The notes under the pieces were generated by a model. It saw nothing but the letters and a program-made list of their open reading frames with translations, had not been told where the DNA came from and ran no database searches. From an uncultured Flavobacteriaceae bacterium (GTDB lineage Bacteria > Bacteroidota > Bacteroidia > Flavobacteriales > Flavobacteriaceae): a stretch of DNA of 64,000 nucleotides. Position numbers and translations under genes: made by a program. The stretch's first letter is position 1. Every line of letters begins with the position of its first letter. Below, piece after piece: positions 1-64,000 of this stretch. Location: assembly GCA_963974245.1 (NCBI GenBank), contig CAXBBY010000014.1, positions 5,881-69,880 of the forward strand. The letters run 5' to 3'.

Positions 1-1
1 A

Positions 2-1963
2 TCAGAATTTATTGCAAGAAAAGCAAGAGGTTTAATAGAAATTGAAATAGAAGAGTTACCCGTAATTACAACTGCAAAAGAAGCGAAAGCGAAAGGTAGT
101 TTTATCAATGCACCAAGATCGTTTAGTTTAGGTAATACCGAAAAAGCATTTGCAGATTGTGAGTATGTTTTTGAAGGAGAAACTTTTTCAAACGGACAAG
201 AACATTTATATATTGAAACACAAGGCGCATATGCAGAACCTTTAGAAAACGGAAATATAAAAATCACATCATCTACACAAGGTCCAACTTCTGTACAAGC
301 AATTACGGCAAGAGTATTAGGCATTGCAATGCACAAAATTGAAGTTGATGTAACACGACTTGGTGGTGGATTTGGTGGTAAAGAAGATCAAGCGACGCCT
401 TGGGCTGTAATGGCAGCTTTAGCTACGTTTCATCTGAATCAGTCTGTAAAATTAATTCTAAACCGTCATGATGATTTACGGATGACAGGAAAACGTCATC
501 CATATGAAAGTGCCTATAAAATAGGCTTGTCTAAAGACTTAAAAATACTTGCATATCAAACAGAATTTCTACAAAACTCTGGCGCAGCAGCAGATTTATC
601 TCCTGCAATTGCAGAAAGAACTTTGTTTCATGCAACCAATAGTTATTACGTTCCTAATGTAACCACAAAAGTAATCAGTTGTAAAACCAACTTACCACCA
701 AACACAGCATTTCGTGGTTTTGGTGGTCCGCAAGGAATGTTCGTTATAGAATCTGCCATTGCAAAAGCAGCGCATGAAATCGGTGTGAGTGCAAAACAAA
801 TTCAGGAAGCCAATTTATTGGAGGAAAATGATACATTTTCTTATGGACAAATCGCTAAGAAAGTAGAGGCAAAGAACACATGGAATTCTGCAAAAAAACT
901 ATTTAATAGCGAAGCTTTAGAGCAAGAAGTCGAAGATTTCAACAAAAAAAACAAAGCATTCAAAAAAGGAATCGCTTTTATGCCAATTACTTTTGGAATT
1001 TCATTTACGAACACACCAATGAATCACGCGCGTGCCTTGGTACATATTTATTTAGACGGAAGTGTAGGTATTAGCACTGCTGCGGTAGAAATGGGGCAAG
1101 GTGTCAATACCAAAATGATGCAAATTGCTGCTGATGTATTTTCTATTCCGATTGATAAAATTAAAATAGAAACCACCAATACAACCCGAGTTGCAAATAC
1201 ATCACCATCTGCGGCAAGTTCTACAGCAGATTTAAACGGAAAAGCAACCTTAATGGCGTGTAATTCACTTTTAGAACGCTTAAAAACTGTAGCCTCGGCA
1301 GCATTAAATGTTTCTAAAAAAGACATCACATTAAAAGATGAATTCGCTTATATAAAAGGAAATAAATCAACATTAACTTGGACAGAGTTGATCAGTATAA
1401 CCATGCTAAAGCGGGTAGCTTTAACAGAAAATGCACATTATGCAACTCCAGAAATTCACTTTGATAAAACCAAAGAAAAAGGACATCCTTTTGCATATCA
1501 TGTGTACGGAACGGCAATTATTACCACAACAGTAGATTGTACACGTGGTACGTACGAATTCGATTCAGTTAAAATTGTGCACGATTACGGAAAAAGTATG
1601 AGTGAAGGAATTGATTTAGGTCAAGTTGAAGGAGCATTAATTCAAGGAATTGGTTGGATGACCATGGAAGAAATTGGCTACAATACAGACGGACGATTAC
1701 TTTCAAATGCATTATCAACCTATAAAGTTCCAGATATTTTTTCTATTCCTAAAAGTGTAGAAGTAATTCCTGTTGAAACTGAAGGAAATGAAATGGCAAT
1801 ATTAAAATCGAAAGCAGTTGGAGAACCGCCTTTAATGTATGGAATTGGAGCTTATTTTGCGCTTCAAAACGCCATTAAAGCCTTCAATCCAAATTATGAT
1901 TTAAAATTCCATTCACCAATGACTCCAGAAAAAGTGTTAATGAGTTTATATTCTAAAAACTAA
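2..1963 (+). CDS. xdhB: Xanthine dehydrogenase molybdopterin-binding subunit (XdhB-like), 5'-truncated by window edge
   Basis: Frame is open from base 2 and continues into ORF 329-1963. Motifs RLGGGFGGKE, AFRGFGGPQG, EMGQG, SPSAAS, GQVEGA and SKAVGEPP are typical of xanthine oxidase-family Mo subunits. Confidence 0.85.
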   Translation, partial: SEFIARKARGLIEIEIEELPVITTAKEAKAKGSFINAPRSFSLGNTEKAFADCEYVFEGETFSNGQEHLYIETQGAYAEPLENGNIKITSSTQGPTSVQAITARVLGIAMHKIEVDVTRLGGGFGGKEDQATPWAVMAALATFHLNQSVKLILNRHDDLRMTGKRHPYESAYKIGLSKDLKILAYQTEFLQNSGAAADLSPAIAERTLFHATNSYYVPNVTTKVISCKTNLPPNTAFRGFGGPQGMFVIESAIAKAAHEIGVSAKQIQEANLLEENDTFSYGQIAKKVEAKNTWNSAKKLFNSEALEQEVEDFNKKNKAFKKGIAFMPITFGISFTNTPMNHARALVHIYLDGSVGISTAAVEMGQGVNTKMMQIAADVFSIPIDKIKIETTNTTRVANTSPSAASSTADLNGKATLMACNSLLERLKTVASAALNVSKKDITLKDEFAYIKGNKSTLTWTELISITMLKRVALTENAHYATPEIHFDKTKEKGHPFAYHVYGTAIITTTVDCTRGTYEFDSVKIVHDYGKSMSEGIDLGQVEGALIQGIGWMTMEEIGYNTDGRLLSNALSTYKVPDIFSIPKSVEVIPVETEGNEMAILKSKAVGEPPLMYGIGAYFALQNAIKAFNPNYDLKFHSPMTPEKVLMSLYSKN

Positions 1964-1970
1964 CTGCCTT

Positions 1971-2459
1971 ATCGCACTTCATTATAAAAAATCAAACATT
2001 CTTAAAGGCGCACTTATTTATAGTGCTGGTGATGCCATTGCTGCTGTTTTATTAGATGAATTTTCTTTGTATAGATTACTTGGAATGATGTTTATTGGCG
2101 CTACTTTTTACGCTTTTGAAATTCCTAATTATTTTGATTGGATTGTGAAAAAGACACAGTCTTTAAAAGGAATTAAAGCTACTTTAACTAAAACATTGTT
2201 GGCTATTGTTTACTTTAATCCGTTTTGGATTGCTAGACATTTATTGTTTATAAAATTGTTTTCTGGACAGTTTGATGCCATTAATTTTAATCTTTTAGAA
2301 ATTGCTTTTTGGTCGTTTTTAGTAAATATTCCTATTTCTTTTATCGCCAATTATATCATACAAAACCGATTTAAACTAAAATGGCGTTTTCTTGGATCTG
2401 CTATTTTCTCTGCAATTATGGCAATTTACTACGCACTTAGCGAAACTTTTTTTAGTTAA
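1971..2459 (+). CDS. Membrane protein, Mpv17/PMP22-like; start codon uncertain
   Basis: The called ORF (TTG 2067) extends upstream in frame without a stop: IALHYKKSNILKGALIYSAGDAIAAVLLDEFSL. It has about 4 hydrophobic segments, and GDAIAA resembles the Mpv17 GD-x-x-AQ motif. Confidence 0.5.
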   Translation: MALHYKKSNILKGALIYSAGDAIAAVLLDEFSLYRLLGMMFIGATFYAFEIPNYFDWIVKKTQSLKGIKATLTKTLLAIVYFNPFWIARHLLFIKLFSGQFDAINFNLLEIAFWSFLVNIPISFIANYIIQNRFKLKWRFLGSAIFSAIMAIYYALSETFFS

Positions 2460-2501
2460 TTTTCATAAAACTTAAAAATATATAATTTTCTTGTTAATTG
2501 T

Positions 2502-2542
2502 ATTTAAGTATTTGCTTAAATGCGTAAATAGTTATATGTTTG
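2502..2542 (+). promoter_or_regulatory. Bacteroidetes sigma70 promoter overlapped by ArsR-type operator
   Basis: Inverted repeat ATTTAAGTA-TT-TGCTTAAAT (2502-2521, 1 mismatch) is centred on the -33 box TTTG (2511-2514). The -7 box TATGTTTG is at 2535-2542, with a 20-nt spacer. Confidence 0.75.
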
Positions 2543-2562
2543 TTTATTAAAACAAAAATAGT

Positions 2563-2934
2563 ATGAAATTAGAAGTAACCTGTACACGAGTAGAAGCCAA
2601 CCACAAACAATTACAAAACTGTATGGATACATTAGATAAGATGAAATATAGTTTTGAAAAAATAACAAAATTACTATCTATTACTGGAAATGATGTCAGA
2701 TTAAAAATTCTATATCTCTTAAATATAGAAAAAGAACTTTGCCCGTGTGATTTAGCAGATATTTTAAAAATGAGTGTACCGGCAATTTCCCAGCACATTC
2801 GTAAAATTAAAGACGCAGGAATTATTACGGCGAGACGTGATGGCCAAACGCTTTACTATTCATTAAATAATGATGAAACAGCTATTTTAAAGAGTATTTT
2901 TAAGTCAATAAAATTAGAAAGAAAAACAGCCTAA
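2563..2934 (+). CDS. ArsR/SmtB-family metalloregulator
   Basis: RLKILYLL..ELCPCDLADILKMSVPAISQHIRKIKDAGII..RRDGQTLYYSL winged HTH with a CxC site; heads the mer module. Confidence 0.9.
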   Translation: MKLEVTCTRVEANHKQLQNCMDTLDKMKYSFEKITKLLSITGNDVRLKILYLLNIEKELCPCDLADILKMSVPAISQHIRKIKDAGIITARRDGQTLYYSLNNDETAILKSIFKSIKLERKTA

Positions 2935-2945
2935 ATATTAAAATT

Positions 2946-3566
2946 ATGAGTACAGAAAAAACATCGAAAACATCAAAAAATGCAGCTTATACAGGGTTAT
3001 TTGCTGCCGTAGCAGCATCATCCTGCTGTATTCCACCAGTTATTGCATTAATTGCCGGAGTTGGTGGTAGTGCCTCTATGCTATCTTGGATGGAACCTTT
3101 TAGACCTTATCTTATAGGATTGGCAGTGTTGGCGATAGGTTACGCTTGGTATAGTTATTTAAAAACCAAAAAAGCAGATGATTGTTGTGAAGTAGATGCA
3201 AAACCAAAATGGTATCAAACCAAAGGGTTTTTAATTGTGATTACTCTCTTCTCTGCAATTTCAATAGCCTTTCCTTATTATTCATCAATTTTTTATCCAA
3301 ACAATAAAAAAGAAATTACAGTTGTTAAACAATCAAACATTGAAACACTAAATTTTGATGTTAAAGGAATGACTTGCGCCTCTTGTGAATTATCCATTGT
3401 GCATGCGGTAAATGAATTAGGAGGTATTGTTGATGTAGTAGCGTCCTTTGATAAATCAAATACTACCGTAGCGTTTGATAATTCGAAAATTTCTAAGAAA
3501 GACATTGAAAAAGCAATAAATTCAACAGGATATAAAGTGGTTAATAAAGTAAAAAATGAAGACTAA
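2946..3566 (+). CDS. merTP: Mercuric transporter MerT fused to HMA domain (MerTP type)
   Basis: SSCC pair in TM1, DDCC loop pair, 3 TM segments, C-terminal GMTCASC HMA domain. Confidence 0.85.
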   Translation: MSTEKTSKTSKNAAYTGLFAAVAASSCCIPPVIALIAGVGGSASMLSWMEPFRPYLIGLAVLAIGYAWYSYLKTKKADDCCEVDAKPKWYQTKGFLIVITLFSAISIAFPYYSSIFYPNNKKEITVVKQSNIETLNFDVKGMTCASCELSIVHAVNELGGIVDVVASFDKSNTTVAFDNSKISKKDIEKAINSTGYKVVNKVKNED

Positions 3567-5253
3567 AATAATACATCTAAATATTAATGGAATGACCTGT
3601 AGTGGCTGTTCATCTCATATTGAAAAAGATATGAATGCAAAAGAGGGCGTTTTAAGCAGTGCCGTAAACCACGAAACCGGAATTGGGGAATTTATTATCG
3701 ATACCAATAAAATGGATAGGGAAAAATTAATCGATGCAGTAAATAACATTGGCGATTATTCGGTTATCAATGAAGCGGAAAAGAAAATTACTGTTGTTTC
3801 AAATTTGGAGAATACTACTATGAAAGATAGTTCAAACGATAAAAACGATTACGATTTGATTATCGTTGGTGGTGGTTCTGCAGCATTTTCAGCAGCCATA
3901 AAAGCTGAAGGGTTGAGGCTAACAACACTCATGGTAAATGCTGGGTTGGATTTTGGCGGCACCTGTGTGAATGTGGGCTGTGTGCCTTCCAAAAATTTAA
4001 TTCGGGCTGCCGAAACGGTATATCATGCTACGCATTCTAATTTTAAAGGCATCAAACCAAGAGGTGTAGATATTGATTTTAAACAAATCATTAAAGATAA
4101 AAAAGAGTTGGTTTCCGCATTACAGCAACAAAAATATATGGATGTTGTGAGTCATTTTGAAAACCTGACCATGCTAAAAGGTTGGGCAAAATTTGTAGAT
4201 ACAAATACGATTCTTGTGGATGGTAAAGATAAATACAGCGCAACGAACATCATTATAGCAACAGGTGCAACCACCAACATTCCAAACATTGAAGGATTAA
4301 ATAATGTTGGCTACTTAACCAATATATCCTTATTTGATTTGGAAGAAAAACCGGAAAGCCTGACCATTATGGGAGCTGGCTATATTGGCTTGGAAATAGC
4401 CATGGCATACAACCGTTTGGGTGTTAAAGTGCGTATCATTGAATTTACCAATAGATCTTTACGCACTCAAACGAAGGATATTACCGATGTGTTGGAAGTT
4501 CAAATGAAAAGCGAAGGCATTGATTTTTTGCCAAATTTCAGGGCCTTTAAATTTGAAAAAGAAGGCGATAACACGATTATCCATTGCAAATGTCCAGACG
4601 GAACGACAACGCAACTTATTGAAAAAGGCAAGATTTTAGTGGCTACAGGCACCAAACCCAACACGTCTAAATTGGGTCTTGAAAATATTGACTTAAAACG
4701 AACAGAAAGAGGGCATATAGTTGTTAATGAAAAAATGGAAACCAATATTCCCAATATTTATGCTGTCGGGGATGTCGCCAATACACCGGCCTTTGTCTAT
4801 ACGGCTGCAACCGAAGGAAACACAGCAGTAAATAACGCTTTTTCGTTGTCTAAAAGCAGTGTGGATTATTCCTCATTACCCTGGGTGGTTTTTACCGATC
4901 CACAAATTGCAGGAGCAGGCATGGACGAAATAGAAGCAGAAGCAAAAGGGATTCCTTTCGAAGTATCAAAATTAGATTTAATACATGTTCCAAGAGCATT
5001 GGCAGCACAAGACACAAGAGGTTTCATTAAATTGATCCGCAATACTGAAACCGATAAACTAATAGGAGGAAGAGTTATAGCACCAGAAGGAGGCGAACTC
5101 ATTCAACAGCTAAGTATGGCAATTAAATTTGGAATTACTGTAAAAGATTTAGCTGAAAGTTTTTATCCGTATTTAACTTTGAGTGAAGGCATCAAATTAG
5201 CAGCAATTACTTTTGGAAAAGACGTTTCTAAATTGAGTTGTTGTGCAAGCTGA
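3556..5253 (+). CDS. merA: Mercuric reductase
   Basis: N-terminal HMA GMTCSGC, GGGSAA FAD site, GGTCVNVGCVPSK redox centre, C-terminal CC pair (SCCAS). Confidence 0.93.
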   Translation: MKTKIIHLNINGMTCSGCSSHIEKDMNAKEGVLSSAVNHETGIGEFIIDTNKMDREKLIDAVNNIGDYSVINEAEKKITVVSNLENTTMKDSSNDKNDYDLIIVGGGSAAFSAAIKAEGLRLTTLMVNAGLDFGGTCVNVGCVPSKNLIRAAETVYHATHSNFKGIKPRGVDIDFKQIIKDKKELVSALQQQKYMDVVSHFENLTMLKGWAKFVDTNTILVDGKDKYSATNIIIATGATTNIPNIEGLNNVGYLTNISLFDLEEKPESLTIMGAGYIGLEIAMAYNRLGVKVRIIEFTNRSLRTQTKDITDVLEVQMKSEGIDFLPNFRAFKFEKEGDNTIIHCKCPDGTTTQLIEKGKILVATGTKPNTSKLGLENIDLKRTERGHIVVNEKMETNIPNIYAVGDVANTPAFVYTAATEGNTAVNNAFSLSKSSVDYSSLPWVVFTDPQIAGAGMDEIEAEAKGIPFEVSKLDLIHVPRALAAQDTRGFIKLIRNTETDKLIGGRVIAPEGGELIQQLSMAIKFGITVKDLAESFYPYLTLSEGIKLAAITFGKDVSKLSCCAS

Positions 5254-5417
5254 TTTTAAAATAAAGCCTCAAAAAATTACAATTATAAATAATTTGTGAA
5301 TAATGTGTTCTCGAATTAAATTAAAAGTGTCTATTTTTATGATTAAAATGTTATACTGACTACTTAATATTTTAAAAATCTAATTTAAATGGTAAATAAT
5401 TAATTCAATAAAAATCT

Positions 5418-7058
5418 ATGAAAGCATCTGATTTATTTATAAAAGCATTAGAAAACGAAGATGTAGAATACATCTTCGGTATTCCTGGTGAAGAAAATTT
5501 GGATTTTCTTGATTCTATGAAAGATTCTAAAATCAAATTAATTCTTACTCGCCATGAACAAGGTGCTGGTTTTATGGCTGCAACCTATGGTCGCTTAACA
5601 GGAAAGCCAGGAGTTTGTCTTTCTACTTTAGGTCCTGGAGCAACAAATTTAACAACACCTGCAGCTTATGCCCAATTGGGTGCAATGCCAATGATGATGA
5701 TAACAGGACAAAAACCAATTAAGAAATCAAAACAAGGTCGCTTTCAAATTGTAGATATCGTTGAGTTAATGAAACCCATCACAAAATACACAAAACAAAT
5801 TGTAAACGGGAATAACATTGGCTCTTTAGTTAGAGAATCTTTTCGATTAGCAATGGAAGAAAGACCTGGAGCTGTTCACTTAGAACTACCTGAAGATATT
5901 GCGGCAGAAGAATGTGATGATAGAATTTTTGAAGTAGTTGGACATAGAAGGCCAGATGCAGATGAAATGGCAATCCAAGAAGCATCAAAAATGATTGAAA
6001 AAGCAAAAATGCCTTTATTATTAATTGGAGCTGGCGCAAATAGAAAAAGAACAAGTAAAGCCTTACAAGCATTCATAGATAAAACAGGGATTCCTTTTTT
6101 TAATACACAGATGGGTAAAGGAGTGGTTGATGAGCGTCATCCTAAATTTTTAGGAACTGCGGCATTATCAGCAGATGATTTTTTGCACTGTGCAATTGAT
6201 AGAGCAGATTTAATTATTAATGTAGGGCATGATGTAATTGAAAAACCTCCATTTTTCATGGAAGAAGGGGGCACAAAAGTAATTCATATTAATTTCTTTC
6301 CAGCACAAGTAGATACCGTTTATTTTCCACAATTAAATGTGATTGGAGACATTGCGTCTTCGGTAATTCATATTGCAAAACATATTAATAATTATTCTAA
6401 TTGGGATTTATCATATTTTGGAAGAATTAAAGATGAAGTAGAAGAGCATCTTACCAAGTATTCAAAAGATCATCGTTTTCCAATTTTACCACAACGATTG
6501 GTTCATTTAGTTAGAGAAGAATTACCAGAAGATGGAATTATAACTCTAGATAATGGTGTTTATAAAATTTGGTTTGCAAGAAACTACAAATGTTACCAGC
6601 CAAATACGTTGTTGTTAGATAACGCATTAGCAACAATGGGAGCTGGCTTACCTTCTGCAATGTTAGCTAAATTGATTAATCCAACTAAAAAAGTTATTTC
6701 TGTTTGTGGTGATGGTGGATTTATGATGAATTCTCAAGAGTTAGAAACGGCAACTCGCTTAGGTTTAAATATGGTTGTAATCATTTTAAATGATAGTGCT
6801 TACGGAATGATAAAGTGGAAACAAGAAGGAATGGGCTTTGATAATTTTGGATTGGATTACAAAAACCCTGATTTTGTGAAATATGCAGAAAGTTATGGTG
6901 CTATTGGTCACCGACCAACATCTGATGATAATTTTAAAGAAATATTATCAAAATGTTTACATACAGATGGTGTGCATGTGATTGATTTAGCAGTTGATTA
7001 TTCATTGAATCACTCTATTTTAAATGTATTACTAAAAGAGAAAACGTGTATCTTATAA
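5418..7058 (+). CDS. ThDP-dependent enzyme, acetolactate-synthase-large-subunit-like (possible 2-oxoacid decarboxylase)
   Basis: GIPGEENL, TRHEQGAGFMA, STLGPGATN and GDGGFMMN...ND ThDP motif; no small subunit gene follows. Confidence 0.85.
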   Translation: MKASDLFIKALENEDVEYIFGIPGEENLDFLDSMKDSKIKLILTRHEQGAGFMAATYGRLTGKPGVCLSTLGPGATNLTTPAAYAQLGAMPMMMITGQKPIKKSKQGRFQIVDIVELMKPITKYTKQIVNGNNIGSLVRESFRLAMEERPGAVHLELPEDIAAEECDDRIFEVVGHRRPDADEMAIQEASKMIEKAKMPLLLIGAGANRKRTSKALQAFIDKTGIPFFNTQMGKGVVDERHPKFLGTAALSADDFLHCAIDRADLIINVGHDVIEKPPFFMEEGGTKVIHINFFPAQVDTVYFPQLNVIGDIASSVIHIAKHINNYSNWDLSYFGRIKDEVEEHLTKYSKDHRFPILPQRLVHLVREELPEDGIITLDNGVYKIWFARNYKCYQPNTLLLDNALATMGAGLPSAMLAKLINPTKKVISVCGDGGFMMNSQELETATRLGLNMVVIILNDSAYGMIKWKQEGMGFDNFGLDYKNPDFVKYAESYGAIGHRPTSDDNFKEILSKCLHTDGVHVIDLAVDYSLNHSILNVLLKEKTCIL

Positions 7059-7068
7059 AAAATTAAAA

Positions 7069-8454
7069 ATGTTACAGATTACATCACCCTATGATTTAAG
7101 TATTATCAAAGAAATTCCTCTAGTAGGAAAAGTTGAAGTAGAAAAAGCACTTTCAAAAGCTTACTCTTTATTTCAAAATCAAAGTAAATGGATTCCTGCA
7201 CATGAGCGAATTTCCATTTTAAAAAGAACTACATCAATTATGAATTCCAGAATTGATGAGTTAACTAAAACGGCAGCTCAAGAAGGTGGAAAACCGTTAG
7301 TAGATTCTAAAATTGAAGTATTAAGAGCCATCAATGGCGTAGAATTAGCAGCAGAACATATTGGTCAATTAAAAGGAGAACAAATTCCGATGGGATTAAC
7401 AAAAGCCTCTGAAAATCGTTTGGGCTTTACCACTCGTGAACCTATTGGTGTTGTGAGTTCTATAAGCGCTTTTAATCATCCATTAAATTTAATTGTACAT
7501 CAAGTGGTAACTGCAGTTGCTGCTGGTTGTCCTGTAATTGTAAAACCTGCGTTAACTACACCTTTATCTTGCTTGGCTTTAGTAGCTATTTTAAAAGAAG
7601 CTGGTTTGCCTGACGGTTGGTGTCAAGTTATCATTTGCGAAAACGAGACTGCAGAATTATTAGTAACTGATAAACGAATTAATTATTTTTCATTTATTGG
7701 TTCAGCAAAAGTAGGTTGGTATTTAAAATCAAAATTAGCTCCAGGAACAAGGTGTGCTTTAGAACATGGTGGAGCAGCTCCTGTAATTGTAGAAAAAGAT
7801 GCTGACTTTAAAGAAATGATACCAGCACTTTTAAAAGGTGGTTTTTACCATGCAGGACAAGTTTGTGTTTCGGTACAGCGTGTTTTTGTTCATGAATCTA
7901 TTTGCGAAAATGTTGCCAATAAATTAGCAGAAATGGCTAGTAAATTAGTTGTTGGAAATCAAATGGACGAAAAAACAGAAGTAGGACCACTAATTTTACC
8001 AAGAGAAGTAAATAGGGTGGAAGAATGGGTAAACGAAGCTGTAACTGGTGGAGCTAAAGTGTTAACTGGTGGAAAACGAATTTCAGGAACTTGTTATGCC
8101 CCAACCGTTTTGTTAAATCCACCATTAAATGCAAAAGTTTCTAAATTAGAAATTTTTGGTCCTGTGGTTTGTGTTTATTCTTATTTTGATAGAGATAAAG
8201 CAATAAAAATTGCGAATAGTTTAGATGTACATTTTCAAGCTTCCGTATTTACTAAGAATTTAGATGTTGCATTGGATTGTGTTAAAAAATTAAATGCAAC
8301 TGCTGTAATGGTAAATGATCATACTGCTTTTAGAGTAGATTGGATGCCTTTTGGAGGAAGAGATGCATCTGGTTTTGGAATGGGTGGTATTCAATATTCT
8401 ATGCATGAAATGACTAGAGAAAAATTAATGGTTATTAAAAGTGATGTATTATAA
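7069..8454 (+). CDS. Aldehyde dehydrogenase (ALDH21/RL0313-like subgroup)
   Basis: AFNHPLN, FIGSAKVG, LEHGGAAP (catalytic Glu), GQVCVS (catalytic Cys), EIFGP, MPFGG. Confidence 0.9.
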   Translation: MLQITSPYDLSIIKEIPLVGKVEVEKALSKAYSLFQNQSKWIPAHERISILKRTTSIMNSRIDELTKTAAQEGGKPLVDSKIEVLRAINGVELAAEHIGQLKGEQIPMGLTKASENRLGFTTREPIGVVSSISAFNHPLNLIVHQVVTAVAAGCPVIVKPALTTPLSCLALVAILKEAGLPDGWCQVIICENETAELLVTDKRINYFSFIGSAKVGWYLKSKLAPGTRCALEHGGAAPVIVEKDADFKEMIPALLKGGFYHAGQVCVSVQRVFVHESICENVANKLAEMASKLVVGNQMDEKTEVGPLILPREVNRVEEWVNEAVTGGAKVLTGGKRISGTCYAPTVLLNPPLNAKVSKLEIFGPVVCVYSYFDRDKAIKIANSLDVHFQASVFTKNLDVALDCVKKLNATAVMVNDHTAFRVDWMPFGGRDASGFGMGGIQYSMHEMTREKLMVIKSDVL

Positions 8455-8500
8455 ATATAAAAAGTTATTTTCTAAATGATTAATAGCTTTTAAATAAAAC

Positions 8501-8534
8501 AAAAAAGGTTGTCTATATTAGACAACCTTTTTTT
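8501..8534. terminator. Bidirectional intrinsic terminator
   Basis: AAAAAAGGTTGTCTA-TAT-TAGACAACCTTTTTTT perfect hairpin between convergent genes. Confidence 0.9.
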
Positions 8535-8548
8535 ATGAATGGATAATT

Positions 8549-9229
8549 TTATGATTTCAAACTTTCTAACAACTTCTCAGCAACTAATTCTGATGATGCT
8601 GGGTTTTGACCTGTAATTAAATTTCCATCTTGAATAGCATAAGCCGCCCAATCCTCTTTTTTAGAGTAGATTCCGCCATTTTTACTCAACATATCTTCAA
8701 CTAAAAATGGTACGACGTCTGTAAGTCCAACTGCTGCTTCTTCAGTATTTGTAAAACCGGTTACTTTTCTTCCTTTTACTAAAGGTGTACCATCTGCATT
8801 TTTCACATCTTTTAAAGCTGCTGGTGCATGACATACAAAAGAAATTGGTTTCTTTTGACTATTGAATTTTTCAATTAAAGCAATTGAATTTTCGTCATTT
8901 GCTAAATCCCATAAAGGACCATGACCACCTGGATAAAATACAGCATCAAAATCATCTGCATTCATGTCTGCCAATACTTTTGTGTTTGCAATTTTTGCTT
9001 TTGCATCCGCATCTTTATTAAAACGATCTGTAGCTTCTGTTGCTGCATCTGGCGAATCGCTACTTGGGTCAATAGGTGCAGCGCCACCTTTTGGAGTTGC
9101 AATTGTAATTGTTGCTCCTTTATCTAATAAAGTATAATATGGGTTTGCAAATTCTTCAACCCAAAAGCCTGTTTTTTTTCCTGTATCTCCTAATTGATCA
9201 TGAGATGTTACTACAAATAATATATTCAT
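8549..9229 (-). CDS. DJ-1/PfpI (Hsp31-like glyoxalase III) family protein
   Basis: TGFWVEE, PGGHGPLWDL, VCHAP nucleophile elbow, ITGQNPAS. Confidence 0.88.
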   Translation of the reverse strand: MNILFVVTSHDQLGDTGKKTGFWVEEFANPYYTLLDKGATITIATPKGGAAPIDPSSDSPDAATEATDRFNKDADAKAKIANTKVLADMNADDFDAVFYPGGHGPLWDLANDENSIALIEKFNSQKKPISFVCHAPAALKDVKNADGTPLVKGRKVTGFTNTEEAAVGLTDVVPFLVEDMLSKNGGIYSKKEDWAAYAIQDGNLITGQNPASSELVAEKLLESLKS

Positions 9230-9300
9230 TTTTTTTTATTTTAATTTTTGATTATTTCTTCTGAATCTCTTTCAGAAAGTGTTTCTTTTTTTTATCAATT

Positions 9301-10461
9301 TTAGTACGCCATTTTCACAATTTCTTTCACTTTATCTGGTGATAATGATTGATGCTCACCCAAACCTAACCAACCACGATCTGTAAAGCGTTTGGCAATT
9401 TCTTCTGCGGTTCCTTTATATTTTTTTGTGTAATCAGATAATTTTGTATCGATGCCTAATTCGTGGAAAAAAGCAACTGTTTTTTCAATAGCAGCATAGG
9501 CTTTATCATCAATACTTCCTTCGGTGATATTCCATACACGTTCGCCATATTGTGCTAATTTTTCTTTTTTCGCTTCAAAATTATATTTGTAATGACTTGG
9601 AGCAATAATTGCTAAAGTGCGTGCGTGATCTATACCAAATAAGGCAGTCAACTCATGTCCCATAGCATGAACAGCCCAGTCTGTTGGCACTCCTTTTTGT
9701 ATCAAACCATTTAAAGCCATTGTACAACTCCACATAAAATTGGATGCAGCATTATAATCAGAAGGGTCTTTTAAAACCGTAGGAGCAACCTCAATAATTG
9801 TTTGTAAAATACTTTCTGCAAACCGATCCTGCAATAAAGCACCCATCGGATAGGTCATGTATTGTTCTAAAATATGTGTAAAAGAATCAGCCAAACCATT
9901 TGCTAATTGACGTTTAGGAATTGAGGTTATTACCTGAGGATCTAAAATAGAGAACTCAGGAAATAAACCTGACCCACCCATTCCTAATTTTTCTTTGGTT
10001 TCTCTTCTTGTAATTACAGCTCCAGAATTCATTTCAGAACCCGTTGCTGGCAACGTTAACACCGTACCAAAAGGCATTCCTATTTCTGTTCTAATATGTT
10101 TGCTTAAAATATCCCAAGGAATATCGCCTTTAAACAAAGCAGCTGAAGATAAAAACTTAGTTCCATCAATTACAGAACCACCACCAACAGCTAATAAATA
10201 GGTAATGTTTTCGTCTTTTATCACTTTTAAAGCTTTTAATAATACTTCATATTCTGGATTTGCAGGAATTCCTCCAAACTCAATGAAATCAACTTTGGCC
10301 AATGCTGTTTTTACCTGATCGAAAATTCCATTTTTCTTGATGCTTCCGCCACCATAAAGAAGTAATACTTTAGCTTCTTTTGGAATTTCGTTTTCTAATT
10401 TTTCTATCGTGTTCTTTCCAAAAATAATTTTAGTCGGATTTTGAAATTCAAAATTATTCAT
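9301..10461 (-). CDS. Iron-containing NADPH aldehyde reductase (YqhD/BdhA-like)
   Basis: YGGGS, AVGGGSVIDGTK, TLPATGSE, H..GHELTA...HARTL metal ligands. Confidence 0.9.
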   Translation of the reverse strand: MNNFEFQNPTKIIFGKNTIEKLENEIPKEAKVLLLYGGGSIKKNGIFDQVKTALAKVDFIEFGGIPANPEYEVLLKALKVIKDENITYLLAVGGGSVIDGTKFLSSAALFKGDIPWDILSKHIRTEIGMPFGTVLTLPATGSEMNSGAVITRRETKEKLGMGGSGLFPEFSILDPQVITSIPKRQLANGLADSFTHILEQYMTYPMGALLQDRFAESILQTIIEVAPTVLKDPSDYNAASNFMWSCTMALNGLIQKGVPTDWAVHAMGHELTALFGIDHARTLAIIAPSHYKYNFEAKKEKLAQYGERVWNITEGSIDDKAYAAIEKTVAFFHELGIDTKLSDYTKKYKGTAEEIAKRFTDRGWLGLGEHQSLSPDKVKEIVKMAY

Positions 10462-10496
10462 CTTCTTTTTTTGTTTTTAATGTTACACTTCTTTAA

Positions 10497-11129
10497 TTAC
10501 TCAATAACAGTTACTAAATCTTTCATTGGTTTTCTAACTTTCGTTAATTTCACCAACCAATCTTCATCCTCTTTTCTATATCCGATAGGTAATAAAACCG
10601 CACTACGTAATCCTTTTTCGCGCAATCCTAAAATTTCATCTACAGCAGCAGGATCAAAACCTTCTAACGGAGTTGCATCTACACCTTCATAAGCAGCAGC
10701 AATAATTGCTGCTGAAAATGCGATATAAGCTTGTTTTGCAGCATGATTAAAGTTTTCTTCTGCACCTTTTTGAGGATAAATACTTAACAACATCTGACGG
10801 TAATTTTCCCATCCTTCGTTTTTAATTCCACGTATTTCGTTTGTTAAATCAAACATATAGTTAATTCTATCTGCTGTATAGGTATCCCAAGCAGCAAAAA
10901 CGAGTAGGTGAGAGCAGTCTGTAATTACAGATTGGTTCCACGCTACTGGTCTAATTTTTTCTTTAAGCTCTTGATTTTTAATAACCATAATCTCAAAAGG
11001 TTGCAAACCACTTGATGTTGGTGCTAAGCGAGCAGCTTCTAAAATACGTTCAATTTTATCTTCTGCTACTATTTCGCCATTCATTGCTTTTGCAGCATAT
11101 CTCCAGTTTAATTTGTCTAATAATTCCAT
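10497..11129 (-). CDS. Nitroreductase-family flavoprotein (NfsB-like)
   Basis: LNWRYAAKAM, RLAPTSSGLQP, DATPLEGFD. Confidence 0.88.
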   Translation of the reverse strand: MELLDKLNWRYAAKAMNGEIVAEDKIERILEAARLAPTSSGLQPFEIMVIKNQELKEKIRPVAWNQSVITDCSHLLVFAAWDTYTADRINYMFDLTNEIRGIKNEGWENYRQMLLSIYPQKGAEENFNHAAKQAYIAFSAAIIAAAYEGVDATPLEGFDPAAVDEILGLREKGLRSAVLLPIGYRKEDEDWLVKLTKVRKPMKDLVTVIE

Positions 11130-11145
11130 ATTTTTAATATTGTTT

Positions 11146-11814
11146 TTATTTATTGTTTTTTGCTATTTTCTTTATATCATTTGAAGTACTGATTACTTTG
11201 GTATTATTTGTGCTATTCGCTAAATTTAGCATAGCTTGTGCAATCGTTTCTGGATTAATTATTTGATACTCTTTTAATCTTCCTAAAAACAAAGGTTGCG
11301 TCATTTTAAAAAGATCAATCGCTACTTTTTCTAAAAATCGATGTTCTTTACGTTTACCACCAATTAAGGATGGTCTTAAGATAAAGGTGTTTTTAATGTT
11401 TTGTTGTACCACATCATGTTCCATTTCACCTTTTGTTCTATTATAAAATACAGAACTTTTTATATTAGCTCCCATTGCTGATATCACTAAAAAAGTTTTG
11501 ATTTTATTTTCTTTTGAAAGTTGAGCGGCATGAACAGGTATGCCATAATCTATTTGTTTATAAAGTGATTTGTTTGGTGTTTTCTTAGCAGTTGTACCTA
11601 TACAGCAATACACTTCATCCGCTTTAAAAGCTTCTTTAAACTGATTTAAATCTAAAAGATCTCCAATAAATTGTTGCACTTTATTTGGCAAATCATCAAT
11701 TTTTGAACGTGAAAACAATTTAATAGTGCCATACCTTTTATCTTCAATTAATTTTTGAAGTAAAATATTTCCAGTTAAACCTGTTGCTCCTAATATAATG
11801 GCTGTTTTTTTCAT
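11146..11814 (-). CDS. Atypical SDR NAD(P)-binding protein (YraR/TIP30-like)
   Basis: GATGLTG, CCIGTT, DY, YNRTKGEME, RPSLI. Confidence 0.82.
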   Translation of the reverse strand: MKKTAIILGATGLTGNILLQKLIEDKRYGTIKLFSRSKIDDLPNKVQQFIGDLLDLNQFKEAFKADEVYCCIGTTAKKTPNKSLYKQIDYGIPVHAAQLSKENKIKTFLVISAMGANIKSSVFYNRTKGEMEHDVVQQNIKNTFILRPSLIGGKRKEHRFLEKVAIDLFKMTQPLFLGRLKEYQIINPETIAQAMLNLANSTNNTKVISTSNDIKKIAKNNK

Positions 11815-11815
11815 A

Positions 11816-12400
11816 TTATTTACACATTTTTATACTACTCCACGCAGCTTCATACGCTTCCTCTAAATGCGTGTTGTCTAATTTAAAAGCACCTCTTTTT
11901 TCAGACATCATTAAAAATGATAATGGATTTATTGCATACGCATACAATAAGTAATCTGATAAAGGTTTTATTATGCCTTCTCTTTTACCACGAGTCCAAA
12001 GGTCGAGTAGTGGTTGTAAGTGTTTTATTCCTTCCTGTCTGCTATCTTCATCTATAATCGGAGTATTATCACATTGTGCTAAAAACAAAGCATTTTCGCA
12101 TTCTTTTAATTTAAAATCGGCTATACGCTTCCAAATGATTTCAAAACCAGTTTCAACAGACATACTTTCGTTATAAGTTTCAAAAGCAAAGTCTGTGTAG
12201 GCAGATTTTACATCTATATATGTTTTGTTTACCAAATCTTGTTTGTTCTCAAAATATAAATAAATAGTTGCTGGAGAAACGTTCGCCATTTTTGCTATTT
12301 TACTCATAGGAGTTGCATGAAAACCATTATTGTTTACCAACTCAATCGTTGCTTTTATAAGTGCATTCCGTTTATCGATACTTTTTTGAAGTTTTGCCAT
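11816..12400 (-). CDS. TetR/AcrR-family regulator
   Basis: GFHATPMSKIAKMANVSPATIYLYFENKQDL HTH; first gene of a five-gene run. Confidence 0.92.
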   Translation of the reverse strand: MAKLQKSIDKRNALIKATIELVNNNGFHATPMSKIAKMANVSPATIYLYFENKQDLVNKTYIDVKSAYTDFAFETYNESMSVETGFEIIWKRIADFKLKECENALFLAQCDNTPIIDEDSRQEGIKHLQPLLDLWTRGKREGIIKPLSDYLLYAYAINPLSFLMMSEKRGAFKLDNTHLEEAYEAAWSSIKMCK

Positions 12401-12418
12401 TTGTTTTTATTTCTGATA

Positions 12419-12455
12419 CAAAGATATGTAAAAAATGAATGTTCATTCTTTTTTT
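12419..12455 (-). promoter_or_regulatory. Promoter -7 box and probable TetR operator
   Basis: CAAAGATA (minus-strand TATCTTTG) at 12419-12426; palindrome AAAAAA-T-GAATG-TT-CATTC-T-TTTTTT at 12430-12455. Confidence 0.65.
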
Positions 12456-12584
12456 AACTACTATTTATATATAATCGCATAAATAAAATTGATTGAATAA
12501 AGTACGTGTTTATTTATGAGTGAATTAAGTAAGAATGACAATTGATTAGAAAAAGAGAAAAGAAGTAAATTCTTAAAAACGAAT

Positions 12585-13835
12585 TTATTTACTTGTAGAT
12601 AAAAAACTTGAAGTACTCGGTAACTCAAAAATTTCTAAATCAAAATAAGAAACAGCTGCAATGATATGATCAAAAATATCTGCCATAATATATTCGTAAT
12701 TTTCCCAACGTTTATCACTACTAAAAGTATAAATTTCTAAAGGAATTCCTTGCGTTCCAGGAGCTAATTGACGTACCATAATCATCATATCTTTATTAGT
12801 ACCAGAATGATTTTCAATATAAGTTTCAACATACTTTCTAAACACACCAAAATTGGTAAGGTTTCTTCCGTTTAAAAGCAATTCTTTGTTGATGTTATTT
12901 TTGGTGTTATATGCATCAATATCAGCTTGCCGGGTTTCCAAATAAGAAGTGATTGTGCTGATTTTTTTTAATTTATCTACCTGATCTTTAGTTAAATAAT
13001 GGATGCTGTCTAACTTAATATTTAACGCTCTTTTTATACGTCTTCCATCAGAATTTTCCATACCTCTCCAGTTTTTAAACGAATCTGAAATTAAAGCATA
13101 AGTTGGGATTGTTGTAATAGTTTTATCAAAATTTTGAACTTTTACTGTAGATAAATTAATTTCGATAACATCACCATCTGCACCATATTTTTCAAATGTA
13201 ATCCAATCACCAATCCGTACCATATCATTTATAGAAACTTGAATACTAGCAACAAAACCTAAAATGGTGTCTTTAAATATTAAAATAATTATAGCCGATG
13301 CAGCACCAATAGTAGTAATAAATTTAATAAATTCTATTCCTGTAATAATAGCAAAAACAGACAATAGACCAATAATCCAAGCAAATATCATAAACACCTG
13401 AATGTAGCTGTCTATTGGTTTGTCTTTTAAACTTGGTAAAGTTTTAAAGTAATCTTTGAGAGTGTTTAAGAGACTACGTACAGTCCAAAGTGTAAGAATA
13501 ACCGCAAATATTTGCAGACCTTCTTCAACAATATTCTCAAAATAAGCAAAGTCAACAAAGACTAAAGGAGTGAGTTCATATGCAACAATTAATGGAATGA
13601 TGTGGGCGATATTACGTGGCACTTTATTTGCTACTAGTAAATTATCAAAATTTGTTTTAGTTTTATTAGAAAAACGGATAAAGAATTCCACGATAATTTT
13701 ACGAATTATAAAATCAATCAATAACGTAATAATTAATAAAGCTGCCAGTAAAGCAAATAAATTTAAATATTTAGCTGAGGCTTCAGATTGTCCAATAGAT
13801 ACTAAATAATCGTATAAAAGGTGTTCAATATTCAT
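12585..13835 (-). CDS. Mechanosensitive channel, MscS family (YbdG-like)
   Basis: GFVASIQ, GDWI..GADGDV..I.L.TVKVQNFDKTITTIP, NWRGM..GRRIKR, GIPLEIY. Confidence 0.9.
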   Translation of the reverse strand: MNIEHLLYDYLVSIGQSEASAKYLNLFALLAALLIITLLIDFIIRKIIVEFFIRFSNKTKTNFDNLLVANKVPRNIAHIIPLIVAYELTPLVFVDFAYFENIVEEGLQIFAVILTLWTVRSLLNTLKDYFKTLPSLKDKPIDSYIQVFMIFAWIIGLLSVFAIITGIEFIKFITTIGAASAIIILIFKDTILGFVASIQVSINDMVRIGDWITFEKYGADGDVIEINLSTVKVQNFDKTITTIPTYALISDSFKNWRGMENSDGRRIKRALNIKLDSIHYLTKDQVDKLKKISTITSYLETRQADIDAYNTKNNINKELLLNGRNLTNFGVFRKYVETYIENHSGTNKDMMIMVRQLAPGTQGIPLEIYTFSSDKRWENYEYIMADIFDHIIAAVSYFDLEIFELPSTSSFLSTSK

Positions 13836-13894
13836 AATTGTGTCGTTTTAAAAGAAAGTCTAATATTAGAAAAATGAAGATTTTTAATTGGTTG

Positions 13895-13902
13895 CAAAGA
13901 TA
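13895..13902 (-). promoter_or_regulatory. sigma70 -7 box for the MscS gene
   Basis: TATCTTTG on the minus strand about 60 nt upstream of the start. Confidence 0.55.
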
Positions 13903-14151
13903 ACCATTATAAGGTTCATACTAAATTCTTTGTGTGATTTGATTTTCATATTATTAGGTTTTGAGAAACTTTTTTCTGCAATTTAGAACCGTAATTTCTT
14001 TTAACATAATTGTTGCCGATATAGACCTAAAGGCACTATATCTACAATTATGTGTAAATAGCCTGAAAAACGGCTATACAGAAATTATTGTATATTTGTA
14101 TTATAATTTATATTATGTTAAATAATTTATTTAATAATCCACTCTATTAAA

Positions 14152-14754
14152 TTAAATTCGTTTAGTAAGAATTATAGTTGACATACAGCGTTCATTATTA
14201 ACATTCACATACTTCTTTGGTTCTAATAATTTTAAATTAAAAACAGAAATCATTGTTTGTAATAATGAATCCGTTAATAAAAACCGATTGGTCTTATCAG
14301 GCAACCTATAAACTCCGTCAGCAATTAAAGTAACACGTTTTTCTATTCCTTCCAGGTTGGTCATTCTAATAAAAATGGTTCCACTTGGTTTAACTACACG
14401 AACCAACTCGGAAAACATATTCATAAAATGTTGTGTATTCTGAGCAAAATGTAAAACAGCATTACAAATAATATGATCAAACGCGTTCTCATCAAAATTT
14501 AATATATCTAAATTTTGTACAGAAAAATGATTGAAAAACTTTGGATATGCATCTTTTGTAGCTTCAATACTATTTGCATTTGCATCTACACCAAATATCT
14601 GAAAAGCGTTGTTATAAAACCATTTTAAATTGCGCCCAGTTCCACAACCTGCATCTAAAATAGCCTCTTTTTGTTGGTATCTATTCTTTAAAATTTGATC
14701 CAATAAATAAAGGTCGATTCCGCCAATACTATTTTGTAATTTTTCTATAGACAT
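14152..14754 (-). CDS. Class I SAM-dependent methyltransferase
   Basis: ILDAGCGTGRN, FGVD, FDHIICNAVLHF, VKPSG. Confidence 0.85.
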   Translation of the reverse strand: MSIEKLQNSIGGIDLYLLDQILKNRYQQKEAILDAGCGTGRNLKWFYNNAFQIFGVDANANSIEATKDAYPKFFNHFSVQNLDILNFDENAFDHIICNAVLHFAQNTQHFMNMFSELVRVVKPSGTIFIRMTNLEGIEKRVTLIADGVYRLPDKTNRFLLTDSLLQTMISVFNLKLLEPKKYVNVNNERCMSTIILTKRI

Positions 14755-14793
14755 ATTCTATTTTTATTCAACCAAAATACAAAATCTTAAGAG

Positions 14794-14801
14794 TACATTT
14801 G
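14794..14801 (+). promoter_or_regulatory. sigma70 -7 box immediately before the MFS start codon
   Basis: TACATTTG ends 4 nt before ATG 14806. Confidence 0.55.
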
Positions 14802-14805
14802 CCGC

Positions 14806-16011
14806 ATGTCAACAAAAACTACTTCAAAATTCGAATTTATTGCCTTAATGGCTTCATTAATGTCAATCGTAGCGATGTCAATAGATGCGTTATTACCCGC
14901 ATTAGAACATATTGGGGTTTCTATTCGAATACAAAACTCTACTGATAATCAATTATTGGTAACGATGATTTTTCTTGGATTAGGTTTTGGACAATTAATA
15001 TTTGGGCCTATTTCTGATAGTTTGGGAAGAAAACCTGTTATATATATGGGTTTTGCTGTCTTTGTTATTGCTAGTTTTATCTGTGTTACAGCAACAAATT
15101 TAGAAACAATGATTATTGGAAGAATCCTACAAGGAATTGGACTTTCTGCTCCTAGAACTATAAGTATTGCAATGGTTAGAGATAGTTTTAGTGGCGATTA
15201 TATGGCAAAGATTATGTCATTTATTGTGGTTATTTTTATATTGGTTCCGGTTGTGGCACCAGCAATTGGAAAACTCATTTTAGATGCTTATAGCTGGAAA
15301 GCTATTTTTATAAGTCAATTAATTATTGGATTTATCATTATGATTTGGTTATGGAAACGCCAACCAGAAACATTACCGGTAGAAAAGAGAACTAAATTTC
15401 GTTTACGCTTATTTATAGATGGTGCAATAGAATTTATCAAATTTAAACAAGCCGTAATTTTTACCTTGATTTCTGGATTCATAACTGGCTCGTTTATGGT
15501 GTATTTATCAGCATCACAACAAATTTTTCAAGAGCAATATCAGTTAAAAGAAGAATTTCCATACATATTTGCTGGTTTAGCAATTGCTGTAGGTTTTGCA
15601 ACATTTTTAAACGGTACTTTCGTAATGCGCTTTGGAATGTACAACTTAGTAAGAGTTTTTACCATTTTGTTTACATTGATACCACTACTCTATGTTGTTT
15701 TGTATTTTAATAGTGATGCAAACCCAAGTATAACTATTTTCTTAATTTTTTGTGGGCTTGAATTTTTTGCTTTAGGATTTTTGTTTGGAAACCTAAGAGC
15801 GTTAGCAATGCAACCAGTTGGTCATATTGCTGGTGTTGGTGCAGCAATCAATGGGTTTGTTTCTACAATTATGGCAGTACCAATTGCAACTTTTATTGGT
15901 AGTTTTGTAATAGAAAGAGCACTTCCTCTATTTATAGGTTTTTTTATCTGTGGTTTGTTTTCTTTTATATTGATACAATTATTACCTAAAAAATCGATTA
16001 CAACAAATTAA
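14806..16011 (+). CDS. MFS drug efflux transporter, Bcr/CflA family
   Basis: SIDALLPAL, GPISDSLGRKP motif A, GRILQGIG; about 12 TM. Confidence 0.9.
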   Translation: MSTKTTSKFEFIALMASLMSIVAMSIDALLPALEHIGVSIRIQNSTDNQLLVTMIFLGLGFGQLIFGPISDSLGRKPVIYMGFAVFVIASFICVTATNLETMIIGRILQGIGLSAPRTISIAMVRDSFSGDYMAKIMSFIVVIFILVPVVAPAIGKLILDAYSWKAIFISQLIIGFIIMIWLWKRQPETLPVEKRTKFRLRLFIDGAIEFIKFKQAVIFTLISGFITGSFMVYLSASQQIFQEQYQLKEEFPYIFAGLAIAVGFATFLNGTFVMRFGMYNLVRVFTILFTLIPLLYVVLYFNSDANPSITIFLIFCGLEFFALGFLFGNLRALAMQPVGHIAGVGAAINGFVSTIMAVPIATFIGSFVIERALPLFIGFFICGLFSFILIQLLPKKSITTN

Positions 16012-16019
16012 TCAATCTT

Positions 16020-18008
16020 CTAAAAAGCTAATAAATCTTTTAATTCTGATTCAAATTGATTCTTCGCCAAATATTGTTTCTCTAGCTCTTTCTCAAACGG
16101 AATTGGAGTTTCTAAACTGCCAACTCGCTTTACAGGTGCATCTAATAATTTGAAACAATTCTCAGTTATCAATGCTGATAAATCACTTGCAATTCCACCA
16201 AATAAAGAATCTTCTTGCAATATAATTGCTTTTCCTGTTTTCCGTACGGATGCGTAAATTGCTTCGACATCTAGCGGTTGCAAGGTTCTTAAATCGATTA
16301 AATCTGCAGAAATAGTTGGATGTTTTTCTAACGTTTCTAATGCCCAATGAACTCCAGCTCCATAACTAATAATTGTAACATCATTACCTTCTTTTAACGT
16401 AGCTGCTTTTCCAATTGGTAATGTATAATAATTTTCTGGTACTTCTTGATATACAGAACGATACAGTGCTTTATGCTCAAAGAATAATACAGGATTTGGA
16501 TCATTAATTGCAGCAATTAACAAGCCTTTTGCATCCGCAGGAAATGCTGGATATATTACTTTTAATCCTGGTGTTTTAGTGAACCAAGCTTCGTTGGTTT
16601 GAGAATGAAATGGGCCTGCTCCAACTCCTGCGCCACATGGCATTCTTACTACAACATCTGCTATTTGATTCCAACGATAATGAGATTTTGCTAATAAATT
16701 TACAATCGGATTAAACCCAGAAGACACAAAATCTGCAAACTGCATTTCCATTACTGATTTTGTTCCGTTTACAGATAAACCATAAGCTGCAGAAACAATT
16801 GCTGATTCACAAATTGGCGTATTCCGTACTCTTTCTTTTCCAAATTGTTTTAAAAATCCATCAGTAATTTTAAAAACACCGCCATATTCAGCAACATCTT
16901 GTCCCATAATCACCAAATCATTATGTTGTTCCATAGATTGTCTCAACCCATCTGAAATGGCATCAATTAAACGAATTTTCTTTGTTTCTGTTGATGGATT
17001 TATGATTTCTGGTTGAAAGTCTTTAAAAACATCATTTAATTCAGTTTCTAAATTAGCAGTTATTGTTGGTTCATCATAAGCCATTTGTAAATGTTCATTA
17101 ATTTCTTGAACAATATCTTCTTTAAACTGAACTTCATCTTGTTCGGTTAGTATGTTTTCAGCTTTTAAATAGGCTTGAAAATTTTCTAACGGATCTTTTG
17201 CCGCCCAAGTATCTAATAAATCTTGAGGAACATACTTTGTGCCACTTGCTTCTTCATGACCACGCATTCTAAAAGTTTTGAACTCTAATAAAATTGGTCT
17301 TGGATTTTCTCGTACACTTTCTGCTAATTCAGATACTTTTGTATATACTTCTACAATATTATTTCCGTCTATAATATGACTTTCTATTCCGTAACCAATT
17401 CCTTTATCTGCAATATTTTCGCAATTAAACTGCTCAGAAGTTGGTGTTGAAAGTCCGTAACCATTATTTTCTACACAAAATAATACTGGTAAACCCCAAA
17501 CAGAAGCTACATTTAACGCTTCATGAAAATCGCCTTCACTTGTTCCTCCTTCTCCAGTAAATACTGCACAAACTTTTTGTTCTTTTCTAATTTTATGTGC
17601 CAATGCAATTCCGTCTGCTATTCCTAATTGTGGTCCTAAATGCGAAATCATTCCTACAATATTAAACTCTTGTGTTCCGAAATGGAAACTACGATCTCTA
17701 CCTTTTGTAAATCCGTTTGCTTTTCCTTGCCATTGAGAAAACAACCTATATAAAGGAATCTCTCTCGTTGTAAAAACTCCTAGATTTCTATGCATTGGTA
17801 AAATGTATTCATCCGAATTTAAAGCGGCTGTAACTCCTACAGAAATTGCTTCTTGACCAATTCCAGAAAACCATTTAGATATTTTACCTTGACGTAATAA
17901 TATCAACATCTTCTCCTCTATCAATCTTGGTTTTAACATCGATTTATACAACGCTATAAGCTTAGGTGCTTCTAAAGAGGGATTTGAATAATTTATTTGA
18001 GCAATCAT
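16020..18008 (-). CDS. Fused 2-oxoacid (probably branched-chain) dehydrogenase E1 alpha/beta
   Basis: GEGGTSEGDFHE..N ThDP motif, RMRGHEE, NTPICE, EMQFADF, GPFHSQ. Confidence 0.88.
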   Translation of the reverse strand: MIAQINYSNPSLEAPKLIALYKSMLKPRLIEEKMLILLRQGKISKWFSGIGQEAISVGVTAALNSDEYILPMHRNLGVFTTREIPLYRLFSQWQGKANGFTKGRDRSFHFGTQEFNIVGMISHLGPQLGIADGIALAHKIRKEQKVCAVFTGEGGTSEGDFHEALNVASVWGLPVLFCVENNGYGLSTPTSEQFNCENIADKGIGYGIESHIIDGNNIVEVYTKVSELAESVRENPRPILLEFKTFRMRGHEEASGTKYVPQDLLDTWAAKDPLENFQAYLKAENILTEQDEVQFKEDIVQEINEHLQMAYDEPTITANLETELNDVFKDFQPEIINPSTETKKIRLIDAISDGLRQSMEQHNDLVIMGQDVAEYGGVFKITDGFLKQFGKERVRNTPICESAIVSAAYGLSVNGTKSVMEMQFADFVSSGFNPIVNLLAKSHYRWNQIADVVVRMPCGAGVGAGPFHSQTNEAWFTKTPGLKVIYPAFPADAKGLLIAAINDPNPVLFFEHKALYRSVYQEVPENYYTLPIGKAATLKEGNDVTIISYGAGVHWALETLEKHPTISADLIDLRTLQPLDVEAIYASVRKTGKAIILQEDSLFGGIASDLSALITENCFKLLDAPVKRVGSLETPIPFEKELEKQYLAKNQFESELKDLLAF

Positions 18009-18085
18009 ATAATTGTAGTTAATGTGGTTGCGAATTTAAAAATAAAAAGTGATGTTACAATGTATTAATTTATGAGGATTCTAAA

Positions 18086-19231
18086 TTATAATTTATTTAA
18101 AATTTCTGCAGCTTTTAATAATGTTTCTTCTTTTTTTGCAAAACAAAAACGTAGAACTTTTTCATCTAAGTTATTCGTATTAAAAACCGACATTGGTATT
18201 GAAGCTACGCCAAACTCAATAATTAATCTCTTTGCAAAATCCATATCATTTTCATTAGAAATAGCTTGATAATTTAACACTTGAAAATACGTTGCTTTAG
18301 ATGGTTTAAATGTAAAATTTGAATGTTGAATTGCATCTAAAAAAATATTTCTTTTTTTCTGATAAAAAGCATCTAATTGAATGTAATTATCAGGTTCGTT
18401 AATATATTTAGCTAAAGCAATTTGCATAGGATGATTTACAGAATACACATTAAATTGATGCACTTTTATAAACTCTTTCATCAGTTCTTTTGGACCACAA
18501 CAATACCCAACTTTCCAACCCGTGTTATGAAATGTTTTTCCGAATGAAGCCGTAATAAATGTTCTCTCTTTTAATTGTGGAAACAAACATGCGCTTTGGT
18601 GTTTCAATCCATCAAAAACCATGTGTTCATAGACTTCATCACTTAAAACAATTGCATTTGTATTTGCAGTTAATGTTTCTAATTGTTGCATATCTTCTTT
18701 TGAGAAAACGGTACCACACGGATTTTGTGGTGTATTGATCACAATCATTTTTGTTTTTTCTGAAAATGCATTTTTCACCTCATTCCAATCTACTTTATAG
18801 TCTGGATATTTTAATTGTATAGGAACAACTTTACCACCATTTAACTCTATTGCAGGTTCATAACAATCATATACTGGTTTAAACAAAATCACTTCATCTA
18901 AAGGTTTAATAAATGCCGAGATAATTGTAAAAATTGCTTGTGTTGCTCCAGCAGTAACTACAATTTCATTTTCTGGATTGTAGGTAGATTGATATAAATC
19001 ATCAAATTTACGTGCAATTGCTTCTCTTAATTCTTGTACGCCAAGCATTGGAGCGTATTGATTATAACCAGAATTCATTGCCTTTGTAACCAAGTCAATT
19101 AGTTTTTGATCACTTTTAAAATCTGGAAATCCTTGTGATAAATTAATGGCATTGTGTTTTTTAGATAAATTACCCATTGTTGTAAAAATGGTTGTCTTTA
19201 AATTTGGAAGTTTAGATGATTGGTAATTCAT
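18086..19231 (-). CDS. PLP aminotransferase class I, YbdL (methionine aminotransferase)-like
   Basis: INLSQGFPDF, NTPQNPCG, SDEVYEH, SFGKTFHNTGWKVGY. Confidence 0.88.
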   Translation of the reverse strand: MNYQSSKLPNLKTTIFTTMGNLSKKHNAINLSQGFPDFKSDQKLIDLVTKAMNSGYNQYAPMLGVQELREAIARKFDDLYQSTYNPENEIVVTAGATQAIFTIISAFIKPLDEVILFKPVYDCYEPAIELNGGKVVPIQLKYPDYKVDWNEVKNAFSEKTKMIVINTPQNPCGTVFSKEDMQQLETLTANTNAIVLSDEVYEHMVFDGLKHQSACLFPQLKERTFITASFGKTFHNTGWKVGYCCGPKELMKEFIKVHQFNVYSVNHPMQIALAKYINEPDNYIQLDAFYQKKRNIFLDAIQHSNFTFKPSKATYFQVLNYQAISNENDMDFAKRLIIEFGVASIPMSVFNTNNLDEKVLRFCFAKKEETLLKAAEILNKL

Positions 19232-19260
19232 ACAGTATATTTATTAGTCTTCTCTAAAAT

Positions 19261-19290
19261 AAAAAATCCTCATCAAAAATTGATAAGGAT
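19261..19290 (-). terminator. Intrinsic terminator after the Lrp gene
   Basis: Minus strand ATCCTTATCAA-TTT-TTGATGAGGAT followed by a U-run. Confidence 0.65.
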
Positions 19291-19312
19291 TCAAAAATAT
19301 TATAATTGCTAT

Positions 19313-19792
19313 TTACAATTCTTTAAAAATTGCATGCATCATTCTTTTTTTATCATTAATACTTTCTTCTAAAGAAATCATGGTTTCTGTTCTATTAACA
19401 CCATCAATATCATCTATTTTATAAATAATGTCTTTAGCATCACTTGTATCCTTAGCTCTTACTTTACAAAAAATATTGTATTTTCCAGCAGTTACATAGG
19501 CTACAGTAACATTTGGAATGGTTTTAAGTGCTTTAATTACGCTTTGAGTCATCGATGTTTTTTCAAGAAAAATACCAACGTGTGCAATAAATGAATAGCC
19601 CATTTTTTCGTAATTAAGTGTTAGGGTTGATCCTTGTATAATTCCTTCATCCTCCATTTTTTTAACACGAACATGAATTGTACCAGCAGAAACTAACAGT
19701 TTTTTTGCAATATCTGTAAAAGGTGTTCTTGCATTTTCTATTAGTACATCTAATATTTGATGATCTATTTCATCTAAAACAAACTTTTTCAT
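19313..19792 (-). CDS. Lrp/AsnC-family regulator
   Basis: LDEIDHQIL..NARTPFTDIAKKL.VSAGTIHVRVKKM HTH plus RAM domain. Confidence 0.92.
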   Translation of the reverse strand: MKKFVLDEIDHQILDVLIENARTPFTDIAKKLLVSAGTIHVRVKKMEDEGIIQGSTLTLNYEKMGYSFIAHVGIFLEKTSMTQSVIKALKTIPNVTVAYVTAGKYNIFCKVRAKDTSDAKDIIYKIDDIDGVNRTETMISLEESINDKKRMMHAIFKEL

Positions 19793-19879
19793 TTTTTTTT
19801 AAAGATTATTCAATTTATTCATCAAAAATATAGATTATATTTAATATATAAGTAAAAATATTAAAAAATCTTTATAAAA

Positions 19880-20920
19880 TTAAGATTTAATGGTGTGCCC
19901 TAAAAAATTACTAAGATTACCTTCTTTTTCTAATACAACTTCTGTTATAAATCTATTATCTACAATTTTATCTTCAAATAAGTAGCCTTTATAAATAGAA
20001 GACTTTTTGGATTTTTCTATAATATCAAAAAAGTTTTTTTGATTGTTAGGAATATCAAAATAAGGTAAATACTCTTTGCAGTCTTTAGCTGTAGCGATAT
20101 GATAGATTCCTTGAACCAATGCGTAAAAGTTAAATTTCCGTGTTTCTTCTCTATCATAGTCATTTGGAAAATGACCAGCTTCAATTAAAATTGTATTGAA
20201 TCCTAATTTTTGAAAATTGTCTCCTGTTGCAGCTGGATAAAACTTATCTGTGTATCTACCAACATGGTTGGGAATTACTTTTTGCAGAAAATAATTCATT
20301 GCCACAATTACGTTCATGGTTTTTTTTCGTCCATTGGTAATTTTTTTAGTTTCTTCTTCTGAAGGTGCTAAAAACGATATTGTTGCAGGATTTTTTGTTC
20401 CTTCTATACCAAAAATTGTTCTTTGATCATGTAAATTGAAACAATAATGTGGTTTAAAATCTTCTAAAATAGTTCTTAATAGTTTGCTTTCTATCGCTTT
20501 TCTATCAATAGCATCTCTGTTTAAATCTATATTATTAGCATTTACACGAGTGTAATTTAAAGAACCATCTGGATTTAACATTGGAACACATAAAAGAGTA
20601 CAATTTTCTAATATCTCTTTAATAATAGGATTTGTAGAACTTTTTATACAGTTAAAAAAATCAAATAATGCTTTCGTTCCTGTGCTTTCATTTCCGTGCA
20701 TCTGTGTCCAAATAAGAATTTTTTTTGAACCTGAACCAAATTTAACAGCATGTATTGGAACTGCACTTTCAGAATACCCAATAATTGATACAGCTAGTTT
20801 TTCTGATAGTTTTGATAACAATGGAGAAATATGTGCATAATGAATCCATTTTCCAAAAAGAGCTGTTTCTTTTTTAGAAGTGTACATTTTTTCTAATAAT
20901 TCAGGATTCAATATTTCCAT
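19880..20920 (-). CDS. M14 zinc carboxypeptidase-family protein
   Basis: QMHGNE, NPDG, DLNR, LHDQ, LIEAG. Confidence 0.85.
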   Translation of the reverse strand: MEILNPELLEKMYTSKKETALFGKWIHYAHISPLLSKLSEKLAVSIIGYSESAVPIHAVKFGSGSKKILIWTQMHGNESTGTKALFDFFNCIKSSTNPIIKEILENCTLLCVPMLNPDGSLNYTRVNANNIDLNRDAIDRKAIESKLLRTILEDFKPHYCFNLHDQRTIFGIEGTKNPATISFLAPSEEETKKITNGRKKTMNVIVAMNYFLQKVIPNHVGRYTDKFYPAATGDNFQKLGFNTILIEAGHFPNDYDREETRKFNFYALVQGIYHIATAKDCKEYLPYFDIPNNQKNFFDIIEKSKKSSIYKGYLFEDKIVDNRFITEVVLEKEGNLSNFLGHTIKS

Positions 20921-20976
20921 TCCTATTTATATACAACAAAAGTACAAATTCGATTTGAGCTAGTTCAATATTTTTT

Positions 20977-21280
20977 TTACAAAAGTAAATCCCTATAATG
21001 TTACAAATGTAATCAATAATTATTTTTCAATTAGCTACAATTGTAACTTTATTAAGTTCATTATTTTATTGAATTCTTATTAAGTTTGATGACAAGGCAA
21101 ATGTCATAAATTTATTCTATAATTAAATTATAAATAATTGTTTTACAGTATTTTAAATTTAATCATATAAAGTTTTAATGCATCTGTAAAATAATTTAAT
21201 ATATATATTTTATATAAACATATAGATATTAATTTTAAATGATTTACATTTGTAATATAATAATTAATTTACAATGGTAA
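20977..21280. promoter_or_regulatory. Array of five TTAC-N4-GTAA palindromes over divergent promoters
   Basis: TTACAAAAGTAA 20977, TTACAAATGTAA 21001, CTACAATTGTAA 21035, TTACATTTGTAA 21244, TTACAATGGTAA 21269. Confidence 0.65.
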
Positions 21281-21639
21281 ACATAAGTGATTTTACAACA
21301 AGACTAAAAGAAGTGATGAGATTTCATCATTTAACGGCATCTTTATTTGCCGATAAAATTAATGTACAGCGTTCTAGCATCTCTCATATTATTTCTGGAA
21401 GAAACAAACCTAGCTTAGATTTTATTTTAAAAGTGACACATACGTTTAAAGATGTAGATATATATTGGTTGTTAAATGGAAAAGGTAGTTTTCCGAAACA
21501 AATAGCTAAAAAACCAACTGCCACTACTCCAACTCTTCCTTTTGAAGAAAAAGAAGCAATCAATTCTAATGAAGGAAATAAAATACAACGTATTGTTGTA
21601 TTTTATACTGATGGAACTTTTGAGGAGTACAAAAAATAA
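21274..21639 (+). CDS. XRE-family HTH regulator
   Basis: FADKINVQRSSISHIISGRNKPSLDF HTH, WLLNGKG, C-terminal RIVVFYTDGTFEEY. Confidence 0.85.
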   Translation: MVNISDFTTRLKEVMRFHHLTASLFADKINVQRSSISHIISGRNKPSLDFILKVTHTFKDVDIYWLLNGKGSFPKQIAKKPTATTPTLPFEEKEAINSNEGNKIQRIVVFYTDGTFEEYKK

Positions 21640-21693
21640 TACCTTTAGAGCATATCTAAAGGCGTTTATATATTCAGAGAAACAATAATTTCT

Positions 21694-24147
21694 TTAATCT
21701 ACTAACTGCGTCATACCGGTTCTAATAACTTGTATGTTTTTATTCCTATTAGAAACACCACTATTCTTTTGAAAATCTACCATTTGAAGTAATAAACTTA
21801 CTGCTGTTTTATCAAAATTAAATTTTTTAAATTGAATTCCTTTTGCAATAATATCATCTACCAAGTTCTGAATTGCTTTTGTGTTGTTGCTTTTTGCAAT
21901 TTTTTCATAGGCTCTTTTATAAAGTGCTTGTATTCTTGTATCGCTATTTAAATACATACCAGACAATACGTTTTGTGCAATAAATTCCAACTCTGTTTCA
22001 TCATTTTCTTCAATAAAAATCATTGTTAAAGGTGTTGCTATAATTTTACGAACATCTATTGGCAATTCTTTAGATAATTTTATTGCTAACGGTTTATCTA
22101 TATAATAAATTGCAACTAATGATTTTCCTAAAACACTGTATGATTTACTTTTTAAAGCTTCTTTAAATAAGGGTAAATTTTCTGGCTCTGTTAATTTACC
22201 TAAGGTTTCTATTGCCGCAGCTCTAACCAATGTTTTTTTATCATTTAAAGCAATTCTTTTTATTTTATCAATTACAGCTCTTTTAGAGGATTTATCAAAC
22301 AAATCTATATTTTCTATTGCTAAAATTCTAATTTTGTAAAATGAATCGTCTATAGCGTTCGCTATTGCTTCAAAAACTTTTTTATCCTCTTGCAACTTTA
22401 CAATTGCTAAAATTGCTTCTTTTTTATGAGCATAATTTGTAGTGTACTTTAGCTGACTTAAATATTGTTTCGTAGTTTTTGCCTCTGTAAAATCTGCTAA
22501 TAAAACACCGTCTGCATTAACAAGAATATTTTCGGGAATTTTAGAATATGAAAAAACAAACGAGGCATCTTTATCATCTACAAAAACATTATTACGTGTT
22601 ACTTTACCATTTTCTATAATATCGATTGCTAATGGAAATTTAAAATCTCCTTCTGTTTGATAAATATTTACAGTAACTTTTTTCTCTAAAGTATTATAAT
22701 CGTACGAAACTTGAATTTTTGGGTGTCCGTTTGAAAAATACCATTGATTAAAAAACCAATTTAAATCTTTCCCTGTAACTTTTTCAAATGCCAAACGTAA
22801 TTGAGGTACTTCTGCTGATTTATATTTATTTTCTGTTAAATATAATTTTAAACTCGCGTAAAAAGCTTCATCTCCTACATAATTTCTAAGCATATGCAAT
22901 ATTGTTCCACCTTTATTATAACTAACCGCATCAAACATATCTTCTTTGTCATTATAAAAATAACGCACTAAGTGTTTGTCAAAATTTTGCCCTTGTTTAT
23001 ATGTTTCTACATCTTCTAATAAATGTGCGTTTGCATTGTCTTTTCCGTATTTATATTCTCTCCACAGATACTCACTATAATTTGCAAAAGATTCGTTCAA
23101 TGTTAAATTACTCCAACTTTCTGCGGTTACTAAATCTCCAAACCAATGATGAAATAATTCATGGGCAATAGTATTTTCTTGTATATTTTCATCGATCAAT
23201 TGTCCTGGCATTTGATACGCTTTTTCTCCATGAATTACAGCTGTTGTGTTTTCCATTGCGCCACTTATATAATCTCTTCCAACAATTTGACTGTATTTAT
23301 TCCATGGATATTCTACACCTGTAATTTTTGAGAAAAAAGTCATCATTTCTGGTGTTAAACCAAAAATATCTTTTGCATACGGAGCGTATTTTTTTTCAAC
23401 ATAATATTCAACCGGAATGTTTTTATAAGAATCTTTAATAATTTCAAACTCGCCAACACCCAAAAAGAATAAATAGGGCGAATGTTTTTGCTTAAAGTTC
23501 CAATAATCTGTTCTTGTTCCGTTTGCATTAATTGTTTGCTTTTCTAATGCCCCGTTTGATAAGGTTTTATATTTACTTAGAACTGTAATTGTTAATTCTT
23601 GAGACGTTTTTTGATTTGGACTATCAATCGTTGGAAACCAACAACTGCTAGCTTCGGTTTCTCCTTGTGTCCAAACTTGAGTGGGTTTTGATGTATCTAA
23701 TCCATCAGCATTAATAAAATACAAACCTTTTGCTTGTGTAATTGCAGCGCCTCCTTTTTGTTGTACTTTTTCTGGTCTTGCTGTATATTTTATATATAGC
23801 GTAAAACTTTCATTTTTTATATATAATTTTGGTAATTCAACAATTAATTTTTCTCCATCATAATTATAACCAACTTCTTTAGAGTTTAATTTGATGCTGT
23901 AAATAATCATTGCTTTTGCATCTAATGTCACTTTATTTGTTGCGTAGAAATACGGACTTAGAGTAAGCCAAGCTTCACCATTTAACTGTTTCTTTTTAAA
24001 ATCTAATGAAATATTAAGCTTTGTATGCTCTAGTTGATGTACTTTATCTTTTTCTTTTCTGTAAGTAGATAATGGATCTATAGTTTGTGCAGAAACGGCA
24101 GCAATAAAAAAGACACAAATTACAAAAGTGAGTTTTTGAAGCTTCAT
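21694..24147 (-). CDS. M1 aminopeptidase with C-terminal HEAT-like repeats, secreted
   Basis: Signal peptide, GAMEN, HELFH-x18-E, YNKG. Confidence 0.92.
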   Translation of the reverse strand: MKLQKLTFVICVFFIAAVSAQTIDPLSTYRKEKDKVHQLEHTKLNISLDFKKKQLNGEAWLTLSPYFYATNKVTLDAKAMIIYSIKLNSKEVGYNYDGEKLIVELPKLYIKNESFTLYIKYTARPEKVQQKGGAAITQAKGLYFINADGLDTSKPTQVWTQGETEASSCWFPTIDSPNQKTSQELTITVLSKYKTLSNGALEKQTINANGTRTDYWNFKQKHSPYLFFLGVGEFEIIKDSYKNIPVEYYVEKKYAPYAKDIFGLTPEMMTFFSKITGVEYPWNKYSQIVGRDYISGAMENTTAVIHGEKAYQMPGQLIDENIQENTIAHELFHHWFGDLVTAESWSNLTLNESFANYSEYLWREYKYGKDNANAHLLEDVETYKQGQNFDKHLVRYFYNDKEDMFDAVSYNKGGTILHMLRNYVGDEAFYASLKLYLTENKYKSAEVPQLRLAFEKVTGKDLNWFFNQWYFSNGHPKIQVSYDYNTLEKKVTVNIYQTEGDFKFPLAIDIIENGKVTRNNVFVDDKDASFVFSYSKIPENILVNADGVLLADFTEAKTTKQYLSQLKYTTNYAHKKEAILAIVKLQEDKKVFEAIANAIDDSFYKIRILAIENIDLFDKSSKRAVIDKIKRIALNDKKTLVRAAAIETLGKLTEPENLPLFKEALKSKSYSVLGKSLVAIYYIDKPLAIKLSKELPIDVRKIIATPLTMIFIEENDETELEFIAQNVLSGMYLNSDTRIQALYKRAYEKIAKSNNTKAIQNLVDDIIAKGIQFKKFNFDKTAVSLLLQMVDFQKNSGVSNRNKNIQVIRTGMTQLVD

Positions 24148-24218
24148 AAATAACGATTATTATTAAGACTTCAAAAGTAAGAAATTTATAGCGTATCCTT
24201 GTTAATGGCTCGTTAAAA

Positions 24219-24257
24219 AGAAAAGCTCAAAATCTAAAGTAGATTTTGAGCTTTTCT
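24219..24257 (-). terminator. Intrinsic terminator of the ECF/DUF4252 operon
   Basis: AGAAAAGCTCAAAATCTA-AAG-TAGATTTTGAGCTTTTCT 18-bp stem. Confidence 0.85.
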
Positions 24258-24273
24258 ATAAAAAATATTATTA

Positions 24274-24804
24274 TTATTTAAACAAAACTTTAAACTGATC
24301 TAAATTCATTCCTTCAGAATCAAGTTTTACATCATTCATCATTTTCATAATTTTAGAAGGATTCATATTGTCTCCTAAAATTCTTGCAACTCCTACTCCT
24401 TGTTTAGCTCCATATCCAAAAGCAATTATCTCATCAATGGCATCTGCATCACCAGTATAATATAAACTTACCTTCATGTTTTTTTCGGTAAAACGCATAA
24501 TACTTTTATACTCTTTTCCTTTTAAAATCTTAACTAACTGCGCTTTCTCAGCTCCTATTTTTGTTGCATTGTCTTTAAAAAGCATTGCCACAACATTAAT
24601 TTTTTTAATACTTTTTAATGTTTCTCTTGTTTCATTTGATACATTATCAGATTTAACTTGCAAAATACTTGCTGGCACATCAAAAGTGATAAACCCAGAT
24701 TTTTCTTGACTTTTAACTAAGTAACTTTGTAAAGATTCATCATTACAAGATGTAAATGAGAAAGCTAGTATAAAAGCGACAATTAAAGTTGTTATTTTTT
24801 TCAT
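24274..24804 (-). CDS. DUF4252-like lipoprotein
   Basis: Likely start MKKITTL (24804), lipobox FTSC, GDNMNP motif; paralogue of the neighbouring gene. Confidence 0.7.
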   Translation of the reverse strand: MKKITTLIVAFILAFSFTSCNDESLQSYLVKSQEKSGFITFDVPASILQVKSDNVSNETRETLKSIKKINVVAMLFKDNATKIGAEKAQLVKILKGKEYKSIMRFTEKNMKVSLYYTGDADAIDEIIAFGYGAKQGVGVARILGDNMNPSKIMKMMNDVKLDSEGMNLDQFKVLFK

Positions 24805-24852
24805 TGGTTTTGTTTTAAGTGAATAATTTTTCAAGCAATTTTTTAAAGAAAT

Positions 24853-25377
24853 TTATTTTTCAGATTTTTTTCCGTCATTTGTAAATTTATCTGCTAAGCT
24901 AGATAACTTATTGATGTCAATCATTCCTGTTAAAGAAACAACCATAGATTCTGCATTACCTTCAGTAACTCTGCTAACTCCATTTACAAACATCAACACT
25001 TCGTTAACGTAGTCTTTTTTGCTGCCAGTTTTTACATAAATTCTAACTCTAGCATCTTTGTCTTTTATTCTCATTAACTCAATTAAATTCGATTTTTTAA
25101 CGGCAGATACTACCATCGACTCCATTGTTTTTGCGACTTTAGCATCATTTGTTTTAAAAAACTTTAATTCATTTAAGTTTTGCACCATTTTAAAAATTTC
25201 TACAGCTTCATTATCACCTCCCATGCCTCCACCGAATTTTTGTAATAACTGAAACGCATCTTTGTTAACGATAACAGAAGATACTTCATCCATGTTTTCT
25301 AATTTATCAAACATCGATTGTCCAAAACTTACTACTGGCGATATTACTAAGGCTATTAATACAATTATTTTTTTCAT
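24853..25377 (-). CDS. DUF4252-like exported protein
   Basis: Signal peptide, FDKLENMDEVSSVIVNK, ELMRIKD, LTGMIDINKLS. Confidence 0.72.
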   Translation of the reverse strand: MKKIIVLIALVISPVVSFGQSMFDKLENMDEVSSVIVNKDAFQLLQKFGGGMGGDNEAVEIFKMVQNLNELKFFKTNDAKVAKTMESMVVSAVKKSNLIELMRIKDKDARVRIYVKTGSKKDYVNEVLMFVNGVSRVTEGNAESMVVSLTGMIDINKLSSLADKFTNDGKKSEK

Positions 25378-25416
25378 AATTTCTCTTGTTTACTTGGTTT
25401 ACTAATTATTTTAATT

Positions 25417-25836
25417 TTACTTGGTTTTAAATATTTTATTTACGATGTCTTCGTAAGTATATAAACTTGCTACAGCTTCGTTTCCTTTGTTTAAATTTGT
25501 AGAAAGCATTTTTAACACGTCTTTTACTTGCGCATATTGTGCTTTAGCTTTTTGTTTTTGCTTATAACTATTTCCCATATACACACTAAATAATAAGACA
25601 ACTGACGCAGCTACTGGCAACCATTTCCAATTCGTTTTTTTAGTTTTTAATTGGATTGGTTTTACAGATGTTTCTGCTTTATTAAAGGCAAAATAACTAA
25701 ACATAGATTCATACTCTTGTAAATGTGAAGCTACATTACCTGATAAAAAGTAGTTTTTTAATGTTGCTTCTTCTTGCAAAGTAGTTTCTGCATTTAGATA
25801 TTTTTCTAACAACTTTTCTATTTTAGATAATTCCAT
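25417..25836 (-). CDS. Probable single-TM anti-sigma factor
   Basis: IEKLLEKYLNAETTLQEE N-terminus and WLPVAASVVLL TM helix; overlaps the sigma gene. Confidence 0.7.
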   Translation of the reverse strand: MELSKIEKLLEKYLNAETTLQEEATLKNYFLSGNVASHLQEYESMFSYFAFNKAETSVKPIQLKTKKTNWKWLPVAASVVLLFSVYMGNSYKQKQKAKAQYAQVKDVLKMLSTNLNKGNEAVASLYTYEDIVNKIFKTK

Positions 25837-26332
25837 AATTGTGTTGTTTTATTAGTTCTTCTCTTATTGTTTTTCTAGCTCTTGATAATGCTACTCTTAC
25901 AGCTGTTGGTTTTAAGTCTAACATTTTTCCGATCTCTTCAAAATCGTACTCTTCAACGTCTCTTAATTGGATAACTAACTTTTGCTGTTCTGGTAACTTT
26001 TCAATAAGCTTATATACTTGGCTAACACTATCTCGATACTCCAATTTTTTATCTAAAGAAGTATCTTTTTCTTTATAATTACTATGAACCAATGTTAAAT
26101 TGGATGCTTGTTTAGATTTTAATCTATCAAAACAATAATTTTTAGTCATTGTCATTGCAAATGCTTCAACATTTTTATATTCAGCTATTTTAGCTTTGTT
26201 TTTCCATAATTTAAAATACAATTCTTGTGTTGCATCTTCTGCTTCTTCAGTAGATACTAATAGCCTTTTGGCTAAACGAAAGACTTTGTCTTTAAAAGGT
26301 AAAACAGATTTTAAAAAGTCTGATTGATTCAT
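25823..26332 (-). CDS. ECF sigma-70 factor
   Basis: EAEDATQELYFKLW region 2; LPEQQKLVIQLRDVEEYDFEEIGKML..VRVALSRARK region 4; likely start MNQSDF. Confidence 0.92.
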   Translation of the reverse strand: MNQSDFLKSVLPFKDKVFRLAKRLLVSTEEAEDATQELYFKLWKNKAKIAEYKNVEAFAMTMTKNYCFDRLKSKQASNLTLVHSNYKEKDTSLDKKLEYRDSVSQVYKLIEKLPEQQKLVIQLRDVEEYDFEEIGKMLDLKPTAVRVALSRARKTIREELIKQHNYGII

Positions 26333-26390
26333 TAGTTTGTTATAATAGTTGTGCAAAAACGGTTATTTATAATTGCTTTTACTCCTTTAT

Positions 26391-26416
26391 GACGACGCAC
26401 AATTAATTTTGTTACA
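26391..26416 (-). promoter_or_regulatory. Putative ECF-type autoregulatory promoter
   Basis: Minus strand TGTAAC-N16-CGTC about 60 nt upstream of the sigma gene. Confidence 0.6.
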
Positions 26417-26488
26417 TCTATTTTTTAAATGTACTATAATTCTCTAAATTGCGTTACTAAAATAATAGCTTTTCTAAATGCTGAATTA

Positions 26489-27943
26489 ATGAAAAACCTC
26501 TATAAAGCTCTATTCTTTCTTTGTTTTTCTTCTACTTTGTTTAATTGCACCAAAGAAGATACAATTTCTGCGGATGTAGAAATCAATGATTTTGTATGGA
26601 AAGCAATGAACGCCTATTATTTATATCAAGATCAAATTCCAGATTTAGCAGACAGAAGGTTTAACAATCAACCCGAATTAAATAATTTTTTAAGAGGATT
26701 TTCCTCGCCAAATGAATTATTTTTAAATGTAGTATACGACAGACCAAACACAGATAACAAATCCGTTTTACTGAACGATTACAATTTAATTCAGCAACCA
26801 AATAGAAGAACCTCATTTACTCATGGAGTTGAATATGGAATTGTTGCCGTTCCAGGAAATGCAGATAATGTGATTGGTTTTGTGCAATATATTTTACCAA
26901 ACTCAAACGCATCAACCTTGTCTATTAAAAGAGGAGATTTTTTCTACGCAGTAGATAATGTACAATTAACAAGAGATAATTTTAACTCTTTATTAGAAGC
27001 AACAGCAGCTTCTTATGAATTAAGCATGGCAACTTTTGATGGAACAACAGTTACGCCAAACGCAACAAAAGTTACATTGACAAAAACTGGTTACACACAT
27101 AATCCAGTTTTTATGTCAAAAAATATTGTTAGCGGTACAAATAATATTGGCTATTTATTGTATAATAATGATTTTTCTAGCAATTACATCAACGATTTAA
27201 ATAACACATTTTTACAATTTAAAAATCAGGGAGTTAATGAGTTGATTTTAGATTTTCGATACAATGTTGGTGGCGGAAGTTTTGTTAAAAACATCAATCA
27301 AATTGCTAGTATGATTACGGGGCAATTCGAATATCAACCATTCTTAAAAAAACGCTGGAATAGCAAAGCACAAAACTGGTTTGAATTAAATCAACCAGAT
27401 TCATTAATTACTAAATTTGCAAATAAAATAAATATATCTACTCCAATTAATAGTTTAGGACTAACAGATGTTTATATCATTTTAAATGGAAGCTCATCTT
27501 CTGCAGAGCTTTTAATTAACAGTTTAAATAGTTATATGAATGTTTATGTGATTAATAGCAGAACAACAGACGGAAACAATACGGGTTCAATTACATTGTA
27601 CAACTCAATTGATTACGATTCTATTGGAAAAAGCGCAAATCATACAGTTGCATTACAGCCAGTTGTATTAGAATTCTTAAACAGTAATGATGAAACGTAT
27701 CAAAACGGGTTTACACCAGAGATGAGAATTTGTAACGAAGAAAATATTTTAAATTTAGGTGCTTTAGGAGAAATGTCTGAGCCTATACTGAATGAAGTTG
27801 TTAATTTTGTAAATGGCATTCCGCCTAATCCTCCATCTATATGTAATCCTAATAATTTACAATATCTTTATAACTCTGTTAACAATCAAAGAATTATAGA
27901 TACTGGAGTGTTTATCAAACAAAATTTACCGAATACCAATTAG
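26489..27943 (+). CDS. S41-family peptidase-like lipoprotein with PDZ (catalytic Lys appears substituted)
   Basis: MKNLY..LFNC lipoprotein start, GFVQYILPNS PDZ, IGYLLYN, LILDFRYNVGGG, SSSSAEL; TTDGNNTGS in place of T-x-GK. Confidence 0.75.
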   Translation: MKNLYKALFFLCFSSTLFNCTKEDTISADVEINDFVWKAMNAYYLYQDQIPDLADRRFNNQPELNNFLRGFSSPNELFLNVVYDRPNTDNKSVLLNDYNLIQQPNRRTSFTHGVEYGIVAVPGNADNVIGFVQYILPNSNASTLSIKRGDFFYAVDNVQLTRDNFNSLLEATAASYELSMATFDGTTVTPNATKVTLTKTGYTHNPVFMSKNIVSGTNNIGYLLYNNDFSSNYINDLNNTFLQFKNQGVNELILDFRYNVGGGSFVKNINQIASMITGQFEYQPFLKKRWNSKAQNWFELNQPDSLITKFANKINISTPINSLGLTDVYIILNGSSSSAELLINSLNSYMNVYVINSRTTDGNNTGSITLYNSIDYDSIGKSANHTVALQPVVLEFLNSNDETYQNGFTPEMRICNEENILNLGALGEMSEPILNEVVNFVNGIPPNPPSICNPNNLQYLYNSVNNQRIIDTGVFIKQNLPNTN

Positions 27944-28869
27944 CTTTTTAAATCTGGTCTAAATTCATTCATTAAATCTTCATTTTTTTGTTGTGCATAC
28001 TCAAAACCAGATTGCCACCATTTGGTCATTAATTTTTTATCAAATATTAAAGAATTTGTTGTTAATACAGTTGGTGTATAGTATAAATTTAATTTTACAT
28101 CGTTTTGTTTTGCTGATAACTTACCAATAGTAATATTATGTCGTTCTACATTTTCTAACATAAAATCAAATGCATCAAACATTAAAGAAAAAGGGTTTTT
28201 AGATTTTACTTTATTTATTTGAGTAATTTCGGTTTCTAGAATAATTACATCAATTTCTTTTGCACCACGTAAAATTGCTTCTCTAATTGGCACTAAACAA
28301 CCAAAACCTCCATCGGCATACTGACAACCGTTTTTTTCTAATAAACTCATAAACGGTATGTAATTGCATGAAGCCCAAATCCAATCGCAAAAATCATTAT
28401 AAGTGCATTCTCTTAGTGTTTTATATTCAACTTTATTTGTAGATAAATTTGATACAGTAACCACTACTTCTTTTTCGTTTCTTATAATTTTCAAAAACAC
28501 TTCCTCTGTAATTTCTTTTTTAATTAGTGCTCTTAAATTCTTACTTTCTCCAAATGTTTTTCTACCGTTAATAAAATTCCAAAGGGTATTAAAATGATTT
28601 ATTTTTATTACTTTTTCTCCATGTTTCTTTTTTATTATAAAAGGATTGTTGCTAAAAATAGATTCTTGATTTACATTAGTATAAATACGTTTTAACTCCT
28701 TAATTTTACCAATAGCTAAATGAGAAACCATTAAACTACCTGTAGAAGTACCAATAAATAAATCATAATTACACTTATTTTCCTCCATTAAATATTGCGC
28801 AACACCACCTGCAAAAGCTCCTTTGCTGCCACCACCAGAAATTACCAATGCTCTTTTATTAATATTCAT
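27940..28869 (-). CDS. Patatin-like phospholipase
   Basis: GGGSKG, GTSTG, DGG. Confidence 0.9.
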   Translation of the reverse strand: MNINKRALVISGGGSKGAFAGGVAQYLMEENKCNYDLFIGTSTGSLMVSHLAIGKIKELKRIYTNVNQESIFSNNPFIIKKKHGEKVIKINHFNTLWNFINGRKTFGESKNLRALIKKEITEEVFLKIIRNEKEVVVTVSNLSTNKVEYKTLRECTYNDFCDWIWASCNYIPFMSLLEKNGCQYADGGFGCLVPIREAILRGAKEIDVIILETEITQINKVKSKNPFSLMFDAFDFMLENVERHNITIGKLSAKQNDVKLNLYYTPTVLTTNSLIFDKKLMTKWWQSGFEYAQQKNEDLMNEFRPDLKS

Positions 28870-28961
28870 TAAAATACATTATTTTTAGTTGATAAAAATT
28901 TGTTGACAATTTACAATTAAACAAAGCAATATTGTAAATTAGTCGCTTAAAAACATGAAAA

Positions 28962-30002
28962 ATGAAAAAAAATATTCTTTTTGTTTTTGTTGCAATCATT
29001 TTCCTCTCTTGTAAACAAGAATATGAGCCTAGAAATTTTGAAACTGTTACCATCCAAAAATTTGATATAGACAGCACAAGTATTAGAGCAATTATTGCTA
29101 TAAGTATCGATGAACTCTTATTTGCTGGCTCTCGTGGAGATATTGGTTTAACTGAAGACGGAGGAGAAACATGGGAATTTGAATACTTAAAATATCAAGA
29201 TTCTATTGTGCCTCATTTTAGAAGTTTAGCAAAAACATCTTCTGCGGTTTTTGCGTTATCAATTGCAAACCCTGCGTTGCTTTATAAAATTAGTTTTGGA
29301 GAAAAAAAAATTGTGTATAAAGAAGAACACGAAAAAGTGTTTTATGATGCCATGACTTTTTTAGATGATACAACCGGAATTGCCATTGGAGATCCAATTG
29401 GTGGTTGCACATCTATTATAATGACTTATGATGGTGGAGAAACTTGGAATAAAATAGACTGTTCTAATTTGCCAGAAGTTAAAGAAGGAGAAGCGTCTTT
29501 TGCTGCTAGTAACACCAATATTGCTTTTTATAAAAATAATATTTGGGTGGTAACTGGCGGAACAAAAGCCAGGGTTTTAAAATCTGCCGATAAAGGAAAA
29601 ACGTGGGAAGCTATAGAAACTCCATTTATTCAAGGAAATGGTTCACAGGGAATTTATTCTGTAGATTTTTACAATGAAAATATAGGAATAATTGTTGGAG
29701 GAGATTATTCTAAACCAAATGAAAATAAAGCCAATAAAGCGATTACTTCTGATGGTGGAAAAACATGGACTTTAGTTGCAGACGGTGAATCGCCAAATTA
29801 TAAAAGTTCTGTAAAATATATTCCTAGAACTAAAGGGAAAGAAGTAATTGCCGTTGGAAAAACAGGAGTTTCTTTCTCTAATGATGGAGGAAGAACCTGG
29901 AAAGATGTTAGCAAAGAAGGGTATTATGCAATTGATTTTGTTGATAAAAACACCGCTTGGTTGTCTGGTCATCAGAAAATTGGGAAATTAAATTTATATT
30001 AA
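28962..30002 (+). CDS. BNR/Asp-box beta-propeller lipoprotein (YCF48-like)
   Basis: Lipobox FLSC; repeated T.DGG.TW / S.DKGKTW / SNDGGRTW Asp-boxes. Confidence 0.8.
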   Translation: MKKNILFVFVAIIFLSCKQEYEPRNFETVTIQKFDIDSTSIRAIIAISIDELLFAGSRGDIGLTEDGGETWEFEYLKYQDSIVPHFRSLAKTSSAVFALSIANPALLYKISFGEKKIVYKEEHEKVFYDAMTFLDDTTGIAIGDPIGGCTSIIMTYDGGETWNKIDCSNLPEVKEGEASFAASNTNIAFYKNNIWVVTGGTKARVLKSADKGKTWEAIETPFIQGNGSQGIYSVDFYNENIGIIVGGDYSKPNENKANKAITSDGGKTWTLVADGESPNYKSSVKYIPRTKGKEVIAVGKTGVSFSNDGGRTWKDVSKEGYYAIDFVDKNTAWLSGHQKIGKLNLY

Positions 30003-30005
30003 AGA

Positions 30006-31244
30006 GTGCAACAAGAAAAAATAATAAACAGATTTATAAAGTATGTAAAAATAGATACAGAATCTGACCCTAATAATCCTGCTTTTCCAAGTACAGAAAA
30101 ACAATGGAATTTAGCCAATCTTCTTGTTAAAGAACTTCAAGAAATTGGTTTATCAGACATTGCTTTAGACGATAATTGTTATATCATGGCAACCTTGCCA
30201 AGTAATATTGATTACGAGGTACCAACCATCGGATTTGTTGCACATATAGATACAAGTCCAGATTTTACTGGCACAAATGTCAATCCACAAATACATAAAA
30301 ATTATGATGGGAAAGACATTATTTTAAACAAGAAAAAAAACATAGTCTTGTCTCCAGATTACTTTAAAGATTTACTACAATACAAAGGTCAAACTATTAT
30401 TACAACAGACGGAACAACATTGTTGGGTGCAGATGATAAAGCTGGTGTTACAGAAATTGTTTCTGCAATGCAATATTTAATCAATCACCCAGAAATAAAG
30501 CACGGAAAAATTAGGATTTGTTTTACTCCGGATGAAGAAGTTGGTAAAGGAGCGCGTTTATTTGATGTTGATACATTTGGTGCAGAATGGGCTTACACTA
30601 TGGATGGAAGTCAGGTTGGAGAATTAGAATATGAAAATTTTAATGCAGCTGGAGCAGTTGTAACGATAGAAGGAAAAATAGTGCATCCTGGTTATGCAAA
30701 AGGAAAAATGATCAATTCTATGCTCATTGCAAACGAGTTTATTGCTGCGTTACCAAAAAATGAAATTCCACAAGAAACAACAGATTACGAAGGTTTTTAT
30801 CATTTACATAATATGACAGGAAATGTTGAAAAGACAATTTTAGAATATATTATTAGAGATCATGATATGGAGTTGTTTTTAAAACGAAAATCTGATTTTG
30901 AAAACGTCGCAAATACAATCAATCAAAAATTAGGAAAAAAGTTGGTTTCTGTTCAGATAAAAGATCAGTATTATAATATGAAAGAAAAAGTAGTTCCAGT
31001 GATGCATATTGTAGATATAGCTGAAGAAGCTATGATAGATTTAGGAATAAAACCTTTAATAAAAGCCATTCGTGGAGGAACCGATGGTTCTCAATTATCA
31101 TTTAAAGGTTTGCCTTGTCCAAATATTTTTGCTGGCGGACATAATTTTCATGGACGTTATGAGTATGTTCCGGTTGAATCTATTTTAAAAGCAACACAAG
31201 TAATTGTTAAAATTGCAGAGAAAGTTGCTGTTAAATTTAAATAA
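30006..31244 (+). CDS. pepT: Peptidase T (M20B)
   Basis: [34 protein letters not shown]; GTG start. Confidence 0.93.
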
Positions 31245-31334
31245 CAAAATATAAGATGTTGTTAGATTTTATCAATCATTCTTATGAAACCTAATAATTT
31301 TTTACTTTTACCAACTTAATTTTAGAAAACAGAA

Positions 31335-32543
31335 ATGAACAGTAGCGCTTTATTGCAATTAGCAAAAAAATATGGAAGTCCTTTATATGTATATGATACA
31401 GATAAAATTATTTCACAATATAATAGAATTACTGATGCATTTTCTAAGGTTAAAAATGTAAAGATTAATTATGCAGTAAAAGCACTATCAAATATTAGTA
31501 TTTTAAAAATATTTAATCAATTAGGTTCTGGGTTAGATACTGTTTCTGTCCAAGAAGTCCAATTAGGTTTGGCTGCAGGAGTTTTACCAGAAAATATCAT
31601 CTTTACCCCTAACGGAGTTTCCTTAGAAGAAATTGAAGAAGTTGCAGAATTAGGTGTTCAAATTAATATTGATAATCTTTCTATCTTAGAATTGTTTGGT
31701 CAGAAACATCCAAACATTCCGGTTTGTGTGCGTATCAATCCTCATGTAATGGCTGGTGGAAATTCTAAAATTTCTGTAGGTCATATTGACTCTAAGTTCG
31801 GAATTTCTATGTATCAAGTACCTTTAATTAAGCGTGTTATGGAAAACACCAATATGCGAATTAACGGAATTCACATGCATACAGGTTCTGATATTTTAGA
31901 TATTGATACCTTCTTACGTGCAACAGAAATTTTGTTTGATGTTGCAAATCAATTTGAGAACTTAGATTTTATTGATTTCGGAAGTGGATTTAAAGTACCT
32001 TATAAAGAAGGAGATATTTCTACAGATATTGAACAACTTGGAAAACAACTCACAAAAAGATTTAATGATTTTTGTAAAGATTATGGAAAAGAACTTACCT
32101 TAATGTTTGAACCAGGTAAATATTTGGTAAGCGAATCTGGTTTTTTTTTAGCAAAAGTAAATGTGATAAAACAAACAACTTCAACTGTTTTTGCAGGAGT
32201 TGATAGCGGATTTAATCATTTGGTAAGACCTATGATGTACGATTCTTATCATCATATTACAAACATCTCTAACCCTAAAGGTAGAGAACGCTACTACTCT
32301 GTTGTCGGTTATATTTGCGAAACAGATACTTTTGGAAACAATAGAAGAATTAACGAAATTACTGAAGAAGATATATTGTGTTTTCACAATGCTGGTGCGT
32401 ATTGTTTTTCAATGGCTTCTAATTACAATTCTCGTTTTAAACCTGCAGAAGTTATGGTTTATAACGGAAAAGATTATGTAATAAGAAAAAGAGAAACTTT
32501 TGATGATATCCTTAGAAATCAAGAGATTGTTACCCTTTCTTAA
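31335..32543 (+). CDS. lysA: Diaminopimelate decarboxylase
   Basis: YAVKA, DSKFG, HMHTGS, FEPGKY, CETD, GAYCFSMASNYN. Confidence 0.92.
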   Translation: MNSSALLQLAKKYGSPLYVYDTDKIISQYNRITDAFSKVKNVKINYAVKALSNISILKIFNQLGSGLDTVSVQEVQLGLAAGVLPENIIFTPNGVSLEEIEEVAELGVQINIDNLSILELFGQKHPNIPVCVRINPHVMAGGNSKISVGHIDSKFGISMYQVPLIKRVMENTNMRINGIHMHTGSDILDIDTFLRATEILFDVANQFENLDFIDFGSGFKVPYKEGDISTDIEQLGKQLTKRFNDFCKDYGKELTLMFEPGKYLVSESGFFLAKVNVIKQTTSTVFAGVDSGFNHLVRPMMYDSYHHITNISNPKGRERYYSVVGYICETDTFGNNRRINEITEEDILCFHNAGAYCFSMASNYNSRFKPAEVMVYNGKDYVIRKRETFDDILRNQEIVTLS

Positions 32544-32667
32544 TTTATTTTCTAAATACTAGTAAGTAAAAACGATTATGTTAAAAAATGTTAAAACAAC
32601 TGCTTTCCACTGCCTTAACCGTTCTTTTTTGTAATATCGCATATCATTAATTTAATAACCAACTAAG

Positions 32668-34218
32668 ATGAAAAAAACACTATTATTATTAAGCATTCTG
32701 TTTATAGTAGTTTCTTGTAATAAAGAAGCAACACAAAAAGATGTTGCCTCTTACGGAAGTACAATAACTCAAAAAGAGTTAAAAGAGCATTTATACACAT
32801 ATGCTTCGGATGAGTTTGAAGGACGTGAAACAGGTGAGCCTGGACAAAAGAAAGCAGTAGAGTATCTTAAAAAATACTATGAAAATTTAGGAATTAAACC
32901 TGTTATTGAAGGAAACTATTTTCAAAATGTACCTTTAAATATTGTAAAAACTCCGGAAGTGAGTATTTCTGTAAATGGAAAATCATTTAAGTATTTTGAC
33001 GATTTCATTTCTCCTTCAGCAGCTGCAACAGGAACAGTTTCTACTTCAGAAATTGTGTATGCAGGCTACGGAATAGATGATAAAAAATATTCTGACTATA
33101 AAGACCTTGATGTAAAAGGAAAAATTGTTGTTATTAAAAGCGGTGAGCCAAAAGACAAAAAAGGAAATAATGTAATTACTGGCGATAAAAAAGCTTCAAA
33201 ATGGTCAAATGGTCGTCAAGCAATTTCTTCTAAAAGAGATGCAGCAAAAGAACTTGGAGCTAAAGCATTATTTTTTATGGATGCTGATTTGTTTGCTCGC
33301 TATTCAAAATTCTTTAAACAGCGTGAAGCAAGTGGCGGAAGCAAAAGCTTATCATTACCAGCAAAAAAAGATGCTGGTACTCAAATGTATTTTTTCTTAA
33401 TCAACGAAAAAATGGGTAAAGCTTTAGCAAGTAAAATTCAAAAATCAACAAAACCTGCTACCGTAGCAACAAAATTAGAAATGAGTTATAAAAGTATTAC
33501 TGTGCCTCATCCATCTGAAAATGTTGCAGCAATGATTAAAGGTTCTGAAAAACCAGACGAATACATTATTATTTCTTCGCATTTAGATCATATTGGCGTA
33601 AATTCAAAAGGAGAAGTTAATAATGGCGCAGATGATGACGGATCTGGAACAGTATCATTATTAGAAATTGCTGAAGCTTTTAAAACAGCTGCTGATAAAG
33701 GTCATAGACCAAAACGCTCAGTAATTTTCTTACACGTAACAGGAGAGGAAAAAGGATTATTAGGTTCTAGATATTATACAGATTATGAGCCTTTAGTTCC
33801 TTTAGCAAATACGGTTGCTAATTTAAATATTGATATGGTTGGTCGTATTGATCCAAAACGTAAAGGAGATAGAAACTATGTGTATTTAATTGGAAGTGAT
33901 AAATTAAGTACAGAGTTACACAACCTTTCTGAACAAGTAAACAAAACATTTACAAATATAGAGTTAGATTATACGTATAATGACGAAAACGACCCAAATC
34001 GTTTTTATTACCGTTCTGATCATTATAACTTTGCGAAAAATAATATTCCAATCATTTTTTATTTTAACGGAACACACGATGATTATCATAGAGCATCAGA
34101 TACTCCAGACAAAATTAATTATGACTTGTTAGAGAATAGATCACGACTTGTTTTTTATACAGCTTGGGAATTAGCAAATAGAGCAGAACGAATTGTAGCA
34201 GATAAAGCTACAGAATAA
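32668..34218 (+). CDS. M28 metallopeptidase lipoprotein with PA domain
   Basis: Lipobox VVSC, SHLDH, GADDDGSG, GEEKGLLGS, NIDM, RSDH, YHRASD. Confidence 0.9.
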   Translation: MKKTLLLLSILFIVVSCNKEATQKDVASYGSTITQKELKEHLYTYASDEFEGRETGEPGQKKAVEYLKKYYENLGIKPVIEGNYFQNVPLNIVKTPEVSISVNGKSFKYFDDFISPSAAATGTVSTSEIVYAGYGIDDKKYSDYKDLDVKGKIVVIKSGEPKDKKGNNVITGDKKASKWSNGRQAISSKRDAAKELGAKALFFMDADLFARYSKFFKQREASGGSKSLSLPAKKDAGTQMYFFLINEKMGKALASKIQKSTKPATVATKLEMSYKSITVPHPSENVAAMIKGSEKPDEYIIISSHLDHIGVNSKGEVNNGADDDGSGTVSLLEIAEAFKTAADKGHRPKRSVIFLHVTGEEKGLLGSRYYTDYEPLVPLANTVANLNIDMVGRIDPKRKGDRNYVYLIGSDKLSTELHNLSEQVNKTFTNIELDYTYNDENDPNRFYYRSDHYNFAKNNIPIIFYFNGTHDDYHRASDTPDKINYDLLENRSRLVFYTAWELANRAERIVADKATE

Positions 34219-34247
34219 TTAAAACCATTCTAAAATAATACAATAAG

Positions 34248-34274
34248 AAGCCTTCCTTTTGGGAGGCTTTTTTT
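34248..34274 (+). terminator. Intrinsic terminator
   Basis: AAGCCTTCC-TTTT-GGGAGGCTT followed by a T-run. Confidence 0.8.
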
Positions 34275-34414
34275 ATAAACTTTTGAAGATGAAAACTCGC
34301 TATATTAAATTTTTGAATCAAAAGTACAACAAACAAAACTCACAATAATTCACATACAACAATCATTTCTATCTCCAATAAATTTATTACTTTTCAATTT
34401 CAAAATCCAACCAA

Positions 34415-36823
34415 ATGAAAGTATGTATTGCTGAGAAACCAAGTGTAGCAAGAGAAATCGCTAACATATTGGGTGCCAATACAAAACGAGATGGTTATTT
34501 TGAAGGAAACGGGTATGCAGTTACCTACACTTTTGGTCATTTGTGTACACTTTTAGAACCTAAAGATTACAAACCACATTGGAAAAGTTGGGATTTAAAC
34601 AATTTACCAATGCTTCCAGAAAAGTTTGAAACAAAAGTAACAAGCAATGATGGCATTCAAAAACAGTTCAATATTGTTAAATCGTTGTTTGACAAAGCAA
34701 CTGTTGTTATCAATTGTGGAGATGCTGGTCAAGAAGGAGAATTGATTCAACGTTGGGTTATCAATCAATGTAATTACAAAGGAAAAGTACAACGCCTTTG
34801 GATTTCTTCCTTAACAGAAGAAGCTATCAAAGAAGGATTTAAAAATTTACAACCTTCAGAGAAATACGACAATCTCTATTATGCTGGGTTTTCTAGAGCC
34901 ATTGGAGATTGGCTGTTAGGCTTAAATGCAACACGCTTATTTACTGTAAAATTCGGCGGATATAAGCAAGTTTTATCTGTTGGTAGAGTTCAAACTCCAA
35001 CCTTGGCAATGTTGGTAAATCGATTTAAAGAAATTGAAAATTTTAAGCCACAACCATATTGGGAATTACAAACTACGTACAGAAATACATTATTTAATTA
35101 TGAAGACGGACGCTTTTTAAAACAAGAAGACGGACAAGTATTAGCGAATAAAGTAAAAGAAGCTGATTTCGAAATTGTTTCTGTCACCAAAAAGAAGGGA
35201 AAAGAATACGCACCAAAATTATTTGATTTAACAGGATTGCAAGTCTATTGTAATAATAAATTTGGTTTTTCTGCGGATGAAACCTTGAAAATGGTGCAGA
35301 AGCTATACGAAATGAAAGTAGTTACCTATCCAAGAGTTGATACTACTTTTTTACCAAATGATGTATATCCAAAAATTGAAGGAATATTAGGTAAACTAAC
35401 CAATTACAGTAAATTAACACAACCTCTTTTAGGAAAAAAAATAAAGAAATCGAAACGAGTTTTTGATGATAAAAAAGTAACCGATCACCACGCTATCATT
35501 CCAACCGGAATACAAACCAACTTGCAATACAATCAGCAACAAGTGTATGATATTATTACCAGAAGATTTATTGGCGTGTTTTATCCAGATTCTGATGTTT
35601 CTAATACTTCCATAATTGGTAAAGCTGCGGATGTTCCTTTTAAAACCACAGGAAAAGAAATCATCACCAAAGGATGGCGTGTTGTTTTTGATACTTCGGC
35701 TACGCTCAGCACAAGTTCAGAAAGTAACATAAAAAAGGAATTAAATGTACAAATGACGTTGCCTTCTTTTGTAAAAGGAGAAAAAGGACCACACGAGCCA
35801 TCTTTCTTAGAAAAAGAAACAAAACCACCTAGAAATTTTACCGAGGCTTCTCTCCTACGCGCTATGGAAACTGCTGGTAAACAAGTGGATGATGATGAAA
35901 TGCGCGAGTTAATGAAAGAAAACGGAATTGGAAGACCATCAACAAGAGCAAGTATTATTGAAACCTTATTTCGTAGAAAATATATTGAGCGTAAAAAAAA
36001 GCTAGTTATTCCAACACAAACGGGAATTCAATTGATTGATTTAATAGATAATGAATTGTTGAAATCTGCCGAACTAACTGGACGCTGGGAAAAACGTTTA
36101 AAAGAAATTGAGCGCGGAGAATTCAATGCAGGAACCTTTATCAACAACATGAAAAAAATGGTAGATGAATTGGTGTATGAAGTACGTTCTAATACTTCTA
36201 AAATTAGAATTTCTCATGAAACCGCTGTCATTCCGAACGCAAGTGAGGAATCTCCCAAAAAGAAAGAATCTTCTCAATCAAAATCGAAAAACAAAAAACA
36301 AGTCACAGGTAAAACCTGTCCAAAATGTAATAACGGAAAGTTATTAAAAGGATCAAAAGCTTTTGGTTGTTCTGAATACAATAAAACGTGCGATTTTTTA
36401 ATGCCTTTTGAATTCTTAGGAAAAAAGATTTCAGAAAATCAGTTGATTCGTTTGCTAGACAAAAAATCAACTACAAACCTAAAAGGATTTAAAACAGAAA
36501 AAGGTACTGTTGAAGGTTTGATTCGTTTTGATGAAAATTTCAAATTCAAACTAGAAGAAAAAAAACAAACTGTCATTGCGAATAAAATGAAGCAATCTGT
36601 TCATGCAAATGAGATTACTTCGTCGAAAACTCCTCGTAATGACACTGATAAAATTACTTGCCCAAAATGTAAAAAAGGAACTGTTTTAAAAGGGAAAACT
36701 GCTTATGGTTGTTCTGAGTACAAAACTGATTGTGATTTTGTTTTTACATTTGAAAACATCAAAAAAATAGCAAACGGAAAACCATTGACCAAAGAATTGG
36801 TTATTCATATATTAAATAATTAA
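34415..36823 (+). CDS. topB: DNA topoisomerase III with C-terminal Zn-ribbon repeats, containing three in-frame palindromic inserts
   Basis: IAEKPS TOPRIM, DAGQEGE, GRVQTPTL, VTYPRVD catalytic Tyr, GIGRPSTRA; CPKC..GCSEY repeats. Confidence 0.93.
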   Translation: MKVCIAEKPSVAREIANILGANTKRDGYFEGNGYAVTYTFGHLCTLLEPKDYKPHWKSWDLNNLPMLPEKFETKVTSNDGIQKQFNIVKSLFDKATVVINCGDAGQEGELIQRWVINQCNYKGKVQRLWISSLTEEAIKEGFKNLQPSEKYDNLYYAGFSRAIGDWLLGLNATRLFTVKFGGYKQVLSVGRVQTPTLAMLVNRFKEIENFKPQPYWELQTTYRNTLFNYEDGRFLKQEDGQVLANKVKEADFEIVSVTKKKGKEYAPKLFDLTGLQVYCNNKFGFSADETLKMVQKLYEMKVVTYPRVDTTFLPNDVYPKIEGILGKLTNYSKLTQPLLGKKIKKSKRVFDDKKVTDHHAIIPTGIQTNLQYNQQQVYDIITRRFIGVFYPDSDVSNTSIIGKAADVPFKTTGKEIITKGWRVVFDTSATLSTSSESNIKKELNVQMTLPSFVKGEKGPHEPSFLEKETKPPRNFTEASLLRAMETAGKQVDDDEMRELMKENGIGRPSTRASIIETLFRRKYIERKKKLVIPTQTGIQLIDLIDNELLKSAELTGRWEKRLKEIERGEFNAGTFINNMKKMVDELVYEVRSNTSKIRISHETAVIPNASEESPKKKESSQSKSKNKKQVTGKTCPKCNNGKLLKGSKAFGCSEYNKTCDFLMPFEFLGKKISENQLIRLLDKKSTTNLKGFKTEKGTVEGLIRFDENFKFKLEEKKQTVIANKMKQSVHANEITSSKTPRNDTDKITCPKCKKGTVLKGKTAYGCSEYKTDCDFVFTFENIKKIANGKPLTKELVIHILNN
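35693..35716 (+). repeat. 24-bp REP-like unit in frame in topB
   Basis: ACTTCGGCTACGCTCAGCACAAGT (reads TSATLSTS); matches TTCGAC-TACGCTCA units at 47809, 53189 and 57917. Confidence 0.75.
36227..36253 (+). repeat. 27-bp GTCATT-type half element in frame in topB
   Basis: GTCATTCCGAACGCAAGTGAGGAATCT (VIPNASEES); internal ATTCC/GGAAT inverted repeat. Confidence 0.65.
36572..36643 (+). repeat. 72-bp double-hairpin REP-like element in frame in topB
   Basis: GTCATTGCGA...TCGTAATGAC termini, inner GAAGCAATCT/AGATTACTTC; aligns without gaps to 52752-52823. Confidence 0.85.
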
Positions 36824-36837
36824 ATTAGTCAATACAA

Positions 36838-36951
36838 GTCATAGAAATGACAAAAAAGGTGTCATTTCGACGATAGGAGAAATCTTACAATTTTCAGTTA
36901 CTATCATTCATAAGATTCTTCAATCGTTTTTCAAACTCATTTCAGAATGAC
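36838..36951. repeat. Intergenic GTCATT-type element(s) between convergent topB and VF530 gene
   Basis: GTCATTTCGA (36861)...TCAGAATGAC (36951), inner GAGAAATCTT/AAGATTCTTC; preceded by mini GTCAT-AGAA-ATGAC. Confidence 0.75.
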
Positions 36952-36955
36952 AAAA

Positions 36956-37174
36956 TTACTTTATTGATTTTAAATATAATTTTTCAACCTTTTCTCTAGC
37001 CCAAGGCGTTCTTCTCAAAAATTTTAAACTCGATTTCATTGTCGGATTATTTCGAAAACAATTAATATCAATCATTTCTCCCATTTCCTCCCAACCATAT
37101 TTGTTGTGTAAACGTTCTAAAATATCAGCAAGTTTAATTCCGTGTAACGGATTATTCGGTTGTTCTTCAATCAT
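36956..37174 (-). CDS. VF530/DUF2132-family small DNA-binding protein
   Basis: QPNNPLHGIKL..IL..L...YGW.......INCF..NP...SSLKFLRRTPWAREKVE. Confidence 0.85.
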   Translation of the reverse strand: MIEEQPNNPLHGIKLADILERLHNKYGWEEMGEMIDINCFRNNPTMKSSLKFLRRTPWAREKVEKLYLKSIK

Positions 37175-37300
37175 AAACTGGGCAAATTATGGAAACAAAA
37201 ATACTATTTATTTACTCCTTTTGAATAATCCTAAATTAATATTTATTTTTCCTTCAATTTTCAATACTTTAGCTGCATCAAAATAAACAACTTAATTAGA

Positions 37301-38386
37301 ATGAAAAACACTGCACTAACTCACGTACACGAAGCTTTAAATGCTAAAATTGTCCCTTTTGCTGGTTATAATATGCCAGTATCTTATGAAGGAATAAACA
37401 TTGAACATGAAACTGTTAGAAAAGGTGTTGGTGTTTTTGATGTAAGTCATATGGGTGAGTTTTTAGTAACAGGAGAAAATGCGTTGGCATTAATTCAGAA
37501 AGTTACTTCTAACGATGCTTCTAAACTAGAAATTGGTGATGCACAATACAGTTGTTTCCCAAATGAAGATGGCGGGATTGTAGATGATTTAATTTGTTAC
37601 CGAATAAAAGAAAATCAGTATTTATTGGTAGTAAATGCTTCAAATATTGATAAAGATTGGAACTGGATTTCTAAATACAATACTGAGTTTAAAGCGGATT
37701 TGAAAAACATTTCTGATGACTATTCTTTATTAGCTATTCAAGGACCAAAAGCTATTGAAGCAATGCAATCGTTGACTTCTATTAATTTGGCTGAAATTCC
37801 TTTTTACAAATTTAAAATTGGAGATTTTGCGGGTGTAGAACACGCCATTATTTCTGCAACAGGTTATACCGGTTCTGGTGGATTTGAAATCTATGTAAAA
37901 AACGAAGCTGCTGAAAGTGTATGGAATAAAGTTTTTGAAGCTGGTGCTAATTTAGGAATCAAACCTATCGGTTTAGCAGCAAGAGATACGTTGCGTTTAG
38001 AAATGGGGTATTGTTTATATGGCAATGATATTAACGATACAACTTCGCCAATTGAAGCAGGTTTAGGTTGGATTACCAAGTTTACAAAAGACTTTGTGAA
38101 TTCAGAAAATTTATTAACGCAAAAAGAAACTGGTGTTACTCGTAAGTTGGTTGCTTTTGAATTGACTGAACGTGGAATTCCAAGACAAGATTATCCAATT
38201 GTTGATGGGGAAGGAAATGTAATCGGAATTGTAACATCTGGAACGATGAGCCCATCTTTAGGAAAAGGAATCGGAATGGGTTATGTTACTAAAGAAAATG
38301 CAAAAAGAGATACAGAAATATGTATTCAAGTTCGTAAAAAAGCAATTCCTGCGAAAGTGGTAAAGTTGCCTTTTTACAAAGGATAA
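37301..38386 (+). CDS. gcvT: Glycine cleavage aminomethyltransferase T
   Basis: [36 protein letters not shown]. Confidence 0.95.
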
Positions 38387-38388
38387 AG

Positions 38389-38922
38389 TTAATATTGTGT
38401 TGCTTTTTTTGCCATTTCTGGTTTAAAAAAAGATTGAAAGTATTCAAAATCTTTTTCTTTATCATCTGTTGTATAATAGGGTTCAGAAATTTTTACTTGC
38501 TTATTTTTATAATCTAAGGTTGCCATCACAATTGGCACCTTTGCTCCTTTTGCGATATAATAAAATCCTGTTTTCCACTTTTCTACTTTCTTCCGTGTTC
38601 CTTCTGGTGATAAAGCCAATCTAAACTCTTCTTTAGAATTAAAAACTTTGATGATTGCATCTACCAAATTATTACTTTCTGATCTATTTACTGGTGTACC
38701 GCCCAAACTTCTAAAAATAAAACCAAACGGACCTTTAAATAAAGAGTCTTTACCAATAAAATTAATTTTTATTCCTGCAGTGTTTCTTGCTAAAATCCCG
38801 ATAGGAAAATCTTGCCAACTAGTATGTGGCGCTGCTATAATTACATATTTTTTGATGCCTCTAGGAAAATCGTTTACTAGTTTCCATCCAAAGATTGTTT
38901 TAAAAATAAATTTTGAAATCAT
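38389..38922 (-). CDS. PlsC-family acyltransferase
   Basis: APHTSWQD (HxxxxD), SPEGTR. Confidence 0.85.
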   Translation of the reverse strand: MISKFIFKTIFGWKLVNDFPRGIKKYVIIAAPHTSWQDFPIGILARNTAGIKINFIGKDSLFKGPFGFIFRSLGGTPVNRSESNNLVDAIIKVFNSKEEFRLALSPEGTRKKVEKWKTGFYYIAKGAKVPIVMATLDYKNKQVKISEPYYTTDDKEKDFEYFQSFFKPEMAKKATQY

Positions 38923-39019
38923 AAAACAGTATTAAGTTTACAAATAAAAGACATATTATGATGTACACAAATATAAAACTCTTAATTTTATATTCTCTTT
39001 AATTTATGTTATAAAAACT

Positions 39020-40288
39020 ATGGAAATCTTATTTATTATTGTTGGAATTGTTATTGGTTTAGCCTTAGGCTATTTTGTTTCAAAAACAAAATCAGTAAAA
39101 GAAATTTCTGCTTTAAAAGAGAGAAATCGCAATTCAGAAAACACGAATCAAGAATTAATAGCAATAAGAAAAGAAAAAGAAGAATTGACTATTTTGATTA
39201 CCGAAAAATCTTCTGAAGCTTCTCATTTGCAAGAAAAACTTAAAGAAAACAAACAAGAAGTAGAAAAACTTCAAGAAAAATTCACCAAAGAGTTTGAGAA
39301 TTTAGCCAATAAGATTTTAGAAAGCAATTCAAAGAAATTTAAAGAGCAAAATAAAGAAAGCCTTGAAGGAATTTTAAACCCATTGCAAAAACAAATAACT
39401 GATTTTAAACAAAAAGTTGAAGATGTTAACAAAGATAGCATAAGGCAATCTTCTGCATTAAAACAACAATTAGAAGAATTAAATAAAAATAATATTAAAA
39501 TTAGTCAAGAAGCAATTAACCTAACTAAAGCTTTAAAAGGAGATAATAAAACGCAAGGAAATTGGGGTGAGTTAGTTTTAGAAACTGTTTTAGAAAAATC
39601 TGGTCTCGAAAAAGGAAGAGAGTATGAAATTCAACAGAGCTTTTTAAATGAAGAAGGTAAAAGGTTGTTACCAGATGTTGTAATTAATTTACCTGGAAAT
39701 AAAAAAATGGTTATTGATTCAAAAGTTTCTTTAATAGCTTACGAACAATATATTAATACAGAGAACAAAGAAGAAAAAAAGAGGTTTTTATCAGGCCACA
39801 TTGCATCTATTAAAAGACATATAAATGATCTTAATTCAAAAAAATATGAAGATATTTATAAAATTGAATCACCTGATTTTATTTTAATGTTTATACCTAT
39901 CGAATCTGCACTCTATCTTGCTCAAAATGAAGATAAAAACTTTTTTTATACTGCTTTTCACAAAAACATATTATTGGTCAGCCCAACAACTTTACTGTCA
40001 ACATTGAGAACTATTGATACATTATGGAGTAATGAAAAACAACAACAAAACGCATTTGAAATTGCAAAGCATGCAACTTCTTTATATGAAAAATTTAAAA
40101 ACTTGTTAGATGATCTAGAGACTGTTGGAAATAGAATAAAGTCAACATCCTCAGCTTATGAAGGCGCTATGAAAAAGCTAACGGGAAATCAAAATTTAAT
40201 TAAAGATATTACAAAGCTTAAAGAATTAGGTATTGCTCCCAAAAAAGATATTAATCAAAAATGGATAGATAAAACAACAGAAGAATAA
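39020..40288 (+). CDS. rmuC: DNA recombination protein RmuC
   Basis: N-terminal TM and coiled coil, QGNWGEL.LE, PDVVINLP, IDSKVSL, PDF..MF.P.E, SPTTLL. Confidence 0.92.
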   Translation: MEILFIIVGIVIGLALGYFVSKTKSVKEISALKERNRNSENTNQELIAIRKEKEELTILITEKSSEASHLQEKLKENKQEVEKLQEKFTKEFENLANKILESNSKKFKEQNKESLEGILNPLQKQITDFKQKVEDVNKDSIRQSSALKQQLEELNKNNIKISQEAINLTKALKGDNKTQGNWGELVLETVLEKSGLEKGREYEIQQSFLNEEGKRLLPDVVINLPGNKKMVIDSKVSLIAYEQYINTENKEEKKRFLSGHIASIKRHINDLNSKKYEDIYKIESPDFILMFIPIESALYLAQNEDKNFFYTAFHKNILLVSPTTLLSTLRTIDTLWSNEKQQQNAFEIAKHATSLYEKFKNLLDDLETVGNRIKSTSSAYEGAMKKLTGNQNLIKDITKLKELGIAPKKDINQKWIDKTTEE

Positions 40289-41470
40289 CTAAAACAACTT
40301 CGTTACTTTTCTATCTCTCTTAATAAAATAGTATTTAGCATCTTTTATTACTTTTTTGCGATACCCAAATAAATGAAATATTTCTGTTGCTAAAAATCGA
40401 GCTGTTTTAGGATTTACAATCAAAATATGTTTGTTACTTTTATCTTGCTGTATTCCAGGTAAGCTTCTTAATAAATAATGCATTTTTAATCGTCTAACTA
40501 ATGTTGACAAAACCAACCATTTTTTAGAAATTAAAGAAATAATAAAAAAACCATCCTCACCTTGTTTTTGATATAATGGCATAAATATTTTCCCAGAATG
40601 TGCTGCCCTTATTTTTTTTGAATTGCTAATTGCTAATTCTTGACCTTTTACAACACTTTCAAAATTACTAAAACCAAAAAGCATTTCAAATTGTTCGTTT
40701 TTACTAATTTCATACTTGTAATTTATCTCGTAAAATTCTTGTTTTTCTTTATATAATGATAAAACATGTTGGTAATAGCTAAGTTTTTTTATCTCTAATT
40801 CATTCACACAACCCGAAGCTTTTAGAGCTAACCAAATAAAAGCCTCACAGTTATCTACAGAAGATTCTTTATAATGCTCACCTGCTTCAAAACCTAATGA
40901 TATATGTCCAAATTCATTAATAAATGTTAATAATGGACCGTCTAAATATTCTTCAATTCCTAATATTGTGGGTATTGAAAAGTTTGATGAAAATTCTCTA
41001 TTATTTAATGAATCGCTAATGGTAATAAACGGGCTTGTATCTGAAGAAGTTGTATGTAAATCAATAAAATAAAATGGTCCTTTATCCTTTTTTACTATTT
41101 CTTTAATTTGCTTGTATATTTCTTGCTGTTCAAAACTTTCTTTATATATGTTCTTGTTAAAATCATCAATTATTTGAATCTTTTTTGCAGACCAAATTCT
41201 GTTTAAGTCTATATCTTCAAAACGGATATTTTTTTGCAATGCATTTATATTTCCGCTTATAGCATAAAAATTTCCTAGAAAAGGAATTTTTTCTTTTTCT
41301 ATAGTCTTTAAAACTTTAATTAGTGCATAAACACCAGCTCTTTCGTTACCGTGAATTCCACCAAAACAAATTACTGTTGGTGCATTTTTTGTTCCTTGTA
41401 TAGAACCTAAAACTCTTTTAATGGTTATTTTTTCATCAAAAGCATTAATACGCACTTCTTGTAAACTCAT
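40289..41470 (-). CDS. Succinylglutamate desuccinylase/aspartoacylase-family Zn hydrolase
   Basis: GGIHGNE, DLNR, DLHTT, GFEAG. Confidence 0.85.
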   Translation of the reverse strand: MSLQEVRINAFDEKITIKRVLGSIQGTKNAPTVICFGGIHGNERAGVYALIKVLKTIEKEKIPFLGNFYAISGNINALQKNIRFEDIDLNRIWSAKKIQIIDDFNKNIYKESFEQQEIYKQIKEIVKKDKGPFYFIDLHTTSSDTSPFITISDSLNNREFSSNFSIPTILGIEEYLDGPLLTFINEFGHISLGFEAGEHYKESSVDNCEAFIWLALKASGCVNELEIKKLSYYQHVLSLYKEKQEFYEINYKYEISKNEQFEMLFGFSNFESVVKGQELAISNSKKIRAAHSGKIFMPLYQKQGEDGFFIISLISKKWLVLSTLVRRLKMHYLLRSLPGIQQDKSNKHILIVNPKTARFLATEIFHLFGYRKKVIKDAKYYFIKRDRKVTKLF

Positions 41471-43357
41471 TTATTTATGGTTCATTACTTTATCAATTCT
41501 TTCTAAATCATTGTTTGTAAAAATTCCTAATAATTCTGAATCTTCCATAACCAAAACACAGGTTTTATCAATATTCATTAGTTTACCTGCTTTAGCTGTA
41601 GCTGTTTCTGGTGATAGAGAAATAAAATCGGTAGTCATTATTCTTTTAGCAATAATTTCTTTGTTTTGGGCTTTAGAAAAATCAAATTTTCGTAATTGTT
41701 CTTTTGTAATTAATCCTACAATTTTATGGTCAGTATTTACAACAGGAACATGATGAATTTTTTTCCATTCCATTATTTTAAATACTAATTCTATTAAATC
41801 ATTTTCATTAACCACAAATACTTCTGAAGACATTACTTTGTATAGTTTATCATACTTTTTAGAAATTTCTGTTGGCTTTATTTTTATATTTTCCCATTCA
41901 TGAACGGGAATATTCTGCTGTTGATTTTTATATGTATGATATGTTAATAAAACATTGGTCTCGTAATTAGAAATACTACTTACTAAGTTTCTTTTATTTC
42001 TAGATAGCCATTTGCTTCCTGTAATATTTTTATCAATACGTTGTTCTATAATTCCTAAATAATACGTAATATCGTCTTCATCAATAGTTGCTTTTTTCAA
42101 TCCTTTTTTGGCAATAGGAATTAAAATTTCTTTAACTAATTGATTCGCAGAAATACCAGTACCAAACCAATTAAAATAAGTGTTAACACCTGTTCTTGCT
42201 GCATTTAAAAAATTGCTTTTTGCATCTATAAACGGCATTGTATTCCAAATATTTTTATATTCATTTGGCATACCTTGCATTACGCCAACCCAAAATAATG
42301 CGTTTGCAATTTCATCTTTTATTGATGGTCCAGACGGAATATATCTATTTTCTATTCTTAAATGTGCAACGTTTTTATGCACTCCATAGCACAATCTATT
42401 CCATTTATACAAAGTTCCATTATGAAGATTTAAAGCTTCTAATTTTGGCATAATTCCGTTTTCTAAACACTCTAAAGAATCTTCATCAAAATCTGCAGTA
42501 ACTAGCGGGGCGTGCCTAGAAATATCATCAGTAAATAATTCTAAAACAGAATTTTTTATCCAAGAATCACCAAAAGAAACTCGTGGTTTTTGTTCTCTTA
42601 ATAAATACGATTTATTTCTTAAATCTATACTTTGTTGAAACAAGGCAATTCTGGTTTCACTCCACAACTCTTTACTAAGGAGAATTGGCGAATTTGACAT
42701 TACTGATAAAATTGGACCTGAAATTGCTTGAGACCAATTATACATATCAATTGCATTGTCTAAATCTATTTGCAAATGAATTTGAAAACTGGTATTACAT
42801 GCTTCAAACAAAATAGATTCATGTTTTAAAATAAGTTCCTCAACACCTTGTAAATGCAGTTTAAAGTCTTTACCTCTAATGTTTTTTATCACATTATTTA
42901 GTGTCTTATAACGCTCAAAAGGAGTCATGTTTTTAAAGATTAAATCTTTCTTTTTCAAAGTTGGTAAAATACCTGTTAAAATAATTTTGTCTTCATCAAA
43001 TGTATTTGCAGTAGCATTTACTTTATCTAATAATTGGGTAAGCTGATGTGCTAATTTTTTAAAACAATCTTTCTTTAGTGCAAAAGGATCTAAGTTGATT
43101 TCTAAATTAAAGAGTGCTAATTCTGTTGTAACATGAGGATCATTAACTTTTTCTAAAATTTCTAATGCTTTAAGTGACGGACGATAATCTTTATCGACAA
43201 TACATAATTCCTGCTCTGCTCCTACACGCTGAATACCTTTTTCAAATACATCATTTTTAATCATGTATTCGAAAGCTTTGATATCATTTAACAAATGACA
43301 CACAAAATCTTTTCGTTGCTTTTGTGTTTTAATTGCTTTTACAGATTGCGAGCCCAT
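41471..43357 (-). CDS. Glutamate-cysteine ligase family 2 (GCS2/YbdK-like) domain fused to a C-terminal CBS pair
   Basis: GAEQE, TELALFNLEIN, SFQIHLQ, IENRYIPSGP; C-terminal VMS...IHHVPVV...GLIT / IMT...VLVM..LLGIFT CBS repeats. Confidence 0.75.
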   Translation of the reverse strand: MGSQSVKAIKTQKQRKDFVCHLLNDIKAFEYMIKNDVFEKGIQRVGAEQELCIVDKDYRPSLKALEILEKVNDPHVTTELALFNLEINLDPFALKKDCFKKLAHQLTQLLDKVNATANTFDEDKIILTGILPTLKKKDLIFKNMTPFERYKTLNNVIKNIRGKDFKLHLQGVEELILKHESILFEACNTSFQIHLQIDLDNAIDMYNWSQAISGPILSVMSNSPILLSKELWSETRIALFQQSIDLRNKSYLLREQKPRVSFGDSWIKNSVLELFTDDISRHAPLVTADFDEDSLECLENGIMPKLEALNLHNGTLYKWNRLCYGVHKNVAHLRIENRYIPSGPSIKDEIANALFWVGVMQGMPNEYKNIWNTMPFIDAKSNFLNAARTGVNTYFNWFGTGISANQLVKEILIPIAKKGLKKATIDEDDITYYLGIIEQRIDKNITGSKWLSRNKRNLVSSISNYETNVLLTYHTYKNQQQNIPVHEWENIKIKPTEISKKYDKLYKVMSSEVFVVNENDLIELVFKIMEWKKIHHVPVVNTDHKIVGLITKEQLRKFDFSKAQNKEIIAKRIMTTDFISLSPETATAKAGKLMNIDKTCVLVMEDSELLGIFTNNDLERIDKVMNHK

Positions 43358-43463
43358 ACCTCTATTTTAAAACTTGTTACGCTAAGTACTAAAATAGTTG
43401 GCAAATTAAATATGATAAATATCAGTAGTAGAACAGTTTAAAAAAAGATATACTTTTTATAAC

Positions 43464-44702
43464 TTATTTACTTAGTTTCTTCACCAACTTTCCTACAGTT
43501 AACCCTTGTACGATGATAGAAAAAATTACAACAATGTAGGTAATTACTAAGAATAAATCTCTGTGCATTTCGTTGGTTAAACCTAAAGCCAACGCTATTG
43601 AAATTCCGCCACGCAAACCACCCCAAGTCATAATTAAGTTTGTTTTAGGTACAAAATCTAGTTTCTTTTTAAAGAAGTTAATCGGAATTAATAAAGACAA
43701 ATATCTACATGCTAAAATTAACGGAATGGCAATTAAACCTGCAATAATATAATCACCTTTAACAACTAAAACAAGCATTTCCATCCCTATCATTACAAAC
43801 AAAATAGCATTCAATAAAATATCGAGTAATTCCCAAAACTTATCTACATAATGTTCTGTAGTTTCAGACATTGCAGCGTTTCTAACAGTATCATTACCCA
43901 CAATTAAACCAGCAGTAACCATTGCTAATGGCGCAGACAAATGCAAATACTGAGCAATTACTGTTCCGCCCATAACCGCAGCAACGGTTATAATCACTTC
44001 AATATCATAATCATCTATAGATTTTAACAAACGATACGTTATCCAGCCTAAAATAGCTCCTAGCAAAATGCCTCCTACTACTTCTTTTCCAAATAATTGG
44101 AATACATCTAACACTTCTATTTTATCTACTCCAAAAGAAGCAATTTCAAAAATAGTTAAGAAAACAACTACGCCAACGCCATCATTAAATAAAGATTCCC
44201 CTACAATTTTAGTTTCTAGTTTTTTAGGAACATTTGCTTTCTTTAAAATACCTAAAACAGCAATTGGATCTGTTGGAGATATCAACGCACCAAATAACAA
44301 ACAGTAAATAAATCCGATTTGCATTCCAAATAACTGCAATACAAAATACATGCTTATTCCTACCAAAAATGTAGAAGTTAATACACCTAAAGTAGAGAAC
44401 ATTAAAACCGGCCAACGTTGTATTTTTAATTGCTTAAAATTAGTGTGTAAAGCACCTGCAAACAACAAGAAACTCAGCATTTCTTCTAACAACAACTCTC
44501 TAAAATCTAATTTAGAAATCATTTCTTTCTCAAAGTTTAATAGCGTTGGATCTAGATAACTTAGTCCAATAACACCCAAAGTAAACACAATGGTGATAAT
44601 CATTAGACCAATGGTGTTTGGTAGCTTTAAAAAGCGCACATTGATATAACCAAATATTGCTGATAAAAAGATAAGTATTGTTGCTATTAAATATGCATCC
44701 AT
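43464..44702 (-). CDS. Na+/H+ antiporter, CPA1 (NhaP-like)
   Basis: FLLFAGAL, ISPTDPIAV, GESLFNDGVGVV, WGGLRGGISIALAL. Confidence 0.9.
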   Translation of the reverse strand: MDAYLIATILIFLSAIFGYINVRFLKLPNTIGLMIITIVFTLGVIGLSYLDPTLLNFEKEMISKLDFRELLLEEMLSFLLFAGALHTNFKQLKIQRWPVLMFSTLGVLTSTFLVGISMYFVLQLFGMQIGFIYCLLFGALISPTDPIAVLGILKKANVPKKLETKIVGESLFNDGVGVVVFLTIFEIASFGVDKIEVLDVFQLFGKEVVGGILLGAILGWITYRLLKSIDDYDIEVIITVAAVMGGTVIAQYLHLSAPLAMVTAGLIVGNDTVRNAAMSETTEHYVDKFWELLDILLNAILFVMIGMEMLVLVVKGDYIIAGLIAIPLILACRYLSLLIPINFFKKKLDFVPKTNLIMTWGGLRGGISIALALGLTNEMHRDLFLVITYIVVIFSIIVQGLTVGKLVKKLSK

Positions 44703-44730
44703 TGTTGGTTGTTTTTTATAGTATATGTTT

Positions 44731-45006
44731 CCTCGATCTTGCCTTGCCGGCAGGTGCAGTTGAGAGGCAATTGTTAAGCAATTACAAATATAGGAATAGT
44801 AAAAATTCTCGACTGGGCTAGATTAGATATTTTTAATGAATACAAAACAATAAATCAGCCAATCGGCTGCTTTTTTAGTTTACAAGTATGTTTTCATTTC
44901 TAATTCATCTAAATGTCTGGTCGAACTTGTCCTATCGAGCGCAGTCTAATTTGTCATATCGAGCGCAGTCGAGTTACAAGACCTCATAACACTTCTCGAG
45001 GAGACA
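44731..45006. repeat. Cluster of REP-like units between glyA and the antiporter gene
   Basis: 24-bp tandem TTGTCCTATCGAGCGCAGTCTAAT / TTGTCATATCGAGCGCAGTCGAGT (44927-44974); opposite-facing degenerate copy TTCTCGACTGGGCTAG (44806); CCTCGA..GCAGTTGAGAGG with nested TGCCGGCA (44731-44767). Confidence 0.75.
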
Positions 45007-45016
45007 ATCTTATAGT

Positions 45017-46291
45017 TTACATAACAAACAATCTTCTTGCGCTCATCATCTCTTCTACTCGCTCTCCAATTCCTGATAAAGCTTCGTCATTATTGTGATT
45101 CTGAATAGCTTCATCTATAAAATTTACAATGGTTTGCATGTCTGCTGCTTTTAATCCTCTTGTGGTTACAGCTGCAGTTCCAACTCTTATCCCAGAAGTT
45201 ACAAACGGACTTTTATCATCAAAAGGAACCATGTTCTTGTTTACGGTAATATCTGCTTTCCCCAATGCAATCTCTGCATCTTTACCAGAAATGTTTTTGT
45301 TACGCATGTCAATCAACATCATATGATTGTCTGTTCCACCAGAAATAATATCATATCCTTTTGCTACCAATGCTGCTGCCATTGCCGCTGCATTTTCTTT
45401 TACTTGTAATTGATATTCTAAAAACTCATCGGTCAATGCTTCTCCAAAAGCAACTGCTTTGGCAGCAATTACGTGTTCTAATGGGCCACCTTGATTTCCA
45501 GGAAATACCGCCGAGTTAATTAAAGTGGACATCTTTTTAGGTTTTCCGCTTTTTAAGGTTTCTCCAAAAGGATTGTCAAAATCTTTTCCAATTAGTATCA
45601 TTCCTCCTCTTGGTCCACGCAATGTTTTGTGTGTTGTTGTTGTTACAATATGACAATGAGGTAATGGATCATTTAAAATTCCTTTAGCAATCAACCCTGC
45701 AGGATGCGAAATATCTGCCATTAAAATAGCACCCACACTATCTGCAATTTTTCTAAAACGTTTAAAATCAATATCTCTAGAATACGCTGAAGCGCCCGCA
45801 ATAATTAACTTTGGTTGCTCTTTGGTTGCTGTTTCTTGTATTTTATCATAATTTAAGACTCCGGTTTCTTTTTCTACTCCATAAAAAGAAGTCGTGTATA
45901 ATTTACCCGAAAAATTTACTGGAGAACCATGTGTTAAATGTCCGCCATGCGATAAATCGAATCCTAAGATTTTATCTCCTGGTTTTAAACAAGCAGCATA
46001 CACTGCCGTATTTGCTTGACTTCCAGAATGTGGTTGCACATTTACATATTCAGCACCAAACAATTCTTTGGCTCTATCAATAGCAATTTGCTCAACTACA
46101 TCAACAATTTCACATCCGCCGTAATAGCGTTTTCCTGGATATCCTTCTGCATATTTATTGGTTAACACCGAGCCTTGAGCTTGCATTACTTGATCGCTTA
46201 CAAAGTTTTCTGAAGCAATTAATTCTAGTCCGTTTTGTTGTCTTTCCTTTTCTTCTTGAATCAGGTCAAAAATTTGATTATCTAGTTGCAT
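45017..46291 (-). CDS. glyA: Serine hydroxymethyltransferase
   Basis: [44 protein letters not shown]. Confidence 0.97.
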
Positions 46292-46328
46292 TGTTGTTTG
46301 TTTAAATAAAGCTTTATTAAAAGATTCT

Positions 46329-46377
46329 CAAAAGTAGTAAAAATCATTTTGCAACTAACAACTTTCTACTATATTTG
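46329..46377. promoter_or_regulatory. Divergent sigma70 -7 boxes for glyA and fahA
   Basis: CAAAAGTA (minus-strand TACTTTTG) at 46329-46336; TATATTTG at 46370-46377 with TTTG at 46348-46351. Confidence 0.6.
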
Positions 46378-46426
46378 ATAAAAAATTAATAACATTGGTT
46401 AAAACCCAATACATAGATAAATTCAG

Positions 46427-47716
46427 ATGAAATTAACTGCAAATAACCCCAATAGAAAATCGTGGCTTGATGTTTCTAAAGATTCAGATTTCCCAATTCA
46501 AAATATACCTTTTGGTGTATTTATTACCAAAGACGATATTATTACCATCGGAACACGGATTGGAGATTACGCTATCGATTTAGGTGCATTGCATCAATTA
46601 GGATACTTTGAAGGCATACCACTTACAGATGATATCTTTTTACAGGATTCTTTAAATGATTTTATTGCAGACGGACGCAAAACATGGCGTTTGGTACGTA
46701 ACAGAATTGCAGATATTTTTGATGTTACCAAAAGTGGTTTAAGAGACCATAAAGAACACAAAGCAGAAATCATTTTTAGAATGGATGATATTGAAATGTT
46801 ATTGCCTGTAACTGTTGGTGATTACACAGATTTCTATGCAAGTAAAGAACACGCAACCAATGTAGGTACTTTATTCCGTGATCCAGAAAATGCATTGATG
46901 CCTAACTGGTTACACGTACCTATTGGATATCATGGTAGAAGTTCTTCTATCATTCCATCTGGAACACCTATTAGAAGACCTTACGGACAATCGAAACCTG
47001 CAGAAGGAAGCACAGTGCCAACTTTTGGTCCTTCGCGTTTGTTAGATTTCGAATTAGAAATGGCGTTTATTACTACAGATTCTAATACCTTAGGAGATCG
47101 TATTTCTATTGAAGAAGCAGAAGAATATATCTTCGGTATGGTGTTGTTTAACGACTGGTCTGCAAGAGACATACAAGGATGGGAATACCAACCTTTAGGT
47201 CCGTTTTTAGGAAAAAACTTTGCATCAACCATTTCTCCTTGGATTGTTACTTTGGATGCTTTAGAACCTTTTAGAACTGATAATCCGAAGCAAGTGCACG
47301 AACCTTTACCTTATTTACAAGTAGAAGGACAAAAAAGTTACGATATTAAATTACAAGTGGGTATTAAACCAGACGGAAAAGAAGAAACGGTAGTTGCCAA
47401 TTCTAACTTTAAATATATGTATTGGACGATGGTCCAACAATTGGCGCATCATACCATAAATGGTTGTCCGGTTGAAGCTGGAGATATGATGGGTTCTGGT
47501 ACTATTTCTGGCCCTACAAAAGACAGTTATGGTTCTATGCTAGAGTTGTCTTGGGCAGGACAAAAACCAATCAAATTAAACGACGGTTCTGAACGTAAAT
47601 TCATCAATGATAATGATACGGTAATAATGCGTGCACATTGTAAAAATGATGAGCGTAGAATTGGTTTTGGAGAATGTACTGGTAAAGTATTGCCTGCAAT
47701 ACCTTTTAAGAAATAG
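46427..47716 (+). CDS. fahA: Fumarylacetoacetase
   Basis: DFPIQNIPFGVF, GDYTDFYAS.EHA.NVG, YHGRSSS, LDFELE, NDWSARDIQ.WEY.PLGPF.GK. Confidence 0.93.
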   Translation: MKLTANNPNRKSWLDVSKDSDFPIQNIPFGVFITKDDIITIGTRIGDYAIDLGALHQLGYFEGIPLTDDIFLQDSLNDFIADGRKTWRLVRNRIADIFDVTKSGLRDHKEHKAEIIFRMDDIEMLLPVTVGDYTDFYASKEHATNVGTLFRDPENALMPNWLHVPIGYHGRSSSIIPSGTPIRRPYGQSKPAEGSTVPTFGPSRLLDFELEMAFITTDSNTLGDRISIEEAEEYIFGMVLFNDWSARDIQGWEYQPLGPFLGKNFASTISPWIVTLDALEPFRTDNPKQVHEPLPYLQVEGQKSYDIKLQVGIKPDGKEETVVANSNFKYMYWTMVQQLAHHTINGCPVEAGDMMGSGTISGPTKDSYGSMLELSWAGQKPIKLNDGSERKFINDNDTVIMRAHCKNDERRIGFGECTGKVLPAIPFKK

Positions 47717-47739
47717 TGTTTAAAACACTTTCAAATATT

Positions 47740-47773
47740 AAAAAAGGACGCTCTTGGAGTGTCCTTTTTTTTT
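47740..47773. terminator. Bidirectional intrinsic terminator
   Basis: AAAAAAGGACGCTC-TTG-GAGTGTCCTTTTTTTTT. Confidence 0.85.
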
Positions 47774-47795
47774 GTTCTACCCTATTTTATCTTAG

Positions 47796-47845
47796 TTTCA
47801 TTCCTGCCTTTCGACTTCGCTCAAGATAAACTCTGGCAGGAATCT
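47796..47845. repeat. Nested REP-like elements
   Basis: ATTCCTGCC (47800-47808) / GGCAGGAAT (47835-47843) inverted repeat encloses the unit TTTCGACTTCGCTCAAGATAAACT. Confidence 0.75.
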
Positions 47846-47961
47846 TATCAACAAAATAGTAAAACTTATTTTAGCTCTTATTCTTTTCCATTGATGAAAA
47901 GAACCAAAAATCTAGTCTTATTATAATTTTATCGAATTCTAAAAAGTTATTCCACTATCGC

Positions 47962-48012
47962 GTCCAGACATTTTATTTAGTTCCCCAATCAAGTTGAGGA
48001 CATGCTTTGGAC
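47962..48012. repeat. Degenerate nested hairpin element
   Basis: GTCCA...TGGAC enclosing TCCCCAA-TCAAG-TTGAGGA. Confidence 0.4.
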
Positions 48013-48118
48013 ACTTAGCCGTTTCATAGAAATCAAATTCTTACAAAAAACAAAATAGGTCGGTTTCAGATTGTTACTTTACTTCTTTATCCATTAATTT
48101 TTTGTTGTTTATTTGGAT

Positions 48119-50995
48119 TTACCCAGTCATTCCTGTAATAAATACATCAATGTACTTTTTCATTTTCAACAAGATTCTTTCTCCAATTTCACGTGCTTTT
48201 AAAATACTTGGTCTATTGTCTAAACATTTAAAAACATCTTGTCTAATGGGTTCTTGACCATTATACACATAACTTTCTATTAAAGAATTGAATTGTTGTT
48301 GGTCTAGATTCTCTTCTTTACAAATCTTTGATAATGCAATTACTTTTTGTTGCTGCCAATATTTCTCAAATTCATCTGGTATGGCATCTACATCACTAAT
48401 ATTTGGTAGATTTTCTTCTATAAATTTTTCTATCAGTTCTCGTTTACTTCTTAATTTTACTTCACCTCCCAATAAATCAATAATTGCTTTTTTCTGTTTG
48501 GCAGCTTCAGATTTGTCTGTAGTTTTTAATCTGGCTAATAATTGTAATATATAAACTACATTAATTTGGTCTCTATGAATTAATTCTAACTCAAAATCGA
48601 TATCATTTAAAATAGATGTTTTTTGAGCAGGATTGTTAACTTTTATAGTCTCGTATAAATCTAAATATTTGCTTTTATAATCTTCAAAAGTTTGTTCGTC
48701 TATGCCTACATCTTCCCAATTAAAATCTACATAAGATTCTAGTACGTTTTTAGTTCTTAGAACTCTTCTAAAAGCTTGTACAAAAGCTAATTGCTGCTCC
48801 TCTCCTAGCAAATCATCTACACTTTTATAGGTGGGTGTAATGGTTAATAAAGTTTCTAAAGCTTCATCAAATTTAGTAGCAATACTGTCATAAGGTGGAA
48901 TTATAATAGATTCGTTGGCATCTTTATTAGAAAATAAGGTAATGGCATCATCTGTAGCCTTTTTTAAGTTTCTAAAACATAAAATATTCCCTTGCGATTT
49001 CTTTTCTCCTAAAATTCTATTGGTTCTAGAAAATGCCTGAATTAAACCATGTTGTTTTAAATTCTTATCTACATACAAGGTATTTACTTTCTTTGCATCA
49101 AAACCAGTCAACATCATATTTACAACGATAACAATGTCTAAACGGTCTTTAGCATCGTTAAAATTGGCTTTTTCTCTGTCTTTTAAACGTTTGCTTATAT
49201 TCTTAAAGTAATTCTCAAACTGTTTACTATCTTTTGTCGAAAAGCTAGTATTGTACATTTTGTTATAATCTGCAATAAAAGCATCTAGTTTTTCTCTTGA
49301 ATGACTTGATGTGTAGTTGGTATCACTTTCAGCAGCTACATTAAATTCATCATCATCTGGTAAATGATCTTGTGCATCTTCATCTGCTTCATTGGCTCCA
49401 TAAGAAAAAATGGTAGCAATTCTTAAATTGTGTTCTCCTTTTAGTTTTTTCTCTTGAAAAATATCATAATACTTAATCAAGGTTTTTATATTGGAAACTG
49501 CAAATAAAGCTGAGTATTCTTTATTAAACGTTTTTTGACCATGATAGGCAATAATATAATCTGCAATTTTATTTAATCTTCTTTCATCAGCAAATACTTC
49601 TGCTTTATCTATATCTTCTACTTCAATATCTAGTAAGGTTCTGCCTTTTTGTTTGTATCTACCAATGTATTCGATTCCGAATTTTAAAACATTATCATCT
49701 GCAATGGCATCTGTAATTACATATTTATGTAAACAGTCGCCAAACAAATCTTTAGTGGTTCTTTTTCCTAAATCGTTTTTAGAGGCGTTGTCTGCAAAAA
49801 TGGGAGTTCCTGTAAAACCGAATAATTGACTATTGGTAAAATAATCGGTTATTTTATTGTGCGTATCTCCAAACTGACTTCTATGGCATTCGTCAAAAAT
49901 AAGTACCACTCGCCTATTCTTTAAACCCGCTAATTTCTTGTCATATTGATTTTTAGAAATCGCATTATTTAGTTTTTGTATGGTGGTTAACACCAATTTA
50001 GAATCGTCTGCCAATTGTTTAACCAAACTGTTTGTATTATTGGTAACATCTACACTATCTTTTTTAAAAGAATTAAATTCTTTCATGGTTTGGTAGTCTA
50101 AATCTTTTCTATCTACCACAAACAACACTTTATCTACAGTGGGCAAATCCATAATAATCTGACTTGCTTTAAAAGAAGTTAGCGTTTTACCAGAACCTGT
50201 TGTATGCCATATATATGCGTTGTCTGTATTGTTTTGTACTTGTGCCACCAACTTTTCTACGGCATAAAATTGATACGGTCTTAACACCATTAATATTTTA
50301 TGTGTTTCGCTTCTTACAATATACTTGGCAATCATTAACCCTAAATGATCTGGATGTAGAAAAGCAGCAGTAAAATGGGTGAGTTCTTTTATGTTTTTAT
50401 TGTGTACATCAGACCAGAAAAACGTTTGTTTTACAGATTGTAAAGCATTGTTTGCTAAATACTTTGTATTTACGCCGTTACTAATTACAAACAACTGTAC
50501 GTATTGAAACAATCCATGATTAGACCAAAAAGAATGTCTTTGATACCTATTAATTTGGTTAAATGCTTCTTTAATTTCTAAACCTCTACGTTTTAACTCT
50601 ATTTGTACCAATGGCAAACCATTAACTAACAACGTAACGTCGTATCTGTTTTTGTAAGTACCTTCTTGTGCTATTTGGTTAGTGACTTGAAACAAATTAG
50701 CATTCCAATCTTCACTATTAAAAAAACGAATATAAGTAGCTTCTCCGTTATCATTTACAAACTGAAAACGACCTCTTAACGTTTTAGACTTTTCAAACAC
50801 ATTGCCTTTTGCTAAATGGTTTAAAATAGTTTCAAACTCTTTATCTGAAAACGTAAGTTGATTAAATTGCTCTAATTGACTTTTTAAATTAGCAACCAAT
50901 GCAGAACCATCTATTACCGTTACTTTTTTATAACCTAAACCAACTAATTGTTTTATTAGGTTGTTTTCTAGTTGAAGTTCTGATTGTTTTGACAT
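48119..50995 (-). CDS. hsdR: Type I restriction endonuclease subunit R
   Basis: YD...NGLPLVQIELK (PD-ExK), HTTGSGKT Walker A, DECHRSQFG, FTGTP, MLTGFDA, QAFSRTNR. Confidence 0.95.
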   Translation of the reverse strand: MSKQSELQLENNLIKQLVGLGYKKVTVIDGSALVANLKSQLEQFNQLTFSDKEFETILNHLAKGNVFEKSKTLRGRFQFVNDNGEATYIRFFNSEDWNANLFQVTNQIAQEGTYKNRYDVTLLVNGLPLVQIELKRRGLEIKEAFNQINRYQRHSFWSNHGLFQYVQLFVISNGVNTKYLANNALQSVKQTFFWSDVHNKNIKELTHFTAAFLHPDHLGLMIAKYIVRSETHKILMVLRPYQFYAVEKLVAQVQNNTDNAYIWHTTGSGKTLTSFKASQIIMDLPTVDKVLFVVDRKDLDYQTMKEFNSFKKDSVDVTNNTNSLVKQLADDSKLVLTTIQKLNNAISKNQYDKKLAGLKNRRVVLIFDECHRSQFGDTHNKITDYFTNSQLFGFTGTPIFADNASKNDLGKRTTKDLFGDCLHKYVITDAIADDNVLKFGIEYIGRYKQKGRTLLDIEVEDIDKAEVFADERRLNKIADYIIAYHGQKTFNKEYSALFAVSNIKTLIKYYDIFQEKKLKGEHNLRIATIFSYGANEADEDAQDHLPDDDEFNVAAESDTNYTSSHSREKLDAFIADYNKMYNTSFSTKDSKQFENYFKNISKRLKDREKANFNDAKDRLDIVIVVNMMLTGFDAKKVNTLYVDKNLKQHGLIQAFSRTNRILGEKKSQGNILCFRNLKKATDDAITLFSNKDANESIIIPPYDSIATKFDEALETLLTITPTYKSVDDLLGEEQQLAFVQAFRRVLRTKNVLESYVDFNWEDVGIDEQTFEDYKSKYLDLYETIKVNNPAQKTSILNDIDFELELIHRDQINVVYILQLLARLKTTDKSEAAKQKKAIIDLLGGEVKLRSKRELIEKFIEENLPNISDVDAIPDEFEKYWQQQKVIALSKICKEENLDQQQFNSLIESYVYNGQEPIRQDVFKCLDNRPSILKAREIGERILLKMKKYIDVFITGMTG

Positions 50996-50998
50996 AAC

Positions 50999-51547
50999 TT
51001 AATTTCTATCAAATATTTTTAATTCTAATTCAGCTAAAGATAAATCTTTAAATTCTTTTAGATGGTCTGTAATTAATTTAGCCTTATTAATTACTTTTCT
51101 ATAATGTGTATCATCTTCAAATTGAGTCCAAGGCAATAATGTTAAAGAATCTAATTTATTGTCTTTTAATATTTTAATTATTTTCTCTTGTATAATTCTA
51201 TCTACAGGAAAATGTGGTGGTCTAGGTATTTCTTTTAAACACCATAAATATTTTAAATAAAGATTGATTAGTTTTTGAGCAATTCCAAAATTAATAGGAA
51301 TACAGTTCCCTTCAATTGTTAGGTTATTACTGAACTTAACCAATTCTTTAATGGTTTCTATATGTTGCTCCTCCTCTACTTTTTGATAATATTTCTCTTT
51401 TATAAAACTTTCTACTTTTTCTCTTAATGCTTTTCTAAAATCAGTCCTAATTTTCTCTGAATAGTTTTCTTTATAAATATTTGCACGTTGAAAAGCTCCA
51501 CCAAAAGTGAGTATCCAAATTTCATTATTTAAAAATTCTTTTTTCAT
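50999..51547 (-). CDS. Accessory protein inside the type I R-M operon; candidate HhH-GPD/AGOG-like DNA glycosylase
   Basis: ATG at 51547 (or TTG 51568 overlapping hsdS); stop 3 nt before hsdR. Motif FGIAQKLINLYLKYLW...PPHFPVDRII. The function call is an inference. Confidence 0.55.
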   Translation of the reverse strand: MKKEFLNNEIWILTFGGAFQRANIYKENYSEKIRTDFRKALREKVESFIKEKYYQKVEEEQHIETIKELVKFSNNLTIEGNCIPINFGIAQKLINLYLKYLWCLKEIPRPPHFPVDRIIQEKIIKILKDNKLDSLTLLPWTQFEDDTHYRKVINKAKLITDHLKEFKDLSLAELELKIFDRN

Positions 51548-51560
51548 AGCTTCTATTTTA

Positions 51561-52865
51561 TTAAACAAATAGCTGCTGCAACAAGCCTTTTTTAAACGCT
51601 TGTGTTTTTTCTAATTGTGTTTGTGCATTTTCTATTTTAGTATCAATAGCATTTAAATATTTAGCTATTTTTCTTCTTTCTATTTCACATGGTAATGGAA
51701 TTGGCATTTTAAAAAAATCAGAATTAGAAATATTCATTCTGTCATGTCTGGCACCAAAATTTGCTACACTATTTAAATATTTGTGCCATTCAACAGTTTC
51801 AAAATAAAATTCAAAATATTCTAAATTCTCTTTGTTAAAACTAAATACTAAATATAAAGGAGACATGATTCCTTTTATTAATTTGTTTCTCTTTATTGGA
51901 CCAACAGGAGCATGAACTGAAATTCTTGGGTTATAAATAAAATCATCTTTTTGAACAATATAATACCCTTCTAAATTGTTTTGATTTGCAATATCTCTAT
52001 CAAAATACTCCTTTTGACTAACAATTCCTTGAGTTGCAGAATTAGTTAGCACAAAATTAATTTTACTTCCTTTATTTTTGATAGAGTTTCTTTTAGCAAT
52101 CTTATCTAAAGTTTTTATTTCCCAATCAGGAAAATCTAAACCATCATCATTTTTAAAACGCAATTGCTGACTAAACAATTGTTGCATGACTCCTTTTTTG
52201 TAGTTTTCTAAGTATTCCTTTTTAGTGGTTAGTTGTTGTATTTTTGTATCTACTGCTGTTAAAAATGTGGCTATTTTTTGTTGTTCTGGAAGATTGGGCT
52301 TTGAAAATTTTGTCCTATTAATAATACTATTATAAAGTCTTTGAATAGTTCCTCCTTCCGAATCATATTTTACAATTTGATAAATGTAAAACAAAAATGA
52401 GTTTGTAATTAACTCTTCATTATTATCAATCCAAACTATATTAGAATCTTGAAAATAAGCTTCAACACCATCATAAACAACAGTTCTTCCTAAAGTTCCT
52501 GATGCTGACATCAATATATCACCTATTTTAGGAAATGAAAACCTTTCTCTATAGTTTTTATAAAGTTTTTTAGTTATAAATGCATCAGGCTTTTTACCAA
52601 AAGTTCCTATTTTGTAAAAAGGTATATCTCCAGTTTCGGTAGTTTCACTGCTGAAAATTCTCTTACACATTTTAACTTTTCCAATGTCTCCTAATTTTTT
52701 CTTTTCCCATTCACCCTCAAACTCATTAAAACGAAGTTTGGGTACACGTACGTCATTGCGAAGCTTTTTTGCTGAAGCAATCTCTTTTTTATTGGCAGAT
52801 TGCTTCACTCCGTTCGCAATGACGGTTTGTTTAGCAATTACGTTATTTTTGTTTTCTGCTGTCAT
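51561..52865 (-). CDS. hsdS: Type I R-M specificity subunit
   Basis: PKLRF..F..EWE, two TRDs, P.L.EQQKIA.FL..VD.KI spacer, KKG.MQQLF repeats; TAATG overlap with hsdM. Confidence 0.93.
   Translation of the reverse strand: MTAENKNNVIAKQTVIANGVKQSANKKEIASAKKLRNDVRVPKLRFNEFEGEWEKKKLGDIGKVKMCKRIFSSETTETGDIPFYKIGTFGKKPDAFITKKLYKNYRERFSFPKIGDILMSASGTLGRTVVYDGVEAYFQDSNIVWIDNNEELITNSFLFYIYQIVKYDSEGGTIQRLYNSIINRTKFSKPNLPEQQKIATFLTAVDTKIQQLTTKKEYLENYKKGVMQQLFSQQLRFKNDDGLDFPDWEIKTLDKIAKRNSIKNKGSKINFVLTNSATQGIVSQKEYFDRDIANQNNLEGYYIVQKDDFIYNPRISVHAPVGPIKRNKLIKGIMSPLYLVFSFNKENLEYFEFYFETVEWHKYLNSVANFGARHDRMNISNSDFFKMPIPLPCEIERRKIAKYLNAIDTKIENAQTQLEKTQAFKKGLLQQLFV
52752..52823 (-). repeat. 72-bp double-hairpin REP-like element in frame in the hsdS N-terminus
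   Basis: Perfect 10-bp termini GTCATTGCGA/TCGCAATGAC and perfect inner GAAGCAATCT/AGATTGCTTC; encodes VIANGVKQSANKKEIASAKKLRND. Confidence 0.88.
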
Positions 52866-54439
52866 TAAAAAGGAGTTTCAATATTTAACTGTTTGCAAAA
52901 ATCTTCAATGATTGTATCTGTATCCGCAATTTCTTTTTCTAATGCTTTTAAATCTTTAGAAACACTTAAAAGGTCTATGGCTTCTTCTTCTTCAAACGTA
53001 TCTACATAACGTGGTATGTTTAAATTGTAATCGTTTTCTTTTACTTCCTCTAAAGAAGCAACATAACTATATTTGTCTTTGGTTTCTCTTGTTCTGTAAG
53101 TATCTATAATTTCTTGTAAATGCGCATCTGTTAATACATTTTGCGTTTTTACTTTGTCAAAATGATTGCTGGCATCAATAAATAAAATATTTCGACTACG
53201 CTCAATATGACGGCTTCTGTCTTTTTTTAATACCAATATGCAAGTAGGAATACTTGTCCCAAAAAAGATGTTAGCAGGCAAACCAATAACGGCATCTAAT
53301 TGGTTTTTATCTTCAATTAAATACTTTCTAATATGTCCTTCTGCTGCACCTCTAAACAAAACACCATGTGGTAACACACAGGCCATGGTTCCGTTTTCAT
53401 CTAACTGATGAATCATGTGTTGTACAAAGGCAAAATCTGCTTTACTTTTTGGTGCCATTTTTCCATAAGGAGAAAAACGCTCGTCACTAATAATCGCATC
53501 AGGATTCCAATTCGCAGAAAAAGGCGGATTTGCAACAATGGCTTCAAAACGTTGGTCTATATGTTTTGGTGAAGGATTTACTAAGGTGTCTTCATTATAA
53601 ATATCGAATTTTTTATAATGTACATCGTGCATAATCATATTCATTCTACACAAGTTGTACGTAGTTGGGTTGCTTTCTTGTCCGTAAAAACCACCAACCT
53701 CTTTTACTTCTTTAGAAACTCTTAATAGTAAAGAACCAGAACCACACGTTGGGTCATACACAGATTTTAAACGCTCTTTATCTGTAGTTACAATTTGTGC
53801 TAATATTTTAGAAACTTGTTGCGGCGTATAAAATTCGCCTGCTTTTTTTCCTGCTCCAGAAGCAAACTGACCAATTAAATATTCATAGGCATCCCCTAAT
53901 ACATCATTTTCATTGTTTTCTAAATCAAAATCAATGCCTTCTAAATGCGTTAATACTTTTACAATCAGTTCGTTTTTGGCTTCTTCTGTTTTACCTAGCT
54001 TACTACTTGTTAAATCTAAATCTTCAAAAAGGTTTCCAAAATCATCTTCACTTTCACTTCCCATAGTGCTTTGCTCTATGTTGGTCAGCACTTTTTGTAA
54101 ATCTTCTAAAATGAATTTATTTGTTCCGCCAGAATTACCTCTTTTGGCTAATTCGCTAAATAGTTCTGTAGGTTTTAAGAAATACCCTAAGGCATCTAAA
54201 GCATCTAGTTTTATTTCTTCTAATAACAAAGCTTCACTTTCATGACCAATAACTTGGGAATATTCTAAACCATCTGGTTTTAAAATAATGTTAGCATGTA
54301 GAGACATTTTTTTACTTAAATACTTGTAAAAGATAAAGCCTAGTATATAATCTCTAAAATCATCCGCATCCATATTACCTCTTAAATCGTTGGCAATATT
54401 CCATAAAGTTTGATGCAATTGTAGTTGATTTTCTGACAT
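52865..54439 (-). CDS. hsdM: Type I R-M N6-adenine methyltransferase subunit M
   Basis: LWNIANDLRG, GEFYTP, YDPTCGSGSLL, NPPFS, PHGVLFRG, YNLNIPRYV; likely start MSENQ (54439). Confidence 0.95.
   Translation of the reverse strand: MSENQLQLHQTLWNIANDLRGNMDADDFRDYILGFIFYKYLSKKMSLHANIILKPDGLEYSQVIGHESEALLLEEIKLDALDALGYFLKPTELFSELAKRGNSGGTNKFILEDLQKVLTNIEQSTMGSESEDDFGNLFEDLDLTSSKLGKTEEAKNELIVKVLTHLEGIDFDLENNENDVLGDAYEYLIGQFASGAGKKAGEFYTPQQVSKILAQIVTTDKERLKSVYDPTCGSGSLLLRVSKEVKEVGGFYGQESNPTTYNLCRMNMIMHDVHYKKFDIYNEDTLVNPSPKHIDQRFEAIVANPPFSANWNPDAIISDERFSPYGKMAPKSKADFAFVQHMIHQLDENGTMACVLPHGVLFRGAAEGHIRKYLIEDKNQLDAVIGLPANIFFGTSIPTCILVLKKDRSRHIERSRNILFIDASNHFDKVKTQNVLTDAHLQEIIDTYRTRETKDKYSYVASLEEVKENDYNLNIPRYVDTFEEEEAIDLLSVSKDLKALEKEIADTDTIIEDFCKQLNIETPF
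53189..53211 (-). repeat. REP-like unit in frame in hsdM
   Basis: Coding strand GTCATATTGAGCGTAGTCGAAAT (RHIERSRN); 18/21 identical to the intergenic unit at 44953-44973. Confidence 0.8.
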
Positions 54440-54561
54440 TTGTTTTTTTTTGTAAATGCTTATGAAAGTAGGTTCATAAACAAGCAATTTGTTTTTTCTT
54501 TAAAATTAGTAAAATTGATAGAACTACCAAGAGAATAATACATACATTTTAAAATAAATAT

Positions 54562-54750
54562 TTAGGGGTTAGGAGCTAGTAGTAAATCTCTTGCTTCTTG
54601 TCTCTTGTTTCTTGCTTCTAGTTTCTTCTCTTTTTAGCTTACAGCATATAGCTTAATGCCTATTGCTTTTTGAATCTGCAACTCTGCAACTTTGAACCTT
54701 AGGATTAATGCTTAGTAGCAACTCTCTTGGCTCTTGTTTCTTGCTTCTCT
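54562..54750. repeat. Mosaic of short-period (7-8 bp) tandem repeat tracts
   Basis: TTAGGRG-like x3 (54562), TCTTGNN x6 (54589-54630), NNWGCNT x5 (54634-54668), TCTGCAAC x2 (54675-54690), TCTTGNN x3 (54725-54745). Confidence 0.75.
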
Positions 54751-54761
54751 ACAACAATCAG

Positions 54762-55145
54762 CTAATAATCAAGCTCTAAAATATCATAATGCGAAGCATG
54801 CTTAACCACTACTCCATTTTGTATGACTAATAACTGTGGAGATTGATGCAGTATTTGAAAAGCGTAACCAACTTCATCAGAAACTGCTCTATAATTCAGT
54901 AAATCTAAATAATACAACTGCACTTTTTTATGAGATAAAGTATAAGATTTTTCAAACTGTTTGAATACCATTCTGCTAGTTCCACATCGGGTTGAGTGCT
55001 TAAAAATAAGCACCGTTTCTTTGTTAGAAAGCTCTTTTATTGCGGTGATTTGATCTACTGATGTTAACGGAATCCAATTTATATTAGATTTTTGTTCTTT
55101 ACTTTCTTCTGAACTACTTTTAAAGATATTTTTAAATAAACTCAT
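54762..55145 (-). CDS. ytxJ: YtxJ/DUF2847-family thioredoxin-like protein
   Basis: IFKHSTRCGTS, YYLDL..YR.VS, HQSPQ. Confidence 0.82.
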   Translation of the reverse strand: MSLFKNIFKSSSEESKEQKSNINWIPLTSVDQITAIKELSNKETVLIFKHSTRCGTSRMVFKQFEKSYTLSHKKVQLYYLDLLNYRAVSDEVGYAFQILHQSPQLLVIQNGVVVKHASHYDILELDY

Positions 55146-55306
55146 GTATCGTTTTTAGGGTAAGTCGTACGTTTTTAAATTCCTTTCATCAGTCAAAAAG
55201 TCATTAATACTAGTGCTTTAGCAGACAATATGACTTGTTAAGTGCTTATTTTTTGAATGGTATTAATTTTGACACAAAGTAACTGAAAAAGTAAAACATA
55301 TATATC

Positions 55307-57913
55307 ATGAATTTTAATAATTATACCATAAAATCACAAGAAACCATACAACTTGCACAACAACTTGCGCAAGGTTATGGGCACAATCAAATAGAAAATG
55401 AGCATATTTTTAAAGCTCTTTTTGAGGTAGATGAAAACGTGTTGCCTTTTCTATTAAAGAAATTAAACAGCAATCTAGATGTGCTAAAGCAATTGTTAGA
55501 AAAGCAATTAGAAAGTTTTTCTAAAGTTACAGGAGCAGAAATCACACTTTCTAGAGAAGCTTCAAAAACGTTAACAGAAGCAGCTATTATAGCAAAAAAA
55601 ATGAATGATGAGTATGTATCAATAGAACATATCATCTTAGCTATTTTTACATCTAAAAGTACCATTGCTCAAATTTTAAAAGATCAAGGAATTACAGAAA
55701 AAGGACTGAAAGATGCCATCAACGAACTTCGTAAAGGAGATCGAGTAACCTCACAAAGTGCTGAAGAAAACTACAATGCATTAAATAAATATGCAAAGAA
55801 TTTAAATCAGTTAGCTCGTGATGGCAAGTTAGACCCTGTAATTGGTAGAGATGAAGAAATTAGACGTTTGCTACAAATCTTATCTCGTAGAACTAAGAAC
55901 AATCCAATCTTAGTTGGTGAGCCTGGAACTGGTAAAACTGCTATTGCAGAAGGATTGGCACATCGTATTATTGATGGCGATATTCCTGATAATTTAAAAG
56001 ACAAAGTAATTTATGCGTTAGATATGGGTGCCTTAATTGCAGGAGCAAAATACAAAGGTGAATTTGAAGAGCGTCTAAAAGCGGTGATTAAAGAAGTTAC
56101 TTCATCAGACGGAGATATTGTCTTATTTATTGATGAAATACATACCTTAGTTGGTGCTGGTGGTGGACAAGGTGCTATGGATGCCGCAAATATTTTAAAA
56201 CCTGCTTTGGCTCGTGGCGAATTGCGTGCAATTGGTGCAACGACTCTTGATGAATATCAAAAATACTTTGAGAAAGACAAAGCATTAGAGCGTCGTTTTC
56301 AAAAAGTAATTGTTGATGAGCCAGATACAGAAAGTGCTATTTCTATTTTAAGAGGAATTAAAGAGAAATACGAAACACATCATAAAGTACGTATTAAAGA
56401 TGATGCTATTATTGGCGCGGTAGAATTGTCGCAACGTTATATTACCAATCGTTTTTTACCAGATAAAGCTATTGATTTAATGGATGAATCTGCTGCTAAA
56501 ATGCGCATGGAGATTAACTCGAAGCCAGAAGAGCTAGATGTGCTAGACAGAAAAGTGATGCAATTAGAAATTGAAATTGAAGCCATCAAAAGAGAAAATG
56601 ACAAGGCGAAATTAAAATCTCTAAATGCAGACTTAGCAAATCTAAAAGAAGAACGCAATGAAATCAATGCAAAATGGCAAAGCGAAAAGAGTATTGTTGA
56701 CGGGATCCAAACCATTAAAACCGATATCGAAAACGCAAAATTAGAAGCTGATAAAGCAGAACGTAATGGCGATTATGGTAAAGTAGCAGAAATAAGATAC
56801 GGAACCATTAAGGAGTTGCAAGAACAGTTAGAACAACAACAAACTCTACTTGATGAAAAAGGAGACAACACCTTAATTAAAGAAGAAGTAACTTATGATG
56901 ATATTGCTGAAGTGGTTGCAAAATGGACTGGAATTCCGGTTACAAAAATGCTACAATCTGAACGTGAAAAGTTATTGCGTTTAGAAGAAGAATTGCACAA
57001 ACGCGTGGTTGGTCAAGAAGAAGCAATTGAAGCTGTATCTGATGCTGTAAGACGCTCTAGAGCTGGTTTGCAAAACCCGAATAAACCAATAGGTTCGTTC
57101 TTGTTTTTAGGCACAACTGGAGTTGGAAAAACAGAATTGGCAAAAGCATTGGCAAGTTATTTGTTTGATGATGAAAGCGCTATGACACGAATTGATATGA
57201 GCGAATATCAAGAACGCCATGCTGTGAGTAGATTAATTGGAGCGCCTCCAGGATATGTAGGTTATGATGAGGGAGGACAATTAACAGAAGCTGTAAGAAG
57301 AAAACCGTATTCTGTAGTGTTGTTAGATGAAATTGAAAAAGCGCATCCAGATACTTTTAATATTTTATTACAAGTATTAGATGAAGGGCATTTAACTGAT
57401 AATAAAGGACGCATTGCAGATTTTAAGAACACGATTATCATTATGACATCCAATATGGGAAGTCAGATTATTCAAGATAAGTTTAGCGAACCAAATGCGA
57501 ATATCGCATCGGTTACAGAATTGGCTAAAATAGAAGTGTTAGGATTGCTAAAACAAACGGTAAGACCAGAATTTATAAATAGAATTGATGATATTGTGAT
57601 GTTTACTCCATTAACTAGAAATAATATTATTTCGATTGTAAAATTGCAATTGGATTTGGTTAAAAAAGTAATTGCAAAGCAAGAAATCACCTTGGATGCA
57701 ACAGATGAAGCCATTGAATATCTAGCCAATAAAGGATATCAACCAGAATTTGGAGCAAGGCCTGTAAAACGTGTGATACAAAAAGAAGTATTAAATCAAT
57801 TATCTAAAGACATTTTAGCAGGTAAAGTAACCACAGATAGTATGATTTTGTTAGATGCTTTTGATGAGCAATTGGTTTTTAGAAATCAATCTGATTTGGT
57901 GAATCATAAATAA
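55307..57913 (+). CDS. clpB: ATP-dependent disaggregase ClpB
   Basis: Two AAA+ modules ([16 protein letters not shown]), coiled-coil M domain, PPGYVGY. Confidence 0.97.
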
Positions 57914-57916
57914 AAA

Positions 57917-57941
57917 CCTTTCAACTCCGCTCAAGGAGACA
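57917..57941 (+). repeat. REP-like unit after clpB
   Basis: CCTTTCAACTCCGCTCAAGGAGACA resembles CCTTTCGACTTCGCTCAAGATAAAC at 47807. Confidence 0.65.
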
Positions 57942-57962
57942 TTTAAAGGTTTAATTAACTTG

Positions 57963-57994
57963 AAAAAAGCGGTGTTTTATTAAACATCGCTTTT
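57963..57994 (+). terminator. Intrinsic terminator after clpB
   Basis: AAAAAAGCGGTGTTT-TATT-AAACATCGCTTTT. Confidence 0.75.
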
Positions 57995-58028
57995 ATTTTT
58001 TTATATTCGTGCAACAAAACATGATATC

Positions 58029-58538
58029 ATGAAAAAACACGTACTACTTATTGTTTTTGCGCTTGTTACGTTTGCTGGTTTTTCTCAAGAAAAAGAAGAT
58101 CAAGTAACCACTTATTATTTAATTCGCCATGCAGAAAAAAACAGAGCTGTTGAAGGCGATAAAGATCCTTTTTTAACTGAGAAAGGTACTAATCGTGCAA
58201 AACATTGGGCAGAAGTATTATCTACTGCAAATATTGATATGGTTTATTCAACCAATTATAATAGAACTAAAGAAACTGCACGGCCAACTGCAACACAAAA
58301 CGGATTGCGTTTATACATGTACAATCCAAGAAAAATGTACGATGAAGAATTTAAGTTCAATACAAAAGGGAAAAATGTATTAATTGTTGGTCATAGCAAT
58401 ACAACAAATGCTTTTGCCAATAAAATATTAGGTAAAAATAAATATAGCCAAATTAATGATAATAATAATGCTAATTTATACATTGTTACTGTTACTAAAA
58501 GCGGAGCAACAAGTGTGTTGTTAAAGATTGATAATTAA
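58029..58538 (+). CDS. Exported histidine phosphatase (phosphoglycerate mutase/SixA-like)
   Basis: Signal peptide, IRHAEK, STNYNRT, VGHSNT. Confidence 0.82.
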   Translation: MKKHVLLIVFALVTFAGFSQEKEDQVTTYYLIRHAEKNRAVEGDKDPFLTEKGTNRAKHWAEVLSTANIDMVYSTNYNRTKETARPTATQNGLRLYMYNPRKMYDEEFKFNTKGKNVLIVGHSNTTNAFANKILGKNKYSQINDNNNANLYIVTVTKSGATSVLLKIDN

Positions 58539-58543
58539 TAAAG

Positions 58544-58586
58544 CTCTCAATACATCACGCCAAAAAGCGTGACACTCAAACAGACA
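58544..58586 (+). repeat. Degenerate hairpin element between convergent genes
   Basis: CTCTCAATACA-TCACGC-CAAAAA-GCGTGA-CACTCAAACAGACA; ends resemble the CTCGA...CTCGA-x-TGAC units. Confidence 0.5.
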
Positions 58587-58599
58587 GTGATGTAAGTAA

Positions 58600-59340
58600 T
58601 TAATTTAAGATTTCAACTTTTACATTTTCTAAATTAATTTCTGAAAGCTTTATTAACTCATTATTTTCAAATGCTTTATCTAAGTTTTCTAATTTAGCAG
58701 CAGTATTTTTTGGTTTATAATTGTTATAATCAGCAAAACGGATTCCATTTACAATACGCACATTTTTCGATTCTCTAAATCGCTTTCCTCCTTCACCAGT
58801 GTGGTAACTATATGCTAAATAATCTACTGTAAAAGTCTCTTTATTAATCCAATATATAAAAACATCTTCAAAATCTTCTCCACCTCCATCTTGAGTAAAA
58901 CTAATTTTTACTTTATAATACGGCTGCTTTTTAACCTTTGTTTCTTTCAATAATTTCTTTTGCACAGCTTTATCGTTTAAACCAAAAGGTAGTACAGAAA
59001 AATAATGTACAGAATTTACAGAACCTGTATATTTTATAGCCATAGAATCTGGAATATTGCTTAACTCGTCATTTTTAAAACGCTTAAAACCATTGTTAGA
59101 CAATTCGTCTTTGATTAATATTGAATCTTCTTTAAACATTCTAACCAGTTTAAATAAACCCTTGTTTCTGTTTGCACTATATGTTTTATCTCTAAAATTA
59201 AATTCAATTTTTGAGTTCGATATTTTATCTGAACCACTAGCTATAATAGCTTTGTCAATAATTTCTTGTGCAGTTAACGGTATGTTTTTTTGTTTACATG
59301 AAGCAAACACAATTAGGATTAAAAATAAAAAGTTACGCAT
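58600..59340 (-). CDS. DUF6503-like lipoprotein
   Basis: Likely start MRNFLF, lipobox FASC; SVNSVHYF..LPFGLND, QDGGGEDF.D, DYLAYSY, GGKRFR. Confidence 0.65.
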   Translation of the reverse strand: MRNFLFLILIVFASCKQKNIPLTAQEIIDKAIIASGSDKISNSKIEFNFRDKTYSANRNKGLFKLVRMFKEDSILIKDELSNNGFKRFKNDELSNIPDSMAIKYTGSVNSVHYFSVLPFGLNDKAVQKKLLKETKVKKQPYYKVKISFTQDGGGEDFEDVFIYWINKETFTVDYLAYSYHTGEGGKRFRESKNVRIVNGIRFADYNNYKPKNTAAKLENLDKAFENNELIKLSEINLENVKVEILN

Positions 59341-59462
59341 GTTTTTTGTTTTTTTTAGGTCAATAATAATTGAACATCTTTTACAATTCAAAAATACACT
59401 TATTCTTCTGAATCAAAAATGTATCTTTGCTAATATTATTTTACTTTTTTTATTACGGATTA

Positions 59463-59918
59463 ATGCAGAAAAAAATAAACATACAGAATAAAAAAGCACG
59501 TTTTGAGTACGAATTTCTAGATACCTACACCGCTGGAATTCAGTTAACAGGAACAGAAATAAAGTCTATTAGAGAAAGTAAAGCTAGGATTACTGAAAGT
59601 TTTTGTGAGTTTAATGAACGTGGAGAATTGTTTGTGGTAAATATGTTTATTGAAGAATATTCTCATGGTAATTTTTACAACCACAATCCAAAAAGCGAGC
59701 GTAGATTGTTATTAAATAAACGAGAACTTAAAAAATTAGAAAAACAAGTTAAAAATACTGGACTTACAATTGTTCCTCTAAAATTATTTTTAACAGATAA
59801 AGGTTGGGCAAAGTTAAACATTGCATTAGCAAAAGGAAAAAAACTGCACGACAAAAGAGAAACGCTAAAAGACCGAGATAGTAAACGTGATTTAGCTCGA
59901 ATTAAAAAGAACTTTTAG
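59463..59918 (+). CDS. smpB: SsrA-binding protein
   Basis: NKKARFEY, AGIQLTGTEIKSIR, RRLLLNKRE, GKKLHDKR. The -7 box TATCTTTG at 59422-59429 argues against the TTG 59427 start. Confidence 0.96.
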   Translation: MQKKINIQNKKARFEYEFLDTYTAGIQLTGTEIKSIRESKARITESFCEFNERGELFVVNMFIEEYSHGNFYNHNPKSERRLLLNKRELKKLEKQVKNTGLTIVPLKLFLTDKGWAKLNIALAKGKKLHDKRETLKDRDSKRDLARIKKNF

Positions 59919-59920
59919 GC

Positions 59921-60841
59921 ATGATTTCTTTTTTAAAATTGATTCGTTATAAAAATCTATTCATGGTTTTATTAACGATAGTTTTAACAAAATATGTTGT
60001 TATTGATTCCTTTACTTCTGCTATTTCAGATTTTCAATTCATTTTATTAGTAATTAGTATTCTTTGCATTACTGCTGGAGGATATATTATTAATGATATT
60101 TTTGATATAAAAGCAGATAAAATAAACAAACCAACTAAGGTTTATATTGAGAAAACAATTTCCAAAAAGAATGCTTTTCTTGCATATATATTACTATGCC
60201 TTTTAGGTTTAGTTTTAGGGGTTTACACTTCGTATATTAAAGGAAACATATCTTACTCTATTTTCTTTATAAGTATAATTATATTATTGTATTGGTATTC
60301 AAAATCTTTGAAAAGGATTGCTGTTATTGGAAATTTAGTGATTGCATTTTTAACAGCACTTACTATATTTATTGTATTTGTTTTTGAAATAAAAAACACC
60401 AATACAGCTTTTAATTTAGTTGAAGCAATATCAAATTTCTTTATTTCTATTTCAATAACTATCTCTATTTTTATCTACATCATTTTTGCTTTTTTCATGA
60501 CATTTATTAGAGAAGTCATTAAAGATATTGAAGATGTAAAAGGAGATTACGCGTTACAAATGAAAACATTACCAATTTTAATTGGAGTAAAAAGAACAAA
60601 GAACATTGCTCTATTAATAGCTTCTTTAGTGTTTGTTTTCATTCTTTTTATTCTAAAAGAAGAATTATTACAGTTGCCTATTTTATTATGGTACACCATC
60701 CTTTTTATAATTCTTCCTTTTACGTGGTTTTTATACAAACTATACAATTCAAAAACTAAAAAAGAGTTTCATTTGCTTAGTAATCTACTTAAAATTATTA
60801 TGTTTTTTGGTGTTTTATCAATGCTGCTCATCAAATTTTAA
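59921..60841 (+). CDS. UbiA-family prenyltransferase, DGGGP-synthase-like
   Basis: GGYIINDIFDIKADKINKP and REVIKDIEDVKGD Asp-rich motifs; polytopic membrane protein. Confidence 0.8.
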   Translation: MISFLKLIRYKNLFMVLLTIVLTKYVVIDSFTSAISDFQFILLVISILCITAGGYIINDIFDIKADKINKPTKVYIEKTISKKNAFLAYILLCLLGLVLGVYTSYIKGNISYSIFFISIIILLYWYSKSLKRIAVIGNLVIAFLTALTIFIVFVFEIKNTNTAFNLVEAISNFFISISITISIFIYIIFAFFMTFIREVIKDIEDVKGDYALQMKTLPILIGVKRTKNIALLIASLVFVFILFILKEELLQLPILLWYTILFIILPFTWFLYKLYNSKTKKEFHLLSNLLKIIMFFGVLSMLLIKF

Positions 60842-60844
60842 AGT

Positions 60845-61423
60845 ATGTTAAAAGAAAAATTATTGAACTACAATATTATATTAGCTTCAAAATCACCAAG
60901 AAGACAACAGTTTTTAAAAGACTTGGAGTTGCCATTTACGGTTCAATTAAAAGAGATTGAAGAAATTTATCCAACAGAATTGCAAGGAACAGAAATTACC
61001 GATTATTTGGCTGATTTAAAATCGAAACCTTTTATCAACTTAAAAGAAAATGATCTTTTAATTACTTCAGATACTATTGTTTGGCTAGATCAAAAAGCTT
61101 TAGGAAAACCGAAAGATAAAAATGATGCTATTCGGATTTTACAAAAAATATCTGGTAAAATGCATCAGGTAATTACATCAGTGAGCCTTAAAGGAGCAAG
61201 TTTTCAGAAAATTTTTAATGACACAACCAATGTATATTTCAAAAAATTAACCATTGATGAAATCACTTATTATGTTGAAAACAACAAACCGTATGACAAA
61301 GCTGGAAGCTATGGCATTCAAGAATGGATTGGTTTTATTGGTATAGAAAAAATTGAAGGTAGTTATTTTAATGTAATGGGATTACCTGTTCAAAAGTTAT
61401 ATAAAGAATTGATGAAATTGTAA
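60845..61423 (+). CDS. maf: Maf-family nucleotide pyrophosphatase
   Basis: ILASKSPRR, ITSDTIV, GKPKD, DKAGSYGIQ, NVMGLP. Confidence 0.92.
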   Translation: MLKEKLLNYNIILASKSPRRQQFLKDLELPFTVQLKEIEEIYPTELQGTEITDYLADLKSKPFINLKENDLLITSDTIVWLDQKALGKPKDKNDAIRILQKISGKMHQVITSVSLKGASFQKIFNDTTNVYFKKLTIDEITYYVENNKPYDKAGSYGIQEWIGFIGIEKIEGSYFNVMGLPVQKLYKELMKL

Positions 61424-61477
61424 GCAATTGCTATGTAATTATTATTATTTTTGCTTAAACACAACACCTATATTTTA

Positions 61478-62437
61478 ATGAAAAAATACACTTTTACAGA
61501 AAAAAAAGATACCAGATCTGGATTTGGTGATGGTTTAACAGAATTAGGAAGAACAAACCCTAACGTAGTTGCATTATGTGCCGATTTAATTGGTTCTTTA
61601 AAAATGAATCAGTTTATTAAAGAAAACCCTAAACGATTTTTCCAAATCGGAATTGCAGAAGCAAATATGATGGGAATTGCTGCGGGATTAACAATTGGAG
61701 GTAAAATTCCTTTTACTGGAACATTTGCTAACTTTTCTACAGGAAGAGTGTATGATCAAATTCGCCAATCTATTGCTTATTCTGACAAAAATGTAAAGAT
61801 TTGTGCTTCACACGCAGGATTAACTTTGGGAGAAGACGGTGCAACACATCAAATTTTAGAAGATATTGGATTGATGAAAATGTTGCCAGGAATGACGGTA
61901 ATCAACACATGTGATTACAATCAAACCAAAGCCGCAACTATTGCAATTGCAGAACATGAAGGTCCCGTTTATTTACGTTTTGGAAGGCCAGTTGTTCCTA
62001 TTTTTATGCCCGATTATAAAGATGAAAAATTTGTAATTGGTAAAGCAATTCAGTTAACAGAAGGTACAGATGTAACCATTGTTGCAACAGGTCATTTAGT
62101 TTGGGAAGCTTTGCAAGCATCAGAACAATTAGAAGCAAAAGGAATTAGCGCTGAAGTAATAAACATACATACTATTAAACCATTGGATGAAGAAACAATT
62201 CTAAAATCTGTTGCAAAAACAGGTTGTATTGTTACTGCAGAAGAGCATAATAAATTTGGAGGATTAGGAGAAAGTGTTGCAAGATGTTTAGCAACTAACA
62301 ATCCTACTCCTCAAGAATTTGTTGCTGTAAACGATAGTTTTGGAGAATCTGGAACACCAGCACAATTAATGGAGAAATATGGTTTAACAGACAAATCTAT
62401 TGTTGATGCTGTAGAAAAAGTGATTGCTAGAAAATAA
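61478..62437 (+). CDS. Transketolase, pyrimidine-binding/C-terminal subunit
   Basis: GIAEANM, GEDGATHQ, YLRFGR, AEEH, FGESG. The -7 box TATTTTTG at 61446-61453 supports start MKKYTF. Confidence 0.9.
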   Translation: MKKYTFTEKKDTRSGFGDGLTELGRTNPNVVALCADLIGSLKMNQFIKENPKRFFQIGIAEANMMGIAAGLTIGGKIPFTGTFANFSTGRVYDQIRQSIAYSDKNVKICASHAGLTLGEDGATHQILEDIGLMKMLPGMTVINTCDYNQTKAATIAIAEHEGPVYLRFGRPVVPIFMPDYKDEKFVIGKAIQLTEGTDVTIVATGHLVWEALQASEQLEAKGISAEVINIHTIKPLDEETILKSVAKTGCIVTAEEHNKFGGLGESVARCLATNNPTPQEFVAVNDSFGESGTPAQLMEKYGLTDKSIVDAVEKVIARK

Positions 62438-62476
62438 CCTTTTATCATTTTTACGCGTCTATATAAAAAATAAATC

Positions 62477-62509
62477 AACCTCCAGTAATTTTTTTAATTA
62501 TTGGAGGTT
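62477..62509 (+). terminator. Probable terminator hairpin
   Basis: AACCTCCAGTAATT...AATTATTGGAGGTT. Confidence 0.55.
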
Positions 62510-62511
62510 CT

Positions 62512-62548
62512 ATATAATAACTAAAACAATATAATAACTAAAACAATA
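62512..62548 (+). repeat. 17-bp tandem duplication upstream of the OMP gene
   Basis: ATATAATAACTAAAACA x2 plus ATA. Confidence 0.7.
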
Positions 62549-62559
62549 AAATTTAATTT

Positions 62560-63162
62560 ATGAAAAAAGTACTTTTAATGATGTGTTTGGCCTTCGGATT
62601 GAGTCAAACTGCAAATGCACAACTTCAATTTGGTGTTAAAGCAGGAATTAACTATAATAACAATGGAAACTTAACGCTTTCTGGTGTTGTAAACAATGCT
62701 GTTGAAGGTGCAGGTGCTAAATCAGGTTTTCATGTTGGAATGTGGTTTAGAGGGAAATTACCAATTGTTGGTATTTACATTAGACCTGAGGTTATTTTTA
62801 CACAAGTAAAAAGTGAATATCTGTATAAAGCAAGTAACACTTCTTATGACTTTAAGAAAATAGATGTTCCTGTTTTAGTTGGAACTAAACTATTTGGTGT
62901 AGCAAATGTCTTTATTGGGCCGTCATTTCAATATGTGTTAAATTCAGATTTTGGATTAAGTACAGTAAGCGAAGTTAGTTTAGATAAATTTTCTGTTGGA
63001 ATGCAAACAGGTTTTGGTATTGAATTTGGTAAACTAGGAGTTGATGTTCGTTGGGAAAGAGGTTTAAGTTCTACAGAAGCTGTCTTTGTTGATAATACAA
63101 CAAGTATTAATATAGACAACAGAACAAATCAAATTATATTAGGTTTATCTTATCGATTATAA
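62560..63162 (+). CDS. Outer-membrane beta-barrel (porin/PorT-like) protein
   Basis: Signal peptide, FGVKAGINY, IRPEV, alternating beta strands, C-terminal LGLSYRL. Confidence 0.8.
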   Translation: MKKVLLMMCLAFGLSQTANAQLQFGVKAGINYNNNGNLTLSGVVNNAVEGAGAKSGFHVGMWFRGKLPIVGIYIRPEVIFTQVKSEYLYKASNTSYDFKKIDVPVLVGTKLFGVANVFIGPSFQYVLNSDFGLSTVSEVSLDKFSVGMQTGFGIEFGKLGVDVRWERGLSSTEAVFVDNTTSINIDNRTNQIILGLSYRL

Positions 63163-63177
63163 ATAAATTAAAAGCAT

Positions 63178-63210
63178 AAAAAAAGCTCCAGAATTTCTGG
63201 AGCTTTTTTT
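63178..63210. terminator. Bidirectional intrinsic terminator
   Basis: AAAAAAAGCTCCAGAA-T-TTCTGGAGCTTTTTTT. Confidence 0.88.
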
Positions 63211-63216
63211 ATGCTT

Positions 63217-63999
63217 TTAATTTTTAACTTTAATATTCGGATTCAAATAATCTGGTATTGTAGGATTACTTGGATCACTAAAATCATTTCTTGGATCACC
63301 ATCTTTATTTGCATCTTCTCTTTTGGTTGGTACACCATCATTATCATCATCTGCATCTTTATAATTAGCTATCAAATCTCCGTCAGAATCAACTTGAGTA
63401 GGATCAGATTCTACTGTAGCATCAACAATTTCTAAATACGAAGCCAAACCATCATTATCGTGATCTGTATTTTCTACTAAATCTAATAACTCTATTTTAA
63501 AAATTAAACAACTATTTGGAAAAATAGTACCCGTGCTTCTATTTTTATATGCTAATCCTGAAGGGATAAATAAAAATCCTTTCCCAGTATCTTGATAAGT
63601 TATAGGACCATTTGTAGTAATGTTTTTTCCACCTTTAAAATGAGTAAAACCATAAGACCACCCTTTAATAACAGCGTCTAAGGAAAACCAAGTAGCTGAT
63701 CTTTGTACTTCAAAAAGCGTAGCAAAAGTAGTTGTTATTATTTGTGAGCCTTCATATTTTGTTAAAACTGAATCCATAACAGTAGGATTTCCTTTTACCG
63801 GATTTGGAACCCCTTGTTTTACAATATAATAATACAATTTATAATCTATATTATTATAATTAACATCTTGTGTTATTAAGTTTGCATCTGCTATTAGAGC
63901 AGTTTTACCAGTTGAAATTGGCTTAATAGAATCTAAAGCAACATCATAATAATGATTCGAAAAATATTTTATTAAGGTATCATTATCTATTATTGCCTG
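63217..63999 (-). CDS. FKBP-type peptidyl-prolyl isomerase with acidic Ca-binding tail, 5'-truncated by window edge
   Basis: Frame is open to the window edge; VIKGWSYG, FIPSGLAY, LIFKIEL; DHDNDG/DSDGD/DDDNDG repeats. Confidence 0.82.
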   Translation of the reverse strand, partial: QAIIDNDTLIKYFSNHYYDVALDSIKPISTGKTALIADANLITQDVNYNNIDYKLYYYIVKQGVPNPVKGNPTVMDSVLTKYEGSQIITTTFATLFEVQRSATWFSLDAVIKGWSYGFTHFKGGKNITTNGPITYQDTGKGFLFIPSGLAYKNRSTGTIFPNSCLIFKIELLDLVENTDHDNDGLASYLEIVDATVESDPTQVDSDGDLIANYKDADDDNDGVPTKREDANKDGDPRNDFSDPSNPTIPDYLNPNIKVKN

Positions 64000-64000
64000 A

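Follow-up and report, generated by a model that had tools for sequence, protein, structure and literature searches.

A putative 2-oxoglutarate decarboxylase and succinic semialdehyde dehydrogenase pair behind an acetolactate synthase annotation in an uncultured Flavobacteriaceae bacterium

Introduction

The conversion of 2-oxoglutarate (2-OG) to succinate by way of succinic semialdehyde (SSA) is a pathway type known from cyanobacteria, with members such as A2770/A2771 of Synechococcus PCC 7002, Sll1981 of Synechocystis, and MaKGD and MiKGD of Microcystis (PMC10418658, PMC4224347, PMC7510979). In MaKGD, mutagenesis has identified E50, M410, D435, D462, Y465 and L467 as ThDP/Mg-binding and catalytic residues, and docking puts 2-OG in contact with Q254, V382, K386, A408, L467 and K471, of which K386 and K471 are placed on 2-OG by docking and neither was mutated (PMC10418658). 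Production of MaKGD benefited from co-expressed chaperones (PMC10418658). For the second step, Ser157 sets the NADP preference of the cyanobacterial SSA dehydrogenase (PMC7510979). A further NADP-dependent SSA dehydrogenase is the ALDH21 of the moss Physcomitrium (PMC7823795), whose group in the CDD comprises cd07147-07149 (PMC12041015).

Here we describe a pair of genes from an uncultured Flavobacteriaceae bacterium, found in a stretch of DNA of 64,000 nucleotides (the window), that is similar to these cyanobacterial systems in several respects. The first gene belongs to the same NCBIfam family as OgdA/KGD, carries the same “acetolactate synthase” label, encodes a protein 45% identical to MiKGD, and has an adjacent aldehyde dehydrogenase (ALDH) gene. 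It differs in forming a separate subclade, and the pair differs in that the ALDH lies downstream and comes from another lineage (28% identity to SsaD) and in that the host keeps SucA, SucB and SucC. Both enzymes come from sub-branches for which no assay of any member was found in the literature searched. We put the probability at roughly 70% that the pair would convert 2-OG to SSA and on to succinate, as an accessory route beside the normal enzymes.

Results

Organization and distribution of the locus

The pair consists of two open reading frames on the plus strand separated by a gap of exactly 10 nt, as the first-pass annotation had it. The ThDP-dependent enzyme gene (5418..7058) encodes 546 residues of a probable 2-OG decarboxylase belonging to the DNGxYK subclade of the NCBIfam PRK08322 family; the ALDH gene (7069..8454) encodes 461 residues of a probable SSA dehydrogenase from an uncharacterised sister clade of ALDH21, and the motif quoted for it earlier is found from residue 209. 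Upstream and co-oriented is a mercury-resistance operon (2563..5253, plus strand) of an ArsR/SmtB regulator, merTP and merA, matched over cut-off by NF033788, NF033556 and TIGR02053. The AT-rich spacer of 164 nt between merA and the ThDP gene (5254..5417, plus strand) contains no called terminator-like site, and read-through from the mer operon into the ThDP gene is thus possible; the same spacer has no perfect TAnnTTTG box. Downstream, a bidirectional intrinsic terminator hairpin (8501..8533), with a perfect 15-bp stem, a 3-nt loop and a T-tail on both strands (folding energy -17.3 kcal/mol, z -5.6 against shuffles), is common to the pair and a convergent DJ-1/PfpI gene.

This hairpin was initially considered the pair's own terminator, a view that the close relative G093 contradicts: there merA runs straight into the same hairpin, differing at two bases, and the pair is missing. 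The blastn blocks to this genome stop at 5246 and restart at 8487, with flanks 89-90% identical. As merA in G093 directly precedes the same terminator, the two genomes differ at this site by an indel of 3.24 kb (5254..8486), which the window has and the relative lacks, and the terminator cannot be regarded as the pair's alone. No convincing repeats, whether terminal or of a target site, turned up around the segment. A search found the ThDP gene in one of 24 further genomes of the genus and in 6 of 300 genomes of the phylum, and the window ALDH in none of 120 other genomes of the genus. The pair is an accessory cassette of patchy occurrence and was probably gained horizontally, where the direction of the indel is read from the rarity of the pair in the genus. 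The GC content matches that of the host, and the named homologues at about 90% come from other flavobacteria.

The ThDP-dependent enzyme

The window enzyme scores 884 bits on the PRK08322 model (NF006187; cut-off 509) and lies below both AlsS cut-offs (467.6 compared to 510, and 429.7 compared to 551.1) and the IlvB cut-off of TIGR00118 (382.4 compared to 538.35). For a reference with measured activity, we turned the mutagenesis primers published for MaKGD (PMC10418658) into a DNA pattern, which recovered 120 loci, those listed being nearly all cyanobacterial, including one from Microcystis aeruginosa NIES-4325 (L068). The protein at this locus matches all 15 residue positions given for MaKGD (PMC10418658), and it is therefore MiKGD, a measured 2-OG decarboxylase. 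It scores 877.8 bits on NF006187, against the same cut-off of 509; the PRK08322 family name hides at least this one proven 2-OG decarboxylase. The identity of 45% between the window enzyme and MiKGD compares with 31-34% to AlsS representatives and 26-30% to IlvB, IlvI, Gcl and AHAS sequences.

Many of the residues described for MaKGD are present. The GEEN motif is kept, and E47, K383, M407, D432, D459, Y462, K468 and Y528 of the window enzyme correspond to E50, K386, M410, D435, D462, Y465, K471 and Y531. Among the mutagenised sites five are identical (E47, M407, D432, D459, Y462) and the sixth, L467, is conservatively replaced by M464, though such cofactor residues say little about the substrate. 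At the docked-contact sites K383, A405 (A408 in MaKGD) and K468 are retained, and S251, N379 and M464 differ. Both lysines occur without exception in 103 cyanobacterial, 85 window-clade and 71 fused sequences, and at both sites the AlsS and AHAS sequences checked have residues other than Lys. Four pocket changes relative to OgdA run through the whole subclade, namely Q254 to S251, V382 to N379, H385 to Y382 and L467 to M464.

Rooted mixture-model trees place the window clade together with OgdA to the exclusion of AlsS (98/94 and 97/90; 92/94 in a second tree), and within this group the window subclade and the cyanobacterial OgdA sequences are separate clades, each with 100/100. An AU test did not reject the alternative of the window clade with AlsS (p 0.062), and in a FastTree tree without outgroup AlsS fell, weakly supported, among branches of PRK08322. 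The window enzyme, with DNGxYK and S251, is a relative of OgdA that lies outside the cyanobacterial OgdA clade, which has DVGAHK and Q254.

The predicted model (pLDDT 94) has an ALS-like fold. The best fold matches are AlsS structures, with TM 0.89-0.95 in a library without an OgdA or 13bb match, and the fold does not discriminate between the possible functions. The closest solved sequence, PDB 13bb (519 bits), has Met at the K383 site; its depositors named it acetolactate synthase, and we found no paper on it. With the AlsS enzymes of Bacillus (4rjj) and Klebsiella (1ozf) the window enzyme shares the fold and the lack of a FAD motif and of a small subunit, but it differs in its active-site motifs (PGEEN for the PGAKI-type motif and NALAT for NGxQT) as well as in its identity of 31-35% and the cut-offs given above. 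With the AHAS large subunits (IlvB/IlvI) it shares the ThDP-enzyme superfamily and the database name, but it is 27-30% identical to them, and HDVIEK takes the place of the RFDDR motif in the FAD region.

The aldehyde dehydrogenase

The best solved relative of the window ALDH is moss ALDH21 (5mz5, E 8.7e-92). The enzyme belongs to a clade of its own, sister to ALDH21 among the sequences sampled (99 SH-like with limited outgroups; each clade 100 SH-like) and probably equivalent to cd07148 (RL0313-like, uncharacterised), and it is 35% identical to the ALDH21-type half of a fern protein discussed below. First compared with an ALDH21-related subgroup, the enzyme is not ALDH21 itself. No NCBIfam cut-off is reached, including those of TIGR01780 and PRK09406 (Sad/SsaD, GabD), and the top-scoring models below cut-off include lactaldehyde, sulfoacetaldehyde and phosphonoacetaldehyde dehydrogenases. 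The clade has its own invariant residues (H137, H233 and H261) and its own signatures (AFNHP, FIGS, LEHGG and FYHAG).

The catalytic residues C266, E232 and N136 are present. R86, R422 and Y260 align with R121, R457 and Y296 of moss ALDH21 and are invariant in 69 of 69 clade members; in the work of Kopecna from 2017, R121 and R457 reportedly bind the SSA carboxylate, and a role is reported for Y296 as well. The ALDH21 numbers used here fit the 5mz5 chain minus 18. The columns of the SSA-binding residues W135, R139 and S419 of Sad/SsaD/GabD hold N140, H144 and R422.

The first-pass annotation also considered the pair to yield NADPH, which the residues do not favour, as the enzyme lacks the Ser and the Arg that mark NADP preference: the site of ALDH21 R228, a residue of the NADP 2'-phosphate site, is N192, and the serine of the KPAS motif (the Ser157 equivalent) is L162. 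The latter column is variable in the clade and acidic in only 3 of 69 members, so exclusive use of NAD is not implied either.

Partner genes and fusions

Considering the window-clade loci with at least 1 kb of downstream sequence, a co-oriented ALDH lies within 1.5 kb in 46 of 69 (25 of 38 when loci are grouped by 80% identity), and the remaining 23 have no adjacent ALDH. The same approach applied to cyanobacterial ogdA loci as a positive control saw SsaD at 81 of 90. The 46 partners comprise 28 of the window type, 11 of the ALDH21 type and 7 of the Sad/SsaD type. In Methylobacterium nodulans a subclade member 58% identical to the window enzyme has as its partner a GabD with 69% identity to the E. 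coli enzyme. The partners of this single decarboxylase subclade thus fall in four ALDH lineages (ALDH21, Sad/SsaD, GabD and the window type), and SSA is the substrate common to the first three (PMC7823795, PMC7510979). This comparative evidence agrees with the pairing first suggested for the locus, of a decarboxylase with an SSA dehydrogenase, and these partners are the strongest evidence that the substrates are probably 2-OG and SSA.

The next commonest neighbour after ALDH is a stand-alone gene of the FMN glutamate-synthase family, beside the decarboxylase in 9 of 87 loci (within 260 nt upstream in 7), and forming a three-gene run in Leisingera. The host genome has such a gene on another contig. 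This protein may have a glutamate-deaminating role, for which we found no supporting paper; as a lead, the neighbour points to glutamate/2-OG chemistry.

A search for longer relatives revealed 73 single-chain fusions of the decarboxylase with an ALDH, 42 with the window type and 31 with the ALDH21 type, the latter including examples from a fern, liverworts and algae. Two window-type fusions were checked; each is an unbroken single ORF that recurs in several samples. ALDH21-type fusions occur, among others, in Ceratopteris, two Riccia species, Calypogeia, Bryopsis, Ostreobium, Coccomyxa, Rhodosorus and Hondaea, with partial fusion models in Adiantum and Marchantia. The C-terminal half of the Ceratopteris protein matches moss ALDH21 in sequence with E 1.2e-192; no stand-alone moss ALDH21 was among the relatives retrieved. 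The Ceratopteris gene model spans 141 kb, and the same fusion is found in transcript-derived entries. Loose searches of incomplete coverage found no papers on ALDH21-decarboxylase fusions in plants or algae, and these fusions are the most interesting lead to come from the locus.

Genome content of the host

The host genome (2.58 Mb, 99.98% complete) encodes no IlvD, no IlvN, no AlsD (PF03306) and no second IlvB-like enzyme, and it has no convincing match to IlvC, for which only two weak partial KARI_N matches (E about 1e-5) were found. The absence of ilv genes first noticed around the pair therefore extends to the whole genome, and with IlvN, IlvD and AlsD missing and IlvC unconvincing, the product of an acetolactate synthase would feed into no further pathway in this host. 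Together, family cut-offs, motifs and genome content support the view that the window enzyme is neither an Ilv-type nor an AlsS-type acetolactate synthase.

SucA, SucB and SucC are all encoded. We rejected the possibility that the pair fills a gap in the TCA cycle, since the host lacks no enzyme at that step; for the same reason the route would be accessory. KorA and GabT were not found over cut-off in the genome, and with no GabT the window ALDH is unlikely to be the SSA dehydrogenase of a GABA shunt. When four other host ALDHs were placed on the tree, none fell in the Sad/SsaD clade; by inspection the host ALDHs include ALDH7-like and 2-aminomuconate-semialdehyde-like types.

Discussion

The substrates of both enzymes and the physiological role of the pair are inferred; what we observed is the layout of the genes, the families of their products and the places of these in the trees, the residues, the partner genes and fusions, the content of the genome and the indel. 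The first enzyme would be a FAD-independent, ThDP/Mg-dependent 2-OG decarboxylase, in which ThDP would attack C2 of 2-OG, CO2 would leave, and protonation would free SSA. The second, a non-acylating ALDH, would use its C266/E232 pair and either NAD+ or NADP+ to oxidise SSA to succinate, the carboxylate being bound by R86 and R422. Such a route would skip OGDH and succinyl-CoA ligase, needing neither CoA nor lipoate and giving up the substrate-level ATP/GTP, and might act as an optional overflow for 2-OG, for instance from glutamate catabolism, in a host living on imported amino acids. The position behind merA invites the speculation that it is used when the thiol-dependent OGDH is poisoned, though just one further locus shows a link to mer. 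The OgdA/SsaD-like shunt first proposed for the locus is therefore retained in its family (the PRK08322 family that contains OgdA), in its SSA dehydrogenase partners and in not being of the Ilv or AlsS kind, and finds no support in the NADPH yield, in ALDH21 itself as the second enzyme, in a gap-filling TCA bypass or in a terminator of its own.

The same architecture could act on another acidic 2-oxoacid, for instance 2-oxoadipate from lysine or tryptophan catabolism, which would pass through glutarate semialdehyde to glutarate, or oxaloacetate, sulfopyruvate or phosphonopyruvate, each giving the matching acid. E. coli GabD also oxidises glutarate semialdehyde, the ALDH7-like and 2-aminomuconate-semialdehyde-like enzymes of the host are consistent with 2-oxoadipate production, and the pocket changes relative to OgdA are clade-wide. 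The two ALDH arginines, moreover, mark an anionic aldehyde in general, in keeping with the mixed top-scoring NCBIfam models. We nevertheless consider this unlikely. Partners of the ALDH21 and SsaD kinds, for both of which SSA dehydrogenase activity is described, turn up repeatedly beside the same subclade, the second commonest neighbour is glutamate-synthase-like, and the annotated part of the recurrent neighbours includes no gene for lysine, sulfonate or phosphonate metabolism. Assayed KGDs are also strict for 2-OG among the acids tested, a set that did not include 2-oxoadipate (PMC10418658).

Less probable still is that the annotation is right and the enzyme is a FAD-independent, catabolic AlsS-like synthase condensing pyruvate; the ALDH would then remove acetaldehyde or some other by-product. 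Though the AlsS fold matches, the AU result and the name given to 13bb would all fit, the scores under both AlsS cut-offs, the PGEEN and NALAT motifs and a genome without AlsD, IlvD and IlvN speak against it, as does the absence of alsD among the identified recurrent neighbours. MaKGD gave no aldehyde from pyruvate, in a test blind to acetolactate (PMC10418658). We give equally little credence to a ThDP enzyme that works mainly as a carboligase on 2-OG or another donor, in the manner of mycobacterial Kgd or MenD, with the ALDH as a general aldehyde scavenger in a metal or redox-stress cassette. The fold is that of carboligating enzymes, and the pair stands behind merA here and in one further locus (L134), beside a glutathione-reductase-like gene in another (L148) and among metal genes in Aurantiacibacter. 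However, at most loci the recurrent neighbours include no stress genes, and the 73 fusions and the invariant anion-binding arginines argue that one particular acidic aldehyde is passed from the first enzyme to the second.

Within the window, a 2-OG-to-succinate route is of modest importance, as a known pathway type in the form of a patchy accessory cassette. The wider picture is one that we favour by a narrow margin over its opposite: beside the cyanobacterial enzymes, the DNGxYK subclade would make up another lineage of OgdA-type 2-OG decarboxylases, widespread in other organisms. Ferns, liverworts, some protists and streptophyte, green and red algae would carry it joined to an ALDH21-type domain in a single bifunctional enzyme. 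ALDH21-type activity would there serve the OGDH-independent conversion of 2-OG to succinate and not only the GABA shunt, and the window ALDH would represent a further, unnamed family of SSA dehydrogenases. If this is true, one fusion polypeptide, whether of fern, liverwort or bacterial origin, should turn 2-OG into succinate. The thousands of genes labelled “acetolactate synthase large subunit” would include many 2-OG decarboxylases (at least 8000 sequence clusters matched the window ThDP enzyme as query, not all of them from its subclade), and metabolic models that credit such hosts with a step of branched-chain amino acid synthesis would change. The window genome is itself an example, with its only “ALS” in an organism without the Ilv pathway.

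Possible integration of the decarboxylase–ALDH pair

The merA gene preceding the pair (window 3556-5253) encodes a protein only 79% identical to that of L266, the locus of a close relative, compared to 94% for the genes flanking merA. It is 82% identical to the merA protein of L134, another locus with the pair behind merA, where the gene order merT-merA-ThDP-ALDH is the same as in the window. These comparisons raise the possibility that the mer genes were exchanged when the ThDP–ALDH pair came in. As a second 3′ fragment of merA (L134 6806-7318) comes after the ALDH gene, the pair in L134 is bracketed by a merA repeat, as would be expected for integration by homologous recombination. By inspection, the window also carries a block of redox housekeeping genes on both minus and plus strands at 8549-12400 (DJ-1/PfpI, iron-type alcohol dehydrogenase, nitroreductase, NAD-binding protein and TetR), and a putative xanthine dehydrogenase molybdopterin subunit-like gene at 2-1963.

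Other gene contexts and relatives

The decarboxylase gene repeatedly has as its neighbour a stand-alone FMN glutamate-synthase-family gene (PF01645), whose product has a hydrophobic N-terminus (loci L008, L133, L135, L149, L152, L155, L190, L192, L211 and L227); in the host genome (G000) it lies at C1:198597-200099, unlinked to the decarboxylase. At L183 and L202 the decarboxylase gene is followed by a flavin amine-oxidase-family gene (644-648 aa), with no adjacent ALDH. Its product weakly resembles Trp 2-monooxygenase and L-amino acid oxidase, and could be a source of a 2-oxoacid.

A recent structure named 'acetolactate synthase' (PDB ID: 13bb), for which our literature search found no paper, is nearer to the DNGxYK subclade holding the window enzyme (519 bits) than to the assayed Microcystis decarboxylase MiKGD (366 bits). 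Homologues with 87-88% identity assigned to KSB1 and Marinimicrobia genomes (P0085, P0115, P0120) suggest either recent inter-phylum transfer or binning errors. On haloarchaeal plasmids, a PRK08322-like gene overlaps a Sad/SsaD-type succinic-semialdehyde dehydrogenase gene (L267, Haloarcula plasmid); the PRK08322-like protein is nearer the cyanobacterial type (48% to MiKGD). Ferns, liverworts, algae and protists have fusions of about 1000-1150 aa (P0342, P0343, P0346, P0353, P0352, P0354, P0358, P0359, P0367, P0376, P0377), in which a PRK08322 ThDP domain, 52-65% identical to the window enzyme, is joined to an ALDH21-type domain; moss ALDH21 (PDB), in contrast, is a 515-aa chain without a ThDP domain.

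Branched-chain amino acid synthesis in the host

A genus relative (G002) has a biosynthetic AHAS, unlike G000. As IlvB, IlvN and IlvD were not found in the whole G000 genome (99.98% complete), nor any convincing IlvC, the host is probably a branched-chain amino acid auxotroph.

Follow-up and report, generated by a model that had tools for sequence, protein, structure and literature searches.

Repeats in the topB and hsd genes

The window analyzed here is a 64,000-nt stretch from the genome of an uncultured Flavobacteriaceae bacterium (GCA_963974245.1; 2.58 Mb, 30% G+C). It includes a topB gene and, on the opposite strand, an hsdM-hsdS pair in which the hsdM stop codon is overlapped by the hsdS start codon (TAATG). 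Five short repeats are read in frame within these three genes (Table 1). The TopB ORF is matched by Pfam Toprim, Topoisom_bac, and Toprim_Crpt and by NCBIfam TIGR01056 and NF005829, above cut-off. The five peptides and the DNA units encoding them are present where the initial annotation placed them, except that the RHIERSRN unit ends one position later than its 53211.

Table 1. Host genes, repeat units, and candidate partner genes. Positions are those of the window, except that entries prefixed with C lie elsewhere in the genome.
Feature	Position	Strand	Context
topB, DNA topoisomerase III, 802 aa	34415..36823	+	hosts three in-frame units
Decayed family-C single unit, ACTTGTGCTGAGCGTAGCCGAAGT on - strand	35693..35716	unit -, peptide +	TopB residues 427-434, TSATLSTS, read antisense
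Family-B single unit, GTCATTCCGAACGCAAGTGAGGAATCT	36227..36253	+	TopB residues 605-613, VIPNASEES
Family-A head-to-head dimer, 72 nt, VIANKMKQSVHANEITSSKTPRND	36572..36643	+	TopB residues 720-743
Family-E single unit, GTCATTTCGACGATAGGAGAAA	36861..36882	+	intergenic, 38 nt past topB stop codon
Two neighboring family-C units	44928..44985	+	intergenic
Family-C-like unit	47811..47831	-	intergenic
hsdS, 434 aa	51561..52865	-	Pfam Methylase_S
Family-A head-to-head dimer, 72 nt, VIANGVKQSANKKEIASAKKLRND	52752..52823	-	HsdS residues 15-38
hsdM, 540 aa	52865..54487	-	Pfam N6_Mtase and HsdM_N; TIGR00497 above cut-off
Family-C single unit, CGTCATATTGAGCGTAGTCGAAAT	53189..53212	-	HsdM residues 426-433, RHIERSRN
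Family-C unit	57921..57944	-	intergenic
GIY-YIG gene	C12:54255		between two family-F units
GIY-YIG gene	C9:90857-91204		between inverted GGTGGCTGAGCGTAGTCGAAGCCA units
RAYT-like gene	C1:214035-214604		flanked by GACCTCACAGG... hairpins, not families A-F

Within TopB, the TSATLSTS unit, whose core (GAGCGTAGCCGA) has a single mismatch to that of family C, occupies a variable loop within the topoisomerase core. All parts of the architecture (GTC tag, ATTCC/GGAAT stem, GA...GA) are present in the VIPNASEES unit, which is in the linker ahead of the first zinc ribbon; the 72-nt dimer is in a linker between C-terminal zinc-ribbon repeats. The HsdS dimer, with GTCATTGCGA at each end, makes up part of an N-terminal leader ahead of the conserved VPKLRFxEF motif, and there is no in-frame start codon between the element and this motif. 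In HsdM, the repeat is in a loop between the conserved strands ILVLKK and ILFIDAS. As first noted, no gaps are needed to align the two 72-nt elements, 14 of 24 residues are identical, and both follow AAACAAAC(T/C); at the DNA level, 54 of 72 bases agree. Intergenic relatives were found in the window as well.

Repeat families and their distribution in the genome

Families A-E share a layout of GTC tag, 5-nt stem, GA, loop, GA, and stem. GTC is at the start of every unit in families A, B, D, E, and F and of most in family C, with the preceding base usually T or C. The stems of families A-E are 5 bp (ATTGC, ATTCC, ATTTC, or, in family C, variable), around loops of 8-12 nt or more. The sole near-canonical CGTC-REP form here is minor family F (GTCATTCCCGTGAAAACGGGAATC, about 10 copies), for which GTCATTCCC-N8-GGGAATC gives a 6-bp stem starting with AT and an 8-nt loop, near the published geometry.

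The expectation that the elements would be multicopy was borne out by a genome-wide census, which found about 245 units at 176 loci, mostly intergenic. The sequence GTCATTGCGA occurs 41 times, vs. roughly two expected from base composition at 30% GC, and the A-unit pattern has 38 matches, vs. none for a reversed control pattern. Among intergenic loci, 97 are between unidirectional genes, 26 between convergent ones, and seven between divergent ones, yet divergent regions account for 22% of intergenic bases; most are downstream of genes. Another 41 loci are genic, as judged by a crude ORF and codon-usage gene caller, so that some of these near 5' ends may precede the true start. Coding sequence makes up 91.5% of the genome, and overall it contains far fewer of the repeats than this share would predict.

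It had been suggested that unit lengths are compatible with the reading frame. This holds for the canonical single unit of 24 nt, the exact length of 72 of the 112 short units. It does not extend to the dimers, which are typically head-to-head and about 70 nt long ("+-" is by far the commonest arrangement in two-unit clusters, with 18 CC and 17 AA pairs): the intergenic ones range from 68 to 101 nt, and just 5 of 14 are multiples of three. Since dimer lengths are not generally multiples of three, it is apparently selection that filters the coding copies. Insertion itself would be blind to frame, with copies that disrupt genes purged and harmless ones left.

The description of the 72-nt elements as double hairpins needs some modification. 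For each, the predicted fold is a single long, imperfect hairpin (-8.5 kcal/mol for the TopB dimer; -18.3 kcal/mol, z = -5.8, for that of HsdS), and single units folded alone gave no thermodynamically significant hairpin. The local 5-bp stems are nevertheless conserved too, as seen from perfect stem covariation. Position 4 of the family-A stem is G..C 39 times and A..T 20 times, and never mixed. In family C, 37 distinct stems enclose a 12-nt loop that stays the same; 84% of stem positions pair, vs. 56% when partners are shuffled.

The best explanation for the five coding motifs, with a probability of about 85%, is that they are copies of multicopy short hairpin repeats of the CGTC-tagged REP superfamily, carried in frame in loops and linkers. 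These repeats are of the same broad kind as the NTS/dRS3 repeats of Neisseria, RPE-4/6 of Rickettsia, and Ssn-related motifs. Their translation would add peptide segments of 8-24 residues to the host proteins.

Comparison with orthologs and related genomes

As anticipated, ortholog alignments show the coding copies to be absent from most TopB, all GltX, and the more distant HsdM and HsdS sequences. The GltX case is the simplest, with an insert of 22-23 residues missing from 19 of 19 orthologs. HsdM orthologs at ≤80% identity have a short loop, for example EHPND; the closest ones, from other genera, have a related insert, HAERSRS. In the HsdS leader, other REP-like inserts are found at the same place in related systems, and none in more distant ones (MQxEKxLVPQLRF).

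TopB is more complicated. Most orthologs are seven codons shorter at the TSATLSTS loop, and in congeners the VIPNASEES linker has either other repeat families or none. The dimer at residues 720-743 is missing from most orthologs; congener L007 has an A-type copy, now decayed, at the identical codon position, and three further congeners have C-, D-, or E-type units in this last linker. Families A, B, C/D, and E are found in different congeners at the same three variable places, one core loop and two linkers. The "empty" linkers retain about 10 residues, vs. about 25 in this genome, so a simple insertion into a known empty site does not describe these events; some TopB inserts may be old decayed elements or copies renewed by gene conversion.

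Could the hairpins in linkers be old inherited sequence throughout, one ancient element per linker, mostly decayed and in some lineages held near the consensus as other copies in the genome convert it? The residual length of the "empty" linkers would fit this, as would the HsdM insert common to orthologs of different genera and the A-type dimers of L001 and L007, which share a codon position in the third TopB region although the TopB tree does not place these species as sisters. It is however rather unlikely, given that non-homologous sub-families occupy the same linker in different species, that GltX has a clean lineage-specific insertion, and that copy number among 61 congeners ranges from 0 to about 60 (the control pattern was absent from all of them except for one hit in one genome). 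Judging from these alignments, the mixture of sub-families at the same TopB sites points to recurrent insertion or turnover, in which the same permissive regions would be hit or renewed repeatedly in different species. The repeats were initially described as a flavobacterial family. They are indeed present in this flavobacterium, but the distribution is wider: A/B-type units were found in 118 of 251 sampled Bacteroidota genomes, and the superfamily of CGTC REPs and Ssn-related repeats extends across phyla.

The coding copies might instead be kept for a function, as cleavage or recognition sites for an Ssn-type nuclease that limits transformation uptake, as flexible linkers, or as mRNA structures tuning the expression of DNA enzymes. 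The initial annotation had stressed that all the hosts are DNA-handling enzymes. That is so for the five copies and three enzymes of the window, and PolA is a host elsewhere; intragenic REPs have also been found in excess in replication and repair genes (PMC3733652), and according to a study of Neisseria, NTS repeats flanking genes lower integration by transformation via SsnA (PMC11893778). Genome-wide, however, most hosts are metabolic enzymes or aminoacyl-tRNA synthetases, including PurL, GltX, MetG, RibD, PyrD, an asparaginase, and an IcmF-like mutase, and just four of 34 handle DNA. With most orthologs lacking inserts, the peptide sequences decaying, and the repeats depleted from coding sequence as described above, a retained function is quite unlikely to account for them.

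Candidate partner genes

No gene for a RAYT/TnpA or GIY-YIG protein was found in the window, in agreement with the initial annotation. The search it proposed for such a gene flanked by the same repeats gave a divided result in the rest of the genome: the RAYT-like gene is surrounded by a different REP, while related hairpins in inverted orientation stand on either side of two of the six small GIY-YIG genes (Table 1).

The single RAYT-like protein (189 aa) matches NF047646 with E = 1e-12, below the cut-off, and Pfam Y1_Tnp with E = 3e-4. Head-to-head REP dimers as non-autonomous units, and a resident enzyme gene that is present once and has its own repeats on its flanks, are features shared with REPIN/RAYT systems (Bertels and Rainey, 2011; Nunvar et al., 2010), and REPIN-like dimer geometry together with a resident RAYT (REP-associated tyrosine transposase) could suggest that the elements are REPINs moved by this protein. 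In those systems, though, the tag is GTAG, the partner is an HUH tyrosine transposase, and the RAYT gene is flanked by the same REP. The elements studied here have a GTC tag and a GIY-YIG nuclease as probable partner, and the REP around the RAYT-like gene is a separate and very uniform family (GACCTCACAGGTTTTTAAAACCTGTGAGGTC, about 18 copies, three around the gene). As no RAYT link was found for CGTC REPs in published work either (PMC3733652), mobilization by the RAYT-like protein is very improbable.

The GIY-YIG gene between inverted GGTGGCTGAGCGTAGTCGAAGCCA units encodes a protein with a structure match to UPF0213 (PDB 1zg2, E = 4e-18) and 41% identity to the C2-type protein, of which the C12-type protein, encoded between family-F units, is a close paralog as judged by eye. 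Homologs of the latter in other phyla are flanked by the canonical NTS-like GTCATTCCCGCGAAAGCGGGAATC. For one GIY-YIG type, bracketing on both sides was found at 34 of 73 homolog loci, vs. 1 of 2259 genes of this genome with the same detector; for loci of the UPF0213 type, the family-C core is upstream at 60 of 75 and on both sides at 38. Family A brackets no GIY-YIG gene in this genome, and an A-like flank was seen at one distant locus only (L127). The likeliest candidate for the mobilizing agent is a nuclease of the Ssn/UPF0213 type, a small protein with a single GIY-YIG domain that would act on single-stranded DNA. Such genes sit between inverted hairpins both here and in relatives, and gene-less dimers would then be their MITE-like derivatives.

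A broader reading is more tentative, and on balance somewhat doubtful. The short-stemmed, large-looped families A-E might represent a Bacteroidota-wide branch of Ssn-related hairpins that falls outside the published definitions, and the GAGCGNAGTCGA (family C) hairpins might have UPF0213-type GIY-YIG proteins as their cognate nucleases. The elements might also still be mobile, repeatedly seeding or renewing peptide segments of linkers and loops at the same permissive sites, as in the three variable TopB regions of at least six congeners. If so, they would quite generally supply Bacteroidota proteins with new linker sequence.

Relation to known repeat systems

Rickettsia palindromic elements (RPE) were reportedly described by Ogata and colleagues in 2000. 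Like the repeats here, they are palindromic, in frame in protein-coding genes, missing in orthologs, and compatible with protein function, and the RPE-like picture put forward at the outset holds, with coding copies that are free of stop codons, multiples of three in length, located in variable loops and inter-domain linkers, and absent from orthologs. RPE-1-type elements differ in length (100-150 bp) and are unrelated in sequence, and the host is an obligate intracellular alphaproteobacterium rather than a member of the Flavobacteriaceae; the link to RPE runs instead via RPE-4/6, which have been equated with CGTC REPs (PMC3733652).

In-frame insertion of CGTC-tagged REPs was already described in 2013 (Di Nocera, De Gregorio and Rocco, BMC Genomics 14:522; PMC3733652), with Gramella forsetii, another of the Flavobacteriaceae, among the listed carriers. 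Much is common to those repeats and the present ones: an unpaired CGTC/TGTC tag, hairpins often starting with AT, a predominance of head-to-head dimers, a preference for the spaces between unidirectional and convergent genes, single units and dimers within genes that are read in frame as about 8-30 residues and that orthologs lack, insertions in genes for DNA polymerase I and a DNA methyltransferase, and no dedicated transposase. The published peptides VIPAKAGI and DSRFRGND share their reading frames with VIA... and ...PRND of the present repeats. The published repeats however have stems of 8-9 bp and loops of 4-5 nt, in contrast to the 5-bp stems and GA...GA-framed loops of at least 8 nt in families A-E. 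The intragenic copies listed in that study include none from Bacteroidetes, and its hosts do not include topoisomerase III or HsdS.

The pairing of repeats with GIY-YIG genes (Ssn nucleases with NTS/SRM repeats) is likewise already published (Chenal et al., 2025, Nat Commun 16:2388; PMC11893778). As set out in that paper, a small single-domain GIY-YIG gene lies between inverted GTC-tagged hairpins that are also dispersed genome-wide, an arrangement shared by the two bracketed genes here, and the both-side bracketing at 34 of 73 homolog loci is close to the 42% given there. The gene paired with family C is of the UPF0213 type, not demonstrably the CDD family cd10448 of Ssn. Site-specific cleavage of single-stranded DNA beside the hairpin, a mark of the Ssn/SRM system, is putative for the GIY-YIG proteins here. 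By keyword, the main text mentions neither Bacteroidota nor intragenic copies. Its SRM pattern, HGTCWYN(0-2)YYVSBRHN(0-5)WNVSBRGN(0-2)RNCYNB, has two matches in this genome and overlaps none of the 245 family A-E units. What is new, then, are Bacteroidota families with short stems and large loops that this pattern misses, and since such very common repeats escape it, surveys based on it will undercount them.

No new mechanism is revealed by in-frame hairpin repeats here; a known phenomenon, the colonization of protein loops by palindromic repeats, is extended to the Bacteroidota with clean comparative evidence. For annotation, peptides such as VIA..KQS, ..PRND, SLRGTKQS, HxERSR, and LDSAR in Bacteroidota proteins indicate segments derived from repeats, not conserved motifs, and an N-terminal extension with peptides of this sort should be treated with care.

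Coding copies in the window

All five peptides that the initial annotation had read as repeat-derived were found at their positions in DNA topoisomerase III (TopB), HsdS and HsdM. The two 72-nt elements, one in TopB and one in HsdS, align without gaps, with 54 of 72 bases and 14 of 24 residues identical, and both are head-to-head dimers of the repeat family designated A below. The TopB peptide VIPNASEES corresponds to a family-B unit, RHIERSRN in HsdM to a family-C unit, and TSATLSTS in TopB to a decayed family-C unit in antisense orientation. The sequence AAACAAAC(T/C) does directly precede both 72-nt elements, but was rejected as a part of them because no such conserved motif lies 5' of other family-A copies; VIANQT-type 18-mers recur in related hsdS leaders. 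The observation is thus confirmed, and its proposed reading, of a family of elements with frame-compatible units that write new peptide segments into proteins, is supported, with refinements in scope, host range and dimer folding. A 189-aa ORF between hsdS and hsdR has no Pfam match.

Positions of host ORFs, nuclease and RAYT-like genes, and composite repeats (the window is C14:5881-69880 of a 2.58-Mb genome with 30% G+C in 30 contigs; other C numbers are further contigs of this genome)
Feature	Sequence	Position	Strand	Remark
DNA topoisomerase III (TopB)	window	34415-36823	+	host ORF
HsdS	window	51561-52865	-	host ORF
HsdM	window	52865-54487	-	host ORF
189-aa ORF	window	50999-51568	-
RAYT-like gene with its REP copies, locus L023	C1	213400-214700
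GIY-YIG pseudogene	C12	54255		between family-F units
GIY-YIG gene, 115 aa	C9	90857-91204		between GGTGGCTGAGCGTAGTCGAAGCCA units (family-C sub-type)
UPF0213-type GIY-YIG gene and downstream gene	C9	89860-91204
Small GIY-YIG gene at tRNA fragments	C7	57291-57500
Small GIY-YIG gene at tRNA fragments	C2	149917-150111
Composite repeat	C9	89700-89900
Composite repeat	C16	500-620
Composite repeat	C1	277400-277560

Repeat families and predicted folding

A generic direct-repeat finder run over the whole window missed the elements, and motif searches were needed. The plan of the unit was derived from a list of all GTCATT[GC]CGA and all GAGCGNAGTCGA sites: the (C/T)GTC tag is unpaired and is followed, in order, by a 5-nt stem, GA, a loop, a second GA and the complement of the stem. 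Single units are canonically 24 nt long, the exact length of 72 of the 112 short ones. Counts are based on core motifs; a looser long-loop hairpin expression was dropped, as it gave 58 matches in shuffled sequence against 186.

GTC-tagged hairpin families in the genome
Family	Motif	Units
A	GTCATT[GA]CGA	63
B	GTCATTCCGA	10
C	GAGCGNAGTCGA loop, variable stems	116 (one mismatch allowed)
D	GTCAGTTCGAG	34
E	GTCATTTCGA	22
F	GTCATTCCC-N8-GGGAATC	~10

Stem position 4 of family A covaries: 39 units have G..C there, 20 have A..T, and none has a mixed pair. Family C has 37 different stems around its fixed loop, and their positions are paired in 84% of cases, versus 56% with shuffled partners. Single units have no significant fold energy by themselves. 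The 72-nt elements had been described as double hairpins; they do consist of two repeats, but rather than forming separate hairpins the dimers are predicted to fold as one long one (-18.3 kcal/mol, z = -5.8 for the HsdS dimer; -8.5 kcal/mol, z = -1.9 for that in TopB).

Composite repeats of ~150 nt, located at the three sites tabulated and others, are made up of one family-D and one family-C unit plus the inverted pair TTGTATCGAGAAC...GTTCTCGATACAA; the 11-mer TGTATCGAGAA occurs 42 times, both strands counted. They look like larger MITE-like assemblies from the same building blocks.

Genomic distribution and host genes

Genes were called with a purpose-made ORF and codon-usage caller (2259 genes, 91.5% coding sequence). 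Genome-wide, units group into 176 loci: 97 in gaps between unidirectional genes, 26 in convergent and seven in divergent gaps. Another five loci are at contig ends, and 41 are intragenic. By this distribution, the repeats are strongly under-represented in coding sequence and in divergent gaps, where promoters lie. Most dimers are head-to-head. Intergenic family-A dimers range from 68 to 101 nt, with multiples of three in five of 14. The five coding dimers each measure 72 nt. Eight intragenic family-A units are sense-oriented and read as VIA..., and two read as SLRGTKQS.

Units lie well inside the ORF in 34 genes, 20 of which were annotated with Pfam. The hosts identified were PurL, GltX, MetG, DNA polymerase I (PolA), an IcmF-like mutase fusion, a HemN-like radical SAM protein, a MenD-like TPP enzyme, an FAD oxidase/Fe-S protein, ThiF, a MobA-like protein, an asparaginase, RibD, PyrD, a chorismate-binding enzyme, a GT2 glycosyltransferase, a polysaccharide deacetylase and a pyridine nucleotide-disulphide oxidoreductase; three proteins had no Pfam match. 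Only TopB, HsdS, HsdM and PolA handle DNA. The earlier statement that all five coding hits in the window are in DNA-handling enzymes therefore does not extend genome-wide, and an exclusive tie to such enzymes was rejected once these 20 further hosts had been annotated; the pattern is a property of the window, not of the element.

The A-unit pattern was found in 42 of 61 congeneric genomes, with copy numbers from 0 to ~60, versus zero or near zero for a control pattern (one match, in one genome). Across 251 Bacteroidota genomes, the A/B pattern is found in 118, which come from 65 of the 125 genera; copy number reaches ~230. The family is phylum-wide and patchy, which fits expectation for proliferating repeats.

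Probable insertion sites in orthologous proteins

All three TopB segments are missing from most of 19 aligned orthologues, the empty sites expected if they were inserted. Insert placement in the linkers was based on Pfam boundaries and alignments. These variable regions, one loop of the core and two linkers, hold other members of the superfamily in congeners: there are A-type dimers at loci L009, L011 and, in each of the three regions, L007; C/D-type units at L005 and L010; and E-type units at L006. A TopB tree was built from gap-poor columns, with no more than one gap allowed in each; in it, the present sequence and L007 are not sisters, and the nearest relatives of each lack the third-region A dimer. 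An old element that then underwent decay and gene conversion might also leave such hairpins, and the "empty" linkers do retain ~10 residues; the mixture of families in the same regions, together with the non-sister position of the two sequences, nevertheless favours repeated insertion or turnover at what would be permissive sites.

The cleanest case of insertion is GltX, in which a segment of 22-23 residues (VIASETKQSASNNVITSSKNPRN) is missing from all 19 orthologues, from nine genera, and lies precisely at the junction of the catalytic and anticodon-binding domains. Empty sites were also found for the other two window hosts. The closest HsdM orthologues from other genera have a related form of the loop insert, HAERSRS, and those at ≤80% identity lack it and have an EHPND-type loop instead. 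The HsdS dimer sits in an N-terminal leader running from the start codon, which overlaps the hsdM stop codon, to a conserved VPKLRFxEF motif. Related systems have other REP-like inserts at this position, and more distant ones start MQxEKxLVPQLRF, without an insert. Since there is no in-frame start codon between the element and the conserved motif, we infer that the element is translated.

Other short repeats are also found at the hsdM-hsdS junction. Locus L047, from a relative in another genus, has nine tandem 18-nt units encoding VIANQT (GTCATTGCGAACCAAACC-like) just 5' of hsdS; in the present genome the dimer is preceded by 1.5 such units (VIAKQT VIAN); and in other genera (L034, L036, L037, L048) there is a different repeat, read GHxPKGQAITTRY / WARPKGSG. 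It seems that short repeats generally land at this junction.

Relation to described systems and candidate mobilisers

A full-text literature search with the element DNA strings returned chance primer matches only. CGTC-tagged REPs were defined by Di Nocera et al. (2013; PMC3733652), who described TGTC tag variants, AT-starting stems, head-to-head dimers, positions downstream of genes, and intragenic in-frame singles and dimers, over-represented in genes for replication and repair. Gramella forsetii is among their carriers, no intragenic Bacteroidetes copy is listed, and a transposase was not found. Small GIY-YIG proteins (Ssn, cd10448) were shown by Chenal et al. (2025; PMC11893778) to be flanked by such hairpins (NTS/SRM) and to cut single-stranded DNA beside them; these authors put forward NTS-ssn-NTS as a domesticated mobile element as an idea only.

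It had been suggested that a RAYT or GIY-YIG gene flanked by the same repeats be sought. The one RAYT-like gene codes for 189 aa, including an HUH-like NHFHLLV motif. Around it are three copies of a REP of another kind, the very uniform GACCTCACAGGTTTTTAAAACCTGTGAGGTC, of which there are ~18 copies genome-wide. This looks like a classical REP/RAYT pair alongside the GTC-tagged families, and RAYT was rejected as their mobiliser. Two of six small GIY-YIG genes, on C12 and C9, are bracketed by inverted GTC-tagged hairpins with tags outward, but none in this genome by family A. Among public relatives of the C12 type, 34 of 73 loci are bracketed on both sides, including some from other phyla with canonical GTCATTCCCGCGAAAGCGGGAATC; the same criterion selects one of the 2259 genes of this genome. 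The C9-type protein matches UPF0213 structures. At 60 of 75 C9-type loci a family-C core precedes the start codon by 25-45 nt; at 38 of the 75 there is also an inverted core at the 3' end.

A GIY-YIG bracket as a new mobiliser of "orphan" CGTC REPs was dropped as a novelty, having been published in 2025 as Ssn/SRM. The present elements are related to the described system and probably work like it. They differ in geometry, having 5-bp stems and large GA-framed loops, and the published SRM pattern matches none of 245 units here. Their value is that they show clean empty sites and recurrent use of the same TopB regions, and expose a gap in the published motif definition.

The UPF0213-type gene lies upstream of one for a 335-aa protein with no Pfam match; at loci L163-L177, in several other genera, the frame stays open from the GIY-YIG gene for ~300-313 codons, as if continuing into the downstream gene. 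A conserved GIY-YIG neighbourhood would fit a resident, domesticated gene better than a freely moving one. Two other small GIY-YIG genes, on C7 and C2, one with an internal stop codon, lie between duplicated tRNA-gene fragments, which suggests homing-like insertion into tRNA genes.
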